Both the position numbers and the translations under genes were made by a program. A stretch of 64,000 nucleotides of DNA from a virus (Duplodnaviria > Caudoviricetes). The notes beneath the pieces are model-generated. The model had not been told where the DNA came from. It worked only from the letters and a program-made list of their open reading frames with translations, and did not search any database. The stretch is taken from the IMG/VR virus record IMGVR_UViG_3300007747_000009, positions 44,898-108,897 of that record. One strand, written 5' to 3'. This document shows positions 1 through 64,000 of this stretch, one piece after another; position 1 is the first letter of the stretch; every line of letters begins with the position of its first letter.

Positions 1-528
1 AATCGCAACGATAATGGATTAATAATTGGAAACTTTATAATTAAAAAACTTATGAAGAAAGGTGAAAAAGGATTTGAGTATGATGGTATTTCTATTTCAC
101 AAATAGCCAGATGGAGTGTTAATGCTTATACAGTACTAGAATTTTTCAGATGTAGTGATGAAGACAACAAATACCAATCCAATAGTGAAAGTACTGGTGA
201 CCGTTACACCATCGATATTCGTAGTAATTATTGTGTAATTGAATATCAACACGAATACGAATTCTATAGTGATTTTGTTATTGCACAAGATGATATTCCA
301 TATGACAGTACTGCATCAGTAGAAGAACGCAAAATGAGTGTTGATATAGCTATCGATAATGTTATGCTTAATGAATTTATGCATGAGGTTATTGAATTTC
401 AAAGTTCAGGGTTGAAGAATATAAACATAATAAAATATAAACATAATTTAGGTGAAATAGATTTTATGCGGGAAGGTTTATACCAACAAATGATCAAACG
501 TCCATACTTTAAAAGGTTGATAAAATGA
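1..528 (+). CDS. FQ-motif paralog family protein (5'-truncated by window)
   Basis: Frame open from base 1 into the 52..528 ORF; motif EVIEFQSS; stop overlaps next ATG. Confidence 0.7.
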   Translation, partial: NRNDNGLIIGNFIIKKLMKKGEKGFEYDGISISQIARWSVNAYTVLEFFRCSDEDNKYQSNSESTGDRYTIDIRSNYCVIEYQHEYEFYSDFVIAQDDIPYDSTASVEERKMSVDIAIDNVMLNEFMHEVIEFQSSGLKNINIIKYKHNLGEIDFMREGLYQQMIKRPYFKRLIK

Positions 529-1172
529 ATCATCACAGTTTAGTACAGCATTATAAAATTCTAAAGCATATGGCTAATCTTTCTGAGGTGATGTTTAACA
601 ATGGTAAAAATCCAGACATAGCCAAAAGAATGAAATGGGACATATATGAAACTGATGATGACACCTATCGTGTGTTGTTTGATAAAACAACCAGTTTATT
701 TGAGTTAATCAGAATACACAAAAGTTCAGGTTATAAACTTGCTAATACTAGTATTACTAATACCGTTTTATCTTATGTTAATAATTATATTTACAGTGGG
801 GCAAGTAATGGTAGTAGTTTTGGATTAAGATTAAATTGTCGTGAAAAAGATATAATTTATGTCACACCAGATAACCGTTCTAAAATTGATCTTTCTATAT
901 TACCAGATACAGTACTTGAATTATTAGAAAGAGATTGTTATGAAGAATTAGAATTCCAATACAGTACTTTATACAATTTCGAAGGGCAATCATTTCAACT
1001 GTATTGCATTTATAGCCTTTTGTCACATGCAGATAATATTCATACATTTCCGGTTCCGGGTTATTATGTAAACATTGATTTAGTAAAACGTGTTTATGAA
1101 AGTGATATTGACGAAGTTGAATCAGCATTGTATAATTTATTACAAAAAACCATTAAGGATTTATCATGTTAA
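525..1172 (+). CDS. FQ-motif paralog family protein
   Basis: 215 aa; EELEFQYSTLYN; overlaps both neighbours. Confidence 0.8.
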   Translation: MNHHSLVQHYKILKHMANLSEVMFNNGKNPDIAKRMKWDIYETDDDTYRVLFDKTTSLFELIRIHKSSGYKLANTSITNTVLSYVNNYIYSGASNGSSFGLRLNCREKDIIYVTPDNRSKIDLSILPDTVLELLERDCYEELEFQYSTLYNFEGQSFQLYCIYSLLSHADNIHTFPVPGYYVNIDLVKRVYESDIDEVESALYNLLQKTIKDLSC

Positions 1173-1699
1173 AAGTTCGCTTTAAAATTTTATCCCTTTT
1201 AGAGGATATTTTAAAACATCTACAATTTAATTCGATTACTGATTTCACTCATAATATTGGCAATGATCATGTAGTTACCAGTCGTAATACTGAAAATGGT
1301 GGACACATAATTTCCATTTATTCATATAAAGATATGCTTCAAAAATATAGTTTAGATACTGGTGTAGAAAGTGAAATTGTATATGGTGTAATTACTATTC
1401 CACAACTATGTTTAGTTTTATCAATCACTAAATGTGAAGAACTAATACTACCCAATAAGGGTACTATTGCAATCCGAAATGATATAAATTTGAATACAGA
1501 TGCTGAGTCTACTTTATTCCAGTTGAGTACAATTTATGATGACACTATACTTACAGCACTTGCACTTGTATCACATTTTAAACACCATTCAGTACTACCT
1601 TTATTGAATTTGGGTTTTTCGTGTTATGCAGATGATGAAGATGAATTGAACAAGGTCATTACTGATTTAGAATCCATAAAGGAGAAGTTATATGAGTGA
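1166..1699 (+). CDS. FQ-motif paralog family protein
   Basis: 177 aa; SD AAGGA; ESTLFQLSTIYD. Confidence 0.8.
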   Translation: MLKVRFKILSLLEDILKHLQFNSITDFTHNIGNDHVVTSRNTENGGHIISIYSYKDMLQKYSLDTGVESEIVYGVITIPQLCLVLSITKCEELILPNKGTIAIRNDINLNTDAESTLFQLSTIYDDTILTALALVSHFKHHSVLPLLNLGFSCYADDEDELNKVITDLESIKEKLYE

Positions 1700-2213
1700 T
1701 ATTATTAGTACTTTTATGCAACGTGTAGTTAACTTACATAAATCAAAAACACTATCACGAGGGAGTCATATTAAATTTTTTAATAGCAAACATATTATTT
1801 TCATTTACAAAGATAAAGTTGAGTTCCGGGAAAAGAGTAATAATTTATGCAGATTAGCAATTGCGTTTTCTATGCGTGGGGAAGATAAAGCTAATAACTC
1901 CCGTGAGTTCGGAGGGGATGTTAGTTACTTATTCAAATCTAACTACAAACAAACTATTACCATTTACGATAATTCTGGAAGTTTTGAGATTGACATTCCA
2001 CGCTTCAATGACAATGAAGAAGAACTACTCTTTACCCTCAGTACTTTGAGTAATTCGGCTTTGTCTATTTTAATGTCATCAATTCTATTGACAATGGACA
2101 CTGCGTTGAATACAGTATACTCATATGGTCTTCAGAACGAGGATCTTGAATCATTTAGTGAAATCATGGGGATGGCAGAAGAATGGAATACCAAAATTAC
2201 ACAAATCTATTAA
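1692..2213 (+). CDS. FQ-motif paralog family protein (variant)
   Basis: 173 aa; SD AGGAG; EELLFTLSTLSN. Confidence 0.75.
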   Translation: MSDIISTFMQRVVNLHKSKTLSRGSHIKFFNSKHIIFIYKDKVEFREKSNNLCRLAIAFSMRGEDKANNSREFGGDVSYLFKSNYKQTITIYDNSGSFEIDIPRFNDNEEELLFTLSTLSNSALSILMSSILLTMDTALNTVYSYGLQNEDLESFSEIMGMAEEWNTKITQIY

Positions 2214-2770
2214 AGTCAGTATTACATTTAGATAAGATTGAGAACTCTTTTTTCGGTGAAATTTCTTTTCAATGGGATAAATTTCATTTACCAATTGAAA
2301 TGACAATATACAAAGATAAAGGAGATGTTGAATTGACAACAAAGATTGATAAAGATAACAATCATTGTCCTAAATTAATTCAGATTCGTCTTTATAAATT
2401 AGATCCTGATGTAACTGAAGCAAGTTTTTGTCGGGCTACATCATATACTAATCTCGACTTACAAACATTGAACTACGCTGAATATAATTCAGATAAAATT
2501 CATCTTTCGGGATTAGCACTAACTGACCGTAACTTTCATCTGAACTACGATTCATATGAGAGTGAACATTTTCAGTACTCAACAATTGAAGAGATAAGAG
2601 ATATAGAGTTTTACCACAATTTGCATCACCTCTATGGTCACTTCAATACTATAATGCCACAGTATAAAGGATTATCCATTCAGTACAATCAAGATTACAC
2701 TGATTTTTTGACTGAAGAGTTTCGTGAATTTATAACTCAAAAAGCATGGGGATTGATTTCACTAGCATGA
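2183..2770 (+). CDS. FQ-motif paralog family protein
   Basis: 195 aa; ESEHFQYSTIEE. Confidence 0.8.
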   Translation: MEYQNYTNLLKSVLHLDKIENSFFGEISFQWDKFHLPIEMTIYKDKGDVELTTKIDKDNNHCPKLIQIRLYKLDPDVTEASFCRATSYTNLDLQTLNYAEYNSDKIHLSGLALTDRNFHLNYDSYESEHFQYSTIEEIRDIEFYHNLHHLYGHFNTIMPQYKGLSIQYNQDYTDFLTEEFREFITQKAWGLISLA

Positions 2771-3447
2771 AAACTACATATGAAAAGACTATAAAATTAT
2801 CTCAGTACATTAAAGATATTATGTACATGCAAAAGTACTACTTGGATATATACCATGAAATCAACAAAGTATATATTGCAGGAAAACGTACTACTAAAAA
2901 GTTATCAGTTGAATCAGTAAGATCATACTCTATGTATATTCAACCAGTTGAACAAGTTGTTCAAAGTTCAGTACAGCAAAAGAATGACTATAATGATATA
3001 GTACTAATGTCATTATCTAATTCAGATGCACATATTAAAAATAATACAAATAAAGGTGCAAAGTACAAGTACATTCATCAATTTTCATCAGATCCTAAAG
3101 GTTCAATTTTCAATACAGAAGCAATAGCCGAACAGTACAGAGATTTGTATTTTATTTTAGACAACGGTATTAACAACAACACAATAAAAGAATCGGAATT
3201 CCAAGCTTCATTGTTGAGTTGCAATGAAAGCATGGTTAGGATATACTTGTATACATTATTGTTTGATTCTTTAAAAGATATGCAGTTCGAAGACCAATAT
3301 CCGGTTTCATTATGTTTATCTAGTACAGATATACTCAGATACATACCTGCAAGAAAAGCATATATTGACTTATTAGATAAGAGAGTGGGGACTAGACATG
3401 ATTGGAGAGAAGAACTTAAAGTGCGTTATGGACGTACTATTGAATGA
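2767..3447 (+). CDS. FQ-motif paralog family protein
   Basis: ATGA overlap start chosen; KESEFQASLLSCN. Confidence 0.75.
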   Translation: MKTTYEKTIKLSQYIKDIMYMQKYYLDIYHEINKVYIAGKRTTKKLSVESVRSYSMYIQPVEQVVQSSVQQKNDYNDIVLMSLSNSDAHIKNNTNKGAKYKYIHQFSSDPKGSIFNTEAIAEQYRDLYFILDNGINNNTIKESEFQASLLSCNESMVRIYLYTLLFDSLKDMQFEDQYPVSLCLSSTDILRYIPARKAYIDLLDKRVGTRHDWREELKVRYGRTIE

Positions 3448-3994
3448 TGAACTATATTTTGCACTACATTCATTACTAGAACGTTTTAATAACTTCAGGG
3501 CAGAACATATTAATAGTACTGGGTATGATGGATTGAATAATATTATCTCAAAGCATGGTCTAATGGATTCTGAGACTTGGAGAGATGCTCTTTATATCAG
3601 AACCACACAACCTAATGCTGGAAGTGTTGGTTCTGTATTGGAGTTAAGACAGTATGTTACAAATCACCCAGAGAATACTTTAGTAAGTAATAGAATGGAA
3701 ATTGAAGGTTATGCAAGAGCAACTGACATTAGTCCAATTAGAACAATAGTTTCTAGTAATGTTAGTGATAGTGTTGGATGGTACTTAGTAGATAATTATG
3801 TTACTGATGATGTGGAGGCAGAATTATTCCAACTCAATACTATACATGAGGTGTACAGTACTTATGAGCTTCAAGAGATCATGAACAGGGCAATGAATCT
3901 GCCTCTTCTTCAAAATGATCACTTGACAATCTTAGAAGGAATGGTGTATCATGATGCCTATAAACACATGAACAATATTCTACGGGGTTATTAA
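3428..3994 (+). CDS. FQ-motif paralog family protein
   Basis: EAELFQLNTIHEVYSTYEL; start uncertain. Confidence 0.75.
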   Translation: MDVLLNDELYFALHSLLERFNNFRAEHINSTGYDGLNNIISKHGLMDSETWRDALYIRTTQPNAGSVGSVLELRQYVTNHPENTLVSNRMEIEGYARATDISPIRTIVSSNVSDSVGWYLVDNYVTDDVEAELFQLNTIHEVYSTYELQEIMNRAMNLPLLQNDHLTILEGMVYHDAYKHMNNILRGY

Positions 3995-4401
3995 TGATTT
4001 TATATCATGCCAGTACTGTACAAATTGATGAATTCTTTGTCCCTCATGGTGGTATACACACAGGAGGGCGTCATAGTGCTCTTGAGGCGGCCTTGCGTAA
4101 GGTTCGTGGGGACAATGCAAACGAAGACATTAAGATATATGTGCATCGCTTAGACGTTGATCTAGGGCGTTCTGTGCTATTGGATGATATGGGAAATTGT
4201 GATAGTTGGCGTAGAATGATCATTGATTGCGACCGCGAAGGGTATAGCAGTATTGAGTACAGTAATGTGTATGAACCGGATGTATGTAATTCTTATATGA
4301 TATGGGAACCAAGTAGGATTAAAGTCCTATCTATTGAAGTACTTAGTCAAGATGCAGCGGAGGATATCGTTAATGAATTTTACGAAACGTATAACCTTTA
4401 G
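3994..4401 (+). CDS. Putative ADP-ribosyltransferase-fold protein
   Basis: N-terminal LYHAS..GIHTG and C-terminal YxNxYE..SYMIWEPSRIK pattern resemble small ART-fold domains. Confidence 0.45.
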   Translation: MILYHASTVQIDEFFVPHGGIHTGGRHSALEAALRKVRGDNANEDIKIYVHRLDVDLGRSVLLDDMGNCDSWRRMIIDCDREGYSSIEYSNVYEPDVCNSYMIWEPSRIKVLSIEVLSQDAAEDIVNEFYETYNL

Positions 4402-4987
4402 TGATGATGTGGATGAGGAAATTTACATCTTCAAGATGATGATTGATATTAGTGAGCGTATTCATGGACTTAGAATTGTAGGTGAAGTTCAAGTGAATGA
4501 TAATATTGATATGATCTTTAAATTAAATTGCAATGCCAGTACTAATATAATAGTATTAAAAAATAAGAACCGCATTGATAAAACTATGTTAATGGTTAGT
4601 GATAGGGAGACGATGGATCTAATTAATGTCAGGTTGTCAACTCATTGGGGCTTTAATCGTAACCCAAATAGTGATAATGTTAATAGATTTTCATTTGTAA
4701 ATAGCAATCAAGAAAATTTAGATGAAGAACTAGATTCATACCTAGAAGGTGGTGTAATGAATATACCAGAAGATTATTATTTCCAGCAAATGTTGGTTCG
4801 TGATGATTTGATTGCATATGAGGACATTCAACGCTATCTGGATGCATTGACTATGAAATCCACCTTGAATGGGTGTGTCTGTTTTTATAAAATTCCCGAA
4901 TATACATATATTGAATATAATTTAATCTACGATAAAGTACTAGAAACGATAACGGAGTTTTTATATGGCATTTCAAAAACGGACTGA
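4373..4987 (+). CDS. FQ-motif paralog family protein
   Basis: SD GGAGG; MNFTKRITF..DEEIY matches next gene's MAFQKRTEF..DEEIY; EDYYFQQMLVRDDLIAYEDI. Confidence 0.8.
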   Translation: MNFTKRITFSDDVDEEIYIFKMMIDISERIHGLRIVGEVQVNDNIDMIFKLNCNASTNIIVLKNKNRIDKTMLMVSDRETMDLINVRLSTHWGFNRNPNSDNVNRFSFVNSNQENLDEELDSYLEGGVMNIPEDYYFQQMLVRDDLIAYEDIQRYLDALTMKSTLNGCVCFYKIPEYTYIEYNLIYDKVLETITEFLYGISKTD

Positions 4988-5561
4988 ATTTATAGATGAA
5001 GTAGATGAAGAGATATATAATTTTTCGGTAATAGTACAGATAGCTGAGCATCTTTACGGTTCAGACATGCATTTCTATCGAGAAGAAATTCCAAATGTAG
5101 GTTTCATTTGGACAGCGAGAAATTCAGGGACTGATACTAATATTTTATGCTTTATGAAATCAATAGGTTCAAAAGTATATGAGATTTTAGAAGTGAGTTC
5201 GTCTCAAGTTCTAATGAATGTAAGACTTAAAAAACATATTGCTATTACACGCCTACGCAATGAATACCGATATAAATATTCATTTTTCGATAAGGATAAA
5301 TGTGAGTTAGATGATCTTCTCGATGGTGGTATTATGAGAATTACAGAGGAAGAATATTTCCAGTACTCATTAGTTTGTAATGATTATATGGCTCATTATG
5401 AAGACCTACCACGCTTCATGGAGATGTTAAAAATCGAAACTTCACTAGATCACGTTTCCCTTTATCATGAAAAATGCAAACATCTTACTGCAAAAGAATA
5501 TAATGAAATTTATGATGTTGTTTTAACTAAATTGTATGAGTTCGAAAATGAACATAAATGA
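4965..5561 (+). CDS. FQ-motif paralog family protein
   Basis: SD GGAG; EEEYFQYSLVCNDYMAHYEDL. Confidence 0.8.
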   Translation: MAFQKRTEFIDEVDEEIYNFSVIVQIAEHLYGSDMHFYREEIPNVGFIWTARNSGTDTNILCFMKSIGSKVYEILEVSSSQVLMNVRLKKHIAITRLRNEYRYKYSFFDKDKCELDDLLDGGIMRITEEEYFQYSLVCNDYMAHYEDLPRFMEMLKIETSLDHVSLYHEKCKHLTAKEYNEIYDVVLTKLYEFENEHK

Positions 5562-6108
5562 AGAATTAAAAATACTTAAGATTGTACTAAGCATATGTGA
5601 AGGTATAAGTACATCTAATATACAGCCCGGACATTATACTTATGATATTACACCGTCACCTAAAGGACGGTTAATATTCAATAATAAGGATTCATTTTCA
5701 ATTTTGTATGGTGACACTGTAATTTTATATATAGAAAATTATGAATATCCACAATTGAGAACTGATAGTGACTGGACAATTTGCTTTGAGCCGTCATCTG
5801 AACATTATAATTGTTTTAGTTTCTTAAATTCGGGCGATGATTTAGAAGCTGAAGAATTTATAGATAGTTTCACTTATAATGCAAGAATTATGACAGAGGA
5901 AGAGTACTTTCAGGCTACATGTATTCATCCAGATATGCCCCCGTATGAAAATATATCTAGTTATTTAAAAATTATGGATGAAATGCGTAGATCATTTTTG
6001 CGGGGATCGTTATGGTTAAAAATGAAACCTGCATTGGATTATGATTTTTACAGAAAACTACGGCGTACTCTTATTCACGAAGGTGGGATTAATATAAATG
6101 TATATTAG
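5536..6108 (+). CDS. FQ-motif paralog family protein
   Basis: EEEYFQATCIHPDMPPYENI. Confidence 0.8.
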   Translation: MSSKMNINEELKILKIVLSICEGISTSNIQPGHYTYDITPSPKGRLIFNNKDSFSILYGDTVILYIENYEYPQLRTDSDWTICFEPSSEHYNCFSFLNSGDDLEAEEFIDSFTYNARIMTEEEYFQATCIHPDMPPYENISSYLKIMDEMRRSFLRGSLWLKMKPALDYDFYRKLRRTLIHEGGININVY

Positions 6109-6709
6109 TGATGATGATTATATAAAAGCATTAGAGATTAACTTATCGCTGTTTACTCTCATGCGAAAGATTTATAAGTACGTAATATTGTATGAAGGTG
6201 AGACAATACTTTCTAAATCACTGATTAAAATACATGATAACGAACTCAAATATATGGCTGGGATTGAAAAATCATGGATATTAAAATCACCCCTTGAAAA
6301 TTCTAGATATAGTATTGCTTTTGAGTTTAATCAAATGTCTATGATATATGGCTCAGCACAGTCATATTTAAACATATTCAATGGTGATGAAATAATTCTG
6401 AATAGTGAATATAGTAAATTTATTATAACTGGATTTCCCGAAGTTGATAAGCATTTTATGGGATGGGAATTTGATTTATCCGAAGAACAATATTTCCAGT
6501 ACTGTACTTTATATGATGTACCTAGTTACGATAGACTATTAAAAACTTGTAATCTATTAAAAGAGTTTCGTTATCACTCAGATCATCGAGATGGTGAAAA
6601 CCATTTATATTACAATATTCATTTCAAACAAATATGCAACAATCTAGAGGCATTTAGTGCAATCAGGGATGCACTTATTAAAAAATTAGGAGAATTTGAA
6701 AATGTATGA
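6098..6709 (+). CDS. FQ-motif paralog family protein
   Basis: EEQYFQYCTLYDVPSYDRL. Confidence 0.8.
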   Translation: MYISDDDYIKALEINLSLFTLMRKIYKYVILYEGETILSKSLIKIHDNELKYMAGIEKSWILKSPLENSRYSIAFEFNQMSMIYGSAQSYLNIFNGDEIILNSEYSKFIITGFPEVDKHFMGWEFDLSEEQYFQYCTLYDVPSYDRLLKTCNLLKEFRYHSDHRDGENHLYYNIHFKQICNNLEAFSAIRDALIKKLGEFENV

Positions 6710-7169
6710 ATCTAATACCATACAAGTACTTGACAACATCAACACAATCAATTATATTGTACAGGATTGTTTGAAACACGTATCAGGTTCTAATGTTTCT
6801 GCCCGAAACACAGCGGTGAAGGGTGATGGATATGCAATGGATATTAAATTGGGTTATGCAAATTGTTACAATTTTCACATACGAACCCAGTACTTACAAG
6901 ATTTGTGCCGAGTCTATTTAAGTCCACGTGAGTTATATGTTCGGTACTCACCAAAATTTATGTTCGGTTACCATCCTAAAACTAAATTATTCTCAACAAA
7001 CTTATTCTCAGAAACCTTCACATTAGATGATATGGAGTCGGTATTCTTCACTCAAAACTGTTTAGACGGTTGGGGGTTGCAAGTTGAGTTTGATTGTGAT
7101 ATCATGAAAACAACACTTAACATGTGCAGGAAAATTCACGATGATTTCGTTATTTCTATCAAAAAATAA
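6702..7169 (+). CDS. FQ-motif paralog family protein (degenerate)
   Basis: SD AGGAG; ESVFFTQNCLD at equivalent position. Confidence 0.65.
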   Translation: MYESNTIQVLDNINTINYIVQDCLKHVSGSNVSARNTAVKGDGYAMDIKLGYANCYNFHIRTQYLQDLCRVYLSPRELYVRYSPKFMFGYHPKTKLFSTNLFSETFTLDDMESVFFTQNCLDGWGLQVEFDCDIMKTTLNMCRKIHDDFVISIKK

Positions 7170-7605
7170 AACACGCCTAACAACACTCGATGAATTGATT
7201 GATGTTGTTGTAACGAACAAAGACTTACTTCAAAAAGATGGTATTACAAACATAAATGGTATTGTTTTCTATCATTGCACAAATAGTGATGATGAGATTT
7301 TATTATCTTACGGTTCTAATTGTTTAAAAATCACAAAGCATCATTACCGTGATATTAAAAGATACCATGTATGTTCACATGAAATGACTTCAGATACAGA
7401 AAGATTTGAATTTGAAATAACAAAGGAGGGAGTTAATTTTGGAGATAAAACCGGTTCTGCTGTACTTCTCCCTCACGAAGCATTTGAATGTGAAATAAAC
7501 TTCTTCCAGTACACCCTAATGAATCTAAAGTATTCATGTACTGAACAAAGTATCATTAAACTCGTAAACTTAATACAAGAGGTATTAGATGTCAAACTTG
7601 GATAG
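7141..7605 (+). CDS. FQ-motif paralog family protein
   Basis: EINFFQYTLMN. Confidence 0.75.
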   Translation: MISLFLSKNKTRLTTLDELIDVVVTNKDLLQKDGITNINGIVFYHCTNSDDEILLSYGSNCLKITKHHYRDIKRYHVCSHEMTSDTERFEFEITKEGVNFGDKTGSAVLLPHEAFECEINFFQYTLMNLKYSCTEQSIIKLVNLIQEVLDVKLG

Positions 7606-8089
7606 TATCTTTAAAAGTCTAAGTAACCACTTTAATAGGGGTTCAAACAAATTAGTATCAAATAACAATTATGCAGTATACAGTGCTGGTACTATTCATC
7701 AGATCACAATCGAGAATGAAACAGTTATTATTGGACACGACACATTACGTTTAGTCTATACTAATACAGATAAGACTGCATCTGTTGCATTTTCTCCTGC
7801 TAAAATATCGGTTGGATCATATGTACGTGAGGTTGAACTCAACCTCAGTGTGATGAATGACGGATATAAGAATACATACAATCGTCTTCATGTGGATGGT
7901 GGTGAACTATTCCAACTTAGTACTGTATATGATTTTGACTTCACAATCCTCCAAGATATTTTAGCTAAATACTTAGAGCTTCTAAAAGTGATGAAAACTT
8001 CTGATAAATTAAATAATGATCATCCACAAATTGATGAGGCGATCAAAAATATTTCAGAAGCTGTTGCACTTTACAATAAAGAAGCATAA
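7589..8089 (+). CDS. FQ-motif paralog family protein
   Basis: SD GAGG; GGELFQLSTVYD. Confidence 0.8.
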   Translation: MSNLDSIFKSLSNHFNRGSNKLVSNNNYAVYSAGTIHQITIENETVIIGHDTLRLVYTNTDKTASVAFSPAKISVGSYVREVELNLSVMNDGYKNTYNRLHVDGGELFQLSTVYDFDFTILQDILAKYLELLKVMKTSDKLNNDHPQIDEAIKNISEAVALYNKEA

Positions 8090-8139
8090 AGTATTTTTAG
8101 GACACACGGATTGTGTCTATTAGGTTCAAGGAGTGAACT

Positions 8140-8613
8140 ATGGTCGGATTAAATGAGAGTGGTCCAGTAGAAGATGTAATCGCTCAAGATGCCTTTAAGA
8201 TTCACGGTACTATGTTTAGTGTACGTGATATTGTGCAATGTTTATTTTTATGCAGTAAATCTCTTCATGATTTATATCACCAAGATCGTTGTAATCTATT
8301 TGTAATTACGATTAACATTGAAGACTCTTGGGTGATGGGAATGCCAATGTACGCGAATCAGAATTTTAACGAACGTGTTTGTCGAAATAATGATGAAGTT
8401 ACGGCACAGAGTAATGTACATAATCGTCGTAATACATACTTGACAAAAGACGACAATAAGTATATGCTATTCTTAACGAAAGGTTATATACTAGATAACT
8501 ACACAGTAAAAGATAGTTATCATGACTTCAAAGTATCAGAAGATAAGCCACATGTGATGATTTATGCATCTGACTTTGAAAGTTTAACAGTTAAAAATCC
8601 TAATTTGGAGTAA
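8140..8613 (+). CDS. Hypothetical protein
   Basis: 157 aa; SD AAGGAG; GGA-loop hairpin upstream. Confidence 0.75.
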   Translation: MVGLNESGPVEDVIAQDAFKIHGTMFSVRDIVQCLFLCSKSLHDLYHQDRCNLFVITINIEDSWVMGMPMYANQNFNERVCRNNDEVTAQSNVHNRRNTYLTKDDNKYMLFLTKGYILDNYTVKDSYHDFKVSEDKPHVMIYASDFESLTVKNPNLE

Positions 8614-8615
8614 TA

Positions 8616-8765
8616 ATGGCTAAGAAACCAAAACAACATGCTGTTAGCAACCCAGTTGCAAAACACATGGAAACCTTCAATAAACCAAAAACATTTGTTG
8701 ATCAAAAGAAAGAATCAAAGAATGGAAAAATCAAACACAAAGGACGTGACTACACGTCCTTTTAA
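8616..8765 (+). CDS. Small basic hypothetical protein (49 aa; below ORF-track cutoff)
   Basis: SD GGAG; MAKKPKQHAVSNPVAKHMETFNKPK... Confidence 0.7.
   Translation: MAKKPKQHAVSNPVAKHMETFNKPKTFVDQKKESKNGKIKHKGRDYTSF
8739..8764 (+). terminator. Intrinsic terminator-like hairpin
   Basis: AAAGGACGTG-ACTA-CACGTCCTTT-T. Confidence 0.55.
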
Positions 8766-8780
8766 CATTTGTGGGGTACT

Positions 8781-9656
8781 ATGAAAACTATTTTTGATTA
8801 CAAAAAACATTCAGTACTAGAATATAATGACCTGCTTAGAGAACTTCATTGCGGCTCTAATCCAACTATTAATTTTACTATCCCAGTACAGGTCAGTACA
8901 AGATCTAATAAGGGAGTTACAATTACATTTTCTGAAAATCGTTGGATTAATACCCGTGATGATGGTTGGGAATCCTGTAATTATGATGTATTATCTGGTG
9001 ATGTAATTTACAGTAGGAATTACTTTTCGGTGGATTCTCGTTCTGGTGCAGAATCTGTTGGGTTGGATTTGGTTTCATACATTAGAAGACCAGCTCAGGG
9101 TATTACATACAAATCTGTTCACTTGAATGGTTTAAACATTTTTAGATACGATAAAGGACAAATTCGCTGCGATAACAAAAGAATATTTTATTTCTCATTA
9201 GAACCTTTCAAAAAGTACAAAACATATACACTTAACACTGATTGCGGTTTAGTGTATTATGAAAAACAAAGTTATAAGAATGGAACACTTGATTCATCAG
9301 TACGGGTTAAAGGTGATAAAGACGATTATGCACTTAGTATTAATCGTAATAAAAAAACCAATAATGTAGAGATATCTTTATCTAAAAATTTTAAAAGAGT
9401 AAGTATTATCGAGTTAAGTACTAAAGATTGTAGTATTGAACATATTTTCAATAAGTACACAATGTTTACTATAGACATGAATTGTACTCCAGAAGAATTT
9501 GAAATTTTAGAAAATGTCCGTGCATTACTAAAGCGTCATTTAGTTAATACTTATAATCATGTGAAAGAAAAGAAACAAAATACGAATATTATATGGACCG
9601 CATTAAAAGCGATAGAGGTGATGGAAGATGATGAATATCAAATTCAAGGACGGTAA
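8781..9656 (+). CDS. Hypothetical protein
   Basis: About 290 aa ORF. Confidence 0.75.
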   Translation: MKTIFDYKKHSVLEYNDLLRELHCGSNPTINFTIPVQVSTRSNKGVTITFSENRWINTRDDGWESCNYDVLSGDVIYSRNYFSVDSRSGAESVGLDLVSYIRRPAQGITYKSVHLNGLNIFRYDKGQIRCDNKRIFYFSLEPFKKYKTYTLNTDCGLVYYEKQSYKNGTLDSSVRVKGDKDDYALSINRNKKTNNVEISLSKNFKRVSIIELSTKDCSIEHIFNKYTMFTIDMNCTPEEFEILENVRALLKRHLVNTYNHVKEKKQNTNIIWTALKAIEVMEDDEYQIQGR

Positions 9657-9954
9657 GCCCAGAATGGCTAATCTTGGACGTAGATTAGTACCTAAGAATG
9701 GTGAGAAAATCGTTCACCCAGATGGGACTGTGATGTTTCTATTGAACGCGGTGAGTGAAAAGGCGGCGGTTGACGCAATGATCCTCGCATCACGGTTCAA
9801 CCAATCAGATGAAGATAGGCGGTACTTGACGTATCTGTACACTGAGCACATCCTCGATTTGGATGAACCGGATGAGAAGATGTTCTTCATGCTTCTTGAC
9901 GACTTCAATCAGTGGTGGCGACACCTCTCTGAAAAACTCGGGACAGATGAGTAA
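9628..9954 (+). CDS. Hypothetical protein
   Basis: 108 aa; overlaps upstream gene. Confidence 0.7.
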   Translation: MMNIKFKDGKPRMANLGRRLVPKNGEKIVHPDGTVMFLLNAVSEKAAVDAMILASRFNQSDEDRRYLTYLYTEHILDLDEPDEKMFFMLLDDFNQWWRHLSEKLGTDE

Positions 9955-9968
9955 TAATGTGATATAAT
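9940..9968 (+). promoter_or_regulatory. Promoter GGGACA-N17-TATAAT with extended -10
   Basis: GGGACA gatgagtaataatgtga TATAAT; same architecture at four other sites. Confidence 0.7.
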
Positions 9969-9995
9969 AACTCATCTAGAAAATGAGGAAAAAAT

Positions 9996-10217
9996 ATGAT
10001 TGTAGCAATGAATATTACGTCAGAAAGTGGTGATAGCTATCTATTACTTTTCAAAGATAAAACAGTACAAGAGATTGAACAAGAACTACTAGAAAACAAA
10101 GAGTGCTATTACGGTGCTGGGGTAGAGTTTGAAGTACTAGATTGTACTGAAGAAGAAGAACAGGATTTGATTGGAATGATTCATAATTTCCAAGAAAAAT
10201 CATGGGACTTCGATTAA
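9996..10217 (+). CDS. Hypothetical acidic protein
   Basis: 73 aa; SD GAGG. Confidence 0.75.
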   Translation: MIVAMNITSESGDSYLLLFKDKTVQEIEQELLENKECYYGAGVEFEVLDCTEEEEQDLIGMIHNFQEKSWDFD

Positions 10218-10258
10218 TTTAAAACAACGAACATAACTTTTCGAAAGGAGACGAATTT

Positions 10259-10645
10259 ATGAACGTAGAACACTCTCAAATCTTACAGGCAGTTGGTGGC
10301 GTAGTTCTCATTAACCATGAAGGTAGTGAAAAGCTATGTTGTCTTGAAGATATGCAACACACCAAATTTTTCACAATAGGTCAACTATTCAATGCGATTC
10401 GAGTACTTAAAGGGAAAGACGTAGTAGAATATGGTGACTTGTGGCCTTCCTATCGCAATCGCAAAACTGGAGAAGTTTCTGCTGATTGGGAAACACTTAA
10501 AGCAGTACTCGCAAATTGTGACTCAGATTATGACTTCATGGTTGAAGCATGTGCACAATTGAATGAGGAAGTACCAGAGATTGTAGAACGCAAGACAGTA
10601 CTCGATCGTCTTGAAATGTATCGTGCTGGTTCACTAAACATCTAA
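10259..10645 (+). CDS. Hypothetical protein
   Basis: 128 aa; SD AAGGAG. Confidence 0.75.
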   Translation: MNVEHSQILQAVGGVVLINHEGSEKLCCLEDMQHTKFFTIGQLFNAIRVLKGKDVVEYGDLWPSYRNRKTGEVSADWETLKAVLANCDSDYDFMVEACAQLNEEVPEIVERKTVLDRLEMYRAGSLNI

Positions 10646-10672
10646 TAACATATTTTGAAAGGGAATTTAAAA

Positions 10673-10975
10673 ATGGAAGATACAAACAAATTTGACATGT
10701 TCGCAACACTAAATGAACGCGACTTCAACGAAATTGAAAACGAAGAAGTTGAACTAGTTAGTGTAACCGCAAAATCTGATAGTAAGAAAAAGTACCGCAC
10801 AGTAGCAGTACGTTCACAAGAAGAATACGAGACATTTATTGATAGTATTCATTTCGAAACTCTTACTCACCCAACAACTGGTGAAGATTATCAAGTAAAA
10901 GTTACAGTACTAAAACCTGAAATCAATCCACAAGAAAACTTACGCCCTGTTTTTGCGTATAGTACCAATCACTAA
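10673..10975 (+). CDS. Hypothetical protein
   Basis: 100 aa; followed by terminator. Confidence 0.75.
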   Translation: MEDTNKFDMFATLNERDFNEIENEEVELVSVTAKSDSKKKYRTVAVRSQEEYETFIDSIHFETLTHPTTGEDYQVKVTVLKPEINPQENLRPVFAYSTNH

Positions 10976-10983
10976 TTATAATA

Positions 10984-11011
10984 AGCAGGAGGAAACTCCT
11001 GCTATTTTTTT
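10984..11011 (+). terminator. Intrinsic terminator
   Basis: AGCAGGAG-GAAA-CTCCTGCT followed by ATTTTTTT. Confidence 0.75.
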
Positions 11012-11032
11012 AAGTTAATTTCGGAGGACTTC

Positions 11033-11812
11033 ATGATAAGCATAAAAGAAATAGCAGAATTCCAAGCACAACAGTACGATATGATCACAACAGAAGCTAA
11101 CAAAATTCATCCTAAATTACTTCGAAGAATAAGCTTTGATGAACTTTTTAGTGATGATTTTAAAGCTCAAGAATACGAAGATCAATATAATAAAAATATT
11201 AAACCATTAATTCGTTATTATGAAACTGAATTGGACAAAATGATCAACAGCCACCTGTATGATATTTTAGAGGGTTGGATCATAATTCATCCAGATAAAC
11301 ATTTTGGATTTGAATTTGATACAGGGAAACCAGTATCAGTTGTTCCAAGTGATATACTAGATGCATTGAATGGTGATATACTCATTAACGTGGAATTGGA
11401 AGATTATTATTCAGTAGTTAGGGAGATGAAAGAAGAATATACATTGAAACCATTCTGGCAGTATAGCTATGTATTATACGGTAATGGTCAACGTCCATCA
11501 TTAAGTACATATAGTACTTCAGAGGCATACATAAAGTATAATAGATTACTATACAAAAATGTTTATTCTACGTATGAACAGGTAGCCAATATAGCTACTG
11601 ATATATCAAGTCTTCCCTTTAAAATGAATTATCCACCAATGGATAATAATCTAAAAAGTGCTTTTGTAAATAGTGATTTAACTAAAATGTTAAAACATCA
11701 TAAAGTACTAAACGCATTCTTCGAAAAATTTGGGAAAGATGCGGGTACTGGTGATTATTCTTCATACGAAGATGAGAATGGAAAAATTAAATTCACGAGG
11801 ATTCAATATTGA
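11033..11812 (+). CDS. Hypothetical protein
   Basis: 259 aa; SD GGAGG. Confidence 0.8.
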   Translation: MISIKEIAEFQAQQYDMITTEANKIHPKLLRRISFDELFSDDFKAQEYEDQYNKNIKPLIRYYETELDKMINSHLYDILEGWIIIHPDKHFGFEFDTGKPVSVVPSDILDALNGDILINVELEDYYSVVREMKEEYTLKPFWQYSYVLYGNGQRPSLSTYSTSEAYIKYNRLLYKNVYSTYEQVANIATDISSLPFKMNYPPMDNNLKSAFVNSDLTKMLKHHKVLNAFFEKFGKDAGTGDYSSYEDENGKIKFTRIQY

Positions 11813-12648
11813 AACTACAACTACTATATGACTTTCTAAGCCCCCCTGATAATGATGGAGATTATGTGGATGAGGATGTTGGATATGCATCAAATTCGTA
11901 TACTAACTCAAAGCTACCACATGAACATACTAATTTTCATAGTTCACTATTCAGTCGAATGAGTAAGTACTTTAAATCTATAAATCGTTATGCTACTATT
12001 AGTTTAGTAGAAGTACCTGATGATGTAATGTTTCAGTACATGATTGAAAACGTATTTGACTATGATTATGTTTCGTATGATATGTTTCAGCATAGAATTT
12101 GCATATCGAATTCTAAGTATGAAAGTACTCGTTATGGGCGGGAGTCATATGGATACGCCACAGCTTCAAACTCTTCTAGCTATGCAAATGGTAATATTTT
12201 TACATTCGGTCATGAGCATAATTCTGAATTGGAAAAAACCCAAGATGAAAGAAAGACGTACTGCATTGTTCCAGATGCAGAACATTATTCAAATATTTTA
12301 GAAGTACTTAGGCCACATGTGGTTTATGAATTTGCTAGGTGGTTTAAAGAGGGAGCTAGGATTATTGGTGAAACTCAGGATCTTGGAATTATTTCATACT
12401 CAGATGACCCGGTTGGTGACTATGGATATAATTCAGTTAAGAATTCTGGAAGAATTTTTCTTGATAATGAAAAAGGCAGTACCGAGACATTCAATCTCAG
12501 ATATGACCAATTTTCTACGTGTATGGACTTCTGGATGAATGATCATGTACTATTCACAGAAGCACGTCAGTTCATTTCAGATCTCGAGGTAGAGGCTTAC
12601 AGAGCGTTATATGCGATGATTCATACTGAAATAACTGAGACAAAATGA
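11809..12648 (+). CDS. Hypothetical protein (possible N-proximal FQ-motif)
   Basis: 279 aa; TTG start overlapping stop; DDVMFQYMIEN. Confidence 0.75.
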   Translation: MKLQLLYDFLSPPDNDGDYVDEDVGYASNSYTNSKLPHEHTNFHSSLFSRMSKYFKSINRYATISLVEVPDDVMFQYMIENVFDYDYVSYDMFQHRICISNSKYESTRYGRESYGYATASNSSSYANGNIFTFGHEHNSELEKTQDERKTYCIVPDAEHYSNILEVLRPHVVYEFARWFKEGARIIGETQDLGIISYSDDPVGDYGYNSVKNSGRIFLDNEKGSTETFNLRYDQFSTCMDFWMNDHVLFTEARQFISDLEVEAYRALYAMIHTEITETK

Positions 12649-12665
12649 CAAAAATGTGATATAAT
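12637..12665 (+). promoter_or_regulatory. Promoter GAGACA-N17-TATAAT with TGTGA extended -10
   Basis: Variant of the recurring motif. Confidence 0.65.
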
Positions 12666-12668
12666 ATA

Positions 12669-13310
12669 GGGGTAAAGACGTGTGTTCTTTACCCCTTTTT
12701 AATTCTGAATGATCCCATTTATGGGAATTTTAAAGCACCTGATTCACTCGAAAATGTAGAGGACAGATGAGTAGTTCATTCAGTACGATTAGCAGATGAT
12801 ACCCGTTAGGAGATGGCATAGTTTGTACCACCCACGGCAATGCGGCTATAAAAACCAAGTCAGAATTACATAAGTACTTGGCGTGTACACGGCACGATAG
12901 ACATATAGGACTCGCACCTACCAAATGTATAAGGGAATCACCTTATTCTATTGTGCGACGTATTTTAGGGCTAGCCCTTAATCCGTCCAGAATTTGAGTG
13001 ATAAGTACAATAACTGTTCATGTTGTTATTGTGCTATGCGTAGTAAGACTACGACCGTTGCATAGAACCGCGATAGGGAGAAACAGGGCAACCCGCTTCC
13101 GCTCACTATATGAAATTCGTGACATGAAATGATGAAACCACCAGCGTCAAATTATATTTTCTTCCCCACCCAGTGGGGGGATGAAATTGAATCAACAAAC
13201 CTCGTCAATAATTAAAGTACAATAATTAATTAATAAGAATATTAAAATACGAACGCTAGTGAGTATTTTGATTTTCTTATTTTAAATCGTCTAACGAAGT
13301 TAGATGATTC
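12669..13310. other. Long hairpin-dense non-coding region (candidate large ncRNA or replication origin)
   Basis: No credible ORF; about ten inverted repeats; promoter directly upstream. Confidence 0.5.
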
Positions 13311-13344
13311 TTTATTGTTTATATCAAGCAAGAGAAATAAAATA

Positions 13345-13881
13345 ATGAATGAAGTGAAATATAAAAAGAAAGACGGTACATTTATTCAGTCCTTTAATAA
13401 GCAAGTACCTGAAAACTTTACTGGATATAAAATAAGTAAAGACTATAATAAAATCAGTTCAATTCGTGAGTATCTAAATAGCCATGAGATAGGAAATATC
13501 AAGTTCCGACCCACTAAAATTCCAGTTGTTTTTACTGTGTCATACGAAAATGGATATAGAGAAACACGGTACTCAAATGGTAACATCCAACACGCCTTTA
13601 ATAGAAATTCAGATGGTATGATGTACGGGGAATCTCGTACATATGATAGTGGTGGTGTTTTAGTTGGTAGAACATATCACTACGAGCATAAGAATGTCAC
13701 AGAAGATATTAAATCCTTTATTGGTTATACTGGTGGAGACATGAATTTCGTTGACTACCAATTCGGTGAAGATGAGATCTTTAATATCTATATGAGGTAC
13801 GGAAGTAAATTTAAATTTTTCAACGAGTACAGAATTGATAAATCCATTATTGATGATATTGCTAAGTTCTGTATAGAATAA
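13345..13881 (+). CDS. Hypothetical protein with MORN-variant-like repeats
   Basis: YENG..YSNGNI..MYGESRTYDSGG. Confidence 0.6.
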   Translation: MNEVKYKKKDGTFIQSFNKQVPENFTGYKISKDYNKISSIREYLNSHEIGNIKFRPTKIPVVFTVSYENGYRETRYSNGNIQHAFNRNSDGMMYGESRTYDSGGVLVGRTYHYEHKNVTEDIKSFIGYTGGDMNFVDYQFGEDEIFNIYMRYGSKFKFFNEYRIDKSIIDDIAKFCIE

Positions 13882-13892
13882 AGGAAACTATT

Positions 13893-14420
13893 ATGGGTGG
13901 AAAGGAAATCACCAACGACAAATCAATACATTACAGCTCAGGGAAAGATATTTGGTGTACTCCACCAAAACTCTTTAATGATCTAAATTCCTTATGGAAC
14001 TTTACGTTAGATGCTGCTTGTATGAAAGAAACTGCTTTATGTAAAAAGTACTTCACACCAGATGACAATAGTCTAATCCAAGACTGGAGTACTGATACTG
14101 TCTGGTTAAACCCGCCGTACAGTGATTTAAAAACATGGTTAGGTAAAGCAGTACAAGAATATAAACGTGGTGCTACGGTAGTAATGTTAGTACCATCTAG
14201 AACAGATACTATTGCATTTCAGAATTTTGCAGTTCCTGAGTGTAGTTGCATTTGTTTTGTTAAGGGAAGGATTACTTTTATTGATCCAGAAGAAACCGAT
14301 TTGGATAAGAAAAAGAATCCTGCACCCTTTCCAAGCTGTTTATTAATTTTAGATAATGACTTAACAGAAGAGAAAATAGAATACTTAAAAACTTTAGGAC
14401 GGGTAATGAAAAATGTCTAA
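13893..14420 (+). CDS. Phage DNA N6-adenine methyltransferase (Dam-like family)
   Basis: W-x-TP, FTLDAA, WLNPPYS catalytic motif, VMLVPSRTDT, GRITF, APFPS. Confidence 0.9.
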   Translation: MGGKEITNDKSIHYSSGKDIWCTPPKLFNDLNSLWNFTLDAACMKETALCKKYFTPDDNSLIQDWSTDTVWLNPPYSDLKTWLGKAVQEYKRGATVVMLVPSRTDTIAFQNFAVPECSCICFVKGRITFIDPEETDLDKKKNPAPFPSCLLILDNDLTEEKIEYLKTLGRVMKNV

Positions 14421-14949
14421 AACGTGTGTGTTTATGTACGGGAGAATGAATCCAGTACACTTAGGTCACGGTATGGTGTTCGATAAAGCTTTGAACTTGC
14501 AAAATGACAGTACTGATGTTAAACTCTTTTTGAGTTCATCCTATGATACAGAAAAGAACCCACTTCCCAGAGAAGTTAGACAGTACTTTATATCTGAGTT
14601 CTTCCCTGATATTCGGGATAACATTCAAGATGTGTATGTAAAAAACCTCTTCGATATCATGAAATCCCTTGATGGTGAGTACAACAACGTTGTGTTCGTT
14701 GGTGGTTCTGATAGGACTGATAATTTTCAAAAAACCCTTGACAAATACAACGGAAAGGAATATAATTTTAATTCAATCAGCACAGTACTAGCTGGGATGG
14801 ATCGAAATGCGTCGATTTACAGCAGTACTCACATGCGTGAGTCAGTACTAAAAGATGATTTTGAATCATTCAAGATATGTCTTCCGGGAGATAATGAATA
14901 CTTAAAATATGATATGTTTTGTCGTGTCCAACGGCATATGGGGATATAA
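14413..14949 (+). CDS. HxGH-family nucleotidyl(cytidylyl)transferase-like protein
   Basis: GRMNPVHLGH, KNPL, VGGSDR, SSTHMR. Confidence 0.75.
   Translation: MSKTCVFMYGRMNPVHLGHGMVFDKALNLQNDSTDVKLFLSSSYDTEKNPLPREVRQYFISEFFPDIRDNIQDVYVKNLFDIMKSLDGEYNNVVFVGGSDRTDNFQKTLDKYNGKEYNFNSISTVLAGMDRNASIYSSTHMRESVLKDDFESFKICLPGDNEYLKYDMFCRVQRHMGI
14738..14766 (+). promoter_or_regulatory. Perfect sigma70 consensus promoter inside a CDS
   Basis: TTGACA-17-TATAAT. Confidence 0.55.
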
Positions 14950-15249
14950 TTGAACTTAGAATACTTACCACCGAACCAAATTATCTGGGACGAAAATGAA
15001 CGAACTGGAAAGCGTCATGTAGACCTAATCAATACTGATAATGGTGTAAAACTGATTGCAATAATTTCTCACCGCAACAAAGCGGAGTGGGAAGCAAGAA
15101 TTATACCGATGGGTTATTCATTCAGTGATGATGATGTTAGATCATTATGGCCTGAATTATCAGGATTCGTCCTTGAACTCATGAAATATTTAGAAACAAA
15201 CACAGAAATTACCTACGAAGATATCCTTAGTTTTATTGGACTTGAGTAG
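14950..15249 (+). CDS. Hypothetical protein
   Basis: 99 aa; TTG start abutting previous stop. Confidence 0.65.
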   Translation: MNLEYLPPNQIIWDENERTGKRHVDLINTDNGVKLIAIISHRNKAEWEARIIPMGYSFSDDDVRSLWPELSGFVLELMKYLETNTEITYEDILSFIGLE

Positions 15250-15266
15250 TACTTAAAGGGGAACAA

Positions 15267-15884
15267 ATGTTAATACAATCCGAATCTTTTGCACGTTATC
15301 ATCGCATGGGCTTTTCACCACGACCGGTACGTGGTAAGGGCGATGAACAAGATTTTGCGGTTGCCTACTACTTTGATAATGTACAATATGTATTCAATGA
15401 CTACGGTACTTACGAAGAAGATGGTAACGTAGATGATATGAATATGACAGTACTTAATCTTGATTACATTATTAATAGTGATCGTCATGAAAAAGTAAAA
15501 GCAGTTGCTGACCATATTCAACAACAATTACGCGTACCTATTTGGTGCGAAATCGCGTTAGACACGCAGCTTGGAATTTCGTTCGGTAGCAGTTCTGGAA
15601 TCATTGCACAAATGATCATGGATTTCCCAACTAAAGAGAAGTTCGAAGATTACAAAGCAAAACTACTTGAACAATTGAAATCACTAAGTCCTGATTTAGA
15701 TCTAAGTAAGCTACCACCAATTGAAGATGTGGTTGATTTTATTTTAATCCCTTCTGAAAGTGAGTACGACATTCTTTTCAAAGATCTAAAAGTTGATGGG
15801 GTTATTGTCGAAAATCTAGATGATGATGATTTTTATATTGAAATCAATCTCGATGATGATCCAGATGATGACGATGACGAATAA
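15267..15884 (+). CDS. Hypothetical protein with acidic tail
   Basis: 205 aa; SD AAGGGG. Confidence 0.8.
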   Translation: MLIQSESFARYHRMGFSPRPVRGKGDEQDFAVAYYFDNVQYVFNDYGTYEEDGNVDDMNMTVLNLDYIINSDRHEKVKAVADHIQQQLRVPIWCEIALDTQLGISFGSSSGIIAQMIMDFPTKEKFEDYKAKLLEQLKSLSPDLDLSKLPPIEDVVDFILIPSESEYDILFKDLKVDGVIVENLDDDDFYIEINLDDDPDDDDDE

Positions 15885-16002
15885 GTGTAAACATTACTGG
15901 GAAGAAGACCATCGTCCCGGTTCTAACTACGGTGGCTATTGCTGCCGTAAATGTGGTTCTTCTGCAAAGAATCCTTGGGAGGATAAAAATGCCAAAAACT
16001 GA
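15874..16002 (+). CDS. Small putative zinc-binding protein
   Basis: CKHYW...CRKCG. Confidence 0.55.
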   Translation: MTNKCKHYWEEDHRPGSNYGGYCCRKCGSSAKNPWEDKNAKN

Positions 16003-16675
16003 TTATACAAAATTACGTACCAAAGTACTTGGAATCATCGAAGGGTTGGCTTTATCTAATCCTGAATACAATAAATTACGTAAGCTACTTATCTTATGTG
16101 AACAAGTACATTCCGGTTCTCGTAAAGATGGTAGTAAAGAATTTAGCCACCAACTTGAAATGATTGCATTCGCCCTCACTTATCATACTCAATTAGAGTC
16201 ACCACTTGAAGTGTACTTGGCTATTCTAATTCATGATGTAATAGAGGACTATCCGGGGATGCGTTTAGCTATTGAACGTGACTTCCCAGAGGAATTAAAG
16301 TACAGTGACCGTTTATCCAAGTTCAAAGACCCTGATGGTGGATATGGATTGTACTTCGCTAATCTAAGTACTTGTCCAATCTGTAGTATTGCTAAACTGA
16401 TCGACCGTGTACACAATCTAAGTACTGCACCCGGTGTATTCAAAACTGCTAAGATTCTTGAGTACTGTAAAGAAACTGAACAATACTATTTCGAATTGAT
16501 TCGCATGTGCAAAGAGAACTTTACGAATCGTAATGTATATGAGAACTTGAAGTTCATTCTTACTACACAGGTTAATACTATTCAGTCCTTAGTTCCACAA
16601 GAACAAAATGAAGTATATCAAACTTCTATTGAATTATATAAATTGAATACAATAAAGGTTGATAAAAATGAATAG
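15989..16675 (+). CDS. HD-domain hydrolase, SpoT/Mesh1 (p)ppGpp hydrolase-like
   Basis: SD GGAGG; HxGxRKDG..H, ILIHDVIED, KLIDRVHNL. Confidence 0.8.
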   Translation: MPKTDYTKLRTKVLGIIEGLALSNPEYNKLRKLLILCEQVHSGSRKDGSKEFSHQLEMIAFALTYHTQLESPLEVYLAILIHDVIEDYPGMRLAIERDFPEELKYSDRLSKFKDPDGGYGLYFANLSTCPICSIAKLIDRVHNLSTAPGVFKTAKILEYCKETEQYYFELIRMCKENFTNRNVYENLKFILTTQVNTIQSLVPQEQNEVYQTSIELYKLNTIKVDKNE

Positions 16676-16889
16676 TGGATTTAAAACGTTAATTTGGTTT
16701 AATCGCCTTGCAATGGTATTAATTTATTTTATTATGTTTTCCACCTTTATTGCCGTTTCAACGATTGAAATTGGTTCTTTATTTTTATTATGTGCCATTG
16801 GTTGCATTTTGTTATTAGGTGCAGGATGTTTTGCAATACAGATCCTAGAAGAGATTAACAAGGAGCTTAAAAATGGACCAACCCTCTAG
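16668..16889 (+). CDS. Small two-TM membrane protein
   Basis: Two hydrophobic stretches. Confidence 0.7.
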   Translation: MNSGFKTLIWFNRLAMVLIYFIMFSTFIAVSTIEIGSLFLLCAIGCILLLGAGCFAIQILEEINKELKNGPTL

Positions 16890-17040
16890 AGAAAGATGTC
16901 CGTACTGCCATACTGACGTTGAAACGTATGAGTACTTTACTGAGTGCGTAGGACAGTACGGGAGAAATGTTGTATCCCATACTGTCTGTACTGAATGTGG
17001 TGAGCAACTAAAAGAAAAATTAGTTGACAAGGATATCTAG
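16873..17040 (+). CDS. Small zinc-ribbon protein (55 aa; not in ORF track)
   Basis: SD AAGGAG; CPYC...CTEC. Confidence 0.65.
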   Translation: MDQPSRERCPYCHTDVETYEYFTECVGQYGRNVVSHTVCTECGEQLKEKLVDKDI

Positions 17041-17059
17041 CCTGTTATAATACAGGCTA
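17024..17059 (+). promoter_or_regulatory. sigma70-type promoter with -10 inside an inverted repeat
   Basis: TTGACA-16-TATAAT; TAGCCTGT-TATAAT-ACAGGCTA. Confidence 0.65.
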
Positions 17060-17083
17060 TATTTTTAATTAAACGGGGTTACC

Positions 17084-17659
17084 ATGACATTTGAAGAAGC
17101 AGATTATGCAAACTTTAACAACGCATTGGAATCTTTCGAATTTCTAATAAGTAAAAGTTCAGAAAATGAACCATTGAACCATATTGGTTTTTATAACAAA
17201 AATGACAGGTACTCTAGAACTGATGAAACTGAAACTCATCAGATTTATTACCGTCTAAAAACGAAACCTTCCATTATTGCGTATAATAAAGCAATATCTA
17301 TGTCTCTGTTTTCGTTTGAATCATTTAATATTGGATTATTAACAAGTACTAATTTAATCCGGTATAATTGTTATGAAAATAATTGGATGATTCGTATTGA
17401 AACAAACAATACTAAATTCACAATAATAGATAGTACTGAAAAGATTGAGCTGGATATAACAAGTGAAGCCGATTTATTTCAGTTCACTCTTCTATGTCCA
17501 TCATTTCCAGAGTACTTATTTGATTTTGCAAGAAAATCTATGCATCTTATTAGTACATCTGATGATATTAATAAAGTACTTTTAAAAAGTGAACGTTGTA
17601 TTATAGATTTAGGTATTGCGAATTTAAGAGAAGAGTACAATAGAGTTTATAAGGAGTAG
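17084..17659 (+). CDS. FQ-motif paralog family protein
   Basis: EADLFQFTLLCPSFPEY. Confidence 0.75.
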   Translation: MTFEEADYANFNNALESFEFLISKSSENEPLNHIGFYNKNDRYSRTDETETHQIYYRLKTKPSIIAYNKAISMSLFSFESFNIGLLTSTNLIRYNCYENNWMIRIETNNTKFTIIDSTEKIELDITSEADLFQFTLLCPSFPEYLFDFARKSMHLISTSDDINKVLLKSERCIIDLGIANLREEYNRVYKE

Positions 17660-17691
17660 TAAGGCAGGTTTAATCACAAGGAATGTGAACG

Positions 17692-18423
17692 ATGTTAGAT
17701 CGAATTAAATTTGCTATGGAGTTATCCAACGAATTGAACATGGGTAGTTTTCAAGCACTAAATCCAATTATGGCTGAATACGCAACTGCGGCGGCAACGG
17801 CTGGGGTACAGTGTGGACAAGCAAACCTATTGGCAGATGTTTATAGTGAAGCACAGAGTACTCAATACTCGGTTAAATCCTATAAAGATAAGTTCGTTGG
17901 AATGTATATGAATGGGGAAGTACAAGAAGAAAGACGCTTCACTGATTTTATTATTGAACGCCGTGTTTCTGGTGTATCTAATCCGAATGCTGAACCAGAT
18001 AAAGTACTTGAAGAAGTACTACAAGATATCATGGAAAATGAGCAAAAGAGTAAGGAAAAGTATAATGTACAGAGTACTGAAACAGTGTTATTAGGTTATT
18101 CGGAAGATGACAAGTACTTCTATTTCAGGTTAACTGAAGTTCCATATGTATACGATTTTCCAAGTAGTGTAAGTGAAAAGAATTTTACTGAACGTAGTAA
18201 AAACTTTCATAAGCACGAAGGAAATAGAAGAAGTATTGATGGGTATAATGAAGATGGTGTACAGGTGTACGAATGGGTGCATCCTAATAATTCAACATAT
18301 ACACGTTGTTTGAAGAAGCGTTATGATTTACAAGATGCAGATTCATTTTACTTCAAAATAGAAAAACAAAAATATCTAAGACCTGATGAAAGTACTCTAA
18401 TGGGTATGGTTTCATTGATGTAA
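17692..18423 (+). CDS. Hypothetical protein
   Basis: 243 aa; SD in loop of TCACA-AGGAA-TGTGA hairpin. Confidence 0.8.
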   Translation: MLDRIKFAMELSNELNMGSFQALNPIMAEYATAAATAGVQCGQANLLADVYSEAQSTQYSVKSYKDKFVGMYMNGEVQEERRFTDFIIERRVSGVSNPNAEPDKVLEEVLQDIMENEQKSKEKYNVQSTETVLLGYSEDDKYFYFRLTEVPYVYDFPSSVSEKNFTERSKNFHKHEGNRRSIDGYNEDGVQVYEWVHPNNSTYTRCLKKRYDLQDADSFYFKIEKQKYLRPDESTLMGMVSLM

Positions 18424-18473
18424 TTTTTATGTACACGGTTCGCCGTGTACTATTTTTAATTAACGGAGATTTT

Positions 18474-18773
18474 ATGAGTTATAATATTCGAATGGTTCCT
18501 AATGATGTATGGTTTCAAATAGAAGCGAAATATGTTGATCATAATTCAGTAGTGTATAAAAAACCGGAAGGTAAGAGTTATACATTATTCGACTATGTTA
18601 CTGTTGGTGACACTACTGTACAATCTACCCCTGACACTAAATTTTTATATTCAGGTAATCATAACTACCAAAGTATATCTAGTTCTACTGTATTTTGGAT
18701 TAAAGCCAGTTTAAATGATATATATGAATTAGTTGATGAAATTGATTCTATGGGAAGCGACTGGGATAAATGA
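18474..18773 (+). CDS. Hypothetical protein
   Basis: SD GGAG. Confidence 0.7.
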   Translation: MSYNIRMVPNDVWFQIEAKYVDHNSVVYKKPEGKSYTLFDYVTVGDTTVQSTPDTKFLYSGNHNYQSISSSTVFWIKASLNDIYELVDEIDSMGSDWDK

Positions 18774-19321
18774 TTATGTATAGTGAAAACATTAAAGTAC
18801 TTCTTGATTTATATAAGTTGTTTTTCAATCACGAGTTACAGTCTACTCTTATGTTGAATGAACCAGAAATTATGTATAAATTAGATGGTTTAAATAGAAT
18901 TCACTGGACTGGTCATTTTCTAAAAATAATTATTGATAATTATCCAATTACTATTGGTCCAAATCTTCTACCACAACAACACGAATCAGTTAATTTTAAA
19001 AATGTAGCTTCTTTCTTAACTAAAAGATTAACAATAGTTTTAAACTCTCCAAATTTATATACTAATATCGGAGATGAACTTATAAGTACTCATTCCTTTC
19101 TGAACGAAGAGGTACATTTCCAGTACTCTACGGTAATTAACATTCCAGATTTAGATATAATTCAGGATATGTGTTACGTCTGTGATGAAATTATAAAAAT
19201 GAATTTGTACTATTCTGGTACATATCAAGTTCCATACCAATTTAATTTAAAATCAATTCTCAGGTATTTGAAGAAAACATATCCAGAGAAAGACGGACAC
19301 CATTGGAGTTTAGATGATTAG
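18770..19321 (+). CDS. FQ-motif paralog family protein
   Basis: EEVHFQYSTVINIPDLDII. Confidence 0.8.
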   Translation: MIMYSENIKVLLDLYKLFFNHELQSTLMLNEPEIMYKLDGLNRIHWTGHFLKIIIDNYPITIGPNLLPQQHESVNFKNVASFLTKRLTIVLNSPNLYTNIGDELISTHSFLNEEVHFQYSTVINIPDLDIIQDMCYVCDEIIKMNLYYSGTYQVPYQFNLKSILRYLKKTYPEKDGHHWSLDD

Positions 19322-19898
19322 TTTAAATGAACTGAAAAGTATTTTAGACACTACTTATGATATTATAAAATATGGCGAATCTTCCAAAAAAACTGAGTGC
19401 ATTGAGGAAATAAATTCAGGAATTCTTCATCAACATTATATAACATATACAAGTCGTTTTCATGATAAAATGAAACCATCATATCAGTACTACAGCAGAG
19501 ATTCAGAATCGAATAGAGGGGACTGTTTAATTTCTGAAATTGTAATTGAATCATATACCGAAGAAGATAACATTGGTATTTCATATATTTTTATTAAGAA
19601 TGATGGAGCATATGAATTAAATCTTTTTCCAAAAAGTATTGATGAAATTCAATTTAGAGTACCCGGATATAAAGTACTACTTAGTGAAATACTTAATGAT
19701 CCTGCACTTCTTTTTCAGATTAGTACATTACATGAAGTTCCTGAAATTGAATTTTTATTAAATTTAAGTACTATTGTACAAGAACTAAAAATTAAAATGA
19801 TGAACTATAAGTATAAAACTTATTGCTCTATTACAAAAAAGATGCCCTCTAATAATTATATTCATAAATTTCATGATAAGATGGAAGGTAAATTATAA
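19314..19898 (+). CDS. FQ-motif paralog family protein
   Basis: PALLFQISTLHEVPEIEFL. Confidence 0.8.
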   Translation: MISLNELKSILDTTYDIIKYGESSKKTECIEEINSGILHQHYITYTSRFHDKMKPSYQYYSRDSESNRGDCLISEIVIESYTEEDNIGISYIFIKNDGAYELNLFPKSIDEIQFRVPGYKVLLSEILNDPALLFQISTLHEVPEIEFLLNLSTIVQELKIKMMNYKYKTYCSITKKMPSNNYIHKFHDKMEGKL

Positions 19899-20492
19899 AT
19901 GATTGATTTCAAAAATTTATACCATATGATAAATTGTAGTTTAGATGCAATGGAAGAAGGTAAATTTGTTAGTGACATCTTTGAACATTCAGTAATTGAT
20001 TCTAATAATATAACTCATAGACATAAACTTGTGTATATAAAAAGCAAAGATAAATTATCCCCGCTTTATTCATATAGGTCGAATAGTGCTAGTACTAAAT
20101 CTTTTAATTATACAATTGAAGAATACAATAAAGACGCATCACACTATCCCGCAACCGATACCAATTTATATATTTCGATGGATAAAGATTACAAATCATT
20201 CGCGTTGTATCCGAATAAACTAGATGATATTAAAGTAACACTAGTTGAAAATAATATGGTTCAGGCTGAATTAAATTTGAACGATCTACTTCACGAAGAA
20301 TATCATTTTCAAACTAGTACTATATATAATCTTCCTAGCTATGATTTATTGTATGATTTTTCTAAAATGATACAGAAATTAAGAGGGAGATTATTAAACA
20401 AAAACTATAAAATAGTAGGGAGATTGCCTACTGTGATAACCAATAACTATTCAGAAGAATTTCTTACAAAAATAATAAGGATTAACTCGTGA
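19899..20492 (+). CDS. FQ-motif paralog family protein
   Basis: EEYHFQTSTIYNLPSYDLL; close paralog of 19314..19898. Confidence 0.8.
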   Translation: MIDFKNLYHMINCSLDAMEEGKFVSDIFEHSVIDSNNITHRHKLVYIKSKDKLSPLYSYRSNSASTKSFNYTIEEYNKDASHYPATDTNLYISMDKDYKSFALYPNKLDDIKVTLVENNMVQAELNLNDLLHEEYHFQTSTIYNLPSYDLLYDFSKMIQKLRGRLLNKNYKIVGRLPTVITNNYSEEFLTKIIRINS

Positions 20493-21013
20493 CCAATAGA
20501 GATGTTAAATCAATGGTGGTGTACCTTCATGATCTTTATCTTGAATCATTAACGAATACCGATCCTTTCCATGAAGAGATTATTGGTACATGTAAATTAT
20601 CAGTAACACACAAACAATGTACTATCACGGAACAAAGTCCCGTTAAAATGAAAATAGCACTACTAGATGGAATTAGTGATATCTATTCAAAAATATTCTG
20701 TAATAAGTCATTTCCTAGTATAGTTATTTCTCCGGGGTCGTACAATAAGGTGGTTATTATGGGGGGTGAATTGAAAAAGCACAAACCCGTAGGTACTGAA
20801 TCTGATGATATAACCATTGATATTATGAATTTGGATGAATCTATGTTATTTCAACTAAGTACTGTAAGAGAAATTCCAGACATTTCGGTATTCGAAAAGA
20901 TACAAAAATATTATGAATCTCTTTATAAATTTTGTTCCATGTACAAAAAAACTCTTATTTTAAATCTTTCAATGAATTGGGACGATATTTTTAGCACAGG
21001 AGAAGAGAAATGA
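20489..21013 (+). CDS. FQ-motif paralog family protein
   Basis: ESMLFQLSTVREIPDISVF. Confidence 0.8.
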   Translation: MTNRDVKSMVVYLHDLYLESLTNTDPFHEEIIGTCKLSVTHKQCTITEQSPVKMKIALLDGISDIYSKIFCNKSFPSIVISPGSYNKVVIMGGELKKHKPVGTESDDITIDIMNLDESMLFQLSTVREIPDISVFEKIQKYYESLYKFCSMYKKTLILNLSMNWDDIFSTGEEK

Positions 21014-21660
21014 AAAATATACAATCTTTATTATTTTATTTTGAAATGATCAATCAATGGCGTGGATTTTCAAATATGCAGAGCATATTTTCACTAACCC
21101 CTAGTGTCAAATATGCTAAGATGTTTGACGAAGTATATTACGGTTTAAGTCATGAACAAAGTAAGTACGAACTATATATTACTTCTAATAAAAATACTGG
21201 TGCTATTGGTTTTATGGTTGAAGACAGGGATTTAAACGCTCCAGTACTATTTGGTAATCTTCAGGATTGGGGAAATTCTACTAGAATGTATCCAGAATGG
21301 ATGAAGGTTCAAATGGAATCAACACAATTAGCTTTTTATGATAAAAATAATAAAATAATAATGAACGTAGATCCTGAAATATTGGAAGAAGAACACTTCC
21401 AACTAATGATGATTCATGATTTACCACCATTCGAAACATTACATAAAGCAATTGATGTTAATAATTACTTACGACCAATAGCTAAGAAACACAAAATTGG
21501 ATTTTCAATAGATTATGCACATCTAGATATGGACTTTACTTATTTTTTTCCTAGTAATAAAGCATTCGATATTATCGATTCTGTATATGGTAATGCATTA
21601 CAATTATATTATGAGGCAGAAGAACATGGCAATCCCTTCAACTACTACGTTATATCATGA
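21010..21660 (+). CDS. FQ-motif paralog family protein
   Basis: EEEHFQLMMIHDLPPFETL. Confidence 0.8.
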   Translation: MKNIQSLLFYFEMINQWRGFSNMQSIFSLTPSVKYAKMFDEVYYGLSHEQSKYELYITSNKNTGAIGFMVEDRDLNAPVLFGNLQDWGNSTRMYPEWMKVQMESTQLAFYDKNNKIIMNVDPEILEEEHFQLMMIHDLPPFETLHKAIDVNNYLRPIAKKHKIGFSIDYAHLDMDFTYFFPSNKAFDIIDSVYGNALQLYYEAEEHGNPFNYYVIS

Positions 21661-22777
21661 GTTATTAGAACTTTGTAACAAAAATGAAGCATTTTATTTT
21701 AATGATTCAGTATCAAAAGGTGGTGGTAAATATCGCACCTTTACATACCGGTTAGCATCATATACTGACTTCTTACAGCCAAGTGCTTTGAGTTGTCGTG
21801 GTACTATGTTTGAAATCGATGAAAACGGTAATACAATCCGTATGGCATGTCGTACTCCACAGAAATTTTTCAATGCGTACGAAAATCCTATGGTCATGTT
21901 CCCTACCGATTTACTCAGTACTGAAATCACCCTCGCAATGGATAAACGTGACGGTTCTATTATCAGTACTTTTATGGATAATGATAAAGTTATCCGTACT
22001 AAGTCTCAAACATCGATGCACAGCGAACATGCGGTGAATTCTACGGCTTTAATCCACGCCGATGATGAATTGCACCAAGGAATCATTGAAGCTGACAGCG
22101 AGGGTTATACGGTGAATTTGGAATATACTTCCCCTGAGTTCAGAATTGTGTTACCATATCAAACTGATGAATTGGTGGTATTAAATCTACGTCACCGCGA
22201 AACGGGTGAGCTATTGGCAGGTGAAGAGTTAAAAGCTCGTTTCCCTGTTCTATACAACAAATCAGTATTTTCTTTGTATGGAAATATTGACAAAACCTTC
22301 CCGATGTGTAATACTATCAGGGAATCTGTTGATGCAGTTTTCCGTATGACTGATATCGAGGGTTTTGTCGTGCAACTTAAAGATGGAACCATGTTTAAGA
22401 TCAAGACTGATTGGTATTGTGCATTACACTTCCGAAAGGATAGTATTAATGTGGATTCCCGATTATATGAAGTAGTACTAGTAGGTGCATCAGATGATTT
22501 ACGTCAAATGTTTGCAACTGATCAGTACTGTCTTGATAAAATTGCACGAATGGAAAAGCTAGTATTTTCAACATACAATCATTTACAAACTGAAGTTGAA
22601 GAGTTTGTGGAGAAGTACAAAAAACTTGGTCGAAAAGATTTTGCATTACAGGTACAACTGGATTTGTCCAAAAAACTCAATCGTCAAGGATTAGCTTTTG
22701 CACTATATAATGGCAAGAAAGTTGATTACAAAGAAGTAATGTTGAAGTACATGAGAGATGTGTTAGAAAACTTCTAA
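21626..22777 (+). CDS. rnlA: RNA ligase 1 (T4 RnlA family)
   Basis: YRLASY, CRG, KFFN, KRDGS (motif I), EGFVV, KIKTDWY. Confidence 0.9.
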   Translation: MAIPSTTTLYHELLELCNKNEAFYFNDSVSKGGGKYRTFTYRLASYTDFLQPSALSCRGTMFEIDENGNTIRMACRTPQKFFNAYENPMVMFPTDLLSTEITLAMDKRDGSIISTFMDNDKVIRTKSQTSMHSEHAVNSTALIHADDELHQGIIEADSEGYTVNLEYTSPEFRIVLPYQTDELVVLNLRHRETGELLAGEELKARFPVLYNKSVFSLYGNIDKTFPMCNTIRESVDAVFRMTDIEGFVVQLKDGTMFKIKTDWYCALHFRKDSINVDSRLYEVVLVGASDDLRQMFATDQYCLDKIARMEKLVFSTYNHLQTEVEEFVEKYKKLGRKDFALQVQLDLSKKLNRQGLAFALYNGKKVDYKEVMLKYMRDVLENF

Positions 22778-22804
22778 TACATTAAGCCAAGACATGGAGA
22801 AGTT

Positions 22805-23068
22805 ATGGCTAACACAAAATATAAACTTGCTAAAGGGGCTGTTCGCACACCAGAAGAACATAGAAAAGTACTACAAGAAATTGACGCATTACAGTCATCA
22901 AGATCCTTACAAGGGGTTAAGAAGAGTAAAAAGCGTATAGCCAATACATTTGGTGTAAGTAGTACTATGTATAAGAAGGATCACAAGCCCAAGAAGCCGA
23001 AACAAGAAAGAATCTATGATAAAAATAGATTCATTCAAAACATGGGGAGAACAGACTACCGTGACTAA
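22805..23068 (+). CDS. Small basic hypothetical protein
   Basis: 87 aa; SD GGAG. Confidence 0.7.
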   Translation: MANTKYKLAKGAVRTPEEHRKVLQEIDALQSSRSLQGVKKSKKRIANTFGVSSTMYKKDHKPKKPKQERIYDKNRFIQNMGRTDYRD

Positions 23069-23288
23069 TCAAACTGTATCAGTACTAACCATCAATTATC
23101 ACGATGAAAAATGGTTTTGCATTGAATCACGTGCTGGTTGTAAGTATAACGATATGCAAGATATTTACAATCATTGTATTGGAATTGGTAATAAGATTTT
23201 CAGTATAAACAATAATTTGTACTTTGATTCGGAAGCATTTTTCAATATAGATTTAATGTTTTCTACATACGACTTTATCACAATTTAG
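23016..23288 (+). CDS. Hypothetical protein
   Basis: 90 aa; start uncertain. Confidence 0.55.
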   Translation: MIKIDSFKTWGEQTTVTNQTVSVLTINYHDEKWFCIESRAGCKYNDMQDIYNHCIGIGNKIFSINNNLYFDSEAFFNIDLMFSTYDFITI

Positions 23289-23299
23289 GAGAAGTAATC

Positions 23300-23569
23300 A
23301 TGAAATTATATGTAACTCACAGTATCATTCGCGATATGTCCGTAGTTAAATTTTTCTCATTAGATGATTATCGTCGTTGTATAGCTTTCTTGCATAAAGA
23401 GAAGCAGGAATGGATCCCATTAAAATATAGTTCAAAAAATAACACAGCCAGTATTCGGGTAGGTGAAGTTGAATTGAATTGTATTATCAATAAATTTGGA
23501 GATAAACAAAATGCCAGTACTAACACTAACAGTGGGACTACCGGGTTGCGGGAAGACGACGTGGGCTAA
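23300..23569 (+). CDS. Hypothetical protein
   Basis: 89 aa; SD AGGAG. Confidence 0.65.
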   Translation: MKLYVTHSIIRDMSVVKFFSLDDYRRCIAFLHKEKQEWIPLKYSSKNNTASIRVGEVELNCIINKFGDKQNASTNTNSGTTGLREDDVG

Positions 23570-24440
23570 CGAACAAGTTCGCACTGCAAAATCTAAAACC
23601 GTAAACGTCAACCTTGATGACGTTCGCCAGACAATGGCAGGTACACATAGTAACTACAAATTCCGTAAAGATAACGAAGAGTACGTACGTTCGGTACAGT
23701 GCAGTTCAGCGGAATATGCAGTTCAAAATAAATGGAACATCGTTGTATCTGACACAAACTTGAATCCTGAAGTACGCAAGAAATGGAAAGAGTTCGCAAC
23801 GGAACACGGATATACTTACAAAGAACATAACTTTTTTACAGAGTACAAGAAAGATAAAACTTTTGAACACGAATTCTTTGCTATCAAAGGCTTCGTTAAA
23901 CAATGTAAAGAACGTAACCTTCTTCGTGAGAAATCAGTACCTGAATCAGTAATCGATGATATGGCAGAAAAGTACTTGTACACTTTTGATAAAGTTATGA
24001 ATACTCCCGAAGTACTTGCTAGTACTGAAGAATATATCATCGTTGATGTTGATGGTACGGTTGCACACATGCATAACCGTAGTCCTTACAACGAAACCAA
24101 AGTCCGTGATGATCTTCCAGATCCTGAAGTAATCCTTTCAGTACTAGCTGAAAAGAACTACTTGGGTCGTAAGGTTATCGTGTTCAGTGGTCGTAAAGAA
24201 GCAACGATGGAAGATACGAAAGCATGGTTCAACGATCATAATGTTCCATATGACTTTATGTTCATGAGGGCAACCGATGACAACCGCAGTGATGATATCG
24301 TAAAATATGAGTTGTATATGCAGCATGTTTATGGTAAGCTTAACGTTGTTAAAGTTTATGATGACCGGGAAAAAGTTTGCCAAATGTGGAGAGAATTAAT
24401 CGGTCTTAAAGTCTTTCAAGTTGAGCCGGGGAAATTTTAG
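23511..24440 (+). CDS. pseT: Polynucleotide 5'-kinase/3'-phosphatase
   Basis: P-loop GLPGCGKT, SDTNL; HAD motifs DVDGT, SGR, YDDR. Confidence 0.92.
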   Translation: MPVLTLTVGLPGCGKTTWANEQVRTAKSKTVNVNLDDVRQTMAGTHSNYKFRKDNEEYVRSVQCSSAEYAVQNKWNIVVSDTNLNPEVRKKWKEFATEHGYTYKEHNFFTEYKKDKTFEHEFFAIKGFVKQCKERNLLREKSVPESVIDDMAEKYLYTFDKVMNTPEVLASTEEYIIVDVDGTVAHMHNRSPYNETKVRDDLPDPEVILSVLAEKNYLGRKVIVFSGRKEATMEDTKAWFNDHNVPYDFMFMRATDDNRSDDIVKYELYMQHVYGKLNVVKVYDDREKVCQMWRELIGLKVFQVEPGKF

Positions 24441-25093
24441 TTTTTAAATTTACATTTATTAAAATGGTAGCGGGTCATGTTTGGTCCCGCACCATTCTTT
24501 AAGCAATGTGGACATTCTTGTGTTGGGAACACCCGACCATTATTAGCAGCACTAATTTTAGCTTTAGCTTCATCTGATGTTTTCTTACCGAGTCTGGATG
24601 GAACCCATAAAGGATTATTTTCTCTCTTTTCCTTCATTGAACGTTTAGCTTCATCTGACAACTTAACACCAGATTTAGTACTGCTAATCTTTTTCTTTGT
24701 CTCTTCAGTTATAACTTGTTTAGCACGAGCAGCTTTCAACTTAGCTATATGTTCAGGTGATAATTTTCTACCTGTCATACCACGAGATTGTGGTCTGTTT
24801 GAATTATAATTACGCTTAATCCATCCAAATAATTTATTATTATTACGTCTACCATTTGGTTCGATAGTCATCATAAACAAAGCATACTTAAGACCTTTAT
24901 GCTCTGGGTAAATTTTAACCAATAACTGGTGTGCTAAAAAGTGTTCTTCCGGTGTTAATGCTACCATATTATCTTTTGTATCAGCTCCACCAAAACATTT
25001 AGGAATGATGTGGTGTTTTTCTGTGTACTGATTTTCTAATAAATTTGTTTTTCTTTTATTCATCAGATTATCATAGATTTTATTGTAATTCAT
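24437..25093 (-). CDS. Free-standing HNH homing endonuclease with NUMOD3-like repeats
   Basis: EKHHIIPKCFGG..N..LTPEEHFLAH; repeats SEETKKKIS-like; C-terminal CPHC. Confidence 0.85.
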   Translation of the reverse strand: MNYNKIYDNLMNKRKTNLLENQYTEKHHIIPKCFGGADTKDNMVALTPEEHFLAHQLLVKIYPEHKGLKYALFMMTIEPNGRRNNNKLFGWIKRNYNSNRPQSRGMTGRKLSPEHIAKLKAARAKQVITEETKKKISSTKSGVKLSDEAKRSMKEKRENNPLWVPSRLGKKTSDEAKAKISAANNGRVFPTQECPHCLKNGAGPNMTRYHFNKCKFKN

Positions 25094-25144
25094 GTAATTC
25101 TCCTGTATAATCTGTATTTACACATTAATTTAAGTGAGGGATAT

Positions 25145-25615
25145 ATGATCGATTTTCATCAAAGTGTTCGTAAGTTTGAAGTACTACAAAGTTTTCAATT
25201 AGCCCTAGAGTACCATATTGTAAAATACATTTTTGGTCTTAAGACTAGCTCTGGGATAATTTATTCATATAAATGGATCTCAAATGGTCAGAGATTTGAA
25301 ATACTTGCAAGTGATGAAAATGGTTATTTATCCGCGTACAGCGAACTTCCGTCTGAGTTGGAATTTATATCTGGATTACATTTGGACATACAAAAAATAA
25401 TTAACAAAATGAACATTATTATAGGTAATTTAAATGATAAAGTTATAGGTCTTAAATTGGTTAAACTAAAAGATAATGAAATTATCAATACAGCAAGAAT
25501 TGATAATGTTTTTTTTAATACAAGTAGTACTTTAAATTTTCTTATGAATGTTAGTACTGGATCTTTTTATTGTACCTATGGGCAACTTATGAAGGAATGG
25601 AAGTTTGTATGGTAG
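25145..25615 (+). CDS. Hypothetical protein
   Basis: 156 aa; SD GAGG. Confidence 0.7.
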   Translation: MIDFHQSVRKFEVLQSFQLALEYHIVKYIFGLKTSSGIIYSYKWISNGQRFEILASDENGYLSAYSELPSELEFISGLHLDIQKIINKMNIIIGNLNDKVIGLKLVKLKDNEIINTARIDNVFFNTSSTLNFLMNVSTGSFYCTYGQLMKEWKFVW

Positions 25616-26130
25616 AAGATGATTATCTATTAAAAAAATATTATACTCTATTTAAGTTTCAAAAAGAGTTAATAGCCAATACGTGCAATTGTATTACAAA
25701 CATGAATCTCAAAAATGTTGATGATCCAAGTATGGAAATAGTAAAATGTGTTAATATCACACTTAATACTGATGATATTAAATTGATATTGATGGTGAGA
25801 ATACATTTAGATACTTCTGGTTATGGATTTCAACCACAATTTAACCAAATTGTTTTATATTTTCCATATAGACAGTTTCCAGAAGTAGCAGAATGCATTG
25901 ATGTATTATTTTCGATTGAATTAGAAATTATAAAATTAAAATATGAAATAAAATCTAAGTACTTGTATCGTGAGTTTATAAACAACAAAAATGAAATTAA
26001 GAAAATAACTTCTATATATTTTAATGATCGTATTGAGTTTTGTTATCGAGAAGAACATCCATCAGCAGTCACACTTAGTATAAATTTAAAAGAGTATACA
26101 CTATATGATCCAACATCCCTTAATAAGTAA
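25609..26130 (+). CDS. Hypothetical protein
   Basis: Overlaps neighbours; weak similarity to flanking genes. Confidence 0.7.
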   Translation: MVEDDYLLKKYYTLFKFQKELIANTCNCITNMNLKNVDDPSMEIVKCVNITLNTDDIKLILMVRIHLDTSGYGFQPQFNQIVLYFPYRQFPEVAECIDVLFSIELEIIKLKYEIKSKYLYREFINNKNEIKKITSIYFNDRIEFCYREEHPSAVTLSINLKEYTLYDPTSLNK

Positions 26131-26575
26131 ACATGATTCTCTATATTCATTTTATTCCTCGTACGTTAGTAACATTAATAAAGCAACACGAGAATATATA
26201 ATGAAACATAATAAGTTTGATATTATTACTGTTTATGGTATTCAATGGAAAAATGATACATTGGTAGTGTATTGTAATATACCAGATCCTAAGATACCTA
26301 AAGCTAGACTAGTTCGTTATTTTGACATAAATGAATTCGATCAAAAATGCATTGACTACCATATGGATATATGTAAAAGTAAAATTGCAATATCAAAAGA
26401 ATTGTCAAAATTAGAAGAAGAAATAACTCAAGAATTTGTAGGTAAAAAGTTGCAAGTAATAAGTACTGGTGAAATTAGAGTTATAACACGTATAGATTTT
26501 ACAAATCAAATTCATTTTATAGTATATAATTCAGAGGTAGATCTAATTCCATCTGAATGTAATATGATTGATTAG
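26105..26575 (+). CDS. Hypothetical protein
   Basis: 156 aa. Confidence 0.7.
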   Translation: MIQHPLISKHDSLYSFYSSYVSNINKATREYIMKHNKFDIITVYGIQWKNDTLVVYCNIPDPKIPKARLVRYFDINEFDQKCIDYHMDICKSKIAISKELSKLEEEITQEFVGKKLQVISTGEIRVITRIDFTNQIHFIVYNSEVDLIPSECNMID

Positions 26576-26584
26576 GACTATTTT

Positions 26585-26845
26585 ATGAAAGATTTAGAAC
26601 TAGAATTGTCACATTTAAAAATGTTACACCTATTATATCACACATATTCAAATGAACTAATGGAAAAATACCGTTCATGTACAAAATTTAAATGGAAAGA
26701 GTCGTCATATAACGATACCGATACATATTATGAAATTTTAGATTTTATAGTAGATGATGACGATGAAGAAATATATATTAGATATAAACACGGAAACCAC
26801 ACATATTCAGTACTACTAAATGATGTTGATTTGTTTATAAAATAA
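26585..26845 (+). CDS. Hypothetical protein
   Basis: 86 aa; SD AGGA. Confidence 0.7.
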   Translation: MKDLELELSHLKMLHLLYHTYSNELMEKYRSCTKFKWKESSYNDTDTYYEILDFIVDDDDEEIYIRYKHGNHTYSVLLNDVDLFIK

Positions 26846-26858
26846 CAGAAGGTAATAA

Positions 26859-27194
26859 ATGATTAAATCAAGAAATGAGTTCGAAGAACTAATGGAAGAA
26901 CTAAGCTATACTAACTTTATTAGTAATAGTTATAACAGAACAGAATTTGTTAATACAGTTGGATTTATTAATGATGTACTAAACAATATGTACTTCAATG
27001 AAAATACAGAAAACCCAATGGACGATCCTGATATCATTGCTATGATGCAAGATTTACATGAAGGAGTTCACGTACCGGATGGAGATTACTTAATGGATAG
27101 TGTTGAATATCTATTGGTATCGTTACGAGAAGGTGATAAAATCAATGCATTCGGGAGTGAAGGTTGGGTCCAACTTCTAGGATGGTATGAATGA
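26859..27194 (+). CDS. Hypothetical acidic protein
   Basis: 111 aa; SD AAGGT. Confidence 0.7.
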   Translation: MIKSRNEFEELMEELSYTNFISNSYNRTEFVNTVGFINDVLNNMYFNENTENPMDDPDIIAMMQDLHEGVHVPDGDYLMDSVEYLLVSLREGDKINAFGSEGWVQLLGWYE

Positions 27195-27418
27195 TTATAG
27201 TTGACATTTTTTTCTGGTATGCTATTATTGCAGTTGTAATATGCATTTTTTCACTAATAAGTGAATTCTTGCATTCTGACCCTTCATACTCATTACTCAG
27301 TGTAGCTCTTATGGTTCTTTGTTCAATTAGTTGGCCTATTATTTTATGTTTCATTATATGGGACACTACATATAATGTGGGATCGTACCTATTACATAAA
27401 ATGAGTAAAGTAAAATGA
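27191..27418 (+). CDS. Small membrane protein
   Basis: Two TM segments ending SWPIIL. Confidence 0.7.
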   Translation: MIIVDIFFWYAIIAVVICIFSLISEFLHSDPSYSLLSVALMVLCSISWPIILCFIIWDTTYNVGSYLLHKMSKVK

Positions 27419-27684
27419 GCATACTTACAATTATAGTACTAGTATGGGTTGTTGGATTTATTGGTGCAATTGGTGTAGTACTAAAAGATTATCAATCATA
27501 CAAAAGAGATGTTTTACTAACAGAATTTTTAATAGACATGTTAATTGTATTAATAACATGGCCTTGTATCATTCACTATATAATTCAATATACATATAAC
27601 GCCGTTATTAGTATATTTGGATTGAAGCCATATAAATTTAAAATCATAACAATTTTCAAATATAAAGGAAAAGATAATGAGTAA
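27415..27684 (+). CDS. Small membrane protein
   Basis: Two TM segments ending TWPCII. Confidence 0.7.
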   Translation: MSILTIIVLVWVVGFIGAIGVVLKDYQSYKRDVLLTEFLIDMLIVLITWPCIIHYIIQYTYNAVISIFGLKPYKFKIITIFKYKGKDNE

Positions 27685-27898
27685 GAAAGATATTGAACAA
27701 GAAGTTAAACTACGCATTGAAGAGATTGAAGTTAAACTAAAAGAACTAACTAAGATCGCGAATGCAAATGACATTGATTTTTCAATTAACTCACTTAATA
27801 AAGATTTCTATTGTGAAAAATCAATCAGCGATGACGAATACTTGGAAGATTATGCAGGTCAAGGTGGTGCATGGTTGTCTAGTTCAGACTTCTGTTAA
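27677..27898 (+). CDS. Hypothetical protein
   Basis: 73 aa; SD AAGGA; C-terminal WLSSSDFC. Confidence 0.75.
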   Translation: MSKKDIEQEVKLRIEEIEVKLKELTKIANANDIDFSINSLNKDFYCEKSISDDEYLEDYAGQGGAWLSSSDFC

Positions 27899-27958
27899 TA
27901 CAAATGAAAGGGGATTATAATCCCCTTATTAATTTAAGTACTAAAAGGAGATTTCATA

Positions 27959-28849
27959 ATGTTAGCTATCGGTTCATATGCTTTAAAACAATACATCCCA
28001 TCACTAGTACCTTCCGATTTCGATTATATGTGTACTAATATGGATTTAGATGAACAAATTTTATATTTCAGTACCACAAAAGATTTCACTATCAATAAAA
28101 GAACTTCTGATTATTGTCATATTACCAGTGACGGTAAAAATTACGAATACTACATTGCTCACAGTAATAATAGTACTCAGCAGTTAATGGAATATTGTAA
28201 TGCAATGGACTATCATGATGTAATGGCTCCATTAAATGTACTTTATGCAATTAAGCTATCACATCGTTACCTAAGAAACAGTCCACACTTTATCAAGACC
28301 CGTACACATATTCGGGACATGGAAGCGTTGGGTGCTAATATTTCTGATCCAGTTTTGCAGAAAATCCTTGACTTGCGTGAAAAGGAGACGTATAATTACG
28401 ACCACCCAGTACTTAACCAAGCAAAAGATACATTCTTTCAAGACGAAGTTGGATACATTTATGATCACGATACTATTCATGAAGCTATTGCGGTGAAAGA
28501 TAAACCTGCATATAAAAACTACATGAAAGATGGTGCGGATGTAATGGTAGACAAAGATAAGTTCTTTTCACTTCAAGAAGAAACGAAACTCCTAGGGGTA
28601 TATGAGGAAACTTGTGTACTTGCATTGGAGCGTTGTCTTATTCCATTTGAATCTAAAAACATTCGTCCTAAAGATGCGTTTATTGCTGCTCTCATAAAGG
28701 TCTGTACTAGTATTACTTCCGGTTGGTTCCGTGCCTATGCTTATGAAAACTTTTATGAAGTAATCCGCATGTATCGTAACTTAGGTGAAGACGATTTTGT
28801 ACAAAAATATAAAAAGAATTTTCATATGGTTAAGCCATATAAGGAATAA
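27959..28849 (+). CDS. Putative nucleotidyltransferase-fold phage protein
   Basis: IGSYA..PSDFDY (GS..DxD) and YDHDTIHE; SD AAGGAG. Confidence 0.55.
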   Translation: MLAIGSYALKQYIPSLVPSDFDYMCTNMDLDEQILYFSTTKDFTINKRTSDYCHITSDGKNYEYYIAHSNNSTQQLMEYCNAMDYHDVMAPLNVLYAIKLSHRYLRNSPHFIKTRTHIRDMEALGANISDPVLQKILDLREKETYNYDHPVLNQAKDTFFQDEVGYIYDHDTIHEAIAVKDKPAYKNYMKDGADVMVDKDKFFSLQEETKLLGVYEETCVLALERCLIPFESKNIRPKDAFIAALIKVCTSITSGWFRAYAYENFYEVIRMYRNLGEDDFVQKYKKNFHMVKPYKE

Positions 28850-28852
28850 AAA

Positions 28853-29188
28853 ATGAAAGAACAAATAATTTATCACACTGATAGTGGTGAAGCATTTTAT
28901 GATATAGATGAAGCCCAAATTCGTGAACAACTCGATGCATTGAGAGTTAAACAGCGGGAAATATTCAACGAAATTTGTGATATTCAGGAATTGTGTTCAC
29001 ACAATCATATGACTATTGAGACAAAATCCGATACTGGAAACTATGATAGGTCAGATGACTGTTATTGGTTTAATGCAAATTGTCGGGCGTGTGGAAAGAG
29101 CTGGCGTGTTGATCAATCTGAAAACTCTTTAGTACGTGATCGTCATCGTAATAGTCATAAAGACCCGAGGATTATCATCAAAAAATGA
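28853..29188 (+). CDS. Hypothetical protein, possible Zn finger
   Basis: CSH...CRACG. Confidence 0.7.
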   Translation: MKEQIIYHTDSGEAFYDIDEAQIREQLDALRVKQREIFNEICDIQELCSHNHMTIETKSDTGNYDRSDDCYWFNANCRACGKSWRVDQSENSLVRDRHRNSHKDPRIIIKK

Positions 29189-29862
29189 CCAGAGATGAAT
29201 ATGAAAAGATAATTATGGATCGCGAATCTGAAAAGAGAAAGTATGAAATGGATCTTTTGATGAATTATAACAAAACTATTCGCCCTCTTGATATTCAACG
29301 GACTGATACACAGTGCCATATTCGTGATGCACAGTACAGTGAATCATATTCATTACTTCCACAATTAAATTTTGAGGTTAATAATCTAACCAATAAAATC
29401 TTGAATCTTGAAAAGGAAAATGATTCAGACTCTAAACAGAAAATTATAGATGACTTGGAAAATGAAATCTCTTCATTGAAAGCTAATGCTAGGATTGAAT
29501 TGAATCCGTGGGAATACCATACTTCTTCTATTATCAGCGATGAACAGGGGCTACAATCTTATCTACGTTCATATGGTATTAAAAAAGTAGAAACAATGAG
29601 ATCGTATGGCCTAATTTCTTTATATATGTTGACCTCTAATTTTGATTATGAGTGTGGTGCTTATATACTGGAAAAGATTTCCCCATATTTGGGTCCAAGC
29701 AATACTGTGTTATATATTCCTGATAATGCAGCAGTTTCAAACATTCATTTAGAATATGTTCAAACCTTTGATTTATGGCGAGTTGTGATGGATAATTCTG
29801 ATGTTCTAATGGAAGATAAACAATGTGACGAAGTACTTCAGTACTTTAATTTAATAAGGTAA
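29185..29862 (+). CDS. Hypothetical coiled-coil protein
   Basis: 225 aa. Confidence 0.75.
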   Translation: MTRDEYEKIIMDRESEKRKYEMDLLMNYNKTIRPLDIQRTDTQCHIRDAQYSESYSLLPQLNFEVNNLTNKILNLEKENDSDSKQKIIDDLENEISSLKANARIELNPWEYHTSSIISDEQGLQSYLRSYGIKKVETMRSYGLISLYMLTSNFDYECGAYILEKISPYLGPSNTVLYIPDNAAVSNIHLEYVQTFDLWRVVMDNSDVLMEDKQCDEVLQYFNLIR

Positions 29863-29865
29863 TAT

Positions 29866-30609
29866 ATGAATCATTTTCAAAAAATAGTTGTTCCAGATGA
29901 TAAAGAAATCTACTTCGTCGGTGATATTCATGGCAACGCAGATCTTTATGATAGGACTATAAAGGAATTCGGAATCAAAGATGAAGACTATGTTTTCAGT
30001 GTTGGTGATGTAATTGACCGTGGACCACGTAGTGCTAGAATGCTCTTTGAATTCCTTTTCAAGCCGAATCGATATATGATTATCGGCAACCACGAACATA
30101 TGTTTGTAGAAGGTGAAGTACGCAGAGACTTCTATCACTGTCATATGCAAAATGGTGGCGATGTATTCCTTGATGAAGTGGGTGAAACTGGATTTCAGTA
30201 CTTCAGACCTTTCGTATCACAGTTGCCATTAATTATGGAAATTCACCACAGGGGTTTGAAGATTGGTTTAGTACACGGTGGTGTACCTACTCGATATACT
30301 GACTGGAATACATTTGTATCTGATGTTAAACCAATGACGTGGAATATAGTTGAGGAAATCATTTGGGATCGTAAAACCTTTGATGATTGCAAAGCTAACA
30401 ATACTCCTAATGCTCCTAAGCTTGGTGGTATTGATTATGTATTCTCTGGACATACTGGCGTTGTTGATCCTTTGGTGTACGGTAACCGTATGTGGATTGA
30501 CAGTCAGTTCTTGAGTGGGGATTTAACTTTCAGTACTTTCAGTGGTAAGACTCCACGTCATTTCCGTAGAGAACGTGACCAATATAGTTTTGATAGATTC
30601 CAGAGGTAA
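29866..30609 (+). CDS. Ser/Thr protein phosphatase (PphA/NinI-like)
   Basis: GDIHG, GDVIDRG, GNHE, HGG, GHT. Confidence 0.9.
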   Translation: MNHFQKIVVPDDKEIYFVGDIHGNADLYDRTIKEFGIKDEDYVFSVGDVIDRGPRSARMLFEFLFKPNRYMIIGNHEHMFVEGEVRRDFYHCHMQNGGDVFLDEVGETGFQYFRPFVSQLPLIMEIHHRGLKIGLVHGGVPTRYTDWNTFVSDVKPMTWNIVEEIIWDRKTFDDCKANNTPNAPKLGGIDYVFSGHTGVVDPLVYGNRMWIDSQFLSGDLTFSTFSGKTPRHFRRERDQYSFDRFQR

Positions 30610-30610
30610 T

Positions 30611-31213
30611 ATGTCAGAAGCTCAAGAAATATTTACAAGTACATTGATAAAGTGCGAACAATTACACCGCCTATCTATAGAAAATAAAAAATATGCATCT
30701 ATGAAGATTATGGGTAGTAGCGTTACGGTTGATTTCACTGATGCTGATTATATTACTATTAATACACTATCTCATTTAAAAACTAAAGATTTAAAATTTG
30801 TGGAATTCTCAAGTGGTGATAGATGTTATGTTTCTACATTAGAAGGTGATGATCTGAAATTGCATAGAAAATACGGACTAGACACTTGGTCAGTATCATC
30901 CAAATATATCGTATTCAAGGACAAACAAATGAAAGAATTAGTACACAATGATAATTGGGGCGGTGGTTCGTTTAATTTTACCAAAGATGAAGTACTTGGT
31001 AAAACCATAGCTATTAAATCCCCCGAATCACAAGATGTAATTTATGGTTTCATTACGTCTGAATCTAGTCGTAATGGTAATGATGGTGGTCAAGGTGGGT
31101 CATGGAAAAACGTTGATTACATATATCAATTAGAATCAGATAGTTTTGATCGTAACACTAAACTTTTAGACCTTCTTAACCGTGGATTTAAAGTATTTCT
31201 AAAGGGTGAATAA
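30611..31213 (+). CDS. Hypothetical protein
   Basis: SD GAGG. Confidence 0.75.
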   Translation: MSEAQEIFTSTLIKCEQLHRLSIENKKYASMKIMGSSVTVDFTDADYITINTLSHLKTKDLKFVEFSSGDRCYVSTLEGDDLKLHRKYGLDTWSVSSKYIVFKDKQMKELVHNDNWGGGSFNFTKDEVLGKTIAIKSPESQDVIYGFITSESSRNGNDGGQGGSWKNVDYIYQLESDSFDRNTKLLDLLNRGFKVFLKGE

Positions 31214-31767
31214 TGAATCAGATTAATACTTACACATATCTAATAACTATGCCTGCTAAATTTAATTGGTACATGATTGATTGGGGTTCATTCGATGTAG
31301 ATTTGTATAACAATCCAGATGGTGATAATGAAAAACAATTACTGTCTGCATTCTATAGCTTTTATGGTCCTGAACCGTTGGGTGATAAAACCCGCTTTTC
31401 TACTATTCCAAAAATCTCAACTTTGATGCAAAAGTATAATTATACTATTGAGCACCATTACAATTTTTCAGTACTACCAGATGAAGTTAAGATGGAGTTG
31501 AAAATTAACACTGAAGCAATGGGTCAACATCTTGAAACGTTTCTTGATGAAGTGCTAAATGAATATTTTTCTGCTGAATCAGGTTGCTCCGAATGGATTA
31601 CTGAAGCTAAAATTAAAAAACATGGTTGGCAAAACTTCAATGTAAAATCCATTATAAAATGTACACATTTATATGAACGTTTACAAATCATGAATGATAA
31701 AGATGGCTCTATTGTTGAAGTACTAGAATGTTCCAAATGTAAAGAACTATCTAAGAGAATTATATGA
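31213..31767 (+). CDS. Hypothetical protein
   Basis: 184 aa; C-terminal CTH..CSKC. Confidence 0.75.
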   Translation: MNQINTYTYLITMPAKFNWYMIDWGSFDVDLYNNPDGDNEKQLLSAFYSFYGPEPLGDKTRFSTIPKISTLMQKYNYTIEHHYNFSVLPDEVKMELKINTEAMGQHLETFLDEVLNEYFSAESGCSEWITEAKIKKHGWQNFNVKSIIKCTHLYERLQIMNDKDGSIVEVLECSKCKELSKRII

Positions 31768-32066
31768 ATAATCAAGATATAATTACTATGTATATGAAAA
31801 AAGTTGAGGCGATTAATCAACTACTATTCTCAATGAATCAAATGAAATCTACTGAAACGACATTACTAGAACAAACTCTTAAAAATGCACAAGTTGAAGT
31901 GGATGCATTAGGTGATACAGAGTATGGTTACCTTCATGGTAAAAAGTTCTATTTTATACATTTCATCACTGACAGTTTGGTTAAATTATCTACTAAACCA
32001 GATGAGTTTTTCACTTTACATACAAATAGTATAATGGTAGACATCAACAATTTAAAATTTCTATAG
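31764..32066 (+). CDS. Hypothetical protein
   Basis: 100 aa. Confidence 0.7.
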   Translation: MNNQDIITMYMKKVEAINQLLFSMNQMKSTETTLLEQTLKNAQVEVDALGDTEYGYLHGKKFYFIHFITDSLVKLSTKPDEFFTLHTNSIMVDINNLKFL

Positions 32067-32074
32067 GAATAAAA

Positions 32075-32560
32075 ATGAAATTATATTTATTAACAAATAT
32101 GTATTGCGGTGGTCAACATCCGGGAATCCAAGGAATTCACTCCGCTGTTCGACTACTTGGTAAGTATACCTTTGATGATCGAGACTTCCCAGAATTATCT
32201 AAACAAGTTTTTGATTGGTACGAAGATCATGAAACAGTCGTACTACTCCAGAGCGGCATGGATCATGAAGGTTTAAAAACTGTAGTGGAATCACTTGATG
32301 CACTAGAAAGTAATGTATCATTTAACAGATATAAAGATGATACCTATAATCCAGAATTTCCAATTATTCCATTTGCTGAATTTAAAGAACCGGGAATGAA
32401 CTATTCTATTTCGAGTGTTGCAGTACTATGTGATTCGGTTATGGTTAGTAATATGAGTAGTCTAAGGACAGGATTCATCACCGCTGATGATATGATTAAT
32501 TACTACGGTGATGTACTAGGAAATCTACTAATTAAGATGACTTATATGAGGACTGTATAA
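32075..32560 (+). CDS. Peptidyl-tRNA hydrolase II-like phage protein (putative)
   Basis: GIQGIHS..W..HETVVLL..F.EPGMN..SSVAV resembles the PTH2 layout. Confidence 0.45.
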   Translation: MKLYLLTNMYCGGQHPGIQGIHSAVRLLGKYTFDDRDFPELSKQVFDWYEDHETVVLLQSGMDHEGLKTVVESLDALESNVSFNRYKDDTYNPEFPIIPFAEFKEPGMNYSISSVAVLCDSVMVSNMSSLRTGFITADDMINYYGDVLGNLLIKMTYMRTV

Positions 32561-32787
32561 TGAAAGAAGTTATTGTCACTACCATAATGTATGAAACGGA
32601 AGATGGTGAACGGTTTGAACGTGCAGAAGATGCAATTCATTACGAACTAATTAAATCTGGAGTTCGTCGTGTGTGTCCCGCATGTAAAGGACTTACGCAT
32701 GTTCTAAGTAGTAATATGCTACAACGAGAACCATGTACCGAATGTAATAAAAAAGGTTATCAAGAAAAAGTAGAGGTGTGGAAATGA
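32560..32787 (+). CDS. Small Zn-finger protein
   Basis: CPACKG..CTECNKKG. Confidence 0.7.
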   Translation: MKEVIVTTIMYETEDGERFERAEDAIHYELIKSGVRRVCPACKGLTHVLSSNMLQREPCTECNKKGYQEKVEVWK

Positions 32788-33998
32788 AATTACCAGAAAA
32801 GTTTTATGTAACACGTAATTATAGAAGTACTGAAGAAGTACTCGGTTTTATGGTTGTAGCAGACGCCGAACATACTAAAAGTTTCCAAAAGAAAAAAGAA
32901 ACTGCGGATCGTTGGGCACGTGGTAGTAAAGTTGATCCAATCTACATTGATAATATCCCTAAATTTGGATTTCAAATTGTTACCAACGTATCTCGATATA
33001 GTACTTCGAATGTGGTTTGGAGAGTATTACACCCTGAAGGTTTTGAATTCGAAATTACTTCACATAACTTCTGTGATCTAATCCAGACCAGTACTGTTAT
33101 TGATGGAGCTATTCAGGAAGAATTATTCTTCACTGAAAATAAAATGTTAGTTAGTTCTAAGACTCGATTGTATGCAGATTTAATCAAGCAAGAAGAGAAG
33201 AAAGAACAACAAAAAGAGTTGATTTCTGCTTTTGTCCAAGGTGATAAATTCAAGTTCGAAGGTGAACTGGGCGTAAGTTATAAGTCAGAGTACTTGTACT
33301 GTGGTAGCTACCACATGTTGGTTATGAATAAAAACAAACCACTTTGTATTCCAGAAAAAAGCACCAAGAAAGAAGTTGTAATGAATCTAAGTACTGGAGA
33401 ATTACTAATCAGAACGAAGATTTCAGATCGTGAAATTGTAAAAACTGGATTCCAAGAAGTTGACCGTAACAAAGTAATTGAGAAATTGAATACTGAACAT
33501 CGTGATTACACAAAGTCTTCTAAGTACCGTTCAGAACCATTGGATGATTATTATGTACTAGCATTGTGTGGTGATACAAAACCATTTAAACGCGATTCAT
33601 GTACTGTTAAATATGAAATGGTCGATACAAAAACCATCAACCGCTACATTGACAATTATTTCGCGTATGTAATAAATCGCAACGGTGATGTAATGCGTGT
33701 GTTCGGTGCGTGTACCGATTCAAAAAATTATTACGGTAATTCAAAACAGCAAATTGCGAATTTCGCTGGATGTGACAAGATTTTCACATACCCTGCTGAA
33801 CTTCAAGAAAATGGGCAGTTACACATTCCTAATGTGGACTTAACGACGCACCAAGGATTTACTGGATATCGTAACAACACACCATTTAGAGGTATTGGTA
33901 ATTATAGTAATAGCTTTGGACATGCAGATCCAATGTCACTATCATTGGTTGATATCCCAGAAGGTATTATGCTAGGACGCTTACAACTTGGGAAGTAA
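32784..33998 (+). CDS. Hypothetical protein
   Basis: About 404 aa; SD GAGG. Confidence 0.8.
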   Translation: MKLPEKFYVTRNYRSTEEVLGFMVVADAEHTKSFQKKKETADRWARGSKVDPIYIDNIPKFGFQIVTNVSRYSTSNVVWRVLHPEGFEFEITSHNFCDLIQTSTVIDGAIQEELFFTENKMLVSSKTRLYADLIKQEEKKEQQKELISAFVQGDKFKFEGELGVSYKSEYLYCGSYHMLVMNKNKPLCIPEKSTKKEVVMNLSTGELLIRTKISDREIVKTGFQEVDRNKVIEKLNTEHRDYTKSSKYRSEPLDDYYVLALCGDTKPFKRDSCTVKYEMVDTKTINRYIDNYFAYVINRNGDVMRVFGACTDSKNYYGNSKQQIANFAGCDKIFTYPAELQENGQLHIPNVDLTTHQGFTGYRNNTPFRGIGNYSNSFGHADPMSLSLVDIPEGIMLGRLQLGK

Positions 33999-34027
33999 AT
34001 ACTTCCCAAACACATCAAGGAAGATAT

Positions 34028-35452
34028 ATGAAAAATATTCTATCAATCTTAACAGAAATAAAAAATGATCCAAGTATTCTTGCTAAAAAACGAATCTTAG
34101 AAACTAATAAAGATAATGAAGTACTAAAACGTGTACTCAAATTAGCGTTAGATCCGGGAATTGTTAGTGGCTATAAAAAGATACCAGCACCATTTATCAG
34201 TGGTGAGAAGTATGATTTGAATATTGCCCTAGACAAAATGGAAGATATCTACAATCGCGTATATACTGGGAATGATGGTCGTCTTCACATTTCACACGTA
34301 TTGGGATCACTATCCCCAGATGATCAAGAAGTACTACGCAGAGTACTAACCAAAGATCTAGAGTGTGGTGCTAGTGATAAAATCACCAATGATGTATTTG
34401 GTAAAGGTTTTATCAAAGATGAACCATACATGCGTTGTTCTCTAATTGATACTAAAACCGTCAATAACATTGAATTCTCGAAGTACGGTTATGCGGTATC
34501 CGAAACCAAACTAGATGGTCAGTACTTAAATCATACAATCATCAATGGTTCATTGACATGTACCTCTAGAAATGGTAAGGTTTATGACTTCCTAGGAAGC
34601 CGTGACGAGCTTATGGCTAAATTGGCTGCTTCGGTACAGGCTAATGATGATCGCTTCTCTAGTGGCGTTGTATTCAACGGAGAGTGCCTTGTGATGGATG
34701 ATTCAGGGCGGATCATGCCACGCGAGACTGGTAATGGTATTATTCAGAAAGCCGGTAAAGGAACAATGTCTGCATACGAATCAATGCGTATTGTATTTGT
34801 TCTATGGGATGTACTTCCATATGATGCTTTCCGTGATGGTATTTGGAATGTAAAACGAAAAGAACGTCGTAATATTCTAGAAAGTGCAATTCAAGAAATA
34901 GATTCTGAATTTATTCAAATGGTTGAGTACGAAAAAGTACTAAACATTGAAGAAGCATTTGAACATAACACGATGCTAATGGAGCGTGGTGAAGAAGGTT
35001 CAGTACTAAAATGTGAAAGTGGTATTTGGAAGTCTCATACTTCACCTAAGCAGTTGAAAATGAAACTAAAAATGCAATTAGATTTACGTATTGTTGGTTT
35101 CAATGAAGGTGAGAAGAAACGTACTGGTATGCTTGGTTCATTGATTTTAGAATCTGAAGATGGATTATTGACTACAAACTGCGGTACAGGTATCAAAGAA
35201 AAGGGTGAAGAGTGGACATTCCAAACTATTTGGGACAACCGTGAAACACTACTTGGGAAAGTTGTTACTGTTGAATGTAATGAACTTACTAAAGATAAAA
35301 AGACAAAAATACCAAAAGTATTCTTGCCCGTATTTGTCGAATTCCGTTTTGACAAAGAAACGTGTGATGATTATGAACGTATTTTGGAAATTAGAGCATC
35401 AGCCGTAGAAGTGTTTAGTAAAACAATTTCGGAGGCACTAAAAGGAAAATAA
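34028..35452 (+). CDS. lig: ATP-dependent DNA ligase
   Basis: ETKLDG (motif I), NGE, WDVL, EGSVLK, KMK, OB-fold tail LPVFVEFRFDK. Confidence 0.92.
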   Translation: MKNILSILTEIKNDPSILAKKRILETNKDNEVLKRVLKLALDPGIVSGYKKIPAPFISGEKYDLNIALDKMEDIYNRVYTGNDGRLHISHVLGSLSPDDQEVLRRVLTKDLECGASDKITNDVFGKGFIKDEPYMRCSLIDTKTVNNIEFSKYGYAVSETKLDGQYLNHTIINGSLTCTSRNGKVYDFLGSRDELMAKLAASVQANDDRFSSGVVFNGECLVMDDSGRIMPRETGNGIIQKAGKGTMSAYESMRIVFVLWDVLPYDAFRDGIWNVKRKERRNILESAIQEIDSEFIQMVEYEKVLNIEEAFEHNTMLMERGEEGSVLKCESGIWKSHTSPKQLKMKLKMQLDLRIVGFNEGEKKRTGMLGSLILESEDGLLTTNCGTGIKEKGEEWTFQTIWDNRETLLGKVVTVECNELTKDKKTKIPKVFLPVFVEFRFDKETCDDYERILEIRASAVEVFSKTISEALKGK

Positions 35453-35455
35453 GTA

Positions 35456-35905
35456 ATGGATAAACCTTCATTTTATTTGTACATTTTCAATCCATCGGTG
35501 AGAGTAGATAATGAATCATCTGATTTCGCACTAATGATCCCTACTTCTGAATTTGTATTTGGAGTTGACAAATATAATGTACCTTCAGGTATGAGTACGC
35601 GAATAACATATTTGGCTAACAATATATATTCTTATAATATTGATACAAATACTTATACTACAATCAAATCCAGAGGTGGAATGAGTGTCCCAGACGAATT
35701 TCATACAGATTTTTATAATATATATTCTGGTAATGATGTTCATATTTTTAACGACAGCATTGGTAGTGATAATCCAATTGATGATTTTTTGCACCATACT
35801 AAAAGTTTCTATGGGCATTGGGAGAAAAAAATAATGAAAGTTTCTCTTGACGGATTGGAACATCCTGAGATATACTTGTCTTCATTGTTTGATCAAGGTA
35901 CATAA
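35456..35905 (+). CDS. Hypothetical protein
   Basis: 149 aa. Confidence 0.7.
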   Translation: MDKPSFYLYIFNPSVRVDNESSDFALMIPTSEFVFGVDKYNVPSGMSTRITYLANNIYSYNIDTNTYTTIKSRGGMSVPDEFHTDFYNIYSGNDVHIFNDSIGSDNPIDDFLHHTKSFYGHWEKKIMKVSLDGLEHPEIYLSSLFDQGT

Positions 35906-35906
35906 A

Positions 35907-36698
35907 ATGAAATTCCTACTTTTTTCTGATATTCATGGTGGTACAGGGTACTACCATGCTTCTGATTATAGCGATGTAGTACTAATTATAGCTGGTGATT
36001 TTGATGAAGCGAAAAAATCAAGATATAGTGAAAATATAAAAAAGCTTGCCCCTGCATTTAAATCTGTTATACTTGTTGCTGGAAACCATGAGTATTATGG
36101 TTCAAACATTTTCAAAACTAATAAAGTACTAAAAGAGTTAGAAACAGAAGTACCCAACTTTACATATCTCAATGATAATCATCTTTGGATTGATGATGTA
36201 TTGATTGTGGGAGGTACTTTGTGGACTGACTTTGATGGTAGCAGCCCAATCACTAAGATTGATGCTCGTTTGAAAATGAACGATTATAAGCACATACGAA
36301 ATGGACCATCTTCAGAGCCTTGGCGTAAGAAGCTTTCGGTAGAAGATGTTGAGTTCATGCACTATAAAACAAAGAAATATATTCGCGATGCAGTTGACAA
36401 CGAACGAACATCGTGTCATAATGATTTCAAGGTTGTGGTTGTAACACACCACGCACCGAGTTTTAAAAGTGTTTCCCCGAAATATCAAAACAATTCATTG
36501 AACGGATGTTACTGTTCTAATATGGATGAGTACGTTGAAGCACTTGGTGCTGATGTTTGGGTACATGGTCATGTACACAATAGTTTTGATTATAACATTG
36601 GCAAAACTCGCATTATTTGTAACCCACGTGGATACGAGACATATTCAGGTGGCGTTGAGAATTTTGATTACAATCCCAAATTTATTTTTGAAGTATAA
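35907..36698 (+). CDS. Calcineurin-like metallophosphoesterase
   Basis: SDIH, AGD, GNHEYY, TLWTD, THHAP, HGHVH, NPRGY. Confidence 0.88.
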   Translation: MKFLLFSDIHGGTGYYHASDYSDVVLIIAGDFDEAKKSRYSENIKKLAPAFKSVILVAGNHEYYGSNIFKTNKVLKELETEVPNFTYLNDNHLWIDDVLIVGGTLWTDFDGSSPITKIDARLKMNDYKHIRNGPSSEPWRKKLSVEDVEFMHYKTKKYIRDAVDNERTSCHNDFKVVVVTHHAPSFKSVSPKYQNNSLNGCYCSNMDEYVEALGADVWVHGHVHNSFDYNIGKTRIICNPRGYETYSGGVENFDYNPKFIFEV

Positions 36699-36713
36699 TA
36701 AAAAGGAAAATAT

Positions 36714-37373
36714 ATGAACACTATCAACCAATCTATCCCATTCGTTATTGAAAAAACTGCAAACGGTGAACGTTCTTATGATTTGGGTTCTCGCCTACTT
36801 CAAGACCGTGTTATTATGCTTGATAATGGTTTTGATGATCACATGGCACACATTGTAAAAATGCAACTTATCTGGTTGGATTCACAAAAACATGATCCTA
36901 TTACCATTTACATCAATAGTCCGGGTGGTTCAGTACATGCAGGTTTAGGTATTGCCGATGTAGTTTCCTCAATGGTTTCACCTATCCGTACTGTAGTAAT
37001 GGGTATGGCTGCAAGTATGGGCTGCTACATGCAAAGTACAATGGGTACTCCCGGTCTTCGCTTAGCTGGCAAACGTGCACAAATTATGGCACACCAAGTA
37101 TCAAGTGCAACTCAAGGTACTCTAGCCGACCAGAAGATTTCATTGGCACACAGCGAGCGTCTTGATGATCTACTAGGTCGTGAAATTGCGGATGCAGTAG
37201 GTGTTACTTATAAGAAGTATAAAGCTGATACCATTCGCGATTTATGGTTAACTGCTGAAGAAGCATTACAGTACGGCGATAAAGGTTTCATCGATGGTAT
37301 CTTGACCGGTGAACGTAACGAAGATGGTCAGCACAAAGTCAAACGTCGTGATGGTAGCTTTGACTGGGTATAA
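36714..37373 (+). CDS. clpP: ClpP-family protease proteolytic subunit
   Basis: ERSYDLGSRLLQDR, YINSPGGSV, MAASMG (catalytic Ser), MAHQ (His), RDLWL. Confidence 0.9.
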   Translation: MNTINQSIPFVIEKTANGERSYDLGSRLLQDRVIMLDNGFDDHMAHIVKMQLIWLDSQKHDPITIYINSPGGSVHAGLGIADVVSSMVSPIRTVVMGMAASMGCYMQSTMGTPGLRLAGKRAQIMAHQVSSATQGTLADQKISLAHSERLDDLLGREIADAVGVTYKKYKADTIRDLWLTAEEALQYGDKGFIDGILTGERNEDGQHKVKRRDGSFDWV

Positions 37374-37380
37374 TATAAAC

Positions 37381-37410
37381 AGTACCCCGTAATAGGGGTA
37401 CTTTATTTTT
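37381..37410 (+). terminator. Intrinsic terminator
   Basis: AGTACCCC-GTAATA-GGGGTACT then TTATTTTT. Confidence 0.7.
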
Positions 37411-37427
37411 ATCACTTTGAGGATTTT

Positions 37428-37715
37428 ATGAGTAAAACGTTAGTAAGAAACAACACACAAGAGAATACTGAAACAGTTGCAAGTAATGAATTTATTGAAA
37501 TTGCATATAACCAAATTTCGGACATTAGTCTTTCATTGAATAAAGATTCCGAAACTGATGATGTACTTGAAGGTATGAGTGATATGCTTGAACTTATGAA
37601 AGCAGTACTCAAATCTTTGAACATCAAACCTGAACACCTATTCAATACAGCACATAAACTAAGTACAGAAGAAGGAACTTTTTCTGATATGAAAGCAGTT
37701 CCAAAGGAGCAATAA
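37428..37715 (+). CDS. Hypothetical protein, degenerate MazG/PRA-PH-like helical domain
   Basis: LEGMSDMLEL..L..L..K...EGTF resembles EELADLLEV..K...RGGF. Confidence 0.4.
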   Translation: MSKTLVRNNTQENTETVASNEFIEIAYNQISDISLSLNKDSETDDVLEGMSDMLELMKAVLKSLNIKPEHLFNTAHKLSTEEGTFSDMKAVPKEQ

Positions 37716-38155
37716 TGACTACTGATCAATATAATGAAGGTTATCAATACTTCAAACAAAACGGTATGCTTAGTACTGAATTACTAAAGCAACGCAGTCC
37801 GTTATTCCGTCGTGGGTATCATACTGCACAGGAAGAATCTGCTAAGAAAACTAAGGGTACATTCCCTACCTCACTTTACGATATTCCACGTCGCCCAGAT
37901 AATTTCGTTCCAACGTATAATGATATTCTTGCTGCAACCCGTCGCCCACGCATGAATAAGCTACACCTTACGCACATGGAACCATTGCTTTCGTTACTCA
38001 TTCGTGAAGTAGAGAAGAACTGTGCAGACGTGACTCGTTATGCTGATGTACTAAAAAAGGTTGACCTTGCCTTTGATATCATGCTACAATACGGTTACGA
38101 TGAAGGTATCTTGGATGCTCGCGATTTGCAGCAATACGATTACGTACCTAAGTAA
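37715..38155 (+). CDS. Hypothetical protein
   Basis: 146 aa; SD AAGGAG. Confidence 0.75.
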   Translation: MTTDQYNEGYQYFKQNGMLSTELLKQRSPLFRRGYHTAQEESAKKTKGTFPTSLYDIPRRPDNFVPTYNDILAATRRPRMNKLHLTHMEPLLSLLIREVEKNCADVTRYADVLKKVDLAFDIMLQYGYDEGILDARDLQQYDYVPK

Positions 38156-38166
38156 ACAAACAATAA

Positions 38167-38184
38167 AGGCCGCACAAGCGGCCT
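38167..38184 (+). terminator. GC-rich hairpin (weak T tract)
   Basis: AGGCCGC-ACAA-GCGGCCT. Confidence 0.45.
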
Positions 38185-38196
38185 ATACTGAGATTA

Positions 38197-38733
38197 ATGA
38201 AAATGAAATTACGTCCATTGTCTGATACTGAAACATCTGAAATACTTAAAAATCTAGATCGCCTTTGGGAACTTTCAGGTCTTATCACTTCTGAGGCACG
38301 GTTACGGTTAGAACAAGCACACAAAAATCATTTAGCTGATTATTCATTTTGGGATGTACTAAATCCACTTACTAGCAAATTAAAAAAATTCAGTGATCTT
38401 GTTTCTAGGATCGGCTCATCAGGTAATACAAAGTTCACTAAAGTTGAATCAGCATTTCTTCAAGAAAAAGGATTCACTGAATTTTTACAAACTACAAGCT
38501 ACGGATATGCACCTGTGTATTTTACTGAAAAAAAATATAACGATTTAATGAAAATTGCTTTTCGTGTTGGCTGGTTTGATCACGACAAGTATAAAGTACT
38601 TCACTATGTTCTTGAAAAATATGCTGTTCATCCGGTTGAATTAACAGTGGATGAAATTATGGATTTGGATCCATTACAAGGTTTCATCTCTAAACTTGAA
38701 ACACAATGGCAGGAATATAAAGATGCTCTATAA
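38197..38733 (+). CDS. Hypothetical protein, paralog triplet member
   Basis: LRPLSDTETSEILKNL...YAVHPVEL. Confidence 0.75.
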   Translation: MKMKLRPLSDTETSEILKNLDRLWELSGLITSEARLRLEQAHKNHLADYSFWDVLNPLTSKLKKFSDLVSRIGSSGNTKFTKVESAFLQEKGFTEFLQTTSYGYAPVYFTEKKYNDLMKIAFRVGWFDHDKYKVLHYVLEKYAVHPVELTVDEIMDLDPLQGFISKLETQWQEYKDAL

Positions 38734-39271
38734 TCTGACCGAAGAACAAAGTACTGAATTCGTAGACAAATTAGAAACTGCAATTCAGTCAATTCAGTAT
38801 ATTAATAAAAAATCAATTGATATTTTGAATTATTGGTACAGTTTGTATGTAAAAAACCATACAAGTTTTTTGGGTCTTGCTCCAATGCCAATTAAAAAAT
38901 TCTGGAGAAAAATTGTTCTTGAAAACGGAATTCAACTCTATGAATCCGACCGTGATATAACATTTGTAACTGGGATTGATGGTTGGTCATTTTCATTACG
39001 CCCAAAAACTATTATGAAATATACCAAATTGTCGTTAGATGATATTGTGCATGATATCATCTTTATCCGTGGTGCAGCAATGAGTGCAGAACTACGTCGC
39101 AGTGAATATGATTACTGGTATGATATTCTTATTAAAATGAATACATATATGAAAGTACCGTTCACTATTGATGATGAATGGATGACCGTTTTGCAATGTA
39201 TTGATGGTAATATTGAATATTATAATTCCATAACTGAGATTGATAATGATACTAAAGACACTGACTCCTGA
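38723..39271 (+). CDS. Hypothetical protein, paralog triplet member
   Basis: LYNLTEEQSTEFVDKL...YMKVPFTI. Confidence 0.75.
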   Translation: MLYNLTEEQSTEFVDKLETAIQSIQYINKKSIDILNYWYSLYVKNHTSFLGLAPMPIKKFWRKIVLENGIQLYESDRDITFVTGIDGWSFSLRPKTIMKYTKLSLDDIVHDIIFIRGAAMSAELRRSEYDYWYDILIKMNTYMKVPFTIDDEWMTVLQCIDGNIEYYNSITEIDNDTKDTDS

Positions 39272-39746
39272 ACAAACTAATATTTGGATTTCAAATTTGA
39301 ATAAACTTATTGATCTAAGAGTTGCAGTAAGAAAATATTCAAATGAACAATATGATATTCGTGAAGCACAATATAATGAACGTTATGGTTTTTGGGGTAG
39401 AATTTTCCATAATGATTCGTCATTTGACGAATTATATATTGGATATGATGGATATTACCGTTGCTTTGGATCTATGTTTTTTAACAAGATTAGTAAGGTT
39501 GATCCATATCCACCGAAGTTGTTAGAATACAAAAAAATACTTAGGTATACTTATACCAACACTCGTGGTACAGTGATTAAACGTTTAAAACAAAAATGGG
39601 AAAACTATGCTGAACTTCCATTTAGTATTCATGAATATGATTTAGACATGTATCAAAATATTATTGAGTGGCACCAAGAACTAAAAGAAATTTTATTAGA
39701 AGGAAAGGTATACGATGAAACATTCGACTTGGATGAAGATTGCTAA
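39246..39746 (+). CDS. Hypothetical protein, paralog triplet member
   Basis: LKTLTPEQTNIWISNL...YAELPFSI. Confidence 0.75.
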   Translation: MILKTLTPEQTNIWISNLNKLIDLRVAVRKYSNEQYDIREAQYNERYGFWGRIFHNDSSFDELYIGYDGYYRCFGSMFFNKISKVDPYPPKLLEYKKILRYTYTNTRGTVIKRLKQKWENYAELPFSIHEYDLDMYQNIIEWHQELKEILLEGKVYDETFDLDEDC

Positions 39747-40182
39747 TGTAGTTGCTGAAGAGAGTAAGTGTATATCACATCATGTAGGGGCTGTAATCGT
39801 ACAGAACGACCGCATAGTCAGTACTGGATACAATGGGACACCCTCTAACCAAACCAACTGCTGTGACGCAAATAGGCACCTTGCTAGTGGGTTCCAGCAA
39901 TGGAAATCAGAAGAGGCAAAAGCTGAGCATCATCAGTGGAGTCTTTTACATGAGATTCATGCGGAGATGAATGCATTATTATACAGTGCTCCGAAAGATC
40001 GTATCGGTGCCACTCTTTATAGTACTTTACAGCCATGCTATACTTGTTCTCTACTAATTGCGGGGAGTGGTATTACTCGCGTGATCTATGAAAAAGAGTA
40101 CCCACGCACACCCGGTGAAGCTATTAAAGTACTCAAGAATGCAGGGATTAAGGTAAGTAAACTTTCTGACTTAGGTGAATAA
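39715..40182 (+). CDS. cd: dCMP deaminase
   Basis: VGAVIV, TGYNG, HAEMNA, PCYTC. Confidence 0.9.
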   Translation: MKHSTWMKIANVVAEESKCISHHVGAVIVQNDRIVSTGYNGTPSNQTNCCDANRHLASGFQQWKSEEAKAEHHQWSLLHEIHAEMNALLYSAPKDRIGATLYSTLQPCYTCSLLIAGSGITRVIYEKEYPRTPGEAIKVLKNAGIKVSKLSDLGE

Positions 40183-40456
40183 TATGTGGATGTGGATTAT
40201 TTGTGGAGTGTTGGCTTTAATTACATTGCTTCTATGTGGTCATTATATGAATCGGTCGTTTATTCAAGATTGTAATGGAAATAGCCGTAACTTTAAAGTA
40301 AGGTTTAATCCAGCCAATAACAAATATTACATTGTTAATGATACACGTTATGGTGATCTTGATGTATGTAAGTACTTTAATCTTAAACGAATTTATTATA
40401 AAAGCCAGATTGATGCAGATTTTGTTATGCAGAAATTGAATGGGTTGGACGATTAA
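40175..40456 (+). CDS. Membrane-anchored hypothetical protein
   Basis: N-terminal TM helix. Confidence 0.7.
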   Translation: MNNMWMWIICGVLALITLLLCGHYMNRSFIQDCNGNSRNFKVRFNPANNKYYIVNDTRYGDLDVCKYFNLKRIYYKSQIDADFVMQKLNGLDD

Positions 40457-40490
40457 AAAAAGGAGCCTAAAGGCTCCTTTTTGTTTTTTT
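40455..40490. terminator. Bidirectional intrinsic terminator
   Basis: A7-GGAGCC-TAAA-GGCTCC-T tract between convergent genes. Confidence 0.8.
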
Positions 40491-42411
40491 AATAAACAAT
40501 AAGTTTAATTGTGATTTTAACATCTGGATAGTTTACTGAACTTATAACCATTTCAGTACTACCACGTTTAAGTGGTTTTAAGAACATATATAATGAACCC
40601 ATTGTGTACTGGAAAGTATCTAATAGATAATCTTTATTATAAACTTCTACTATAGTTTCATCATATGAATCAATTGTCATTTCATACATATTGGTTAGAT
40701 ATGGTGTTGGGTAAACTATAATATTATAAAGATCTTCAAATCCTTCATCAACCAATTTCATCCAAAACGTTTTATTATCGGTATCAGTTGTTGAATACAT
40801 ATCAGTCATTGGTACTATAGTACCTTCAGGTTTAACTCTCGTACGCACTGAAACTGATTTATATATATCAAGTAATTGTGTATCGATATTAATATCTTGG
40901 GTAGGCCACACATAAACCTGACTATCAGTAGGTGCATCTGCTGCTACCGTTACGGTTCCATCCTCAGATACTGTATATATTTTTGGATATAATGAGGTTC
41001 TTAGAGGAATATCAACTGGATCATAACCTTCTCGGTAACCAGTAATTGTGAAATTAGTAACTTCACCCGGATACATAGATGTAATTTTCTGTGGTTCCAT
41101 GAGGATTGTATCATAGACTTCATCCATAATTATTAGAGAGTTATAAAGGTCATAATCAGTAACCACACCATTAACAGATTTATATTGAGTACTGAAATTT
41201 ACTGTACCTTTTTTATCAAAAGTGGTAAGAATACCAGTTTCATAATCCATTGTCGCCATTGAAGGATCGCTAGAAACGTATGGGTACATCTCAGTATTTG
41301 GACCATTTTGGTATTTTTTACATTGATAAGTCATATTTGGTCTTAACTTCAATGGTATAAAGTACTCAGCACCCGGTGATTCATAATTAGCTTCATACCA
41401 CATATCACCAACAACCGAAATATCATAAAACGTATAATCATATTCAAATGGGTCAGTCATTTTAAATTTAATTTCTGGATTAGCCGATACATGTGGATAT
41501 TCTTCATCATCTTCTGGGACTGTTGTTGTGGTTTTAAATGTATATTTTTTAAAATCATCGGACACACTAACTAACTCAGTTAATGTTGGTTTGTATGAAT
41601 TGGAATCATCAATTTCAATATCTAAAGCTGAAGTTAATGTGTACTCATATGGATAGGTAACTACTTCAACTGTATATTCTTCACCTAATTTAAATGCATC
41701 ATAGCCTTCGGTGTTTAATACTTTAAAGAATTCTAATTCCAAGTCATTATCAACTACATTAATAATTGAATGTGTAACCAATGAATCATTCCTAGATGGA
41801 ACAAATACCAATACTGCTTTACCAATCACTTCACCTTTAATTACTGCTGTATTCAATTCAGTACTGACAATAGATGCTGAATTAGAAGTACGTGGACCAT
41901 CTAAACTATTCATAAACCACGTACCATCTTTATCTGAATAAGATGAAGGGAAGAATAGGGATTGGTATGACAATGTTTTACCAACTTGTATAGTACTTAC
42001 TGATGGGTTTATGAGAACCCCACTTAGTACTGGATCTATGTTAGCAGTTCTGAATACGTAATCACCTTCAACCGTAATACATTTATGCCATTGATAAATT
42101 CTCACGAATGAAAATATATTTCTGGAAGCATCTTGAATCTTCAAGAAAAATGTATTATTTGGAATAGTTTCAACTAGATTTTCAGCAGTATCAAAATAAT
42201 TTAACATATTACCAAGATTATCTTGGTAACCAATTCTTATGAATCTGAATATATTACCATCCGTATCCATCAAATCATACATTGAATATGAACGCTGTTT
42301 GTGTATATAAAGTTTCTTTGCGTAAGTAACTCCATTAATTTTTGCACCATCAACTAAAAAACCACCCACGGTATATGGAAATTGATTTTGACCTGCTATA
42401 GGTTTACCCAT
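40489..42411 (-). CDS. Ig-like domain virion-associated protein
   Basis: 640 aa; Big_2-like segments (SSDPSMATMD..GILT; TVSEDGTVT); N-terminus shared with next gene. Confidence 0.7.
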   Translation of the reverse strand: MGKPIAGQNQFPYTVGGFLVDGAKINGVTYAKKLYIHKQRSYSMYDLMDTDGNIFRFIRIGYQDNLGNMLNYFDTAENLVETIPNNTFFLKIQDASRNIFSFVRIYQWHKCITVEGDYVFRTANIDPVLSGVLINPSVSTIQVGKTLSYQSLFFPSSYSDKDGTWFMNSLDGPRTSNSASIVSTELNTAVIKGEVIGKAVLVFVPSRNDSLVTHSIINVVDNDLELEFFKVLNTEGYDAFKLGEEYTVEVVTYPYEYTLTSALDIEIDDSNSYKPTLTELVSVSDDFKKYTFKTTTTVPEDDEEYPHVSANPEIKFKMTDPFEYDYTFYDISVVGDMWYEANYESPGAEYFIPLKLRPNMTYQCKKYQNGPNTEMYPYVSSDPSMATMDYETGILTTFDKKGTVNFSTQYKSVNGVVTDYDLYNSLIIMDEVYDTILMEPQKITSMYPGEVTNFTITGYREGYDPVDIPLRTSLYPKIYTVSEDGTVTVAADAPTDSQVYVWPTQDINIDTQLLDIYKSVSVRTRVKPEGTIVPMTDMYSTTDTDNKTFWMKLVDEGFEDLYNIIVYPTPYLTNMYEMTIDSYDETIVEVYNKDYLLDTFQYTMGSLYMFLKPLKRGSTEMVISSVNYPDVKITIKLIVY

Positions 42412-42426
42412 AGTATATCTCCTATA

Positions 42427-42455
42427 AAAAAAAGGGATATACTAAAAATATCCCT
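42427..42455 (-). terminator. Intrinsic terminator (minus strand)
   Basis: A-run then GGGATAT-actaaaa-ATATCCC on +. Confidence 0.55.
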
Positions 42456-42471
42456 ATTCAACTATTATATA

Positions 42472-43392
42472 TTATGCAGTTACTGTTACAGCAGAAACCG
42501 CAGTTTTAGAACCATCCGTAGTTGTTACGGTAATGTTAGCAGTACCTGCTGCCACAGCAGTTACTAGGCCAGATGCACTTACAGTTGCAATTGCTGGAGC
42601 ACTAGAAACATAAGTTACAGTCTGAACACTAGCAGTTGCAGGAGCAACGGTAGGTGTTAGTTGCTGTGTAGTAGTTCCAGCTAAACTAAGAGTGACAGTA
42701 GCAGGAGCTAGTGTTACGCCAGTTACAGCAGTAGTCAAGGTGTATGCACAAGTACTGGTATGTGAACCATCAACAGTAGTTACTGTGATGTTTGCAGAAC
42801 CATTTGTAAGAGCAGTTACTAGACCAGTTGCGGAAACTGTTGCAATTGTTGGTGCATCAGATGCCCAAGTAACTGATTTATCAGTTGCATCAGCAGGAAG
42901 CACCGTAGCCGTTAATTGCTCAGTTGTGCCAGTAAGAATTGCAGAGGTAATTTTATTCAAACTAACACTTGCAACTGGCACGACTGGTGGTACTGGAACC
43001 GCTGTTTGAGCAGCGAAATCAGTTACTTGAACTTCAAGGCCATTTGACAAAATGAATTTGTTGGTAAAGAATTTATAAACATAACCAAGAGGATCTTGAG
43101 TTACGAGATCATAAACTTTTACTGCGAATTGATTTTTTGCAAGTAGTGCTTGAACTTCAGATGCAGTTGCATCAATATCTAAATCACGGAAGGTTGCGTC
43201 TTTACTTACCATTTTCATGAAAGTATAATCGACATCAGTACCTTCATTGATTAAATCGAAATAACGAGTTGAACGTTCTTGTAGGATGAATAGTTCATCC
43301 GTGATTGCTTGTTTATCTTTATCAACAGCGGCAAACACACTGATGCCACCGACGCTGAAGGGGAATTCGCCAAGTTTTGCGATAGGTTTCAT
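42472..43392 (-). CDS. Structural protein with two tandem Big_2 Ig domains
   Basis: QLTATVLPADATDKSVTWASDAPTIATVSATGLVTA-type unit occurs twice; SD AGGAG; upstream TAAATA. Confidence 0.85.
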   Translation of the reverse strand: MKPIAKLGEFPFSVGGISVFAAVDKDKQAITDELFILQERSTRYFDLINEGTDVDYTFMKMVSKDATFRDLDIDATASEVQALLAKNQFAVKVYDLVTQDPLGYVYKFFTNKFILSNGLEVQVTDFAAQTAVPVPPVVPVASVSLNKITSAILTGTTEQLTATVLPADATDKSVTWASDAPTIATVSATGLVTALTNGSANITVTTVDGSHTSTCAYTLTTAVTGVTLAPATVTLSLAGTTTQQLTPTVAPATASVQTVTYVSSAPAIATVSASGLVTAVAAGTANITVTTTDGSKTAVSAVTVTA

Positions 43393-43424
43393 AGGTTTCT
43401 CCTAAATTAAAAAGTACTTTGTAT

Positions 43425-43430
43425 TATTTA
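43425..43430 (-). promoter_or_regulatory. Candidate T4-type late promoter core TAAATA
   Basis: About 33 nt upstream of a structural gene start; hexamer is common in AT-rich DNA. Confidence 0.4.
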
Positions 43431-43440
43431 CCGGAAATGC

Positions 43441-43469
43441 TTGACACACGGCACCAGATCGTCTAGAAT
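43441..43469 (+). promoter_or_regulatory. sigma70-type promoter
   Basis: TTGACA-17-TAGAAT. Confidence 0.6.
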
Positions 43470-43506
43470 CAATCGCATATCACGGGGTGTACTGAATAAA
43501 AATCTC

Positions 43507-43534
43507 GGGACAAACCAAAAAAATGTGATATAAT
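43507..43534 (+). promoter_or_regulatory. Promoter GGGACA-N16-TATAAT with TGTGA extended -10
   Basis: Recurring motif. Confidence 0.7.
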
Positions 43535-43588
43535 AGTGATGTAGCCGACGCGGAGTCGGTGTTTACCAATAACTAAGGAGTACTTAGA

Positions 43589-44701
43589 ATGAAAGAAAAA
43601 GTTTATGTATATATTGGTCGTTTTCAAATGACCCACGCTGGACACGAAGCAGTACTAAAACACGCTGTACAACATGCAGATCGTGTAGTATTATTAGTCG
43701 GTTCGTCTGACATTGCCCGTGACCCAAAAAATCCATTTACTTTTGAGGAACGTAAATCCGTCCTCGAAGCAATGACACAGCGTATTGCCAGTGAAGAATG
43801 GTCTAATGGACGCTCAGTAACTATCAATATTCTACCAATCCATGACTACACGTATAACAATACGAAGTGGCTAAAAGAAGTACAAAAACAAGTTAAATCA
43901 GTAACAAAAAGCACTGATATTACTCTTGCTGGGTGTCGTAAAAAAGGTGACAGCAGTACTTTCTATCTTGATTTCTTCCCTCACTGGAAGCAAGACTTCA
44001 TTGATGAAGTACTAACAGTAAATCACGCAGTACCAGTTGAATACCGTGAATTGGATGAGAAAGTCAATCCTGCCCCTGCATTTAACAGTACTACATTGCG
44101 TAATCAATATTTCAGTACTAAACAAGTTCCATCTGGTCTACCAGTTGAAACAACAGAATTTCTTGAAAAATTTAAAGTACGCAGCAGTGATATTTTAGAT
44201 AATTTAGTCAGTGAACACAATTTTGTAGCGAGCTATCGTAAACAAATGATGGAAACTCTACCATACACAAACATTCCATTCCTTACTGGGGATTCATTAG
44301 TTGTGTGTGCTGGTCATGTTCTATTAGTGAAACGTCGCTCACATCCGGGTAAAGGTCTTTGGGCATTACCGGGTGGATTCTTTGATGCTTGGGTTGACCA
44401 AAACCAGACTGATACCGCACTACGTGAACTCAAAGAAGAAACTAAAATTGATGTTCGTTTCAAAGAACTTAAAGGTTCAATTGTAAAAGTAGATGAATTT
44501 GGTGATTTCAATCGTTCTCTACGCTGGCGTATCATTACCAAATGTGTTTATATTAAACTCAATGGTAATAAGCTACCAAAAGTAAAAGGAAGTGATGATG
44601 CAGAGAAAGCATTCTGGATTCCACTATCAGAAATTACGGCAAACCGCCATATGTTTTTTGAAGATCATTACTCAATAATTGACACAATGATTGGTCTATA
44701 A
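43589..44701 (+). CDS. nadM: Bifunctional NMN adenylyltransferase / Nudix ADP-ribose hydrolase
   Basis: GRFQMTHAGH, KNPF, NSTTLR; Nudix box GG..ALRELKEET; SDDAEKAFW. Confidence 0.9.
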   Translation: MKEKVYVYIGRFQMTHAGHEAVLKHAVQHADRVVLLVGSSDIARDPKNPFTFEERKSVLEAMTQRIASEEWSNGRSVTINILPIHDYTYNNTKWLKEVQKQVKSVTKSTDITLAGCRKKGDSSTFYLDFFPHWKQDFIDEVLTVNHAVPVEYRELDEKVNPAPAFNSTTLRNQYFSTKQVPSGLPVETTEFLEKFKVRSSDILDNLVSEHNFVASYRKQMMETLPYTNIPFLTGDSLVVCAGHVLLVKRRSHPGKGLWALPGGFFDAWVDQNQTDTALRELKEETKIDVRFKELKGSIVKVDEFGDFNRSLRWRIITKCVYIKLNGNKLPKVKGSDDAEKAFWIPLSEITANRHMFFEDHYSIIDTMIGL

Positions 44702-44702
44702 T

Positions 44703-45242
44703 ATGTTATACTGCCTAACGCGTGATTTATATGATGACATTATGATTATGAGTGAACATATTCATAGTAAGTATGATGAAACGAATTGTATGTTTATACC
44801 TTTTTTGCCTGAACATGTAAGGATATGTTCAACATTTTCCTTGCAGACGTACGCTGCAAAAAAGATATATGATTCCATGCTTTGGCAGTACTCAACATTT
44901 ATTGTAAGAAACTGGATCAGTACTTTACATCCGTTTGAGGGTTTAATTACTGATCTGGATTTTAAACACAGAGAAACTGATCACGGATTTTGGGAATATA
45001 AGTTTTCTCATTGCACTCATGATAAAGTGTATTTTAGTAAATCTTATTTCTCGAGTGAAATTTCGGTAGTTGGTGGAGTTCCATACTATAATGTAGACGA
45101 TGGGCTACTTAAAAAGGAATATACAATTACTGAGATTGCAAAAAGTAACCAGAAATTTAAAATGGACGCCGTTTTTCCCCCAAACCCAAATATGTTTAGT
45201 GGAGCGGACGTGGAATATATTATTCCTTACTCATTAATATAA
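44703..45242 (+). CDS. Hypothetical protein between NAD salvage genes
   Basis: About 179 aa. Confidence 0.7.
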   Translation: MLYCLTRDLYDDIMIMSEHIHSKYDETNCMFIPFLPEHVRICSTFSLQTYAAKKIYDSMLWQYSTFIVRNWISTLHPFEGLITDLDFKHRETDHGFWEYKFSHCTHDKVYFSKSYFSSEISVVGGVPYYNVDDGLLKKEYTITEIAKSNQKFKMDAVFPPNPNMFSGADVEYIIPYSLI

Positions 45243-45290
45243 CGAAAGGCGATGGAGCTTTTCTTAACACTTCCTAAGAGGTAATAAAAT

Positions 45291-46760
45291 ATGAACGAAT
45301 TAAATGTAAACCTAATCCTAAATGCTGACTCATATAAAGTTGGTCACAAATCAATGATTAAACATGGTGTCAAAGCTATGATGGGTGTAATTACTGGTCG
45401 TAAGAGCAGCAAATATACTTCTCATTTGACCTTTAAAGGCATTCAATATACAATCAAACGTTACATTGATATCCAAATTACTGAAGCTGATATTGATGAA
45501 GCTGAGTTGGAAGTAACAGAACAAGGTGGACGTTTCGACCGTACCCCTTGGGAAAAGATTGTAAAGGAACATAATGGTAAATTACCTATTCGTATCCGTG
45601 CTCTACCAGAAGGTACGGTTGTACCGGTTGGTGTACCACTTGTAACAGTTGAAGCAGTTGGTGAAGAATTTGCGTTCCTATCAGCTTATGTTGAAACTTG
45701 TATTCAACGTGGTGTTTGGTTCCCTACGACCGTAGCTACTAACGCTCGCAGCATCAAAGAAATACTAATTGAAACAATGCTACGCCATGCTGGTCATAAA
45801 TTTGTAAACTATCATCTTCATAATTTTGGAGATCGCAGTGCACATGTTTATGAAGCAGCTATTGTTGCTGGTATGGCACACGCAGTATACTTTGACGGTT
45901 CGGATTCTCTAGTAACTAACCGTTACATTAAAAAGTACTACAATACTAAAAAATCATATCTTTCTTCAGTAGATGCGTCTGAACATTCAGTATCGTGTTC
46001 TAATGCTGATGCAGACAAACGTGATGATTTTAATATGGCACTAAAAATGGTTCGCCATTGGGAAGACCAAATTGATCAACACAATATCGATGGTAAAGGA
46101 ACTACTGTAACATCAGTAGTGATTGATACATACGATGCTAAACGTTTTGCTCGTGAGTATATCGGTACTCGTTTGAAAGATACAATTGTTGAAATCGGCA
46201 CTACTAAAGGTGGTCGTTTAGTACTACGCCCTGATAGTGGTAATCCAGTAACAATGCCAATTGAAATCCTTGAAATCCTACTAGAGAAGTTTGGATACAC
46301 GGTGAACGAATTTGGTTATAAAGTACTACCAAGTTTTATCGGTGTTCTACAAGGTGATGGTATCAATGAAGAAAGTATTCGTGATATTATTGCGTTACTT
46401 GATGAGAAGAAAATCTCAATTGAGAACATTGTATTTGGTATGGGTAGTAAATTGGTTGACCCAGAAGGAGGTCGTGATCTATTCAGCTTCGCAATGAAAT
46501 CTGTTGCACAGCTAGAAGAAGATAACAAGTGGAAAGACCTATTCAAAGATCCAATTACTGATGTTGGTAAACGTTCCCTACGTGGTCGTGTAACTACTTA
46601 CAAATGTAAGGTAACTGGTAAAATCTTTGCAGAACGTGTAGAACTTCAAGAAATTAACAAACAGCTAGAGGATATGCTAGTTGATATGTACGTGAATGGT
46701 ATTACCATGAACGAAAGTAATTTTGATGAAGTGCGTGAGCGTGCAAACAAATATCTATAA
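45291..46760 (+). CDS. nadV: Nicotinamide phosphoribosyltransferase
   Basis: DSYKVGH, HNFGDR, ASEHS, DTYD, RPDSG, QGDGI, FGMG, KDPITD. Confidence 0.92.
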   Translation: MNELNVNLILNADSYKVGHKSMIKHGVKAMMGVITGRKSSKYTSHLTFKGIQYTIKRYIDIQITEADIDEAELEVTEQGGRFDRTPWEKIVKEHNGKLPIRIRALPEGTVVPVGVPLVTVEAVGEEFAFLSAYVETCIQRGVWFPTTVATNARSIKEILIETMLRHAGHKFVNYHLHNFGDRSAHVYEAAIVAGMAHAVYFDGSDSLVTNRYIKKYYNTKKSYLSSVDASEHSVSCSNADADKRDDFNMALKMVRHWEDQIDQHNIDGKGTTVTSVVIDTYDAKRFAREYIGTRLKDTIVEIGTTKGGRLVLRPDSGNPVTMPIEILEILLEKFGYTVNEFGYKVLPSFIGVLQGDGINEESIRDIIALLDEKKISIENIVFGMGSKLVDPEGGRDLFSFAMKSVAQLEEDNKWKDLFKDPITDVGKRSLRGRVTTYKCKVTGKIFAERVELQEINKQLEDMLVDMYVNGITMNESNFDEVRERANKYL

Positions 46761-46765
46761 TAATT

Positions 46766-46794
46766 AGGGGAGACATTCAGTCTCCCTTCCTTTT
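46766..46794 (+). terminator. Intrinsic terminator
   Basis: GGGAGAC-ATTCA-GTCTCCC then TTCCTTTT. Confidence 0.7.
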
Positions 46795-46830
46795 AATCTA
46801 ATAACTTATATACTTTTATAGGAATAAAAA

Positions 46831-47502
46831 ATGAAATGGTCTGATTTTAAAGCACGGTTACCAGAGTTTGTGATTCCATTACACGATAAAAAATGGACAC
46901 TTGAAGAGTTTAAAAAAGGAATCATTGAACTTAATGATTTTGATATGAATGATCCAGATGATGTGGAAGAATATGAACATGACATTGACTTGGATTCTGA
47001 CGGTGCTATAATCGTTGGTAAACCGTCTGGTGATGATTGGACAATCGGAATGATGTTTGGATTCCAAAACTCTGATGGTTGGTTGGACGATACATCGTCA
47101 ATTGAGTACATTACACAGCGTCACTGGAAAGAACTCGAAGAACATAATCTAGTTGACTTGCGGTCAATGGAAAGTTATATTGCAGTACTAACTGGTAATT
47201 TAACATCCAATGAGTTTGATGATCTTAAAGGTGATAAACTAAGTAAAGAAGTGATTTTGTTTATGTCTGAACTAATTGGTCAATCATTATTCAGTACTAA
47301 CTCAATCGACGTATCTAGTACTGCTGATTGTAAAAAATTTATTATTGATGCGTACAATAGCAAAGTAAAACGTGTCAAAAAAGAAAAATGGGGTAACTTA
47401 GAATTCCGTCTTTTTGAAGATGAAGATGGTGAACAGTACACAATTGTAAGTTATAAAGATAAATTAATTTCACACTATCCGTTTAGTTACACTGAGGATT
47501 AA
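46831..47502 (+). CDS. Hypothetical acidic protein
   Basis: 223 aa; SD AGGA. Confidence 0.8.
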   Translation: MKWSDFKARLPEFVIPLHDKKWTLEEFKKGIIELNDFDMNDPDDVEEYEHDIDLDSDGAIIVGKPSGDDWTIGMMFGFQNSDGWLDDTSSIEYITQRHWKELEEHNLVDLRSMESYIAVLTGNLTSNEFDDLKGDKLSKEVILFMSELIGQSLFSTNSIDVSSTADCKKFIIDAYNSKVKRVKKEKWGNLEFRLFEDEDGEQYTIVSYKDKLISHYPFSYTED

Positions 47503-47504
47503 AC

Positions 47505-47723
47505 ATGAATATTGTGATTATGATTTTATTGTACTTAATTTCTACCGGATGTTATTGGGTCATATATACACTAACAACTATTGGCTGGTACAGCCATAAC
47601 TACGAAACCAATAAGATGGATTTTGACTACAAAGGCCACTTCCATGCATTTAAAAGTGTTATCATACCTCTCACAATAGCACTCATTATGATCTATGTAC
47701 TAATACCAGTAGTATTCTTATAA
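47505..47723 (+). CDS. Small two-TM membrane protein
   Basis: Two hydrophobic segments; SD GAGG. Confidence 0.7.
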   Translation: MNIVIMILLYLISTGCYWVIYTLTTIGWYSHNYETNKMDFDYKGHFHAFKSVIIPLTIALIMIYVLIPVVFL

Positions 47724-47733
47724 GGATAACAAT

Positions 47734-47889
47734 ATGACACATTGCAATCAGTGTAACAAAGATACACCAAGTACCGAAAATAAATTCAAAGATATAGTAT
47801 ACTCGGAAGATGGTGAGTACTTAACAGTTTATGTATGGAGCTGTTTGGAGTGCGGTGCACACAAATCCAATGAATCGAGTGTAGAATAA
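47734..47889 (+). CDS. Small zinc-ribbon protein (51 aa; not in ORF track)
   Basis: SD AAGGA; CNQC...CLEC. Confidence 0.6.
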   Translation: MTHCNQCNKDTPSTENKFKDIVYSEDGEYLTVYVWSCLECGAHKSNESSVE

Positions 47890-47890
47890 T

Positions 47891-48310
47891 ATGTCTGTAC
47901 AATTTAAAAGTTCACCACTTCATAAGTCTAACATTATTAGACTAGCCAGTATGTATAAGGATCTCAATAATCCCGAAATAAGTAGTTTTGATAGAGAACG
48001 TGCATATTTTAGATATGCACATCTGGAAGAGTTGATTACTAATCAATTACCTAAAGTTGATATAGAAACCGGACACGTAACTGGACTAACAAAATTACAT
48101 GATGGGTACACATTTAAAATTAATAATAAAAAGTACTTTTACCGTAACACAAATGAATCCAGTAACTTCTTTCCATACAATCCGTACATAGTTTCGGTTT
48201 ACAATGGAGGACAATATGAAGATGGGACTAATATTTTATATATTATCAAACAGGAACGTTTTGAACGAGATGTAGTTGTTCTTATGGGTAGTATATCTGA
48301 GGTAACGTAA
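47891..48310 (+). CDS. Hypothetical protein
   Basis: 139 aa. Confidence 0.7.
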   Translation: MSVQFKSSPLHKSNIIRLASMYKDLNNPEISSFDRERAYFRYAHLEELITNQLPKVDIETGHVTGLTKLHDGYTFKINNKKYFYRNTNESSNFFPYNPYIVSVYNGGQYEDGTNILYIIKQERFERDVVVLMGSISEVT

Positions 48311-48312
48311 AC

Positions 48313-48741
48313 ATGCCATTTTCGCCGCTTTGCACGGTTTTCACGGATTTCGCCAATTACAAACTTAATCATTTGTGTAAAGTAATTCACACGTTAGTTA
48401 AGGATTCTTCTGAAATTTCGTTATTTTTAGAACATTTTAATGAGTATAAAGAATCAATTGTACTATCAACACCATCAGCTATTGAAAGTATTGCTATATC
48501 AAGAGAATACGATAATTCTACAACTTATATAATTTGTTTAACTGATACTAAGATTCGTATCAACAATATGGGTGATGGAACTAGAAATGGTTTGAATCCA
48601 GTGTATGGGAATGAAGTTTTATCGGCGTTTGTTTACTCAGTACCCAATTGTGATATAAAATATTTACATATAATAACTGATGTTTCTGTGTTCATGTACC
48701 GGGGTAAAATCTCTATAGAATCCAGTAAATACGGTATGTAG
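48313..48741 (+). CDS. Hypothetical protein
   Basis: 142 aa; SD GAGG. Confidence 0.65.
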   Translation: MPFSPLCTVFTDFANYKLNHLCKVIHTLVKDSSEISLFLEHFNEYKESIVLSTPSAIESIAISREYDNSTTYIICLTDTKIRINNMGDGTRNGLNPVYGNEVLSAFVYSVPNCDIKYLHIITDVSVFMYRGKISIESSKYGM

Positions 48742-48760
48742 AACATAATAAGGATATAAA

Positions 48761-49207
48761 ATGGCAGGAAACGGATTTGTTGCTTTGAAGCTTGATGCAT
48801 CACAGGGACGAGAGATACAAAAAATATTTAAGACAGCCGGAATAAAATGCTTGACACCATCTGAATTTCATGTTACTGTTATATACGATGAGTCAGATCC
48901 AGAGATCGATCTTCTTTCGAACACAAAAACATACGAAGCAAAGATCACTGGGATCGAGCGTTTAGGCAAAAAGGGATCGAAGTACGAGGCAATAGCTCTG
49001 ATACTTAAATCACCACAGATCGATAAACGACACAAAGAGTTGAAGAATGCTGGATTTAAGCATAAGTACCCAGATTTTAAGTGCCATATGAGTATTGTAT
49101 ATCAACCATCTAGTACAGATGAAGATATTCTCAAACTAGTACATGATCTTGGAGTACTACCTAAAACTCTTAAATTTGGTAAGGAATATATGGGAAAAAC
49201 AAAGTGA
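48761..49207 (+). CDS. 2H phosphodiesterase, Acb1 / T4 gp57B-like
   Basis: Two HxT/S motifs (FHVTVIY; FKCHMSIVY), H..L...GFKHKYPDF; 148 aa. Confidence 0.75.
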   Translation: MAGNGFVALKLDASQGREIQKIFKTAGIKCLTPSEFHVTVIYDESDPEIDLLSNTKTYEAKITGIERLGKKGSKYEAIALILKSPQIDKRHKELKNAGFKHKYPDFKCHMSIVYQPSSTDEDILKLVHDLGVLPKTLKFGKEYMGKTK

Positions 49208-49214
49208 GGATCTA

Positions 49215-49976
49215 ATGGATTTACAAAAGTTTTTGGATAACAAAGGTAAAAAAAGACTATTAGTAGTATCTGGTGCTGGACTATCTGCTGAATCGGGGAT
49301 TAGTACTTTTAGATATGATGAAGACGCTTTATGGGAAAATACCAATGTCAATCATGTTTGTAATATCGCGAACCTTTCTTCTCATTATTTTACAGTCCAT
49401 TCATTTTATAACACATTGCGTGTAAACTTGAAGGATAAACAACCTAACGCTGCTCATCATACGATAGCTGAATTAGAGAAACAATATGGTGATGATCTAT
49501 TCTTACACATTACTACTAATGTAGATGATCTATATGAACGTGCAGGTGGTACAGCTATGCACTTACATGGCGATCTTTTAGAGGTAATCGAGAACTATTC
49601 ACTAGCTGATAACTCATATAAAGTTGTGAATGTAGGATACAATGCTTACATTCCAAAAGACGGTGTATATGCAAAGCCTAATATAGTAATGTTCGGGGAG
49701 TATGAACGTTACGTTGGTGGTGATCGTGTAAATTTATATGAAGATAGGAATAAAGTACTTGCATCATTAACAGATCTTGATACAGTACTTATTATTGGTT
49801 CATCTGATACAGTAATTAAATGGTCGATGATGATAGGTTGCTCGCCAGCGTACACTTACAATGTTAACATTCGCAAGAGTGCTAATGATTGGATGTTCAC
49901 TGAGAAAATCTATGAACCTGCATCTAAGGCCATCCCACAAATAAAGAATGCTGTATTATTGAGGATGGATTTATGA
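49215..49976 (+). CDS. Sir2-family NAD-dependent deacylase
   Basis: SGAGLSAESGISTFR, PNAAH, TNVDDLYERAG, HLHG, KPNIVMFGE, IGSS. Confidence 0.88.
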   Translation: MDLQKFLDNKGKKRLLVVSGAGLSAESGISTFRYDEDALWENTNVNHVCNIANLSSHYFTVHSFYNTLRVNLKDKQPNAAHHTIAELEKQYGDDLFLHITTNVDDLYERAGGTAMHLHGDLLEVIENYSLADNSYKVVNVGYNAYIPKDGVYAKPNIVMFGEYERYVGGDRVNLYEDRNKVLASLTDLDTVLIIGSSDTVIKWSMMIGCSPAYTYNVNIRKSANDWMFTEKIYEPASKAIPQIKNAVLLRMDL

Positions 49977-50341
49977 GTGTTACAGTTAAAACATTTGTAC
50001 TATATGGGACGGACGTAGATATTTCTAATTTTGATACGTCTAAATTTGCCGATAAAGAGGAATATGTTGATTACTTATATGATGTAATTAACAAGAATGA
50101 TTCACCATATAAATTGATATATGATGAAGATACTGATTCACATTGCTTTGGTTATGTAATTGATGAATCAATTGATAGTAATTGGGAAAGCAAGTACTTA
50201 AAGAGTACTACTTTTTCTGAAATGCGTAGCCATATAACAGATAACGTGCGTGAAGCATTGGACTGGATCTTAATGCTTCAGTTTGACAAACGCTCAAAGA
50301 ATTGTTATATTGATTATAGGATATTGACAGTTTATTGCTAA
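49973..50341 (+). CDS. Hypothetical protein
   Basis: 122 aa. Confidence 0.7.
   Translation: MSVTVKTFVLYGTDVDISNFDTSKFADKEEYVDYLYDVINKNDSPYKLIYDEDTDSHCFGYVIDESIDSNWESKYLKSTTFSEMRSHITDNVREALDWILMLQFDKRSKNCYIDYRILTVYC
50283..50311 (+). promoter_or_regulatory. sigma70-type promoter upstream of Nudix gene
   Basis: TTGACA-17-TATATT with TG extension. Confidence 0.5.
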
Positions 50342-50350
50342 GAAGGTAGA

Positions 50351-50908
50351 ATGGAATATAAAGAACTACCATTTGGAACACGCAGTCCTAAACATGATTG
50401 TGTGTTCGTTTGGATATATGCAAAAAACTGTACACCTTACCAGAACTACCCATACAATGATATTCCAAATGTAACGTTGATGTTGAGCGAACTACGCTGG
50501 GATGGTTTGATGGGTGGTGTTGGTGGGGCAGTAGAAACTGACGATATTTCGTTAGAAGAAGCAGTTAAACGAGAAGCATGGGAAGAAATTCATTACGACT
50601 TACCAGTCGGACGTCTTGAACCACTACTCACCTTAAAGAATTTTTCAGGATCACACAACCATAGTTTCTCATTAGAAGTATCTTATGAGGAATTAGTACA
50701 GATCCGTAATAACGCTCACTTAGGTGAGCACTTCAGTGCCGAAAATGCTGGAGTTAACTTAGTTCATATTTGTAGATACATGAAGCCCAATAAGGTTGAG
50801 TGTGGTTACAAATGGTTCTTAGAACAACAGTTTATCGGTTCGTCAAAGCAGGAGTTAGAGTACTTGGTAGATACCAAGGGCTTGCTTGTAAATTATACAG
50901 GAAAATAA
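50351..50908 (+). CDS. Nudix hydrolase
   Basis: RWDGLMGGVGGAVE..EAVKREAWEE Nudix box. Confidence 0.8.
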   Translation: MEYKELPFGTRSPKHDCVFVWIYAKNCTPYQNYPYNDIPNVTLMLSELRWDGLMGGVGGAVETDDISLEEAVKREAWEEIHYDLPVGRLEPLLTLKNFSGSHNHSFSLEVSYEELVQIRNNAHLGEHFSAENAGVNLVHICRYMKPNKVECGYKWFLEQQFIGSSKQELEYLVDTKGLLVNYTGK

Positions 50909-50909
50909 A

Positions 50910-51239
50910 ATGTATAAGATGTTTCTAGATGACTTGCGGGATGCTGAAAAGTACTACCCCAATCAAGGTTTTGTAACAATGAGAACGTATTATGATGCTG
51001 TTGAATACGTGAAGGAACATGGTGTTCCTGAAATGATCTCGTTTGATCATGACCTTGGGGATGAAGCAAGTGATGAAATGACCGGATACAGTTTCGCAAA
51101 ATTTATCATTGACTTCATCATTGATAATGAGTTAAAATGTGTCTTTGAATATGTAGTTCACAGTGCCAACCCAGTAGGGAAACAAAACATTGAGTGCTAC
51201 TTACATAACGGTTTTTCATTCATCAGGAGCCAAGCATGA
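50910..51239 (+). CDS. Cyclic-phosphate-processing receiver-domain protein
   Basis: FLDDLR, ISFDHDLG, TGY, HSANPVG. Confidence 0.75.
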   Translation: MYKMFLDDLRDAEKYYPNQGFVTMRTYYDAVEYVKEHGVPEMISFDHDLGDEASDEMTGYSFAKFIIDFIIDNELKCVFEYVVHSANPVGKQNIECYLHNGFSFIRSQA

Positions 51240-51544
51240 TTAAAATTATTGTAGCTGCATTTGTAACATCGGGAATTTGTTTTCTAATTAGTTCATGTAA
51301 CCATCAACTTGAAAATACCCGTAAAAATGACATTTATTACAATTCTGCACAAGTAGTAGGTGTTGGTCAGTGCAGGGATAGCAAATGTGCTTTCTCTTAC
51401 AAGACCAGTACTGGAAGCGTGGAATATGGTATGTCTGACACACCATTGACCACTGGGCAATTAGTCTACCAGCAATGTTGGACTGAGAAGGTTAAAGGCC
51501 CACAGTGTTATACTGAATACAAACCTTCAGACAACAGCAAATAA
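51236..51544 (+). CDS. Putative lipoprotein / exported Cys-rich protein
   Basis: Hydrophobic N-terminus then SSC; four further Cys. Confidence 0.6.
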   Translation: MIKIIVAAFVTSGICFLISSCNHQLENTRKNDIYYNSAQVVGVGQCRDSKCAFSYKTSTGSVEYGMSDTPLTTGQLVYQQCWTEKVKGPQCYTEYKPSDNSK

Positions 51545-51596
51545 TCGTAGCTAAATACGATTGAAGGGGCAAGGAATGCCCTATACATAGATAAGG

Positions 51597-53054
51597 ATGT
51601 TTATGAAAAAATATGCTATAGACACAAACGTTATTCTTAGTGACCCATCTGCTATCCAAGCATTTAATGGTGCTAATGTAATTTTACCATTCACTGTATT
51701 AGAAGAATTGGATTCCATCAAAAGTCGTAATATTGATGTAAGCCGTGACGCACGTGTTGCAATCCGTAATATCTCAGATATTATTGAATCTGCAACACAT
51801 GAAGAAATTTCCGAAACAGGGGTGGACGTTTCTAAAATTCACAAGCATATGGATCCATCAAGCCGTTTATTTGTCATCACAGTAGAAGAAGCCGCTGCTA
51901 TAGTACGTTTAAGTACTAAAGAAGAGGAACTACAAAAGGTATCAACATTACTCAATAGTACTGTACCAGATGACAAAATTATTCTAGTAGCTTTAGCAAC
52001 TGGGTCAGTACTTGTTACTCGTGATATTAACATGCGTATCAAAGCACTAGCTTATGGTGTTGAAGTACAAGATTACAGCCATGATGTGACCATTGAAGAC
52101 TCTGACCTAATCCACACTGGTCACCATGAACTAGAATTCGATATTTGGGATGCAATTTCCGAATCCGGGGCAACAGTTTATTGTGAAGCAGCAGGTCGTA
52201 AATCATTCCAGTATATTCCAGAAGCTGCAATTAAACATCTTCTACCTACGAATCTTTGCATTGGTGATTTTGTTTATGATACTAATGATGTACTATTCGT
52301 GTTCGAAGGTTGGGGTACGCACGAACATGCAGATCCATCAGTAATCGATGATGTAGATTACATGGTATTCCTTGACATTGGTCAAGCTAGAGCACTACGT
52401 ACTAAAGTATGGGATATAAAATCTAAAAACATTCAACAAGCAATGGCTATCAATAGTATTCTTGATCCTGATGTACATATTACAGTACTACTAGGTTCAG
52501 CGGGTACTGGTAAGACACTAATTACTATTGCTACAGCATTAGATCTTGTACTTGAGCAGAAAAATGCGTATCAACGTATTATTTTCTCTAAGACACAAGA
52601 TTCCCAGTTCGAAGATATCGGATTCTTACCCGGTACTGAAACTGAAAAAGTTATTCCATTCTGTGGAGCAGCAATTGACGCATTGGAATTCCTACACAAA
52701 GATGATGCGAACCCACAAGGTTCAATTGAAGAAATTATGAAACGTAATGTACTTCAATTCAAAGCACTAAACTTTGTTCGTGGACGTAGTTTTATTAATA
52801 CGATCCTAATCGTTGATGAATTCCAAAACATTACACCAGCACAGGCAAAAACAATCTTGACTCGTGCCGGTGAGAACTGTAAGGTAATCATCATGGGCAA
52901 CCTAAGTCAGATTGACTCACGCTTTATCAGTCCAGTAAACAGCGGTCTAACCTATGTTACTGAGAAGTTTAAAGATTGGGAAGGTTGTCGTATCATTGAG
53001 CTTGAAGGTGTTGTTCGTTCACCACTAGCAGCGTTCGCAGAAGAAAATCTATAA
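51597..53054 (+). CDS. phoH: PIN domain-PhoH-family ATPase
   Basis: DTNV (PIN), GSAGTGKT, GFLPG, RGRSF, DEFQN, QID. Confidence 0.9.
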   Translation: MFMKKYAIDTNVILSDPSAIQAFNGANVILPFTVLEELDSIKSRNIDVSRDARVAIRNISDIIESATHEEISETGVDVSKIHKHMDPSSRLFVITVEEAAAIVRLSTKEEELQKVSTLLNSTVPDDKIILVALATGSVLVTRDINMRIKALAYGVEVQDYSHDVTIEDSDLIHTGHHELEFDIWDAISESGATVYCEAAGRKSFQYIPEAAIKHLLPTNLCIGDFVYDTNDVLFVFEGWGTHEHADPSVIDDVDYMVFLDIGQARALRTKVWDIKSKNIQQAMAINSILDPDVHITVLLGSAGTGKTLITIATALDLVLEQKNAYQRIIFSKTQDSQFEDIGFLPGTETEKVIPFCGAAIDALEFLHKDDANPQGSIEEIMKRNVLQFKALNFVRGRSFINTILIVDEFQNITPAQAKTILTRAGENCKVIIMGNLSQIDSRFISPVNSGLTYVTEKFKDWEGCRIIELEGVVRSPLAAFAEENL

Positions 53055-53059
53055 TTTAT

Positions 53060-53083
53060 AGGGGGCATATATTGCCCCCTTTC
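53060..53083 (+). terminator. Intrinsic terminator
   Basis: AGGGGGCA-TATAT-TGCCCCCT-TT. Confidence 0.7.
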
Positions 53084-53100
53084 GTTTAAGGTGATATAAT

Positions 53101-53490
53101 ATGTTCATGCATAGATTTGGTCAAAAACACCAACTTAATATTGTTGCTGTGTATAAAAAGGGAAAGTCTGAAAAACTATCGGTTGATAACATCAGATTTG
53201 TGGTTGATGATTATTATGATCTTTTTAACAAAGCATATGAAAGTACGTGTGGATTAATTTTATGTATGCCAGAACGACCATTATTTGAAAGTGATGACAA
53301 ATCAAGCATAACATTAAATGATCGACCTGAGTTCATCGGAAATATTCAGGTAATCAACTGGAACGTTGATATAACATCTACACAATTAAAAGTAAAGAAT
53401 TATAACTATTACAAACTTGATATCAATTCAGATGAAGTTCAGAATATTTTAACCAAACTTACTGAAGAAATTTATTGCTTTGTAAAATAA
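53101..53490 (+). CDS. Hypothetical protein
   Basis: 129 aa; SD AAGGTG. Confidence 0.7.
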   Translation: MFMHRFGQKHQLNIVAVYKKGKSEKLSVDNIRFVVDDYYDLFNKAYESTCGLILCMPERPLFESDDKSSITLNDRPEFIGNIQVINWNVDITSTQLKVKNYNYYKLDINSDEVQNILTKLTEEIYCFVK

Positions 53491-53502
53491 AGGTGATATA
53501 AT

Positions 53503-53733
53503 ATGTCCAAGAAGATAACAGTAAAAGGTTGTCCATGTTGTGGCGAAAAAGCATATTGGTGCAAAGCAAACCGTGACATTCGAATGTACGACCGAGTACA
53601 ATGCTTAAGTTGCTCACTTGAGGTTGAGGGTGATTATACCCCACAGTCAGCAGTAGAGATTTGGAATCATCGAGTACTAGATCATTATTGCCAAGATACA
53701 GTTTACAATATTGATGGTGACCAAATTCAGTAA
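53503..53733 (+). CDS. Lar-family (restriction alleviation-like) zinc-finger protein
   Basis: CPCCG..VQCLSC..AVEIWNHR. Confidence 0.65.
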   Translation: MSKKITVKGCPCCGEKAYWCKANRDIRMYDRVQCLSCSLEVEGDYTPQSAVEIWNHRVLDHYCQDTVYNIDGDQIQ

Positions 53734-53738
53734 AACTT

Positions 53739-53767
53739 GGGACAAACCCAAAATTATGTGATATAAT
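53739..53767 (+). promoter_or_regulatory. Promoter GGGACA-N17-TATAAT with TGTGA extended -10
   Basis: Recurring motif. Confidence 0.7.
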
Positions 53768-53801
53768 ATAAATGTTATCAAAAACAAAAGAGGAAATAAA
53801 A

Positions 53802-54053
53802 ATGGAACAGACTAATAAAAAAGACGTACAAAACTCCCGCCGTGCTAAACAAGATGCAAGTACTGCACTTGATGGTTTCAAGAAACTACGCAAGAATGGT
53901 GTACTAACCCGCCAACAGTTCCGTACAATTACCTTTGATAAAGGACTACAAAGTAGTACTAAAGGTTCCCCACTAATCACTACTTACGAGTTAGTGAAGC
54001 AGGGCAAAAAGAAAGTACTAGAAGTTAAAACCCAGCAGTGGACTCGCATCTAA
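53802..54053 (+). CDS. Small basic hypothetical protein
   Basis: 83 aa; SD GAGG; own promoter. Confidence 0.75.
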   Translation: MEQTNKKDVQNSRRAKQDASTALDGFKKLRKNGVLTRQQFRTITFDKGLQSSTKGSPLITTYELVKQGKKKVLEVKTQQWTRI

Positions 54054-54131
54054 TTTGATGCCTGTATTAAACAACATTGATAAATAATGTTATAATAATA
54101 ATAACATTTTTCAGACTCCATGTTGTTTTTC

Positions 54132-54167
54132 AAGGCCACTTTCCTCATTAAGTGGCCTTTTTTCTTT
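54132..54167 (+). terminator. Intrinsic terminator
   Basis: AAGGCCACTT-tcctcatt-AAGTGGCCTT then T tract. Confidence 0.8.
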
Positions 54168-54174
54168 TAAGGAA

Positions 54175-54882
54175 ATGGTAATGACCAACCGAGAATTATT
54201 AAATATTTTAAAGGTTCATTTCTTAACAAATTATAACACTACGTCATTTTTCATATATGGCTCATATGCAGAATTAAGAAAAGATTTTTTACTTACACCA
54301 AAGGATATTGATGTAATTTTAATAGATGCTTCAAATATTGAACACGGAAAAGAAATTATTATTAATATTCCTGAAATTGATCTACCCATAAATATTTGTT
54401 CAAAATCAATCGAAGAAGTAAAAAAAGATGCACTAAATCTTGAACCTAAATTTTTCAGCACTATATTCCCATCTGGCTCGTATGAGTTATTTTGTGTTCT
54501 TAGTGATTCGATTGATATGAAAACACCTAAAGAAATAAGACATGCAATTAGTAATTTTAGTTCATCCGCTTATAATAAAGGTAAGAAGAAGTTAATCGTT
54601 GAAGAAGATTACGATGAATATTTGGGATTGAAAAATTTATATCATGCATTCAAATTCATTGTGTACGCAATGAACTATTACGGTGATATTAATTACGCAT
54701 CATCATTCGTTGATCCAAAATACTATGAAATATGGTACTTGAATGATATTAGAAAACTAATTTTTAATACTTATGCTTCTAGTACTGGTACAAATGAAGA
54801 AAGATTCAAAGCAGTTGACATAGTGATTCGACCACTGTACAATGCACTCATGACAAAATTTAGAAAGAAATTCCCAAAATGA
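54175..54882 (+). CDS. Pol-beta-type nucleotidyltransferase-like protein
   Basis: IYGS...KDIDVI. Confidence 0.55.
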   Translation: MVMTNRELLNILKVHFLTNYNTTSFFIYGSYAELRKDFLLTPKDIDVILIDASNIEHGKEIIINIPEIDLPINICSKSIEEVKKDALNLEPKFFSTIFPSGSYELFCVLSDSIDMKTPKEIRHAISNFSSSAYNKGKKKLIVEEDYDEYLGLKNLYHAFKFIVYAMNYYGDINYASSFVDPKYYEIWYLNDIRKLIFNTYASSTGTNEERFKAVDIVIRPLYNALMTKFRKKFPK

Positions 54883-54891
54883 GGTTAACAT

Positions 54892-55152
54892 ATGATTACT
54901 AAAGGGCCGTGGGCCATTGAAAAAAATGAAGATACCGGTTGTTGGATGGTTGTAACGCAAGATGGTAACGAAATCTATTCAGTTTCAAAAAGTGAAAGTG
55001 ATTGGGAAAATGTATGTCTAGCACGTTCTGGACCGTACTTGATGGAAGCATTAGAAGAAATTTTAGCAACGCTAGATCCTGACGGCAACCATCCATTCTT
55101 TGGAAAAGCTAGAGTTTCACTACAATACGCAAAATTAAACCCGGACGAGTAA
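54892..55152 (+). CDS. Hypothetical protein
   Basis: TKGPW..N..L...P.L.EALE pattern; SD GAGG. Confidence 0.75.
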   Translation: MITKGPWAIEKNEDTGCWMVVTQDGNEIYSVSKSESDWENVCLARSGPYLMEALEEILATLDPDGNHPFFGKARVSLQYAKLNPDE

Positions 55153-55225
55153 TAAAATATGAAAAAACAAATCAAAGGACGCATGACTTTCCATTAGTGA
55201 TACTTAAACACTAATAGGAGAATAT

Positions 55226-55786
55226 ATGTTCTTTAATCAAACATTCGTGCTCTACCACGATTCAGGTAATATCGAAATTGTAGAAGATCTCATTACATAC
55301 ATTAGAGCAGTAGGTTATCCTCGCTTCCATGCAACAATGAAATTTAACGTTGGTGAGTACAAGAGAACTCGCGATCTATATGGTACTCCGGGATGGTATG
55401 ATTCATACGCTCTTGGTCGGGCAAACTACTGCGACAACCATTTTGGTTTCTTCTTGTGTACTGAAAAGGGTATCATGATTTCCCCGGACTTACTTACGGG
55501 TGAATACGAAAGATGGTACTCAAGCTATGCGTTCAACTGGCGTACTGCATACGCTAAACGGATGTGGAACCGTCAAGGTACGACGAGCCACACTAGGACA
55601 GGTGACAAGCACCCTACTAACCAACAAGCCCGTAGAATGGCGGTAGGGGTGGTTAAAGAGGATGGTGAGCCTGAGTTTCGTGGTGCTCGCCGGAATTTAA
55701 ACTCTTGGTGGGATGAAGTACAAGTAAGAAGAAGCTGTTCTTGGAAGAACTGCACTAAACGTAAAAAACAATACAAAGGGAGCTAA
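55226..55786 (+). CDS. Hypothetical protein
   Basis: 186 aa; SD AGGAG; basic tail SWK..KRKKQY. Confidence 0.8.
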   Translation: MFFNQTFVLYHDSGNIEIVEDLITYIRAVGYPRFHATMKFNVGEYKRTRDLYGTPGWYDSYALGRANYCDNHFGFFLCTEKGIMISPDLLTGEYERWYSSYAFNWRTAYAKRMWNRQGTTSHTRTGDKHPTNQQARRMAVGVVKEDGEPEFRGARRNLNSWWDEVQVRRSCSWKNCTKRKKQYKGS

Positions 55787-55800
55787 TGCTCCCTTTTTCT
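55775..55800 (+). terminator. Intrinsic terminator
   Basis: AAAGGGAGC-TAAT-GCTCCCTTT-TT. Confidence 0.75.
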
Positions 55801-55813
55801 ATAGGTACAAATT

Positions 55814-56143
55814 ATGAACAAGCAAAAAGTTAGTATCAGTATTGGTGGATTCCCAATAGAAGAAATGCCACTTGATGAATTAATCTCTAAATTAGAAGGG
55901 TTCAAAGCAAATCCAGATGATGACATTACAGTAAAGTTCGAAGGTGCTTATGATGGTTACTACGATTTTGTATTGATGTTAAATCGTGAAGAAACAGATG
56001 AAGAATTGGAAGCTAGAATCCAAGAATCCAAAAAGAACCAACGAGCTAAGACTAAAAAAGAGATGGACAGGCTCATGAAATCTGATACACTCACTGAAGA
56101 TGAGAAAAACAAACTGATCAACTACATTCGGAGTACTAAATGA
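55814..56143 (+). CDS. Hypothetical protein (paralog pair)
   Basis: LDELISKL...REETDEE. Confidence 0.75.
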   Translation: MNKQKVSISIGGFPIEEMPLDELISKLEGFKANPDDDITVKFEGAYDGYYDFVLMLNREETDEELEARIQESKKNQRAKTKKEMDRLMKSDTLTEDEKNKLINYIRSTK

Positions 56144-56427
56144 CCAAAAGAATGATTTCCTGTACGGTTGATTCGTTCGAGTTAGAAGATTGTTCAGTTG
56201 ATGAAATGTTAGAAAAACTAAATGAATGTAAAAAACAATACCCAAATGTAGAATTACACATTTCATATGAATACTTATATGAATTCGAAGGTCCAGATCA
56301 CATCGATGTTTATTTCAATAGAATTGAAACTGATGAAGAACAACAAGAACGCGAGGATTTAGAAAAAAATCACGTAGAAAAACATAGAAAAATTACAAAG
56401 TATTTGGGGGAATTTAATAATGAATAA
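56140..56427 (+). CDS. Hypothetical protein (paralog pair)
   Basis: VDEMLEKL...RIETDEE. Confidence 0.75.
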   Translation: MTKRMISCTVDSFELEDCSVDEMLEKLNECKKQYPNVELHISYEYLYEFEGPDHIDVYFNRIETDEEQQEREDLEKNHVEKHRKITKYLGEFNNE

Positions 56428-57274
56428 AGAAAAGATGTTGTATCATGCAAAACACAATGGCAAACTAAGTTTCACTTCAAAAGAATTCGCTGGACAAATT
56501 GCTAGCAATTTACGCTTTCTCATTGATGGTGGTTTTTTGAAATGGGAAACAAATACATTATGGGATGAGTACTCATCATGTGGTGAAGAAGATTTGTATG
56601 AAGATGCATGGCATCAATATAGTATTACACCCAATGGTGAAGTACTACTAGCGATTTACCGTTTAGAATATACTTATAAGAATCACTACGGTAAAAGTAC
56701 TGAAGGTACTGAAAAGCACAATCGCCGTGCAGAAGAATTCAATAAATTGATTCAATATTCATCACTAGATTTGGAAGGATATAAAAAGTACTTAACCAAA
56801 AATCAAATTAAGGCAATGAATAATGGTTATGCTATTAGTAATCCGCGTACACTTGAGCAGCAAGATGATGATGCAATAACATTATCACCTTATAAGATTT
56901 CCGAAGTAGCTTTGGGTACATTGGAAAAGCGTCTAGATAGTATTGATCTAACTGAATTGTCACTCGAATCTATGTTCAATATGAGTACTGGCTTAGGTCA
57001 AAAAGATCATTCGAAGATGAGAACTGAAGAATATGTACTTCGTAAAGTCAATGAAGAACTTGGTGAAATGACCCTAGAAATGAACATTCGTGATGGGTTG
57101 TCATACAAAACCGCTGGTTCTGATGGTGTAAAAGGTGAAGCAGTTGATTTAGCAATTTGTGCTCTTGACATGTTCGCATTGCAATGCGATAATATGACAT
57201 CAGAAGAGATGGAACGTGAGTTCTTATCTTATATGTTAGTTAAACTCAATAAATGGAGGGATTCACTAAAATGA
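56420..57274 (+). CDS. Protein with C-terminal MazG-like NTP pyrophosphohydrolase domain
   Basis: KVNEELGEM...GEAVDLAICALD...KLNKW. Confidence 0.65.
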   Translation: MNKEKMLYHAKHNGKLSFTSKEFAGQIASNLRFLIDGGFLKWETNTLWDEYSSCGEEDLYEDAWHQYSITPNGEVLLAIYRLEYTYKNHYGKSTEGTEKHNRRAEEFNKLIQYSSLDLEGYKKYLTKNQIKAMNNGYAISNPRTLEQQDDDAITLSPYKISEVALGTLEKRLDSIDLTELSLESMFNMSTGLGQKDHSKMRTEEYVLRKVNEELGEMTLEMNIRDGLSYKTAGSDGVKGEAVDLAICALDMFALQCDNMTSEEMEREFLSYMLVKLNKWRDSLK

Positions 57275-57660
57275 AATCTGAATTTGAAAATAGAGGCAAA
57301 GAGCTATTGGTTAAATTTATTAGCTCAAACTTATCAACCACTATCCAACCAATGTATTATGATGATGATTATAACAACATGGATCTATCAAATATTAGTG
57401 ATCCAGATGCATGGGAAAAAGATTTAGCAGATTCATTTGTAGATGAGGATGAGGATGAATTTGCTCAAGAAATTTATCAACAGAGGTCTGGATTTTCACC
57501 AGAAACTGGCGATGAAATTGCTGTTCATGACGAAGATATTGACACAATTTATCTTTACGTTTATAATGGATGTGAAGACATGGAGTATGGTGAAGTAGCT
57601 TATACCGTACTCTTTATGAAAGATGGTACAATTCTCCTTGGTAATTACTCTGGGGATTAA
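57271..57660 (+). CDS. Hypothetical acidic protein
   Basis: SD GGAGG. Confidence 0.75.
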   Translation: MKSEFENRGKELLVKFISSNLSTTIQPMYYDDDYNNMDLSNISDPDAWEKDLADSFVDEDEDEFAQEIYQQRSGFSPETGDEIAVHDEDIDTIYLYVYNGCEDMEYGEVAYTVLFMKDGTILLGNYSGD

Positions 57661-57687
57661 ACACATATAATTTAGCAGGGAGTTCTT

Positions 57688-58134
57688 ATGAAAAATAGTG
57701 TTGGTGCATCAATTAAATATGTGGCAGGTACACCACAACGTAAAAAAATGTTTGATATGACATTGGATGATGTTAACTTTGGTTTGGAAATGAGTATGAC
57801 CAAATCACCAGTTGAATATCAACAAACAACACTAAAATATGCAATACCATTTATTGAGAATTGTGTTAGAAATAATCAAATTCGCAGTGAGAAATATTCG
57901 TATTTCCCCTTGGTGATGGGTAGAAGTAAATTTATTGCTAGTGTTAACCTAGTTGGTGAAGGTAATTTTGAAGATCCTGTTGACTTTCTAAAAGAAAAGG
58001 AAGAATACAAAACATTAACCGATGATTGCAAAGAAAGCATCAACAACTCACTCATTATCATTGATGGTAAAATCTACTCAGCTTATGTCACCCCAGACAA
58101 ACGCCGGATGACAAAAAAGAAAAAAAGAAAATAA
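57688..58134 (+). CDS. Hypothetical protein
   Basis: 148 aa; SD GGGAG. Confidence 0.75.
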   Translation: MKNSVGASIKYVAGTPQRKKMFDMTLDDVNFGLEMSMTKSPVEYQQTTLKYAIPFIENCVRNNQIRSEKYSYFPLVMGRSKFIASVNLVGEGNFEDPVDFLKEKEEYKTLTDDCKESINNSLIIIDGKIYSAYVTPDKRRMTKKKKRK

Positions 58135-58168
58135 TTGACAAGGGATTAGGTGTACTGCTATAATCCCT
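58135..58168 (+). promoter_or_regulatory. sigma70-type promoter with inverted repeat
   Basis: TTGACA-18-TATAAT with TG extension; AGGGATTA...TAATCCCT. Confidence 0.6.
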
Positions 58169-58194
58169 ATAACATTTAATCTGGAGATAAAATT

Positions 58195-58704
58195 ATGGGT
58201 AAAGTACTGGTAGCTGTAGATGCATCAGGTTCATTCACATCCGATGATACATGGCCTAATGTTAAGAAAATTGTAAACGAAACTGTTGAAATTCTATCAC
58301 GTGATAATGAAGTAGTACTGGCAAAGTTCAGTACTGATGTACGGATTGTGTCTCTTGATGAGTTCAACTTAGGGTGGGATTTCACCAAAGGTGACGGTGG
58401 TGGAACGTACTTTGAAAAAGTACTTGCAGTTGTTGGTGAGTATGATAAAGTACTTGTCATCACGGATGGTCACTTGGGTTATGATGTGAAAGGTGATCAA
58501 ATAGCATTGATGATTCTCCCAGATCCAGATTATGGTGATCAATTACCGATTGTTGATTTCTTGTGTGAACATTGTGGAAATGAGCGTGGTAAACATCGTT
58601 CTACTACATATGATTGCCCAATTAAAGGTAAAAAATCAGAGTTCAGTACCCAAACAGTTTTCAGCATTGATCCATCTAAACCACTTCGCAAAAGAACTAT
58701 CTAG
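58195..58704 (+). CDS. vWA-like (MIDAS) domain protein
   Basis: VAVDASGS, GGGTYF, VITDG; C-terminal CxxC..H..C. Confidence 0.7.
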   Translation: MGKVLVAVDASGSFTSDDTWPNVKKIVNETVEILSRDNEVVLAKFSTDVRIVSLDEFNLGWDFTKGDGGGTYFEKVLAVVGEYDKVLVITDGHLGYDVKGDQIALMILPDPDYGDQLPIVDFLCEHCGNERGKHRSTTYDCPIKGKKSEFSTQTVFSIDPSKPLRKRTI

Positions 58705-58715
58705 GAGATTGTAAA

Positions 58716-59816
58716 ATGAGCTATCCAAAAAATGCAAGTCCAGAGGTAATTGCCGAACATTTCAAGCAAAATACAGTACGTTGGATCAATGTATTTGAAA
58801 ATAATGTAGTCCCAGAAGATATTATCTTGGAATTCAAAAATCGTATCTTCAAAGGTGATTGCTGTGCTCGCGTCACTGCGATGGTGAAAATGTTTATTAG
58901 TAATAAGATTAAACTAACATCACCTGAACTATTTGATCTTATTCTAAAATGGGTTGATGTTAATTCATTTAGACAGATTAATTCTATCTATCCTATTATG
59001 GATCACTTCTTATCTAAATCAAAAGAAGAAATTGATTCCATTAAATGGATTCTTCCTAAAATATTACGTTCAGTTCCAGAAGTTAATGTTGAGTTTCTTA
59101 ATCTTTTTGCATCTCTTGATATTCCAAATGAAGAAAAAATTAAAGAAATTAAATCAATGTTGTCTTATAACATTGTTAAGCATGAAGTCGCGGCAGAAGC
59201 TTTTAAAATTTATAAACAAATTTTTCATCATTCCTTTGCCCATGCATCATGTTATACGGCATACGATATCGACTGTGAAGTGTTTTCACAACTAGAATAT
59301 ATTGACTTGGTTCCTGATAATAAAATTATTGAGTTTTTCGATTCACCTTGTTACAGTGGCAATAACGGGCAGCGGTACGCAACTAAATCGGATTTGGCAA
59401 AGTTTAACTCAGTTGAAATTGTGGATAAAGTTGTTTCTAAAATAAAATTAGCACGTGCTGATAATTATTATGTTAACATTAGTTCTGATAAATGGGAAAG
59501 GACACGCGAACTGATCAAGTCACATCCCGACGCGTCTGAAATTGATAAACTATTATCGAAACCGGCAGAACGTTTTTCAAATCTTACAATTGATTGGGAA
59601 GATGCGGATCGTGAAATTTCAGAAAACAATCTCAGTACTGAAATTGTAACATCACTAATGTATCGTGAAGATGCCCCGTTGTGGTTTACGGATAAGTACC
59701 AAAGTAAAATCATGCAATTGTTACTTATTAGTAATAAAAAGACTGCAATTGTTAATGATTGTTATCGTGGATTCGTTGAGTCATTTGGTTCAAAATCCGA
59801 ATTTCGCCATTTTTAG
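58716..59816 (+). CDS. Hypothetical helical protein
   Basis: 366 aa; SD AGGAG. Confidence 0.8.
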   Translation: MSYPKNASPEVIAEHFKQNTVRWINVFENNVVPEDIILEFKNRIFKGDCCARVTAMVKMFISNKIKLTSPELFDLILKWVDVNSFRQINSIYPIMDHFLSKSKEEIDSIKWILPKILRSVPEVNVEFLNLFASLDIPNEEKIKEIKSMLSYNIVKHEVAAEAFKIYKQIFHHSFAHASCYTAYDIDCEVFSQLEYIDLVPDNKIIEFFDSPCYSGNNGQRYATKSDLAKFNSVEIVDKVVSKIKLARADNYYVNISSDKWERTRELIKSHPDASEIDKLLSKPAERFSNLTIDWEDADREISENNLSTEIVTSLMYREDAPLWFTDKYQSKIMQLLLISNKKTAIVNDCYRGFVESFGSKSEFRHF

Positions 59817-59904
59817 TAGATAAAATGAAAACAGATATTCTTGTACTAATGATATTGAAATTGGTAACTAACTTACCGGTTTCGTGGAGTACTAAACAAA
59901 ATTA

Positions 59905-60017
59905 GAAAGTATTGTAAGCCGTGCCTCTGGCAAAATCCAGTATAAGTCCGTACAGCTTAGCTAATACCACGTTATCCCTACTCAGAGAACTACCAAACGA
60001 GGGGCGACAATACTTTC
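59905..60017. ncRNA. Candidate small structured RNA
   Basis: 11-bp terminal inverted repeat GAAAGTATTGT/ACAATACTTTC with inner pairings; intergenic; GC-richer than flanks. Confidence 0.35.
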
Positions 60018-60038
60018 CCAATTAATTAAAGAGGCAAT

Positions 60039-60659
60039 ATGAATTCATGTGAAAAGTACTGGTGGATTACCGAACATCCAGCGTTCCGCAACAAGGATCA
60101 CGTTGGTATAACTATAGATATAGAACCACATATGATTTGTAAAGAAACAAATCGTATAGAAAATTTTCGTGCACTGAACACCACACTACAACTATGGATT
60201 GAAGTGATGGTTCCGTATGATTGTGATGGTTCATTTGAGCAGAGCCACAACACTGATTTGGACTGTGGTGGTTTTACATGGGAAGAAGCTATTGACAATT
60301 TGTATGATTTGGTCCTTGAACATTATGGCAGTTACACTCAGGAAGAACTAGAGGAAAAATGGAATTCAATATTTAAAATAAAACCACGAAATATCATTGC
60401 ACCTTCTAGAAAATTAAAGGCACATTGGTCGCTTGGTAATTATAAGTGGTCTAACTATGTACTTTCGGATGACCAGTTAGAAATCTTCAGAGAAGAACAA
60501 CAAGAAACATTACAAACGATTTCAGCATTGACAAACTACAGAAAAACATGTAGTATTGATGAATATGATGCAGTTGACGATGAATTGGAAAAAGAACGTT
60601 ATACTTTGTATGTCCAGACAGAATCAATTAAACACAAGTTCAACTTGAGGAAACCATGA
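60039..60659 (+). CDS. Hypothetical protein
   Basis: 206 aa; SD GAGG. Confidence 0.8.
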   Translation: MNSCEKYWWITEHPAFRNKDHVGITIDIEPHMICKETNRIENFRALNTTLQLWIEVMVPYDCDGSFEQSHNTDLDCGGFTWEEAIDNLYDLVLEHYGSYTQEELEEKWNSIFKIKPRNIIAPSRKLKAHWSLGNYKWSNYVLSDDQLEIFREEQQETLQTISALTNYRKTCSIDEYDAVDDELEKERYTLYVQTESIKHKFNLRKP

Positions 60660-61021
60660 CCCATATACAGAAGTTAGTTTCAGTACTGAAAAATATACCA
60701 CCGCTGCCTCAGAATGGTGGACGCAAGCAACATCGCGTCATTGCTCGGGCATTGGATAAAAAAGGTCGCATTTTAGCTACTAAGACTAATACGTATACGG
60801 TTTCGCATCCAGTCCAAAAACACTTTGCAGTACTGGCAGGTAGACCTGAAGCAATCTTTTTACACGCCGAGATTGCTACACTTATCGCCGCCAAATCAGA
60901 TGTACACACACTTCTTATTGCTAGGATTGATACTAATGGTAATCCTATTAAAGCTGCACCATGTGAGATATGCACAATTGCAATCCAACGTTATGGTGTA
61001 AAAGAAATCATCCATACCTAG
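60656..61021 (+). CDS. Zn-dependent cytidine deaminase-fold protein
   Basis: LHAEIA and PCEIC. Confidence 0.75.
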   Translation: MTHIQKLVSVLKNIPPLPQNGGRKQHRVIARALDKKGRILATKTNTYTVSHPVQKHFAVLAGRPEAIFLHAEIATLIAAKSDVHTLLIARIDTNGNPIKAAPCEICTIAIQRYGVKEIIHT

Positions 61022-61029
61022 GAGAACAA

Positions 61030-61473
61030 ATGATTATTGACATTAATGCTGTAGTAAAAGACGAAAGTTTTGTAGGTAAAAAGCTATGGGTTTGTGATTA
61101 TAGAAAAACTATTGATAAAAAAGCTGCAAGGCATGTTAAACCAACTGAAATTTACATTGCCGGTAAAAAAGACTTTGATGAAGCTGGGCTATCCCCGCGT
61201 ATCTATTATAGTGCAGTTGGATTTGCAACACTCAAAAAAGATGGTTCACCGAACTTAAAGAAACTAATTCCACCATTTGATAATACTGGATATCGTTCAT
61301 ACGCTGGTGTTGGTGTCGCCGTATTTGATAATGAAAATGAATGTATTGACTATTATAATGGTCAAGTTGAAGCGACAGTAGCAATGTATGAAATTAAAAT
61401 TCAGCATGTTATTGGGCAACTATCTCAGGAAATGCAAGAGATTAAAAACCTTTCTATCGCCAAGAGATCATAA
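61030..61473 (+). CDS. Hypothetical protein (paralog pair)
   Basis: SD AGGAG; WVCDY..VKPTE..VFDNENECIDYYN. Confidence 0.75.
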   Translation: MIIDINAVVKDESFVGKKLWVCDYRKTIDKKAARHVKPTEIYIAGKKDFDEAGLSPRIYYSAVGFATLKKDGSPNLKKLIPPFDNTGYRSYAGVGVAVFDNENECIDYYNGQVEATVAMYEIKIQHVIGQLSQEMQEIKNLSIAKRS

Positions 61474-61474
61474 A

Positions 61475-61834
61475 ATGAAGACTGAATTTTTAGTTCAAAT
61501 CAAAAATGGATTAGCTGAAAATAAAAAATTCTTTGTATGTGGTTATGCTAATCCTAATTTACGTAATAAACCACAATCAAATATTAAACCAGTAGAAGTA
61601 ACTTTTGTGCGTAATAATCCAGCATCACCATTCAGGACTGGATTATATTACAATGATCGCTGTTGTTATCTTCTAATTGCGAAAACAGATAAAGGTCAAA
61701 TAATCAGTGCATCCAACCACATTTATGTATTTGATGACTATGAATCCGCAGTACAGCATTATAATGAAGAAGTCCAAAAAGTTGCTGATGCTTACTCAAA
61801 ACTACTAACCAAAACACTAGGAAATAAAATATGA
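61475..61834 (+). CDS. Hypothetical protein (paralog pair)
   Basis: FVCGY..IKPVE..VFDDYESAVQHYN. Confidence 0.75.
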   Translation: MKTEFLVQIKNGLAENKKFFVCGYANPNLRNKPQSNIKPVEVTFVRNNPASPFRTGLYYNDRCCYLLIAKTDKGQIISASNHIYVFDDYESAVQHYNEEVQKVADAYSKLLTKTLGNKI

Positions 61835-62004
61835 CAACTGTGTTTAAAAAAGAGTATGACGGTGAAAGTATTTGTGATTTAGAACGTGATATTCTTGAAT
61901 CATTTGATGAACGTTTTAACCCAGCAGCATCAGTAATTACACTTGATGATAATTATATCCCAAAAGGTCGGTTCATTGTCACCGTAGAATGGAAGCCTGA
62001 ATAA
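61831..62004 (+). CDS. Small hypothetical protein (57 aa; not in ORF track)
   Basis: ATGA overlap; MTTVFKKEYDGESICDLERD... Confidence 0.65.
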   Translation: MTTVFKKEYDGESICDLERDILESFDERFNPAASVITLDDNYIPKGRFIVTVEWKPE

Positions 62005-62411
62005 TGGACAGAACAGAACTCAAACATTACAAATTAGTATCTGATATATTTAAAGTACTTAACTTTGAACCCGGTGAGGCTGAAAAAGAACTTGGAACTC
62101 GGGGTTACGATCTTTATAAAAAAAGTGCGGTAGCATTCAGTGTAAAACATAATAGTAAATCTAAATCTCTGTTGGTATCAGTTGGTGGTGGTCATTCTTA
62201 TAATCTTTACTACTATAAAGAAAAAAGTAATGAGAAATGTTTGAGTACACAAGTCCTAGATGAAGAAGAATATTTTCAACAGTCTATTGTTAGGAATTTA
62301 GTACTTACACGTGAACAACTTTATGATATTGAAAATTTAATGCAAGAATTTGATGGTGCAATTAATATCCATATTGGTTTATATGAGGATGGTTGCCGTG
62401 CTAACGTATAA
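62004..62411 (+). CDS. FQ-motif paralog family protein (isolated copy)
   Basis: DEEEYFQQSIVRN. Confidence 0.7.
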   Translation: MDRTELKHYKLVSDIFKVLNFEPGEAEKELGTRGYDLYKKSAVAFSVKHNSKSKSLLVSVGGGHSYNLYYYKEKSNEKCLSTQVLDEEEYFQQSIVRNLVLTREQLYDIENLMQEFDGAINIHIGLYEDGCRANV

Positions 62412-62835
62412 AGATAATATTGACATTCCCGAGTACTATAAAACTCGTTCAGGGTGTGAGTTATTAGGTTTCATGCCAGCATTAGACCACGAACGTCATT
62501 CGTACTATACAGTTGAAAACATTCACCCAAATGCTGAGTACTTGAGAGTTTCTCCTGTATTTGGTAAATTCAGCGATACTAAAACAGATTTAGAGTACTG
62601 GTACGAAAAACCTCCCGGAAAAGGAATGAAAGAAGAACATCGCCTACAGCATGAATTTTATAGGGATGAATTTCTAGAACGCCTTGAAACACACAAGTAC
62701 TGTGTATGGTTCGAAGGATGTGATGATGGTGATAGTTTTATGAGATTCGAAAGTAAAGAAAAAGCATTAGAGTTTTTAGAAGAAATTGAATTATTCGATG
62801 AAATTTACGAACACCCATTACGTCAAATGTGGTAA
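62389..62835 (+). CDS. Hypothetical protein
   Basis: About 148 aa; start uncertain. Confidence 0.7.
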   Translation: MVAVLTYKDNIDIPEYYKTRSGCELLGFMPALDHERHSYYTVENIHPNAEYLRVSPVFGKFSDTKTDLEYWYEKPPGKGMKEEHRLQHEFYRDEFLERLETHKYCVWFEGCDDGDSFMRFESKEKALEFLEEIELFDEIYEHPLRQMW

Positions 62836-62837
62836 TT

Positions 62838-62866
62838 AAAAGCACCCTAGGGTGCTTTTGTTGTTT
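62838..62866 (+). terminator. Intrinsic terminator
   Basis: AAAAGCACC-CTAG-GGTGCTTTT then GTTGTTT. Confidence 0.7.
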
Positions 62867-62909
62867 GTACAGAACATGAACAGACTGCCATTTCCTTGAT
62901 CTAGATCAA

Positions 62910-62938
62910 GGGACGAAGTGGGTTATATGTGATATAAT
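62910..62938 (+). promoter_or_regulatory. Promoter GGGACG-N17-TATAAT with TGTGA extended -10
   Basis: Recurring motif upstream of nrdD. Confidence 0.65.
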
Positions 62939-62986
62939 CAATGAGTGATGCGTAAATAATTCACCTATATGACACGGAGAGTCGAA

Positions 62987-64000
62987 ATGAAAAATGATGA
63001 TTTATACAATGATGTAACAAATTTCTTAAACCAAAGTAATGCGGATTTGTTAAATGAAAATGCAAATAAAGATGCAAAAATAGTTAATACACACCGGGAT
63101 TTACTTGCGGGAATACTTTCCAAGCACTGGGCAACTGAAAAATTATCTGATGATTTAATACAATGGCATAACGATGGTTATGGTCATATTCACGATTTAG
63201 ACTATTTTATTTCCCCACTTACAAATTGTTGTTTAGTAAACTACCGGGACATGTTAGAGAATGGATTCAAGATCGGTAATGCACAAGTTGGTACTCCCAA
63301 CAGTATTGGAGTTGCCAGTACAGTACTAACACAGATAGTACTTGCAGTCTCGGCTTCACAATATGGCGGTCAATCCCTCGCACACATCGACTTTGGCCTT
63401 GAGCCATACGTTGAGAAGTCCTACAAGAAGCTACAGCAGCTTCAATCAGAATTCAACCTACCAGACAGCTACGTTGAAAAAACCCTCCAGAAAGAGGTAT
63501 ACGACGCAATGCAAGCACTTTTGTACCAAGTGAACACTATAACCTCCAGTAATGGTCAAACTCCATTCGTCACGATCAGTTTGGGCTTAAATACCTCCAA
63601 ATTTGGGCAAATGATCACAGATGCGTACTTAAAGGTTCATGAGAAAGGTTTGGGTGTTGATGGTAATACTCCAGTGTTTCCTAAAGTAGTTTTCTTCTTA
63701 GAAGAAGGTACTAACTTAAATCCTGAAGATCCTAACTATTTCTTAAAAGAACAAGCAATGAAGACTGCTGCTAAGAGAATATACCCAGATTTTGTTTCAG
63801 TACCATTAAATCATAAAGTAACCGGAAGCAATACCGTTGCGGTTTCGCCTATGGGTTGTCGCTCATTCTTGAGTGCTTGGGAAGATGAAAATGGAAATGA
63901 ACAATATGATGGTAGATTTAATTTGGGTGTAGTTTCTATCAATTTACCACTTCTAGCATTAGAATCAGAGACTGATGGTGAGTTTTTTGGTAAGATTGAT
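62987..64000 (+). CDS. nrdD: Anaerobic ribonucleoside-triphosphate reductase large subunit (3'-truncated by window)
   Basis: Manual translation: NENANKD, RDLLAG, HIHDLDY, TNCCL, QYGGQ, GQTPF, FPK, YPD, PMGCRSFL, GRFNLGVVSINLP. Confidence 0.92.
   Translation, partial: MKNDDLYNDVTNFLNQSNADLLNENANKDAKIVNTHRDLLAGILSKHWATEKLSDDLIQWHNDGYGHIHDLDYFISPLTNCCLVNYRDMLENGFKIGNAQVGTPNSIGVASTVLTQIVLAVSASQYGGQSLAHIDFGLEPYVEKSYKKLQQLQSEFNLPDSYVEKTLQKEVYDAMQALLYQVNTITSSNGQTPFVTISLGLNTSKFGQMITDAYLKVHEKGLGVDGNTPVFPKVVFFLEEGTNLNPEDPNYFLKEQAMKTAAKRIYPDFVSVPLNHKVTGSNTVAVSPMGCRSFLSAWEDENGNEQYDGRFNLGVVSINLPLLALESETDGEFFGKID

Follow-up and report, generated by a model that had tools for sequence, protein, structure and literature searches.

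What purpose is served by a long head-to-tail run of small phage genes that are only ~15% identical to one another in pairwise comparison and yet carry a common FQ motif? The question is raised by the first 8,089 nucleotides of a 64,000-nucleotide window, the whole stretch of DNA that was analysed (positions 44,898 to 108,897 of IMG/VR record IMGVR_UViG_3300007747_000009). The source contig is a 109-kb IMG/VR fragment and a relative of Salmonella phage Munch; its DNA ligase is ~75% identical to that of Munch and ~68% identical to that of phage 121Q, of which the contig is a distant relative.

Extent and membership of the array

Positions 1-8089 hold 15 co-directional ORFs of 135-233 aa (g01-g15), and overlaps of 1-68 nt are found at all 14 junctions between them. 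The first-pass annotation took this segment to be the array. The array is real, but the segment is the downstream third of a main array of ~20 kb, which is cut by the window edge and starts ~11.8 kb upstream of the window at contig position 33110, and the window contains seven further copies beyond it. The features are listed below with the evidence for each.

52..528, + strand: g01, 158 aa, EVIEFQSS, frame open to the window edge; motif pattern match
525..1172, + strand: g02, member, EELEFQYSTLYN; leave-one-out E 1.4e-6, external-only profile E 7.5e-7
1166..1699, + strand: g03, member, ESTLFQLSTIYD; leave-one-out E 5e-11, external-only profile E 2.9e-12
1692..2213, + strand: g04, member in which FT replaces FQ, EELLFTLSTLSN; own-genome profile E 0.011, external profile E 0.0011, also recruited by the pooled search
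2183..2770, + strand: g05, member, ESEHFQYSTIEE; leave-one-out E 5.5e-6, phrog_34636 E 0.0026
2746..3447, + strand: g06, 233 aa, borderline member, ESEFQASLL (short by one residue); external-only profile E 0.0096 over profile positions 5-136
3398..3994, + strand: g07, member, EAELFQLNTIHE; leave-one-out E 4e-4, 36% identity to Munch ortholog
3994..4401, + strand: g08, 135 aa, non-member, single-copy conserved protein within the array; phrog_11632 E 6.7e-43
4334..4987, + strand: g09, member, EDYYFQQMLVRD; BLASTP E 5e-26 against g10 and E 1.7e-8 against g11
4965..5561, + strand: g10, member, EEEYFQYSLVCN; BLASTP, leave-one-out and external profile
5536..6108, + strand: g11, member, EEEYFQATCIHP; leave-one-out E 2.7e-9, external profile E 2.5e-12
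6098..6709, + strand: g12, member, EEQYFQYCTLYD; leave-one-out E 2.5e-7, external profile E 6.7e-11
6696..7169, + strand: g13, 157 aa, DDMESVFFTQN (FFTQ motif variant); 58% identity to Munch ortholog
7141..7605, + strand: g14, 154 aa, EINFFQYTLMN; motif pattern match
7589..8089, + strand: g15, member and final gene of the main array, GGELFQLSTVYD; leave-one-out E 4.3e-6, 44% identity to Munch ortholog
17084..17659, + strand: isolated member; iterative HMM, leave-one-out and external profile
18770..21660, + strand: second block of five members, immediately preceding the RNA ligase 1 gene; HMM profiles, synteny to Munch genes 100-103
62004..62411, + strand: short outlying member, 135 aa, EEEYFQQSIV; leave-one-out E 1.9e-7

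Fourteen of the 15 genes had been assigned to one motif family. Profile support bears this out for ten (g02, g03, g04, g05, g07, g09, g10, g11, g12 and g15), and g10 additionally finds genes of 29-31.5% identity by tblastn in Munch, 7t3, SE_PL, PHA46 and fENko-Kae01. The assignment is borderline for g06, for which hhalign matched 13 columns with a probability of 16%, and g08 belongs to another family. HMM and hhalign comparisons with the family gave no support for g01, g13 or g14 (for g14, hhalign matched 11 columns only, with a probability of 14%). Both g01, which is 29% identical to the syntenic Munch gene, and g14 carry the motif and are probable divergent members, whereas g13 has a variant in which E-x-x-F-x-x-Q is kept in 6/6 orthologs and F-F-x-Q in 5/6.

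An iterative HMM search of the ORFs of the 109-kb contig converged on 37 full-length paralogs of ~135-217 aa (leave-one-out E-values of 1e-5 to 1e-23 for most), and a profile built exclusively from external sequences recovered them at full length. The array genes had been described as unrelated outside the motif; these searches show instead that their homology spans the whole protein. Pooling the search with relatives gave 38 copies on the contig, distributed over the main array, two smaller blocks and one outlier, and 213 members in six phages.

The FQ motif and the predicted fold

Is the shared motif significant? The strict pattern [ED]-x(2,3)-F-Q-x-[STCMQN] is present in 11 of the 15 genes g01-g15; over 2000 composition-preserving shuffles the count averaged 0.26 and never exceeded 4. 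The motif F lies 44-86 aa from the C-terminus. Across the 213 members, F is conserved in 98%, Q in 96%, E in 79% and S in 75%, with E or D at the acidic position in 91%; all remaining positions reach at most 57%, and the next-best are mostly hydrophobic or aromatic. The family motif can be written [ST]-E-E-x-[YHL]-F-Q-x-S-[LT]-[IVL]-[YH]-[DN]. Its codons vary synonymously (F: TTT 21, TTC 13; Q: CAA 21, CAG 16; S: both codon families), and the conservation therefore acts on the protein rather than on the DNA.

A confident AlphaFold2 (AF2) model predicts a single compact α/β domain (pLDDT 87.7, pTM 0.85); the AF2 model of g03 was poor (pLDDT 57.5). From the N-terminus, the predicted elements are a helix, a sheet of about seven strands that varies in length, the motif helix and turn, another helix, a strand and a final helix at the C-terminus. 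The motif corresponds to an eight-residue helix (113-120) and turn in the best-predicted stretch of the model (pLDDT ~96), and seems to be built into the single domain rather than to be a docking peptide that could come away from it. The S/T-E-E and D/N positions can be read as helix caps, which would give the motif the look of a fold-stabilizing element. The first-pass annotation had named a buried core element of one ordinary fold, with no shared partner, as a finding that would count against its own proposal. The modelled motif does sit inside a single domain, and the better-conserved positions other than F, Q and the acidic and serine ones are mainly hydrophobic or aromatic; burial of the motif F and Q is suggested by the sequence pattern.

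That proposal was an adaptor architecture like that of F-box proteins, with a variable N-terminal domain and a separate docking helix. F-box, SOCS-box and BTB adaptors do resemble the family in combining a conserved element with a variable recognition part. However, an F-box folds on its own as three helices over ~40-50 aa, binds Skp1 and stands beside a separate substrate-binding domain, whereas the FQ motif is 12-13 aa within one compact domain, and no F-box match was found in the family with Pfam. Because the profile matches are whole-protein and the AF2 model is a single domain, the modular picture is unsupported.

The adaptor hypothesis itself holds that the FQ helix and turn dock one common partner, such as a host chaperone or protease, the phage ClpP or the g08 protein, while the variable sheet picks targets. 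The retention of F and Q set against the variability outside the motif would suit it, as would the greater divergence of the β region. A helical-wheel projection places E114 and Q118 next to the hydrophobic face and not within it, with the variable positions 115 and 119 pointing away from the conserved residues, so a small conserved polar surface patch involving E113, E114 and Q118 is possible. Candidate partners are also at hand. The ClpP gene is present in the window as had been noted (36714-37373), and g08 is single-copy, 45-61% identical to its orthologs in five relatives, and located within the array region in 6/6 phages examined; it falls into 10 clusters of a 5.8-billion-protein database, with a Pfam domain in 0/10. 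The location of g08 may be mere inherited gene order, however, and the motif is unlike the IGF/LGF loops through which known ClpP partners dock. Given also that the motif is not separable from the domain and that its S/T-E-E and D/N positions suit helix caps, we consider docking on a shared partner unlikely.

Could the motif instead be an active site? Catalysis or ligand binding would be another use for an invariant Gln with acidic neighbours, and in an enzyme family the Gln with its neighbouring Glu and Ser might act in catalysis or bind a nucleotide or other ligand, with the variable sheet setting substrate choice. Such constancy of Q and of the acidic position among copies this divergent is in keeping with this idea, as is purifying selection that is strongest at the motif. 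Yet sequence and fold searches match no enzyme family, there is a single short conserved segment rather than the several separated motifs usual in enzymes, and a phage with 30-40 paralogs of a single enzyme would be unusual, which together make an enzymatic role decidedly improbable.

A further hypothesis comes from string-level agreement of E-x-x-Y-F-Q with the potyviral NIa/TEV site (E-x-x-Y-x-Q|S/G; ENLYFQ|S/G in TEV): a Gln-specific protease would cut each protein after Q to leave two fragments. Of the TEV consensus positions, P6 (E), P3 (Y or H), P2 (F) and P1 (Q) are matched. The P1' residue differs: it is N, Y, L, Q or D in most copies and rarely G or S. The model, moreover, puts the motif in a helix of its most confident region, not in an exposed linker. 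A search with the Peptidase_C3 and C4 Pfam models, run without a positive control, found no cognate protease in the contig, Munch, 121Q or RaK2. The known prohead proteases of the RaK2/121Q-like clade, which are T4 gp21-like, also speak against processing, since the T4 enzyme cleaves after Glu, not Gln; in RaK2 the prohead protease is gp092 (PMC3622015). Cleavage at the motif is thus extremely unlikely.

Distribution and relation to known families

The family is confined to RaK2/121Q/Munch-like jumbo myoviruses. Munch, 121Q, EJP2, Hallingskeid and RaK2 have 24-40 profile matches per genome, phAPEC6 has 27 at the stricter E <= 1e-5, and 129 clusters, all of 68-216 aa, were matched among 1.84 billion (1.84e9) representatives. 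The absence of a described function was confirmed: no Pfam or NCBIfam model matches the family or unites its clusters, and function is unknown for 14/14 PHROGs matched by contig copies. These PHROGs (phrog_12674, 9317, 34017, 22855, 13866, 34636 and others) are related by direct sequence membership, and break the family into many small clusters; phrog_12674 is matched by 13/37 contig copies and phrog_9317 by 10/37 (best E 3.7e-9). A PDB sequence search gave no match, and Foldseek gave nothing at E <= 0.001 (top VIA Z-score 3.0). Fold matches in BFVD were uncharacterised phage proteins only, among them those of RaK2, GAP32, 121Q, SP27, Yersinia fHe-Yen9 phages, pEa_SNUABM_47 and Serratia BF.

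Hua et al. 2017 (mBio, PMC5646251) noted an array of >30 genes in 121Q as a tandem duplication contributing to genome expansion. It is most likely the same family, as the 40 profile matches in 121Q are mostly clustered at 161-186 kb; that one-sentence account gives no motif, fold, family definition or function, and the copies are actually very divergent.

Evolution of the array

Are the copies then selectively neutral padding, tandem duplications kept only to fill an enlarged capsid? The genome-expansion reading of Hua et al. would be compatible with this, and so would the variation among relatives. Family orthologs have drifted apart much faster than the genes around them, and relatives differ in how many copies they have and which: orthologs in the contig and Munch are 22-55% identical (mostly 22-45%) against 55-89% for most neighbouring genes, one sub-block has 11 copies on the contig and 2 in Munch, and coverage of a 20-kb 121Q stretch that comprises most of its array reaches 80% in only 6/36 matching phage records. 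However, every copy on the contig is an intact ORF with tight overlaps, gene order is collinear with Munch despite the low ortholog identity, and the motif F and Q are retained in 98% and 96% of members. Moreover, each copy is under purifying selection. Between 121Q and UE-S1, pooled dN/dS is 0.27 for 47 family genes (highest 0.57) and 0.16 for 24 neighbours. Padding is for these reasons very unlikely.

As first described, the motif region is conserved and the rest of the protein varies more: residue differences between orthologs amount to 13.6% in the β region and 8-9% in the helices, and dN/dS is 0.32 in the β region and 0.17 in the motif. No signal of positive selection from an arms race was seen in this one genome pair, dN/dS being <1 in every gene and segment tested.

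Expression, virion content and genomic context

The family proteins are soluble and acidic (median pI 4.96; pI < 6 in 35/37 copies), with hydropathy peaks that are borderline at most (top two 19-residue means 1.8 and 1.7). Are they carried in the virion, as the suggestion of a virion-loading site would require? T4-type internal proteins likewise are diverse small phage proteins sharing one short peptide, and some counter host defence; T4 IPI* inhibits GmrSD. Their capsid-targeting sequence, however, is an N-terminal peptide that directs the protein into the head and is cut by the prohead protease, whereas the FQ motif is internal. Two published virion proteomes lack family members, which contradicts virion loading: the RaK2 array (ORF412-438) lies outside both reported clusters of structural proteins (PMC3622015), and the 62-protein virion proteome of phAPEC6, whose array is gp411c-465c, includes none from gp348 to gp548 (PMC7247149).

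The blocks sit behind near-consensus sigma-70 promoters. One, TTGACA-17-TATACT with a TG upstream of it, ends 15 nt short of the first array gene, and another, TTGACA-16-TATAAT with its first hexamer at window position 17024, precedes the member at 17084..17659. Sigma-70-like sites in the whole region are not enriched relative to shuffles. In the relative CBB, RpoD-like promoters cluster among short hypothetical genes, which its authors read as an early region (PMC5259590). Nearby genes encode RNA repair (Rnl1, PNKP) and NAD salvage (NAMPT, NMNAT-Nudix), plausibly counter-defence functions.

A model for the FQ family

The best reading of the array, which we hold to be about as apt to be right as wrong, is that one scaffold underlies a battery of early, cytosolic proteins that bind host targets. 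They would be made early by the host RNA polymerase from sigma-70-type promoters that head the blocks. The FQ motif would serve mainly as a keystone of the fold, with its helix caps, core Phe and invariant Gln, and the β-sheet region would be the specificity surface. That the targets would be host proteins is suggested by the evolutionary pattern and by analogy. The ASFV MGF110/360/505 families and the host-range and ankyrin families of poxviruses, which have host-range and immune-evasion roles, are likewise tandem, co-oriented, variable in copy number, non-structural and faster-diverging than core genes. The comparison concerns a way of working and not membership, since the sequences and folds are unrelated and the host of the FQ family is bacterial. 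We hypothesize that the members bind or inhibit different host proteins, for takeover or anti-defence, and that their mode of action would be comparable to that of these multigene families in large eukaryotic DNA viruses.

A divergent protein family encoded in a long tandem array

The 15 same-strand open reading frames at window 1-8089 (g01 to g15) encode proteins of 135-233 aa and overlap at every junction, by 1-68 nt. BLASTP comparison among them reveals clear links only among g09, g10 and g11, and profiles were therefore needed. An iterative HMM search of the ORFs of the contig (the whole record), seeded with these three genes, converges on a set of 37. Every one is encoded on the + strand, almost all lie in arrays, and each is recovered by a leave-one-out profile (E mostly 1e-5 to 1e-23, the weakest ~0.006). 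Pooling the search with five relatives adds g04, for a total of 38 copies on the contig and 213 overall, and a profile built from external members only re-finds the contig copies with matches that cover most of the 172-position model. The near-full-length homology given by both the iterative and the external HMMs overturns the view of the first-pass annotation that these genes are unrelated outside one short motif.

Full-length profile matches are obtained for 10 of the 15 genes (g02, g03, g04, g05, g07, g09, g10, g11, g12 and g15), and g06 is borderline (E 0.0096 against the family profile). Neither HMM searches nor hhalign found a family-profile match for g01, g08, g13 or g14, and ortholog sets of g01, g06, g08, g13, g14, g16 and an upstream 233-aa gene gave nothing significant when compared with the family alignment by hhalign. 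The motif is at the expected place in g01 and g14, without statistical support for their membership, and g13 retains an FFTQ variant, without profile support. Since three of the five unsupported array genes display a pattern expected in ~2% of proteins, we infer that the pattern-bearing ones may be very divergent family members. The array of 14 motif-sharing genes originally proposed at 1-8089 therefore stands for the ten profile-supported genes; g08 belongs to another family, g01, g13 and g14 are unsupported, and the array starts upstream, as listed here.

Family members outside window 1-8089 (all +)
Contig 33110: start of the array, 11.8 kb upstream of the window
Contig 33110-44772: 21 further family members, upstream of the window edge
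Window 17084-17659, 18770-21660 and 62004-62411: seven further copies

Two tandem genes with FQ strings were considered as additional members and rejected, as they give no family-profile match and their FQ strings occur at chance rate.

Window 11033-11812, +: 259 aa, no Pfam hit, string EIAEFQAQ
Window 11809-12648, +: 279 aa, no Pfam hit, string DDVMFQYM

The FQ motif is constrained at the protein level

The proposal that the array proteins share an FQ motif is borne out: the strict pattern [ED]-x(2,3)-F-Q-x-[STCMQN] occurs in 11 of the 15 window proteins, against a mean of 0.26 and a maximum of 4 in 2000 composition-preserving shuffles. The core, acidic-x-x-x-F-Q-x-S/T, sits in the C-terminal third of the protein. 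Across the 213 members, F is conserved at 98%, Q at 96%, the first E at 79% (with D in another 12%) and S at 75%; the remaining positions are all at or below 57%, and the next-best are mostly hydrophobic or aromatic. Because the F, Q and S codons vary synonymously (TTT/TTC 21:13, CAA/CAG 21:16, serine from both codon families), the constraint acts on the protein, and a DNA or RNA element inside the motif is rejected.

Two known types of short motif were compared with this segment. Clamp-binding motifs are of the QL[SD]LF type, and a reading of Q-x-S-L-[IV] in these terms was rejected: T is as frequent as L at position 4, and the motif forms part of a structured helix. The NIa/TEV protease site, E-x-x-Y-x-Q followed by S or G, agrees with the FQ motif at P6, P3, P2 and P1. 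However, P1' is usually occupied by N, Y, L, Q or D, with G in only a few external members. For a cognate Gln-specific 3C/NIa-like protease, Peptidase_C3 and Peptidase_C4 models gave no match in the contig, Munch, 121Q or RaK2, but gave none in the control genomes either. A TEV-like cleavage site is a less likely reading of the motif than a structural role.

The motif is modelled within one compact domain

An AF2 model of a typical copy, built from 150 sequences, has a pLDDT of 87.7 and a pTM of 0.85; modelling g03 from an alignment of 37 paralogs gave a poor result (pLDDT 57.5). The typical copy contains the following elements.

Residues 4-22: helix
Residues 34-106: seven strands within this interval
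Residues 113-120: helix (E-E-V-Y-F-Q-N-S), then a four-residue turn, L-I-Y-S
Residues 125-138: helix
Residues 147-153: strand
Residues 154-171: helix

The first-pass annotation had proposed an architecture similar to that of F-box proteins, with a variable N-terminal domain and a conserved short helical motif. The model argues against this, as it forms one compact domain of which the motif region is the best-predicted part. F-box adaptors carry an F-box domain of ~40-50 aa that is recognizable by profile, and their substrate-binding domain is separate from the docking domain; in contrast, the FQ protein is modelled as a single compact domain, and neither an F-box nor any other Pfam family was matched among 150 members at E <= 0.01.

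Within the motif, S/T-E-E would form an N-terminal helix cap and D/N would cap the next helix, with the D/N position often followed by P in the g09 to g12 subgroup. The F, L/T, I/V and Y/H residues are predicted to be packed in the core, with Q as a conserved polar keystone. A helical wheel places the variable positions 115 and 119 away from the conserved ones, and E114 and Q118 beside the hydrophobic face but outside it. Because these two residues flank the hydrophobic face, a small conserved polar patch at the motif is possible.

Structural comparisons with characterized proteins were largely negative. No solved relative was found in the PDB by sequence, and Foldseek against the PDB gave no hit at E <= 0.001. 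The best match of the wide VIA search, the YdcD double-wing domain, has a Z of 3.0, which is at noise level; VIA ranks 1 and 6 have an immunity-protein flavour. No usable hit came from the ESM Atlas, whose own model of this protein is poor. Matches in a viral structure library are limited to uncharacterized proteins from jumbo phages of enterobacteria, those of the RaK2 type among them. That the family members are enzymes is less likely than the host-acting role discussed below.

The family is restricted to RaK2/121Q/Munch-like phages

The source record is linear, 108,897 bp long and 31% complete by CheckV estimate; the window covers its positions 44898-108897. Its DNA ligase is ~75% identical at the protein level to those of Salmonella phages PHA46, Munch, 7t3 and SE_PL and Klebsiella phage fENko-Kae01, and ~68% identical to those of 121Q-like coliphages; these identities place the contig in the RaK2/121Q/Munch group of ~350-kb myoviruses, as part of the genome of an uncultured member. 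The 8-kb stretch had no megablast match among 50,697 phage records, and tblastn with the most typical family member also gave none; detecting relatives of the array requires a profile or one of a few members as query.

The family profile picks out just 129 clusters in a set of 1.84 billion representatives. They are without exception stand-alone proteins (68-216 aa), almost all with [ST]EEx[YH]FQxS[LT][IVL]Y[DST]. When the scan suggested by the first-pass annotation was extended from the 38 contig copies to related jumbo phages, whole-genome matches numbered 24 in Munch, 40 in 121Q, 37 in EJP2, 35 in Hallingskeid and 31 in RaK2, with 27 in phAPEC6 at a stricter cut-off. Arrays are present in 121Q, EJP2, Hallingskeid, RaK2 and phAPEC6, and the contig is collinear with Munch genes 054-081 and 100-103.

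The earlier impression that no function has been described for the family proved correct. Pfam and NCBIfam hold no model for it, PHROGs scatters it over at least 14 clusters whose matches are all of unknown function (the PHROG 12674/9317 group), and the Munch and RaK2 copies are all annotated as hypothetical. The RaK2 paper states that ~10% of RaK2 proteins are paralogues and says nothing further on the family (PMC3622015), and Hua et al. treat the >30-gene array of 121Q as a tandem duplication (PMC5646251). The reviews and genome papers checked do not describe the family, and no definition, motif, fold or role for it was found in the literature searched.

Array copies diverge rapidly under purifying selection

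Gene order is collinear with that of Munch. Most family ortholog pairs share 22-45% identity, as compared with 55-89% for most neighbouring non-family genes. One sub-block comprises 11 copies on the contig versus 2 in Munch, and because the contig copies are only 24-44% identical to one another, this difference appears to be old or fast-diverged. Positions 160000-179999 of 121Q, which hold most of its array, are at least 80% covered in only 6 of 36 matching phage records, at 82-97% identity, and this stretch is a content-variation hotspot. Yet whole genomes such as that of phAPEC6 are reported to be ~99% identical to 121Q (PMC7247149).

Selection was estimated between 121Q and UE-S1; EJP2 is too divergent from 121Q for dN/dS. 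Across 47 family genes, with 908 non-synonymous and 715 synonymous differences, the pooled dN/dS comes to 0.27, against 0.16 in 24 neighbouring genes. No single gene lies above 0.57, and no gene-wide positive selection was seen in this pair. The ratio is highest in the beta region (0.32), followed by the N-terminal helix (0.26), the C-terminal part (0.23) and the motif (0.17), and amino-acid differences amount to 13.6% in the beta region and 8-9% elsewhere. The segment comparison is taken from pairwise alignments (beta 0.136), as an hmmalign version overstated beta variability (0.245). These values indicate that every copy is functional and constrained, with the sheet as the most plastic part, and make neutral padding a less likely explanation of the array.

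Array proteins are acidic, probably early and absent from the virions of two relatives

Family proteins are acidic (median pI 4.96), with hydropathy peaks that are borderline at most. A near-consensus extended-10 sigma-70 promoter, TTGACA-17-TATACT, with its first hexamer at contig 33066, stops 15 nt short of the first array gene; TTGACA-16-TATAAT lies upstream of the isolated copy at window 17084, and a strong terminator-like hairpin with an 11-bp stem (contig 44781-44807) separates the upstream block from g01. Because sigma-70-like sites show no overall enrichment in the region, we only infer early transcription of the array. An early region has been proposed in the relative CBB, consistent with such timing (PMC5259590).

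A virion-loading site had been suggested as one partner for the motif, and packaged internal proteins of the T4 type, which carry a capsid-targeting sequence, offer a related model. Both are disfavoured by the relatives. The RaK2 array (ORF412-438) lies outside both clusters that encode the detected or predicted structural proteins (PMC3622015), and the phAPEC6 array (gp411c-465c) is absent from a virion proteome of 62 proteins, none of which falls between gp348 and gp548 (PMC7247149). The family is thus not packaged in RaK2 and phAPEC6, which are relatives of a contig that is itself uncultured, and a role as virion internal proteins is less likely than one inside the infected cell.

Neighbouring genes include candidate partners

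The single-copy gene g08 lies within the array and is present in the array regions of 6/6 phages examined. Its orthologs are 45-61% identical, far better conserved than their array neighbours, with L-Y-H-x-S-T, G-G-x-H-x-G-G, EAALRK and Y-x-N-x-x-E-P-D among the residues that do not vary. In Pfam, g08 has only weak similarity to DUF3990, over its first 18 residues (E 0.077), and a profile search against the PDB gave only spurious RecA-repeat hits. The g08 protein may be an enzyme. The ClpP named in the first-pass annotation is indeed encoded in the window, ~29 kb downstream of the array; if the array proteins have a common partner, g08 would be a candidate at least as good as ClpP. These and the other neighbours are as follows.

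3994-4401, +: g08, 135 aa, phrog_11632 (E 6.7e-43)
21587-24440, +: T4-type RNA ligase 1 and PNKP, directly downstream of a five-gene FQ-family block
36714-37373, +: ClpP-family protease, PF00574 (E 1.9e-43)
40489-43392, -: two long ORFs, of which there are few on this strand of the window; 640 aa with no Pfam hit, and 306 aa with two Big_2 Ig-like domains
43589-46760 and 49143-49976, +: NMN adenylyltransferase-Nudix fusion, NAMPT and Sir2-family protein
51597-53054, +: PIN-PhoH fusion
62969-64000, +: start of anaerobic ribonucleotide reductase NrdD, which runs off the window end

The NMNAT-Nudix, NAMPT and Sir2 genes look like an NAD salvage and turnover set, and such sets have been proposed to counter NAD-depleting defence systems. 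RNA ligase 1 and PNKP form a tRNA repair pair that counters anticodon nucleases. The 306-aa Big_2 protein is possibly a decoration or adhesion protein. Other nearby genes encode the DNA ligase, PIN-PhoH and NrdD, and a PhoH-like protein is listed in the phAPEC6 virion proteome (PMC7247149).

Discussion

How might such a family serve the phage? Our best reading is that the FQ proteins form a multigene family specific to this clade, whose small, cytosolic, single-domain members would be produced early in infection and directed at the host. In this reading the beta-sheet provides the diversified surface, and the FQ segment keeps the fold together. We place moderate confidence in the functional part of this proposal. 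As for phage effects on host morphology, Sharanji is cited as a cause of filamentation (PMC13282480). Multigene families of large eukaryotic DNA viruses show the same behaviour.

An alternative hypothesis is that the FQ helix and turn, with the E113/E114/Q118 patch, form a common docking or effector-recruiting surface, such that the 30-40 paralogs would serve as exchangeable targeting subunits and deliver different host proteins to a single common machine, be it the g08-type protein, the phage ClpP together with an unfoldase of the host, or some other host factor. We consider this improbable, as the motif is not a separable docking module; if true, it would represent a phage-encoded, library-style adaptor system through which host and defence proteins are reprogrammed or destroyed.

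The 24-40 profile matches per genome amount to very roughly 5-8% of the 530-610 annotated genes of RaK2/121Q/Munch-like phages, with ~20 kb in one array on the contig, and several phages of this group are being characterized for therapy or biocontrol. A confident model that lacks any solved counterpart, purifying selection on every copy and rapid turnover of content between strains together suggest a large unexplored host-handling toolkit. Should its members prove to inhibit proteins of the host or of its defences, the family would offer a rich supply of new proteins with anti-defence or growth-inhibitory activity and would help explain the large genome size of these phages.

Follow-up and report, generated by a model that had tools for sequence, protein, structure and literature searches.

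The window analysed here (64,000 bp) comprises positions 44,898-108,897 of a contig of 108,897 bp, which represents about 31% of a RaK2-like jumbo phage (a giant enterobacterial phage). Its GC content is 30-36% throughout, and the hexamer AGTACT forms an unstranded field over its whole length (positions 1-64,000), with 190 dispersed sites, or about one per 337 bp, in all reading frames, in genes of both orientations and between genes. One hundred dinucleotide-preserving shuffles gave 16.99 ± 3.95 sites and never more than 27. The contig contains 383 sites versus 36.8 expected from base composition (10.4 times), and AGTACT is its top-ranked hexamer by count. A preceding sequence-only reading had listed 17 coordinates in bases 1-5000, every one an exact match, and its claims that the high density extends window-wide, minus-strand genes included, and involves all three frames are borne out by the frame counts (60/37/62 in plus-strand genes and 8/2/4 in minus-strand genes, with 17 further intergenic sites). 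The density is flat along genes and, in the contig, amounts to 4.7 per kb in intergenic versus 3.3 per kb in coding DNA. The octamer CAGTACTG makes up 14 of the 190 window sites. A suggested link to FQ motifs and array shuffling did not hold up, since only 11 of the 190 sites occur in the context TTYCAGTACT and only three of these lie inside the FQ array (1-8089). The window also contains a gene for a phage-type N6-adenine DNA methyltransferase (13893-14420, plus strand, 175 aa; Pfam PF05869, Dam; NCBIfam phage_N6A_met), which is clade-specific and highly conserved; its orthologue 7t3_188 is on average 75.6% identical between genera, and neither PA5oct nor T4 has a match to it. Enzymes of the PF05869 family that have been characterised target GATC.

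Spacing of AGTACT along the contig is approximately exponential (median 197.5 bp versus 196 expected, CV 1.2), with a surplus of pairs 20-21 bp apart. When pairs from four genomes are pooled, distances of 10-12 bp and of 20-22 bp are in excess, and the spectrum has power near a period of 10 bp. Close pairs in the window include the sites at 29832 and 29840 (29832-29845, unstranded), as well as 18003/18015, 24011/24021, 32826/32837, 34330/34342, 50193/50204 and 63322/63337. Among the longest site-free stretches is the unstranded interval 28414-29831 (about 1.4 kb), with similar ones at 36131-37603 and 54787-56131; all three are shorter than the maximum gap of about 1.7 kb that chance would produce on the contig, and the field therefore has no significant hole in the window.

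The excess survives controls for coding content. The 310 coding sites of the contig compare with 82 ± 8 after synonymous-codon shuffling, 38 ± 6 after codon-order shuffling, and 195 ± 9 after shuffling third positions with the protein and all dinucleotides unchanged, while strictly intergenic contig DNA carries 68 sites versus 4.8 under a first-order Markov model (14-fold). The sequence-only reading had placed the cause at the level of DNA rather than protein, to be abandoned if the excess vanished on codon- and dinucleotide-preserving shuffling or was confined to one frame; it outlasted the shuffles and occupies every frame. Given the spread of the sites over all frames, both gene orientations and the DNA between genes, and the persistence of the excess through these controls, the excess originates at the DNA level. 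AGTACT has also bent protein sequences to fit, at a cost to the proteins.

The excess is common to seven related jumbo phages with 850-1,300 sites each. Counts of AGTACT and, for control, of its reversal TCATGA are 853/145 in 7t3, 891/135 in PBECO4, 1,235/187 in CBB, 1,011/169 in GAP32, 1,105/186 in XbC2, 1,313/200 in Hallingskeid and 937/142 in RaK2. It is absent from the outgroups T4 (29/51), PA5oct (15/40) and Atu_ph07 (25/82), and from Escherichia coli K-12 (400/1,147), relative to which the clade phages are 30-40 times denser in AGTACT. GCGC and 19-24 six-base palindromes have disappeared completely from the clade genomes, which show no enrichment of AT-only or other tolerated palindromes. 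Within the searchable papers, literature on the RaK2-like clade makes no mention of AGTACT.

In four clade genomes, the full word occurs at 7-11 times expectation, variants at its outer positions at 1.0-3.0 times, and variants at its inner positions at about 0.5-1.9 times, while no variant exceeds about 1.2 times in the outgroups. The flanks in the same genomes are symmetric and behave independently of one another: C at -1 is found at 1.6-2.7 times and G at -1 at 0.36-0.58 of expectation, with T preferred at -3/-4 and A at -7 to -9. The fuller word is H-AGTACT-D, frequently CAGTACTG or TTCAGTACTGAA. The enrichment of AGTACT is four times that of either of its half-words, which are balanced genome-wide (198 versus 183) on mostly plus-strand coding DNA. 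A Chi-like or KOPS-like orientation is not seen at this scale, since the word is a palindrome and its halves are equal; one-sidedness is found in local zones only.

Aligned sequences also show that the positions of the sites are conserved above background. In codon-aligned orthologues with about 50-58% amino-acid identity, 24-46% of AGTACT sites are kept, versus 10-14% for frame-matched and same-composition hexamers, a two- to threefold difference in retention. Between PBECO4 and G17 (98.1% identical), 4.4% of AGTACT sites differ versus 8.7% of all hexamers; the pair 7t3 and Munch gives no significant constraint (3.3% versus 3.7%). On two polarised branches, losses number 7 versus 16.5 under neutrality and gains 5 versus 2.9, all small counts. 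Turnover occurs by point-substitution gains and losses, without a mobile repeat.

Some of the sites have a recognizable place in early promoters. In the jumbo clade, AGTACT stands directly upstream of the -35 box and also in the spacer beside the -10 box, and the form AAAAGTACTTGCA-N9/10-AGTACT-K-TATAAT, which recurs in the early region of the contig, is found in gene orientation in 7t3, Hallingskeid and PBECO4. The contig plus strand has 25 occurrences of AGTACTTGC, 12 of AGTACT-K-TATAAT and 12 two-site promoters, nearly all of them left of the window. AGTACT is therefore an element of sigma70-type early promoters in four genera, following gene orientation at a fixed position relative to -35 and -10. 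Promoter placement accounts for at most about 10% of the sites in the contig.

The word also occurs outside the jumbo clade. An unrelated family of enterobacterial prophages of about 30 kb carries the same word, the same flank rule and the same loss of GCGC: two of its members (G001 and G002) contain 103 sites in 31.8 kb and 85 in 29.5 kb, and a Mangrovibacter plantisponsor prophage contains 53 in 21.8 kb, all three with zero GCGC and with G at -1 in 3-9% of AGTACT sites. The small prophages lack the AGTACT promoter architecture. Comparison of jumbo core families with the small prophages by blastp and profile searches found in common only lysozyme, a lysis-cassette protein and tail-fibre genes, and no plausible reader gene. 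No TetR_N family gene is present in five clade genomes, and CBB_511, the sole small HTH regulator annotated, does not occur in 7t3, Hallingskeid, PBECO4 or the contig. The RE_ScaI profile (PF09569) had no match in the contig, 7t3, PBECO4, Hallingskeid or RaK2, a weak test in which the controls were also matchless. A word and flank rule shared without a shared reader gene suggest that the reader, or the selective agent, may be host-encoded.

The explanation that we favour, with confidence somewhat short of even, is that AGTACT, which saturates the RaK2-like jumbo genomes, is a selected double-stranded DNA recognition word with a putative reader, of phage or host origin. The reader would be a dimeric sequence-specific factor that depends above all on the GTAC core, less on the outer A and T, and disfavours G at -1. 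Each bound site would confer a small benefit, perhaps by marking, organising, protecting or regulating the phage DNA, so that selection would maintain about one site per 280-400 bp. The placement of AGTACT beside the -35 and -10 boxes of early promoters suggests that the reader probably also touches early transcription. Of the three mechanisms proposed in the sequence-only reading, the others being a methylation or repair-driven bias and recombination seeds, a DNA-binding protein gives the best fit, because of the symmetric flanks, the graded variants, the conserved positions and the fixed promoter positions; its reader was not found, and need not be encoded by the phage.

A second possibility, which we consider unlikely, is a molecular drive, in which biased repair, recombination or replication creates or restores AGTACT and the density is a by-product, as with the uptake bias of the USS and DUS words. 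About 54-76% of site positions differ between genera at unchanged density, implying continual turnover, and gains and losses on recent branches are roughly balanced. The higher intergenic density is compatible with such a process, as are two clade-specific, highly conserved nuclease-fold proteins (a T5orf172 protein of 102 aa with 84.7% identity, and an endonuclease VII-like protein), and persistent biased conversion, in place of selection for binding, could also give conservation above background. However, no neighbouring word is depleted as short-patch correction would demand, and by the reasoning of the hotspot paradox gene conversion is expected to lose a nuclease target, not gain it. The identical word and flank rule in small prophages, whose genes for replication and recombination are different, also argue against a drive, and fixed promoter positions, kept across genera, suggest that the word is used. 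As for the repair-driven bias put forward in the sequence-only reading, a Vsr-type process, like that acting on CCWGG in E. coli, should deplete the transition neighbours AGTATT/AATACT or AGTGCT/AGCACT, and no such signature was found in four genomes, where they occur at 1.06-1.21 and 1.19-1.70 times expectation, respectively.

Modification of AGTACT or GTAC by a phage methyltransferase, with accumulation through methylation-coupled repair bias or selection for methylated sites in the manner proposed for HIP1, is distinctly improbable. It would be consistent with the conserved Dam-family gene at 13893-14420, with the two or three DNA methyltransferases reported in CBB, RaK2 and Sharanji, and with a weak amino-methyltransferase-like ORF in prophage G002 (matches to MTS, Eco57I and N6_Mtase, E = 3e-4 to 0.02). 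Against it, a native-versus-amplified nanopore comparison of Hallingskeid, which has 1,313 AGTACT and 3,916 GTAC sites and just two reported methyltransferases, reports only GATC and CCWGG, and the methylome of Kaldavass adds only TGCAT (PMC11780129), leaving the earlier suggestion of methylation at AGTACT unsupported. The enzyme encoded at 13893-14420 was considered as a possible writer of AGTACT, but no evidence connects it with the word. The usual target of its family is GATC. That motif is present in the Hallingskeid methylome, which has nothing at GTAC (PMC11780129). The undepleted transition neighbours also count against this reading, an enzyme specific for GTAC or AGTACT would not yield graded flank preferences, and the candidate enzymes of the jumbo and small-prophage families are unrelated.

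A feature for which a simple double-stranded DNA reader does not account is a set of local one-sided zones, in which GTACT is missing from the coding strand and AGTAC is retained. None of the 24 GTAC in contig positions 39,501-42,500 and none of the 67 in PBECO4 positions 117,001-124,000 is part of a GTACT, with equal polarity to the coding strand in both genomes; gene orientation is inseparable from overall genome polarity in these two genomes. A ban on the coding strand only points to a possible strand-specific signal, read either in RNA (as GUACU or AGUACU in transcripts) or in single-stranded DNA, where one strand would present the word while the DNA is transcribed, replicated or packaged; the palindrome would then simply secure the word in either orientation. 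As an explanation of the whole field this is more doubtful still, given the equality of the half-words genome-wide, the fourfold greater enrichment of the full palindrome, the symmetric flanks, and a density that is flat along genes and greater between them.

Recruitment or titration of the host nucleoid-occlusion protein SlmA, whose binding site GTGAGTACTCAC has AGTACT in the middle, blocking division of infected cells, is very improbable. Both AGTACT-rich phage families have enterobacterial hosts, in all of which SlmA is presumably present. The published SlmA binding site is GTRAGYRCTYAC (PMC3020112), and cells infected by the relative Sharanji filament (PMC11895373). However, binding by SlmA depends strongly on G and T at positions 1-2 and on a purine at position 3 (PMC3020112), while phage sites prefer C and avoid G at the matching -1; the flank requirement around the AGYRCT core is unmet, with full sites at 0-1 per phage genome and half-sites at 0.3-0.75 of expectation. 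Finally, an origin as a statistical side effect of codon usage, of dipeptide content or of purging other palindromes is already refuted: part of the excess does sit in protein sequence (82 after synonymous versus 38 after codon-order shuffling) and these genomes avoid many other words, but the coding count lies far above every shuffle, the intergenic excess is 14-fold, other tolerated palindromes are not enriched, and the purged source words are much too scarce to yield 900-1,300 sites.

Phages are known for losing short palindromes, and this clade fills its genomes with one as the commonest hexamer. If a reader exists, jumbo phages with unmodified DNA and no nucleus would have a novel means of organising, marking or regulating a chromosome of 350 kb, and the reader and its word would provide a DNA tag and binding pair for practical use. 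That the word recurs in small prophages leaves about 36 genes to be searched if the reader is phage-encoded, or else indicates a host factor. A more speculative form of the proposal, which we regard as unlikely, is that AGTACT is a sequence-only label of 'own DNA', read by a putative dimeric protein that would aim replication, transcription, protection or packaging at unmodified phage DNA, with the GTACT-ban zones marking where reading must not happen; this protein may be host-encoded, because an unrelated prophage family carries the word.

Several known systems resemble the AGTACT field in part. The sequence-only reading had named HIP1 (GCGATCGC, cyanobacteria) as a precedent, which is a fair analogy: HIP1 is likewise a short palindrome over-represented genome-wide, within genes and in all frames, conserved across related genomes, kept by substitution and not by a mobile element, and without a settled function. 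AGTACT shares with it a several-fold genome-wide excess, occurrence in all frames and between genes, and presence in relatives. HIP1 overlaps sites of known cyanobacterial methyltransferases, as two reports discuss (PMC6604393, PMC6105098), whereas no modification is reported at AGTACT in the relative Hallingskeid (PMC11780129). AGTACT also differs in being 6 bp long, AT-rich and found in phages instead of cells, and in coexisting with a near-complete purge of other palindromes and with fixed promoter positions. The USS of Pasteurellaceae and the DUS of Neisseria are genome-saturating words (about one per kb or denser) tolerated, like AGTACT, inside genes at some protein cost; they are far rarer in foreign DNA, and a protein reads them as a mark of own DNA. 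Unlike AGTACT, they are non-palindromic words of 9-12 bp belonging to competent bacteria with known receptors, and we know of no uptake-like or transmission-bias step for the AGTACT-rich phages. Chi (GCTGGTGG) is also a short word enriched genome-wide, whose reader is a DNA-processing machine, but it is asymmetric and co-oriented with replication, whereas AGTACT is palindromic and orientation is possible only in the half-word zones. The SlmA site of E. coli is the only enterobacterial protein-binding site found with AGTACT central in a palindrome, and it occurs about 50 times in E. coli compared with about 1,000 AGTACT per phage genome, where SlmA flanks are disfavoured. Restriction-site avoidance is extreme in the very same clade genomes, with GCGC and 19-24 six-base palindromes at zero; by contrast, AGTACT, a type II-style palindrome and the ScaI site, is enriched 7-11 fold.

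The palindromic hexamer AGTACT occurs 190 times in the window by pattern search, against 16.99 ± 3.95 (maximum 27) in dinucleotide-preserving shuffles, and the 17 coordinates picked out in the sequence-only reading were all recovered among these sites. The GC content of the window is 30-36%. The window forms the right-hand 64 kb of a single viral record of 108,897 bp (hereafter the contig). Over the contig, AGTACT is the top-ranked of all hexamers, with 383 copies where base composition predicts 36.8, and its GTAC core occurs 972 times against an expectation of approximately 348. A simple ORF caller predicted 185 genes covering 86% of the contig; the sites fall in all three frames, at a higher density in intergenic (4.7/kb) than in coding DNA (3.3/kb) of the contig; the frame counts in the window are 60/37/62 for plus-strand genes and 8/2/4 for minus-strand genes, with 17 sites intergenic. 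The 310 copies in contig coding sequence compare with 82 ± 8 when synonymous codons are shuffled within genes, 38 ± 6 when codon order is shuffled, and 195 ± 9 in a third-position shuffle that preserves the protein and all dinucleotides, and strictly intergenic contig DNA contains 68 copies against 4.8 under a first-order Markov model. The three shuffles and the intergenic count thus exclude a codon or dinucleotide artefact, and identify the excess as a DNA-level property, as the sequence-only reading had claimed from the spread of sites over the frames. Because the synonymous shuffle retains more copies than the codon-order shuffle, the amino-acid sequences themselves appear shifted towards dipeptides able to carry the word. 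The feature is genuine and strong, and it is maintained at the DNA level. A further proposal, linking it to the FQ gene array (window 1-8089), found no support, since the FQ motif covers only 11 of the 190 window sites.

In nucleotide and protein searches, the contig groups with the enterobacterial jumbo myophages related to RaK2, of which it represents an estimated 31% of a complete genome. Its nearest relatives are the Salmonella phages 7t3 and Munch and the Klebsiella phage fENko-Kae01 (approximately 76% nucleotide identity over conserved genes); its gene order agrees with that of 7t3, and its orthologues in 7t3, Hallingskeid and PBECO4 have a mean amino-acid identity of 50-58%. Whole records were counted for AGTACT and, as a control, for the reversed word TCATGA. 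AGTACT greatly outnumbers the control in 7t3 (853 against 145), PBECO4 (891 against 135), CBB (1,235 against 187), GAP32 (1,011 against 169), XbC2 (1,105 against 186), Hallingskeid (1,313 against 200) and RaK2 (937 against 142), and is the rarer of the two in T4 (29 against 51), PA5oct (15 against 40), Atu_ph07 (25 against 82) and E. coli K-12 (400 against 1,147). Among these genomes the excess belongs to the enterobacterial RaK2-like clade and is not found in the more distant relatives PA5oct and Atu_ph07, and the density in the clade phages is 30-40 times that on the chromosome of E. coli K-12. In all four of the fully analysed clade genomes AGTACT is the top hexamer; each 10-kb bin contains at least 12 copies, with up to 60-76 per 10 kb in the early region, and the octamer form CAGTACTG occurs 68-232 times per genome, against 1-5 times for its reversed control. 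The usual density is also seen in a block for NAD salvage and signalling (window 45291-46760 and neighbours, plus strand), syntenic with 7t3, which includes a nicotinamide phosphoribosyltransferase (62-66% identical to relatives), an NMN adenylyltransferase/ADP-ribose pyrophosphatase, a Sir2-like protein and a DNA ligase.

The flanks of the word are symmetric and concordant across four genomes, with C at position -1 (the adjoining base) at 1.6-2.7 times expectation and G there at 0.36-0.58, a preference for T at -3/-4, and for A at -7 to -9. The two flanks vary independently, and the most frequent extension of the word is TTCAGTACTGAA. Enrichment is 7-11 times expectation for the full word, 1.0-3.0 times for outer-position variants (NGTACT), and approximately 0.5-1.9 times for inner-position variants; in T4 and PA5oct, every variant is at most approximately 1.2 times expectation. 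Simple mutational decay would feed all neighbours equally, unlike the graded enrichment seen here, and the gradient resembles a landscape of binding energies whose critical core is GTAC.

Spacing between sites is near exponential, with extra pairs 20-22 bp apart and some periodicity of approximately 10 bp; on this and on the only modest flank information beyond CAGTACTG, a longer hidden motif or repeat element was rejected. Pooled pair distances from the contig, 7t3, Hallingskeid and PBECO4 are in excess at 10-12, 20-22, 30, 40 and 58-60 bp, and the spectral power at the approximately 10-bp period is comparable to that of the 3-bp codon signal. This pattern, to which promoter pairs contribute in part, hints that neighbouring sites share one face of the helix. 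Density is even along genes except for small dips at ribosome-binding sites and immediately 5' of stop codons. Arrays of roughly 190-aa paralogous genes contain one-sided zones, at contig 39,501-42,500 (2.4-5.4 kb left of window base 1) and at PBECO4 117,001-124,000, in which GTAC is frequent and AGTAC still common. On the coding strand, GTAC is never followed by T (0 of 24 and 0 of 67, respectively), so the full palindrome is excluded over 3-7.7 kb, with a polarity relative to the coding strand that is identical in the two phages.

Across genera, 24-46% of AGTACT sites are kept at the aligned position, against 10-14% for frame-matched and same-composition hexamers. Between PBECO4 and G17 (98.1% identical), changes affect 4.4% of AGTACT sites, compared with 8.7% of hexamers overall and 9.2% of those with the same composition; between 7t3 and Munch (99.2% identical), the difference is not significant (3.3% against 3.7%). 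Changes polarised on two short branches (ingroup PBECO4 and SD-6_S16, outgroup G17) comprise 7 losses, where a neutral matrix predicts 16.5, and 5 gains, where it predicts 2.9. The numbers are small but concordant: sites are lost more slowly than under neutrality and gained at least as fast, so a force is acting now. These data fit selection or a biased conversion process alike.

Many intergenic sites of the contig early region (13,400-31,100, left of the window) are parts of a repeated sigma70-type promoter, AAAAGTACTTGCA-N9/10-AGTACT-K-TATAAT, in which one AGTACT, at -40/-35, adjoins the -35 hexamer and the other, at -19/-14, occupies the spacer with a single base between it and the -10 hexamer; the two are 20-21 bp apart. 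The same gene-oriented arrangement is present in three other genera (7t3, Hallingskeid and PBECO4). Promoter-linked copies make up at most approximately one tenth of the contig sites and almost none of those in the window, where AGTACTTGC occurs four times. These RpoD-like early promoters were described in the CBB paper, with no mention of AGTACT; literature searches combining the word with these phages, or using the promoter string, returned nothing relevant, and no paper on the phages located in this way described it. One sigma factor of the sigma70 family, approximately 322-331 aa long (7t3 26,691-27,659; CBB_513, L147:19104-20096) and containing sigma regions 2, 3 and 4 according to the CBB paper, is kept in 7t3, Hallingskeid, PBECO4 and CBB but lacks a match in PA5oct and T4, so that its phyletic distribution equals that of the AGTACT excess.

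A HIP1-style explanation, in which a methyltransferase would account for the iterated word, could draw on the 175-aa phage Dam-family N6-adenine methyltransferase encoded in the window (13893-14420, plus strand; PF05869, E = 4.5e-33), which is specific to the AGTACT-rich clade with a mean identity of 75.6% across genera. However, it is rated unlikely, because a native-versus-amplified nanopore study of Hallingskeid and Kaldavass reported GATC and CCWGG as the only modified motifs, apart from TGCAT in Kaldavass (PMC11780129), no variant of AGTACT expected as a repair source is depleted, and no gene in the five clade genomes searched matches a ScaI-type endonuclease (PF09569). The same methylome and the undepleted neighbours weaken the methylation and repair options raised in the sequence-only reading, given that a Vsr-type repair bias would deplete specific transition neighbours. 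No strand breaks were reported in either phage (PMC11780129).

Other short palindromes are missing from these genomes. GCGC is absent from the contig (100 expected) and from each of its 350-kb relatives 7t3, Hallingskeid and PBECO4 (290-550 expected), and in these four, 19-24 of the 64 six-base palindromes are at zero, largely the same set, including GGTACC, CTGCAG, GAGCTC, CCATGG, GTCGAC, AGCGCT, AGGCCT and TGCGCA; T4 and PA5oct show nothing comparable. Most restriction enzymes reportedly fail on RaK2 DNA, which the authors of the RaK2 paper explained by methylation, and the missing sites may account for much of this resistance to cutting.

The same signature is present in an unrelated prophage family, found through a collection scan for clustered AGTACT followed by whole-record counts. 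Two enterobacterial proviruses, G001 (31.8 kb) and G002 (29.5 kb), contain 103 and 85 copies, against 13 and 10 of the control word; a close relative of G002 in Mangrovibacter plantisponsor (NZ_QGTS01000014.1, 21.8 kb) contains 53. Other AGTACT-dense viral contigs from the scan mostly contain tandem repeats inside genes, not dispersed words. AGTACT is the top hexamer in both proviruses (9-10 times expectation) and in the Mangrovibacter locus (7.3 times), GCGC is absent from all three, G occupies position -1 in 3-9% of the provirus sites and in 4 of the 53 Mangrovibacter sites, and 22-25 six-base palindromes are absent from G001 and G002. The small prophages resemble siphoviruses, having a terminase of the GpA type and a tail tip like that of lambda, and blastp and profile searches found as homologues common to the proviruses and the jumbo core only the lysozyme, a neighbouring lysis gene, and tail-fibre genes in one provirus. 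One prophage tail-fibre protein is 51% identical to PBECO4_63 over 954 aa, a likeness that suggests shared hosts and gene exchange. The AGTACT promoter arrangement was absent from the small prophages, and an ESM Atlas look-up of a conserved uncharacterised prophage protein gave nothing informative. That two unrelated phage groups from one host family carry an identical word with an identical flank rule argues for a common reader (a factor recognising AGTACT) or selective agent.

Candidate readers were sought in both host and phage. The site of host SlmA, GTRAGYRCTYAC, has AGTACT at its centre (PMC3020112), and cells infected by the relative Sharanji form filaments; however, host SlmA was rejected as the reader, because the phage flanks oppose its needs, with only 0-1 full SlmA sites in each genome and fewer half-sites than expected. 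A search of five clade genomes for a TetR-family gene (PF00440) gave no match, and thus no phage SlmA-like protein. CBB_511 (HTH_37), the sole annotated small HTH regulator of CBB, was rejected as a reader because it is missing from most of the clade. Phyletic profiling for proteins common to 7t3, Hallingskeid and PBECO4 but lacking in PA5oct and T4 yielded 106 core proteins specific to the AGTACT-rich clade. Approximately 40 of these were scanned against Pfam, PHROGs and NCBIfam, which recovered Dam, the sigma70-like factor, T5orf172, endonuclease VII, RNase H, IF3 and KTSC, left the remainder without an assigned function, and revealed no evident sequence-specific binder among those scanned. 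The most conserved of the 106 (84.7% identity) is a stand-alone, 102-aa T5orf172 (GIY-YIG-like) protein (7t3 256,255-256,563, plus strand); as a gene common to the jumbo clade and the small prophages it was rejected, being present in G002, not in G001, with no link found by profile search. The common reader or agent may be host-encoded, or a small protein too divergent for detection; in the Mangrovibacter prophage family, a reader encoded by the phage would have to be among approximately 36 genes. AGTACT is best filed as a phage counterpart of highly iterated palindromes and of recognition words that saturate genomes, among them USS, DUS and Chi.
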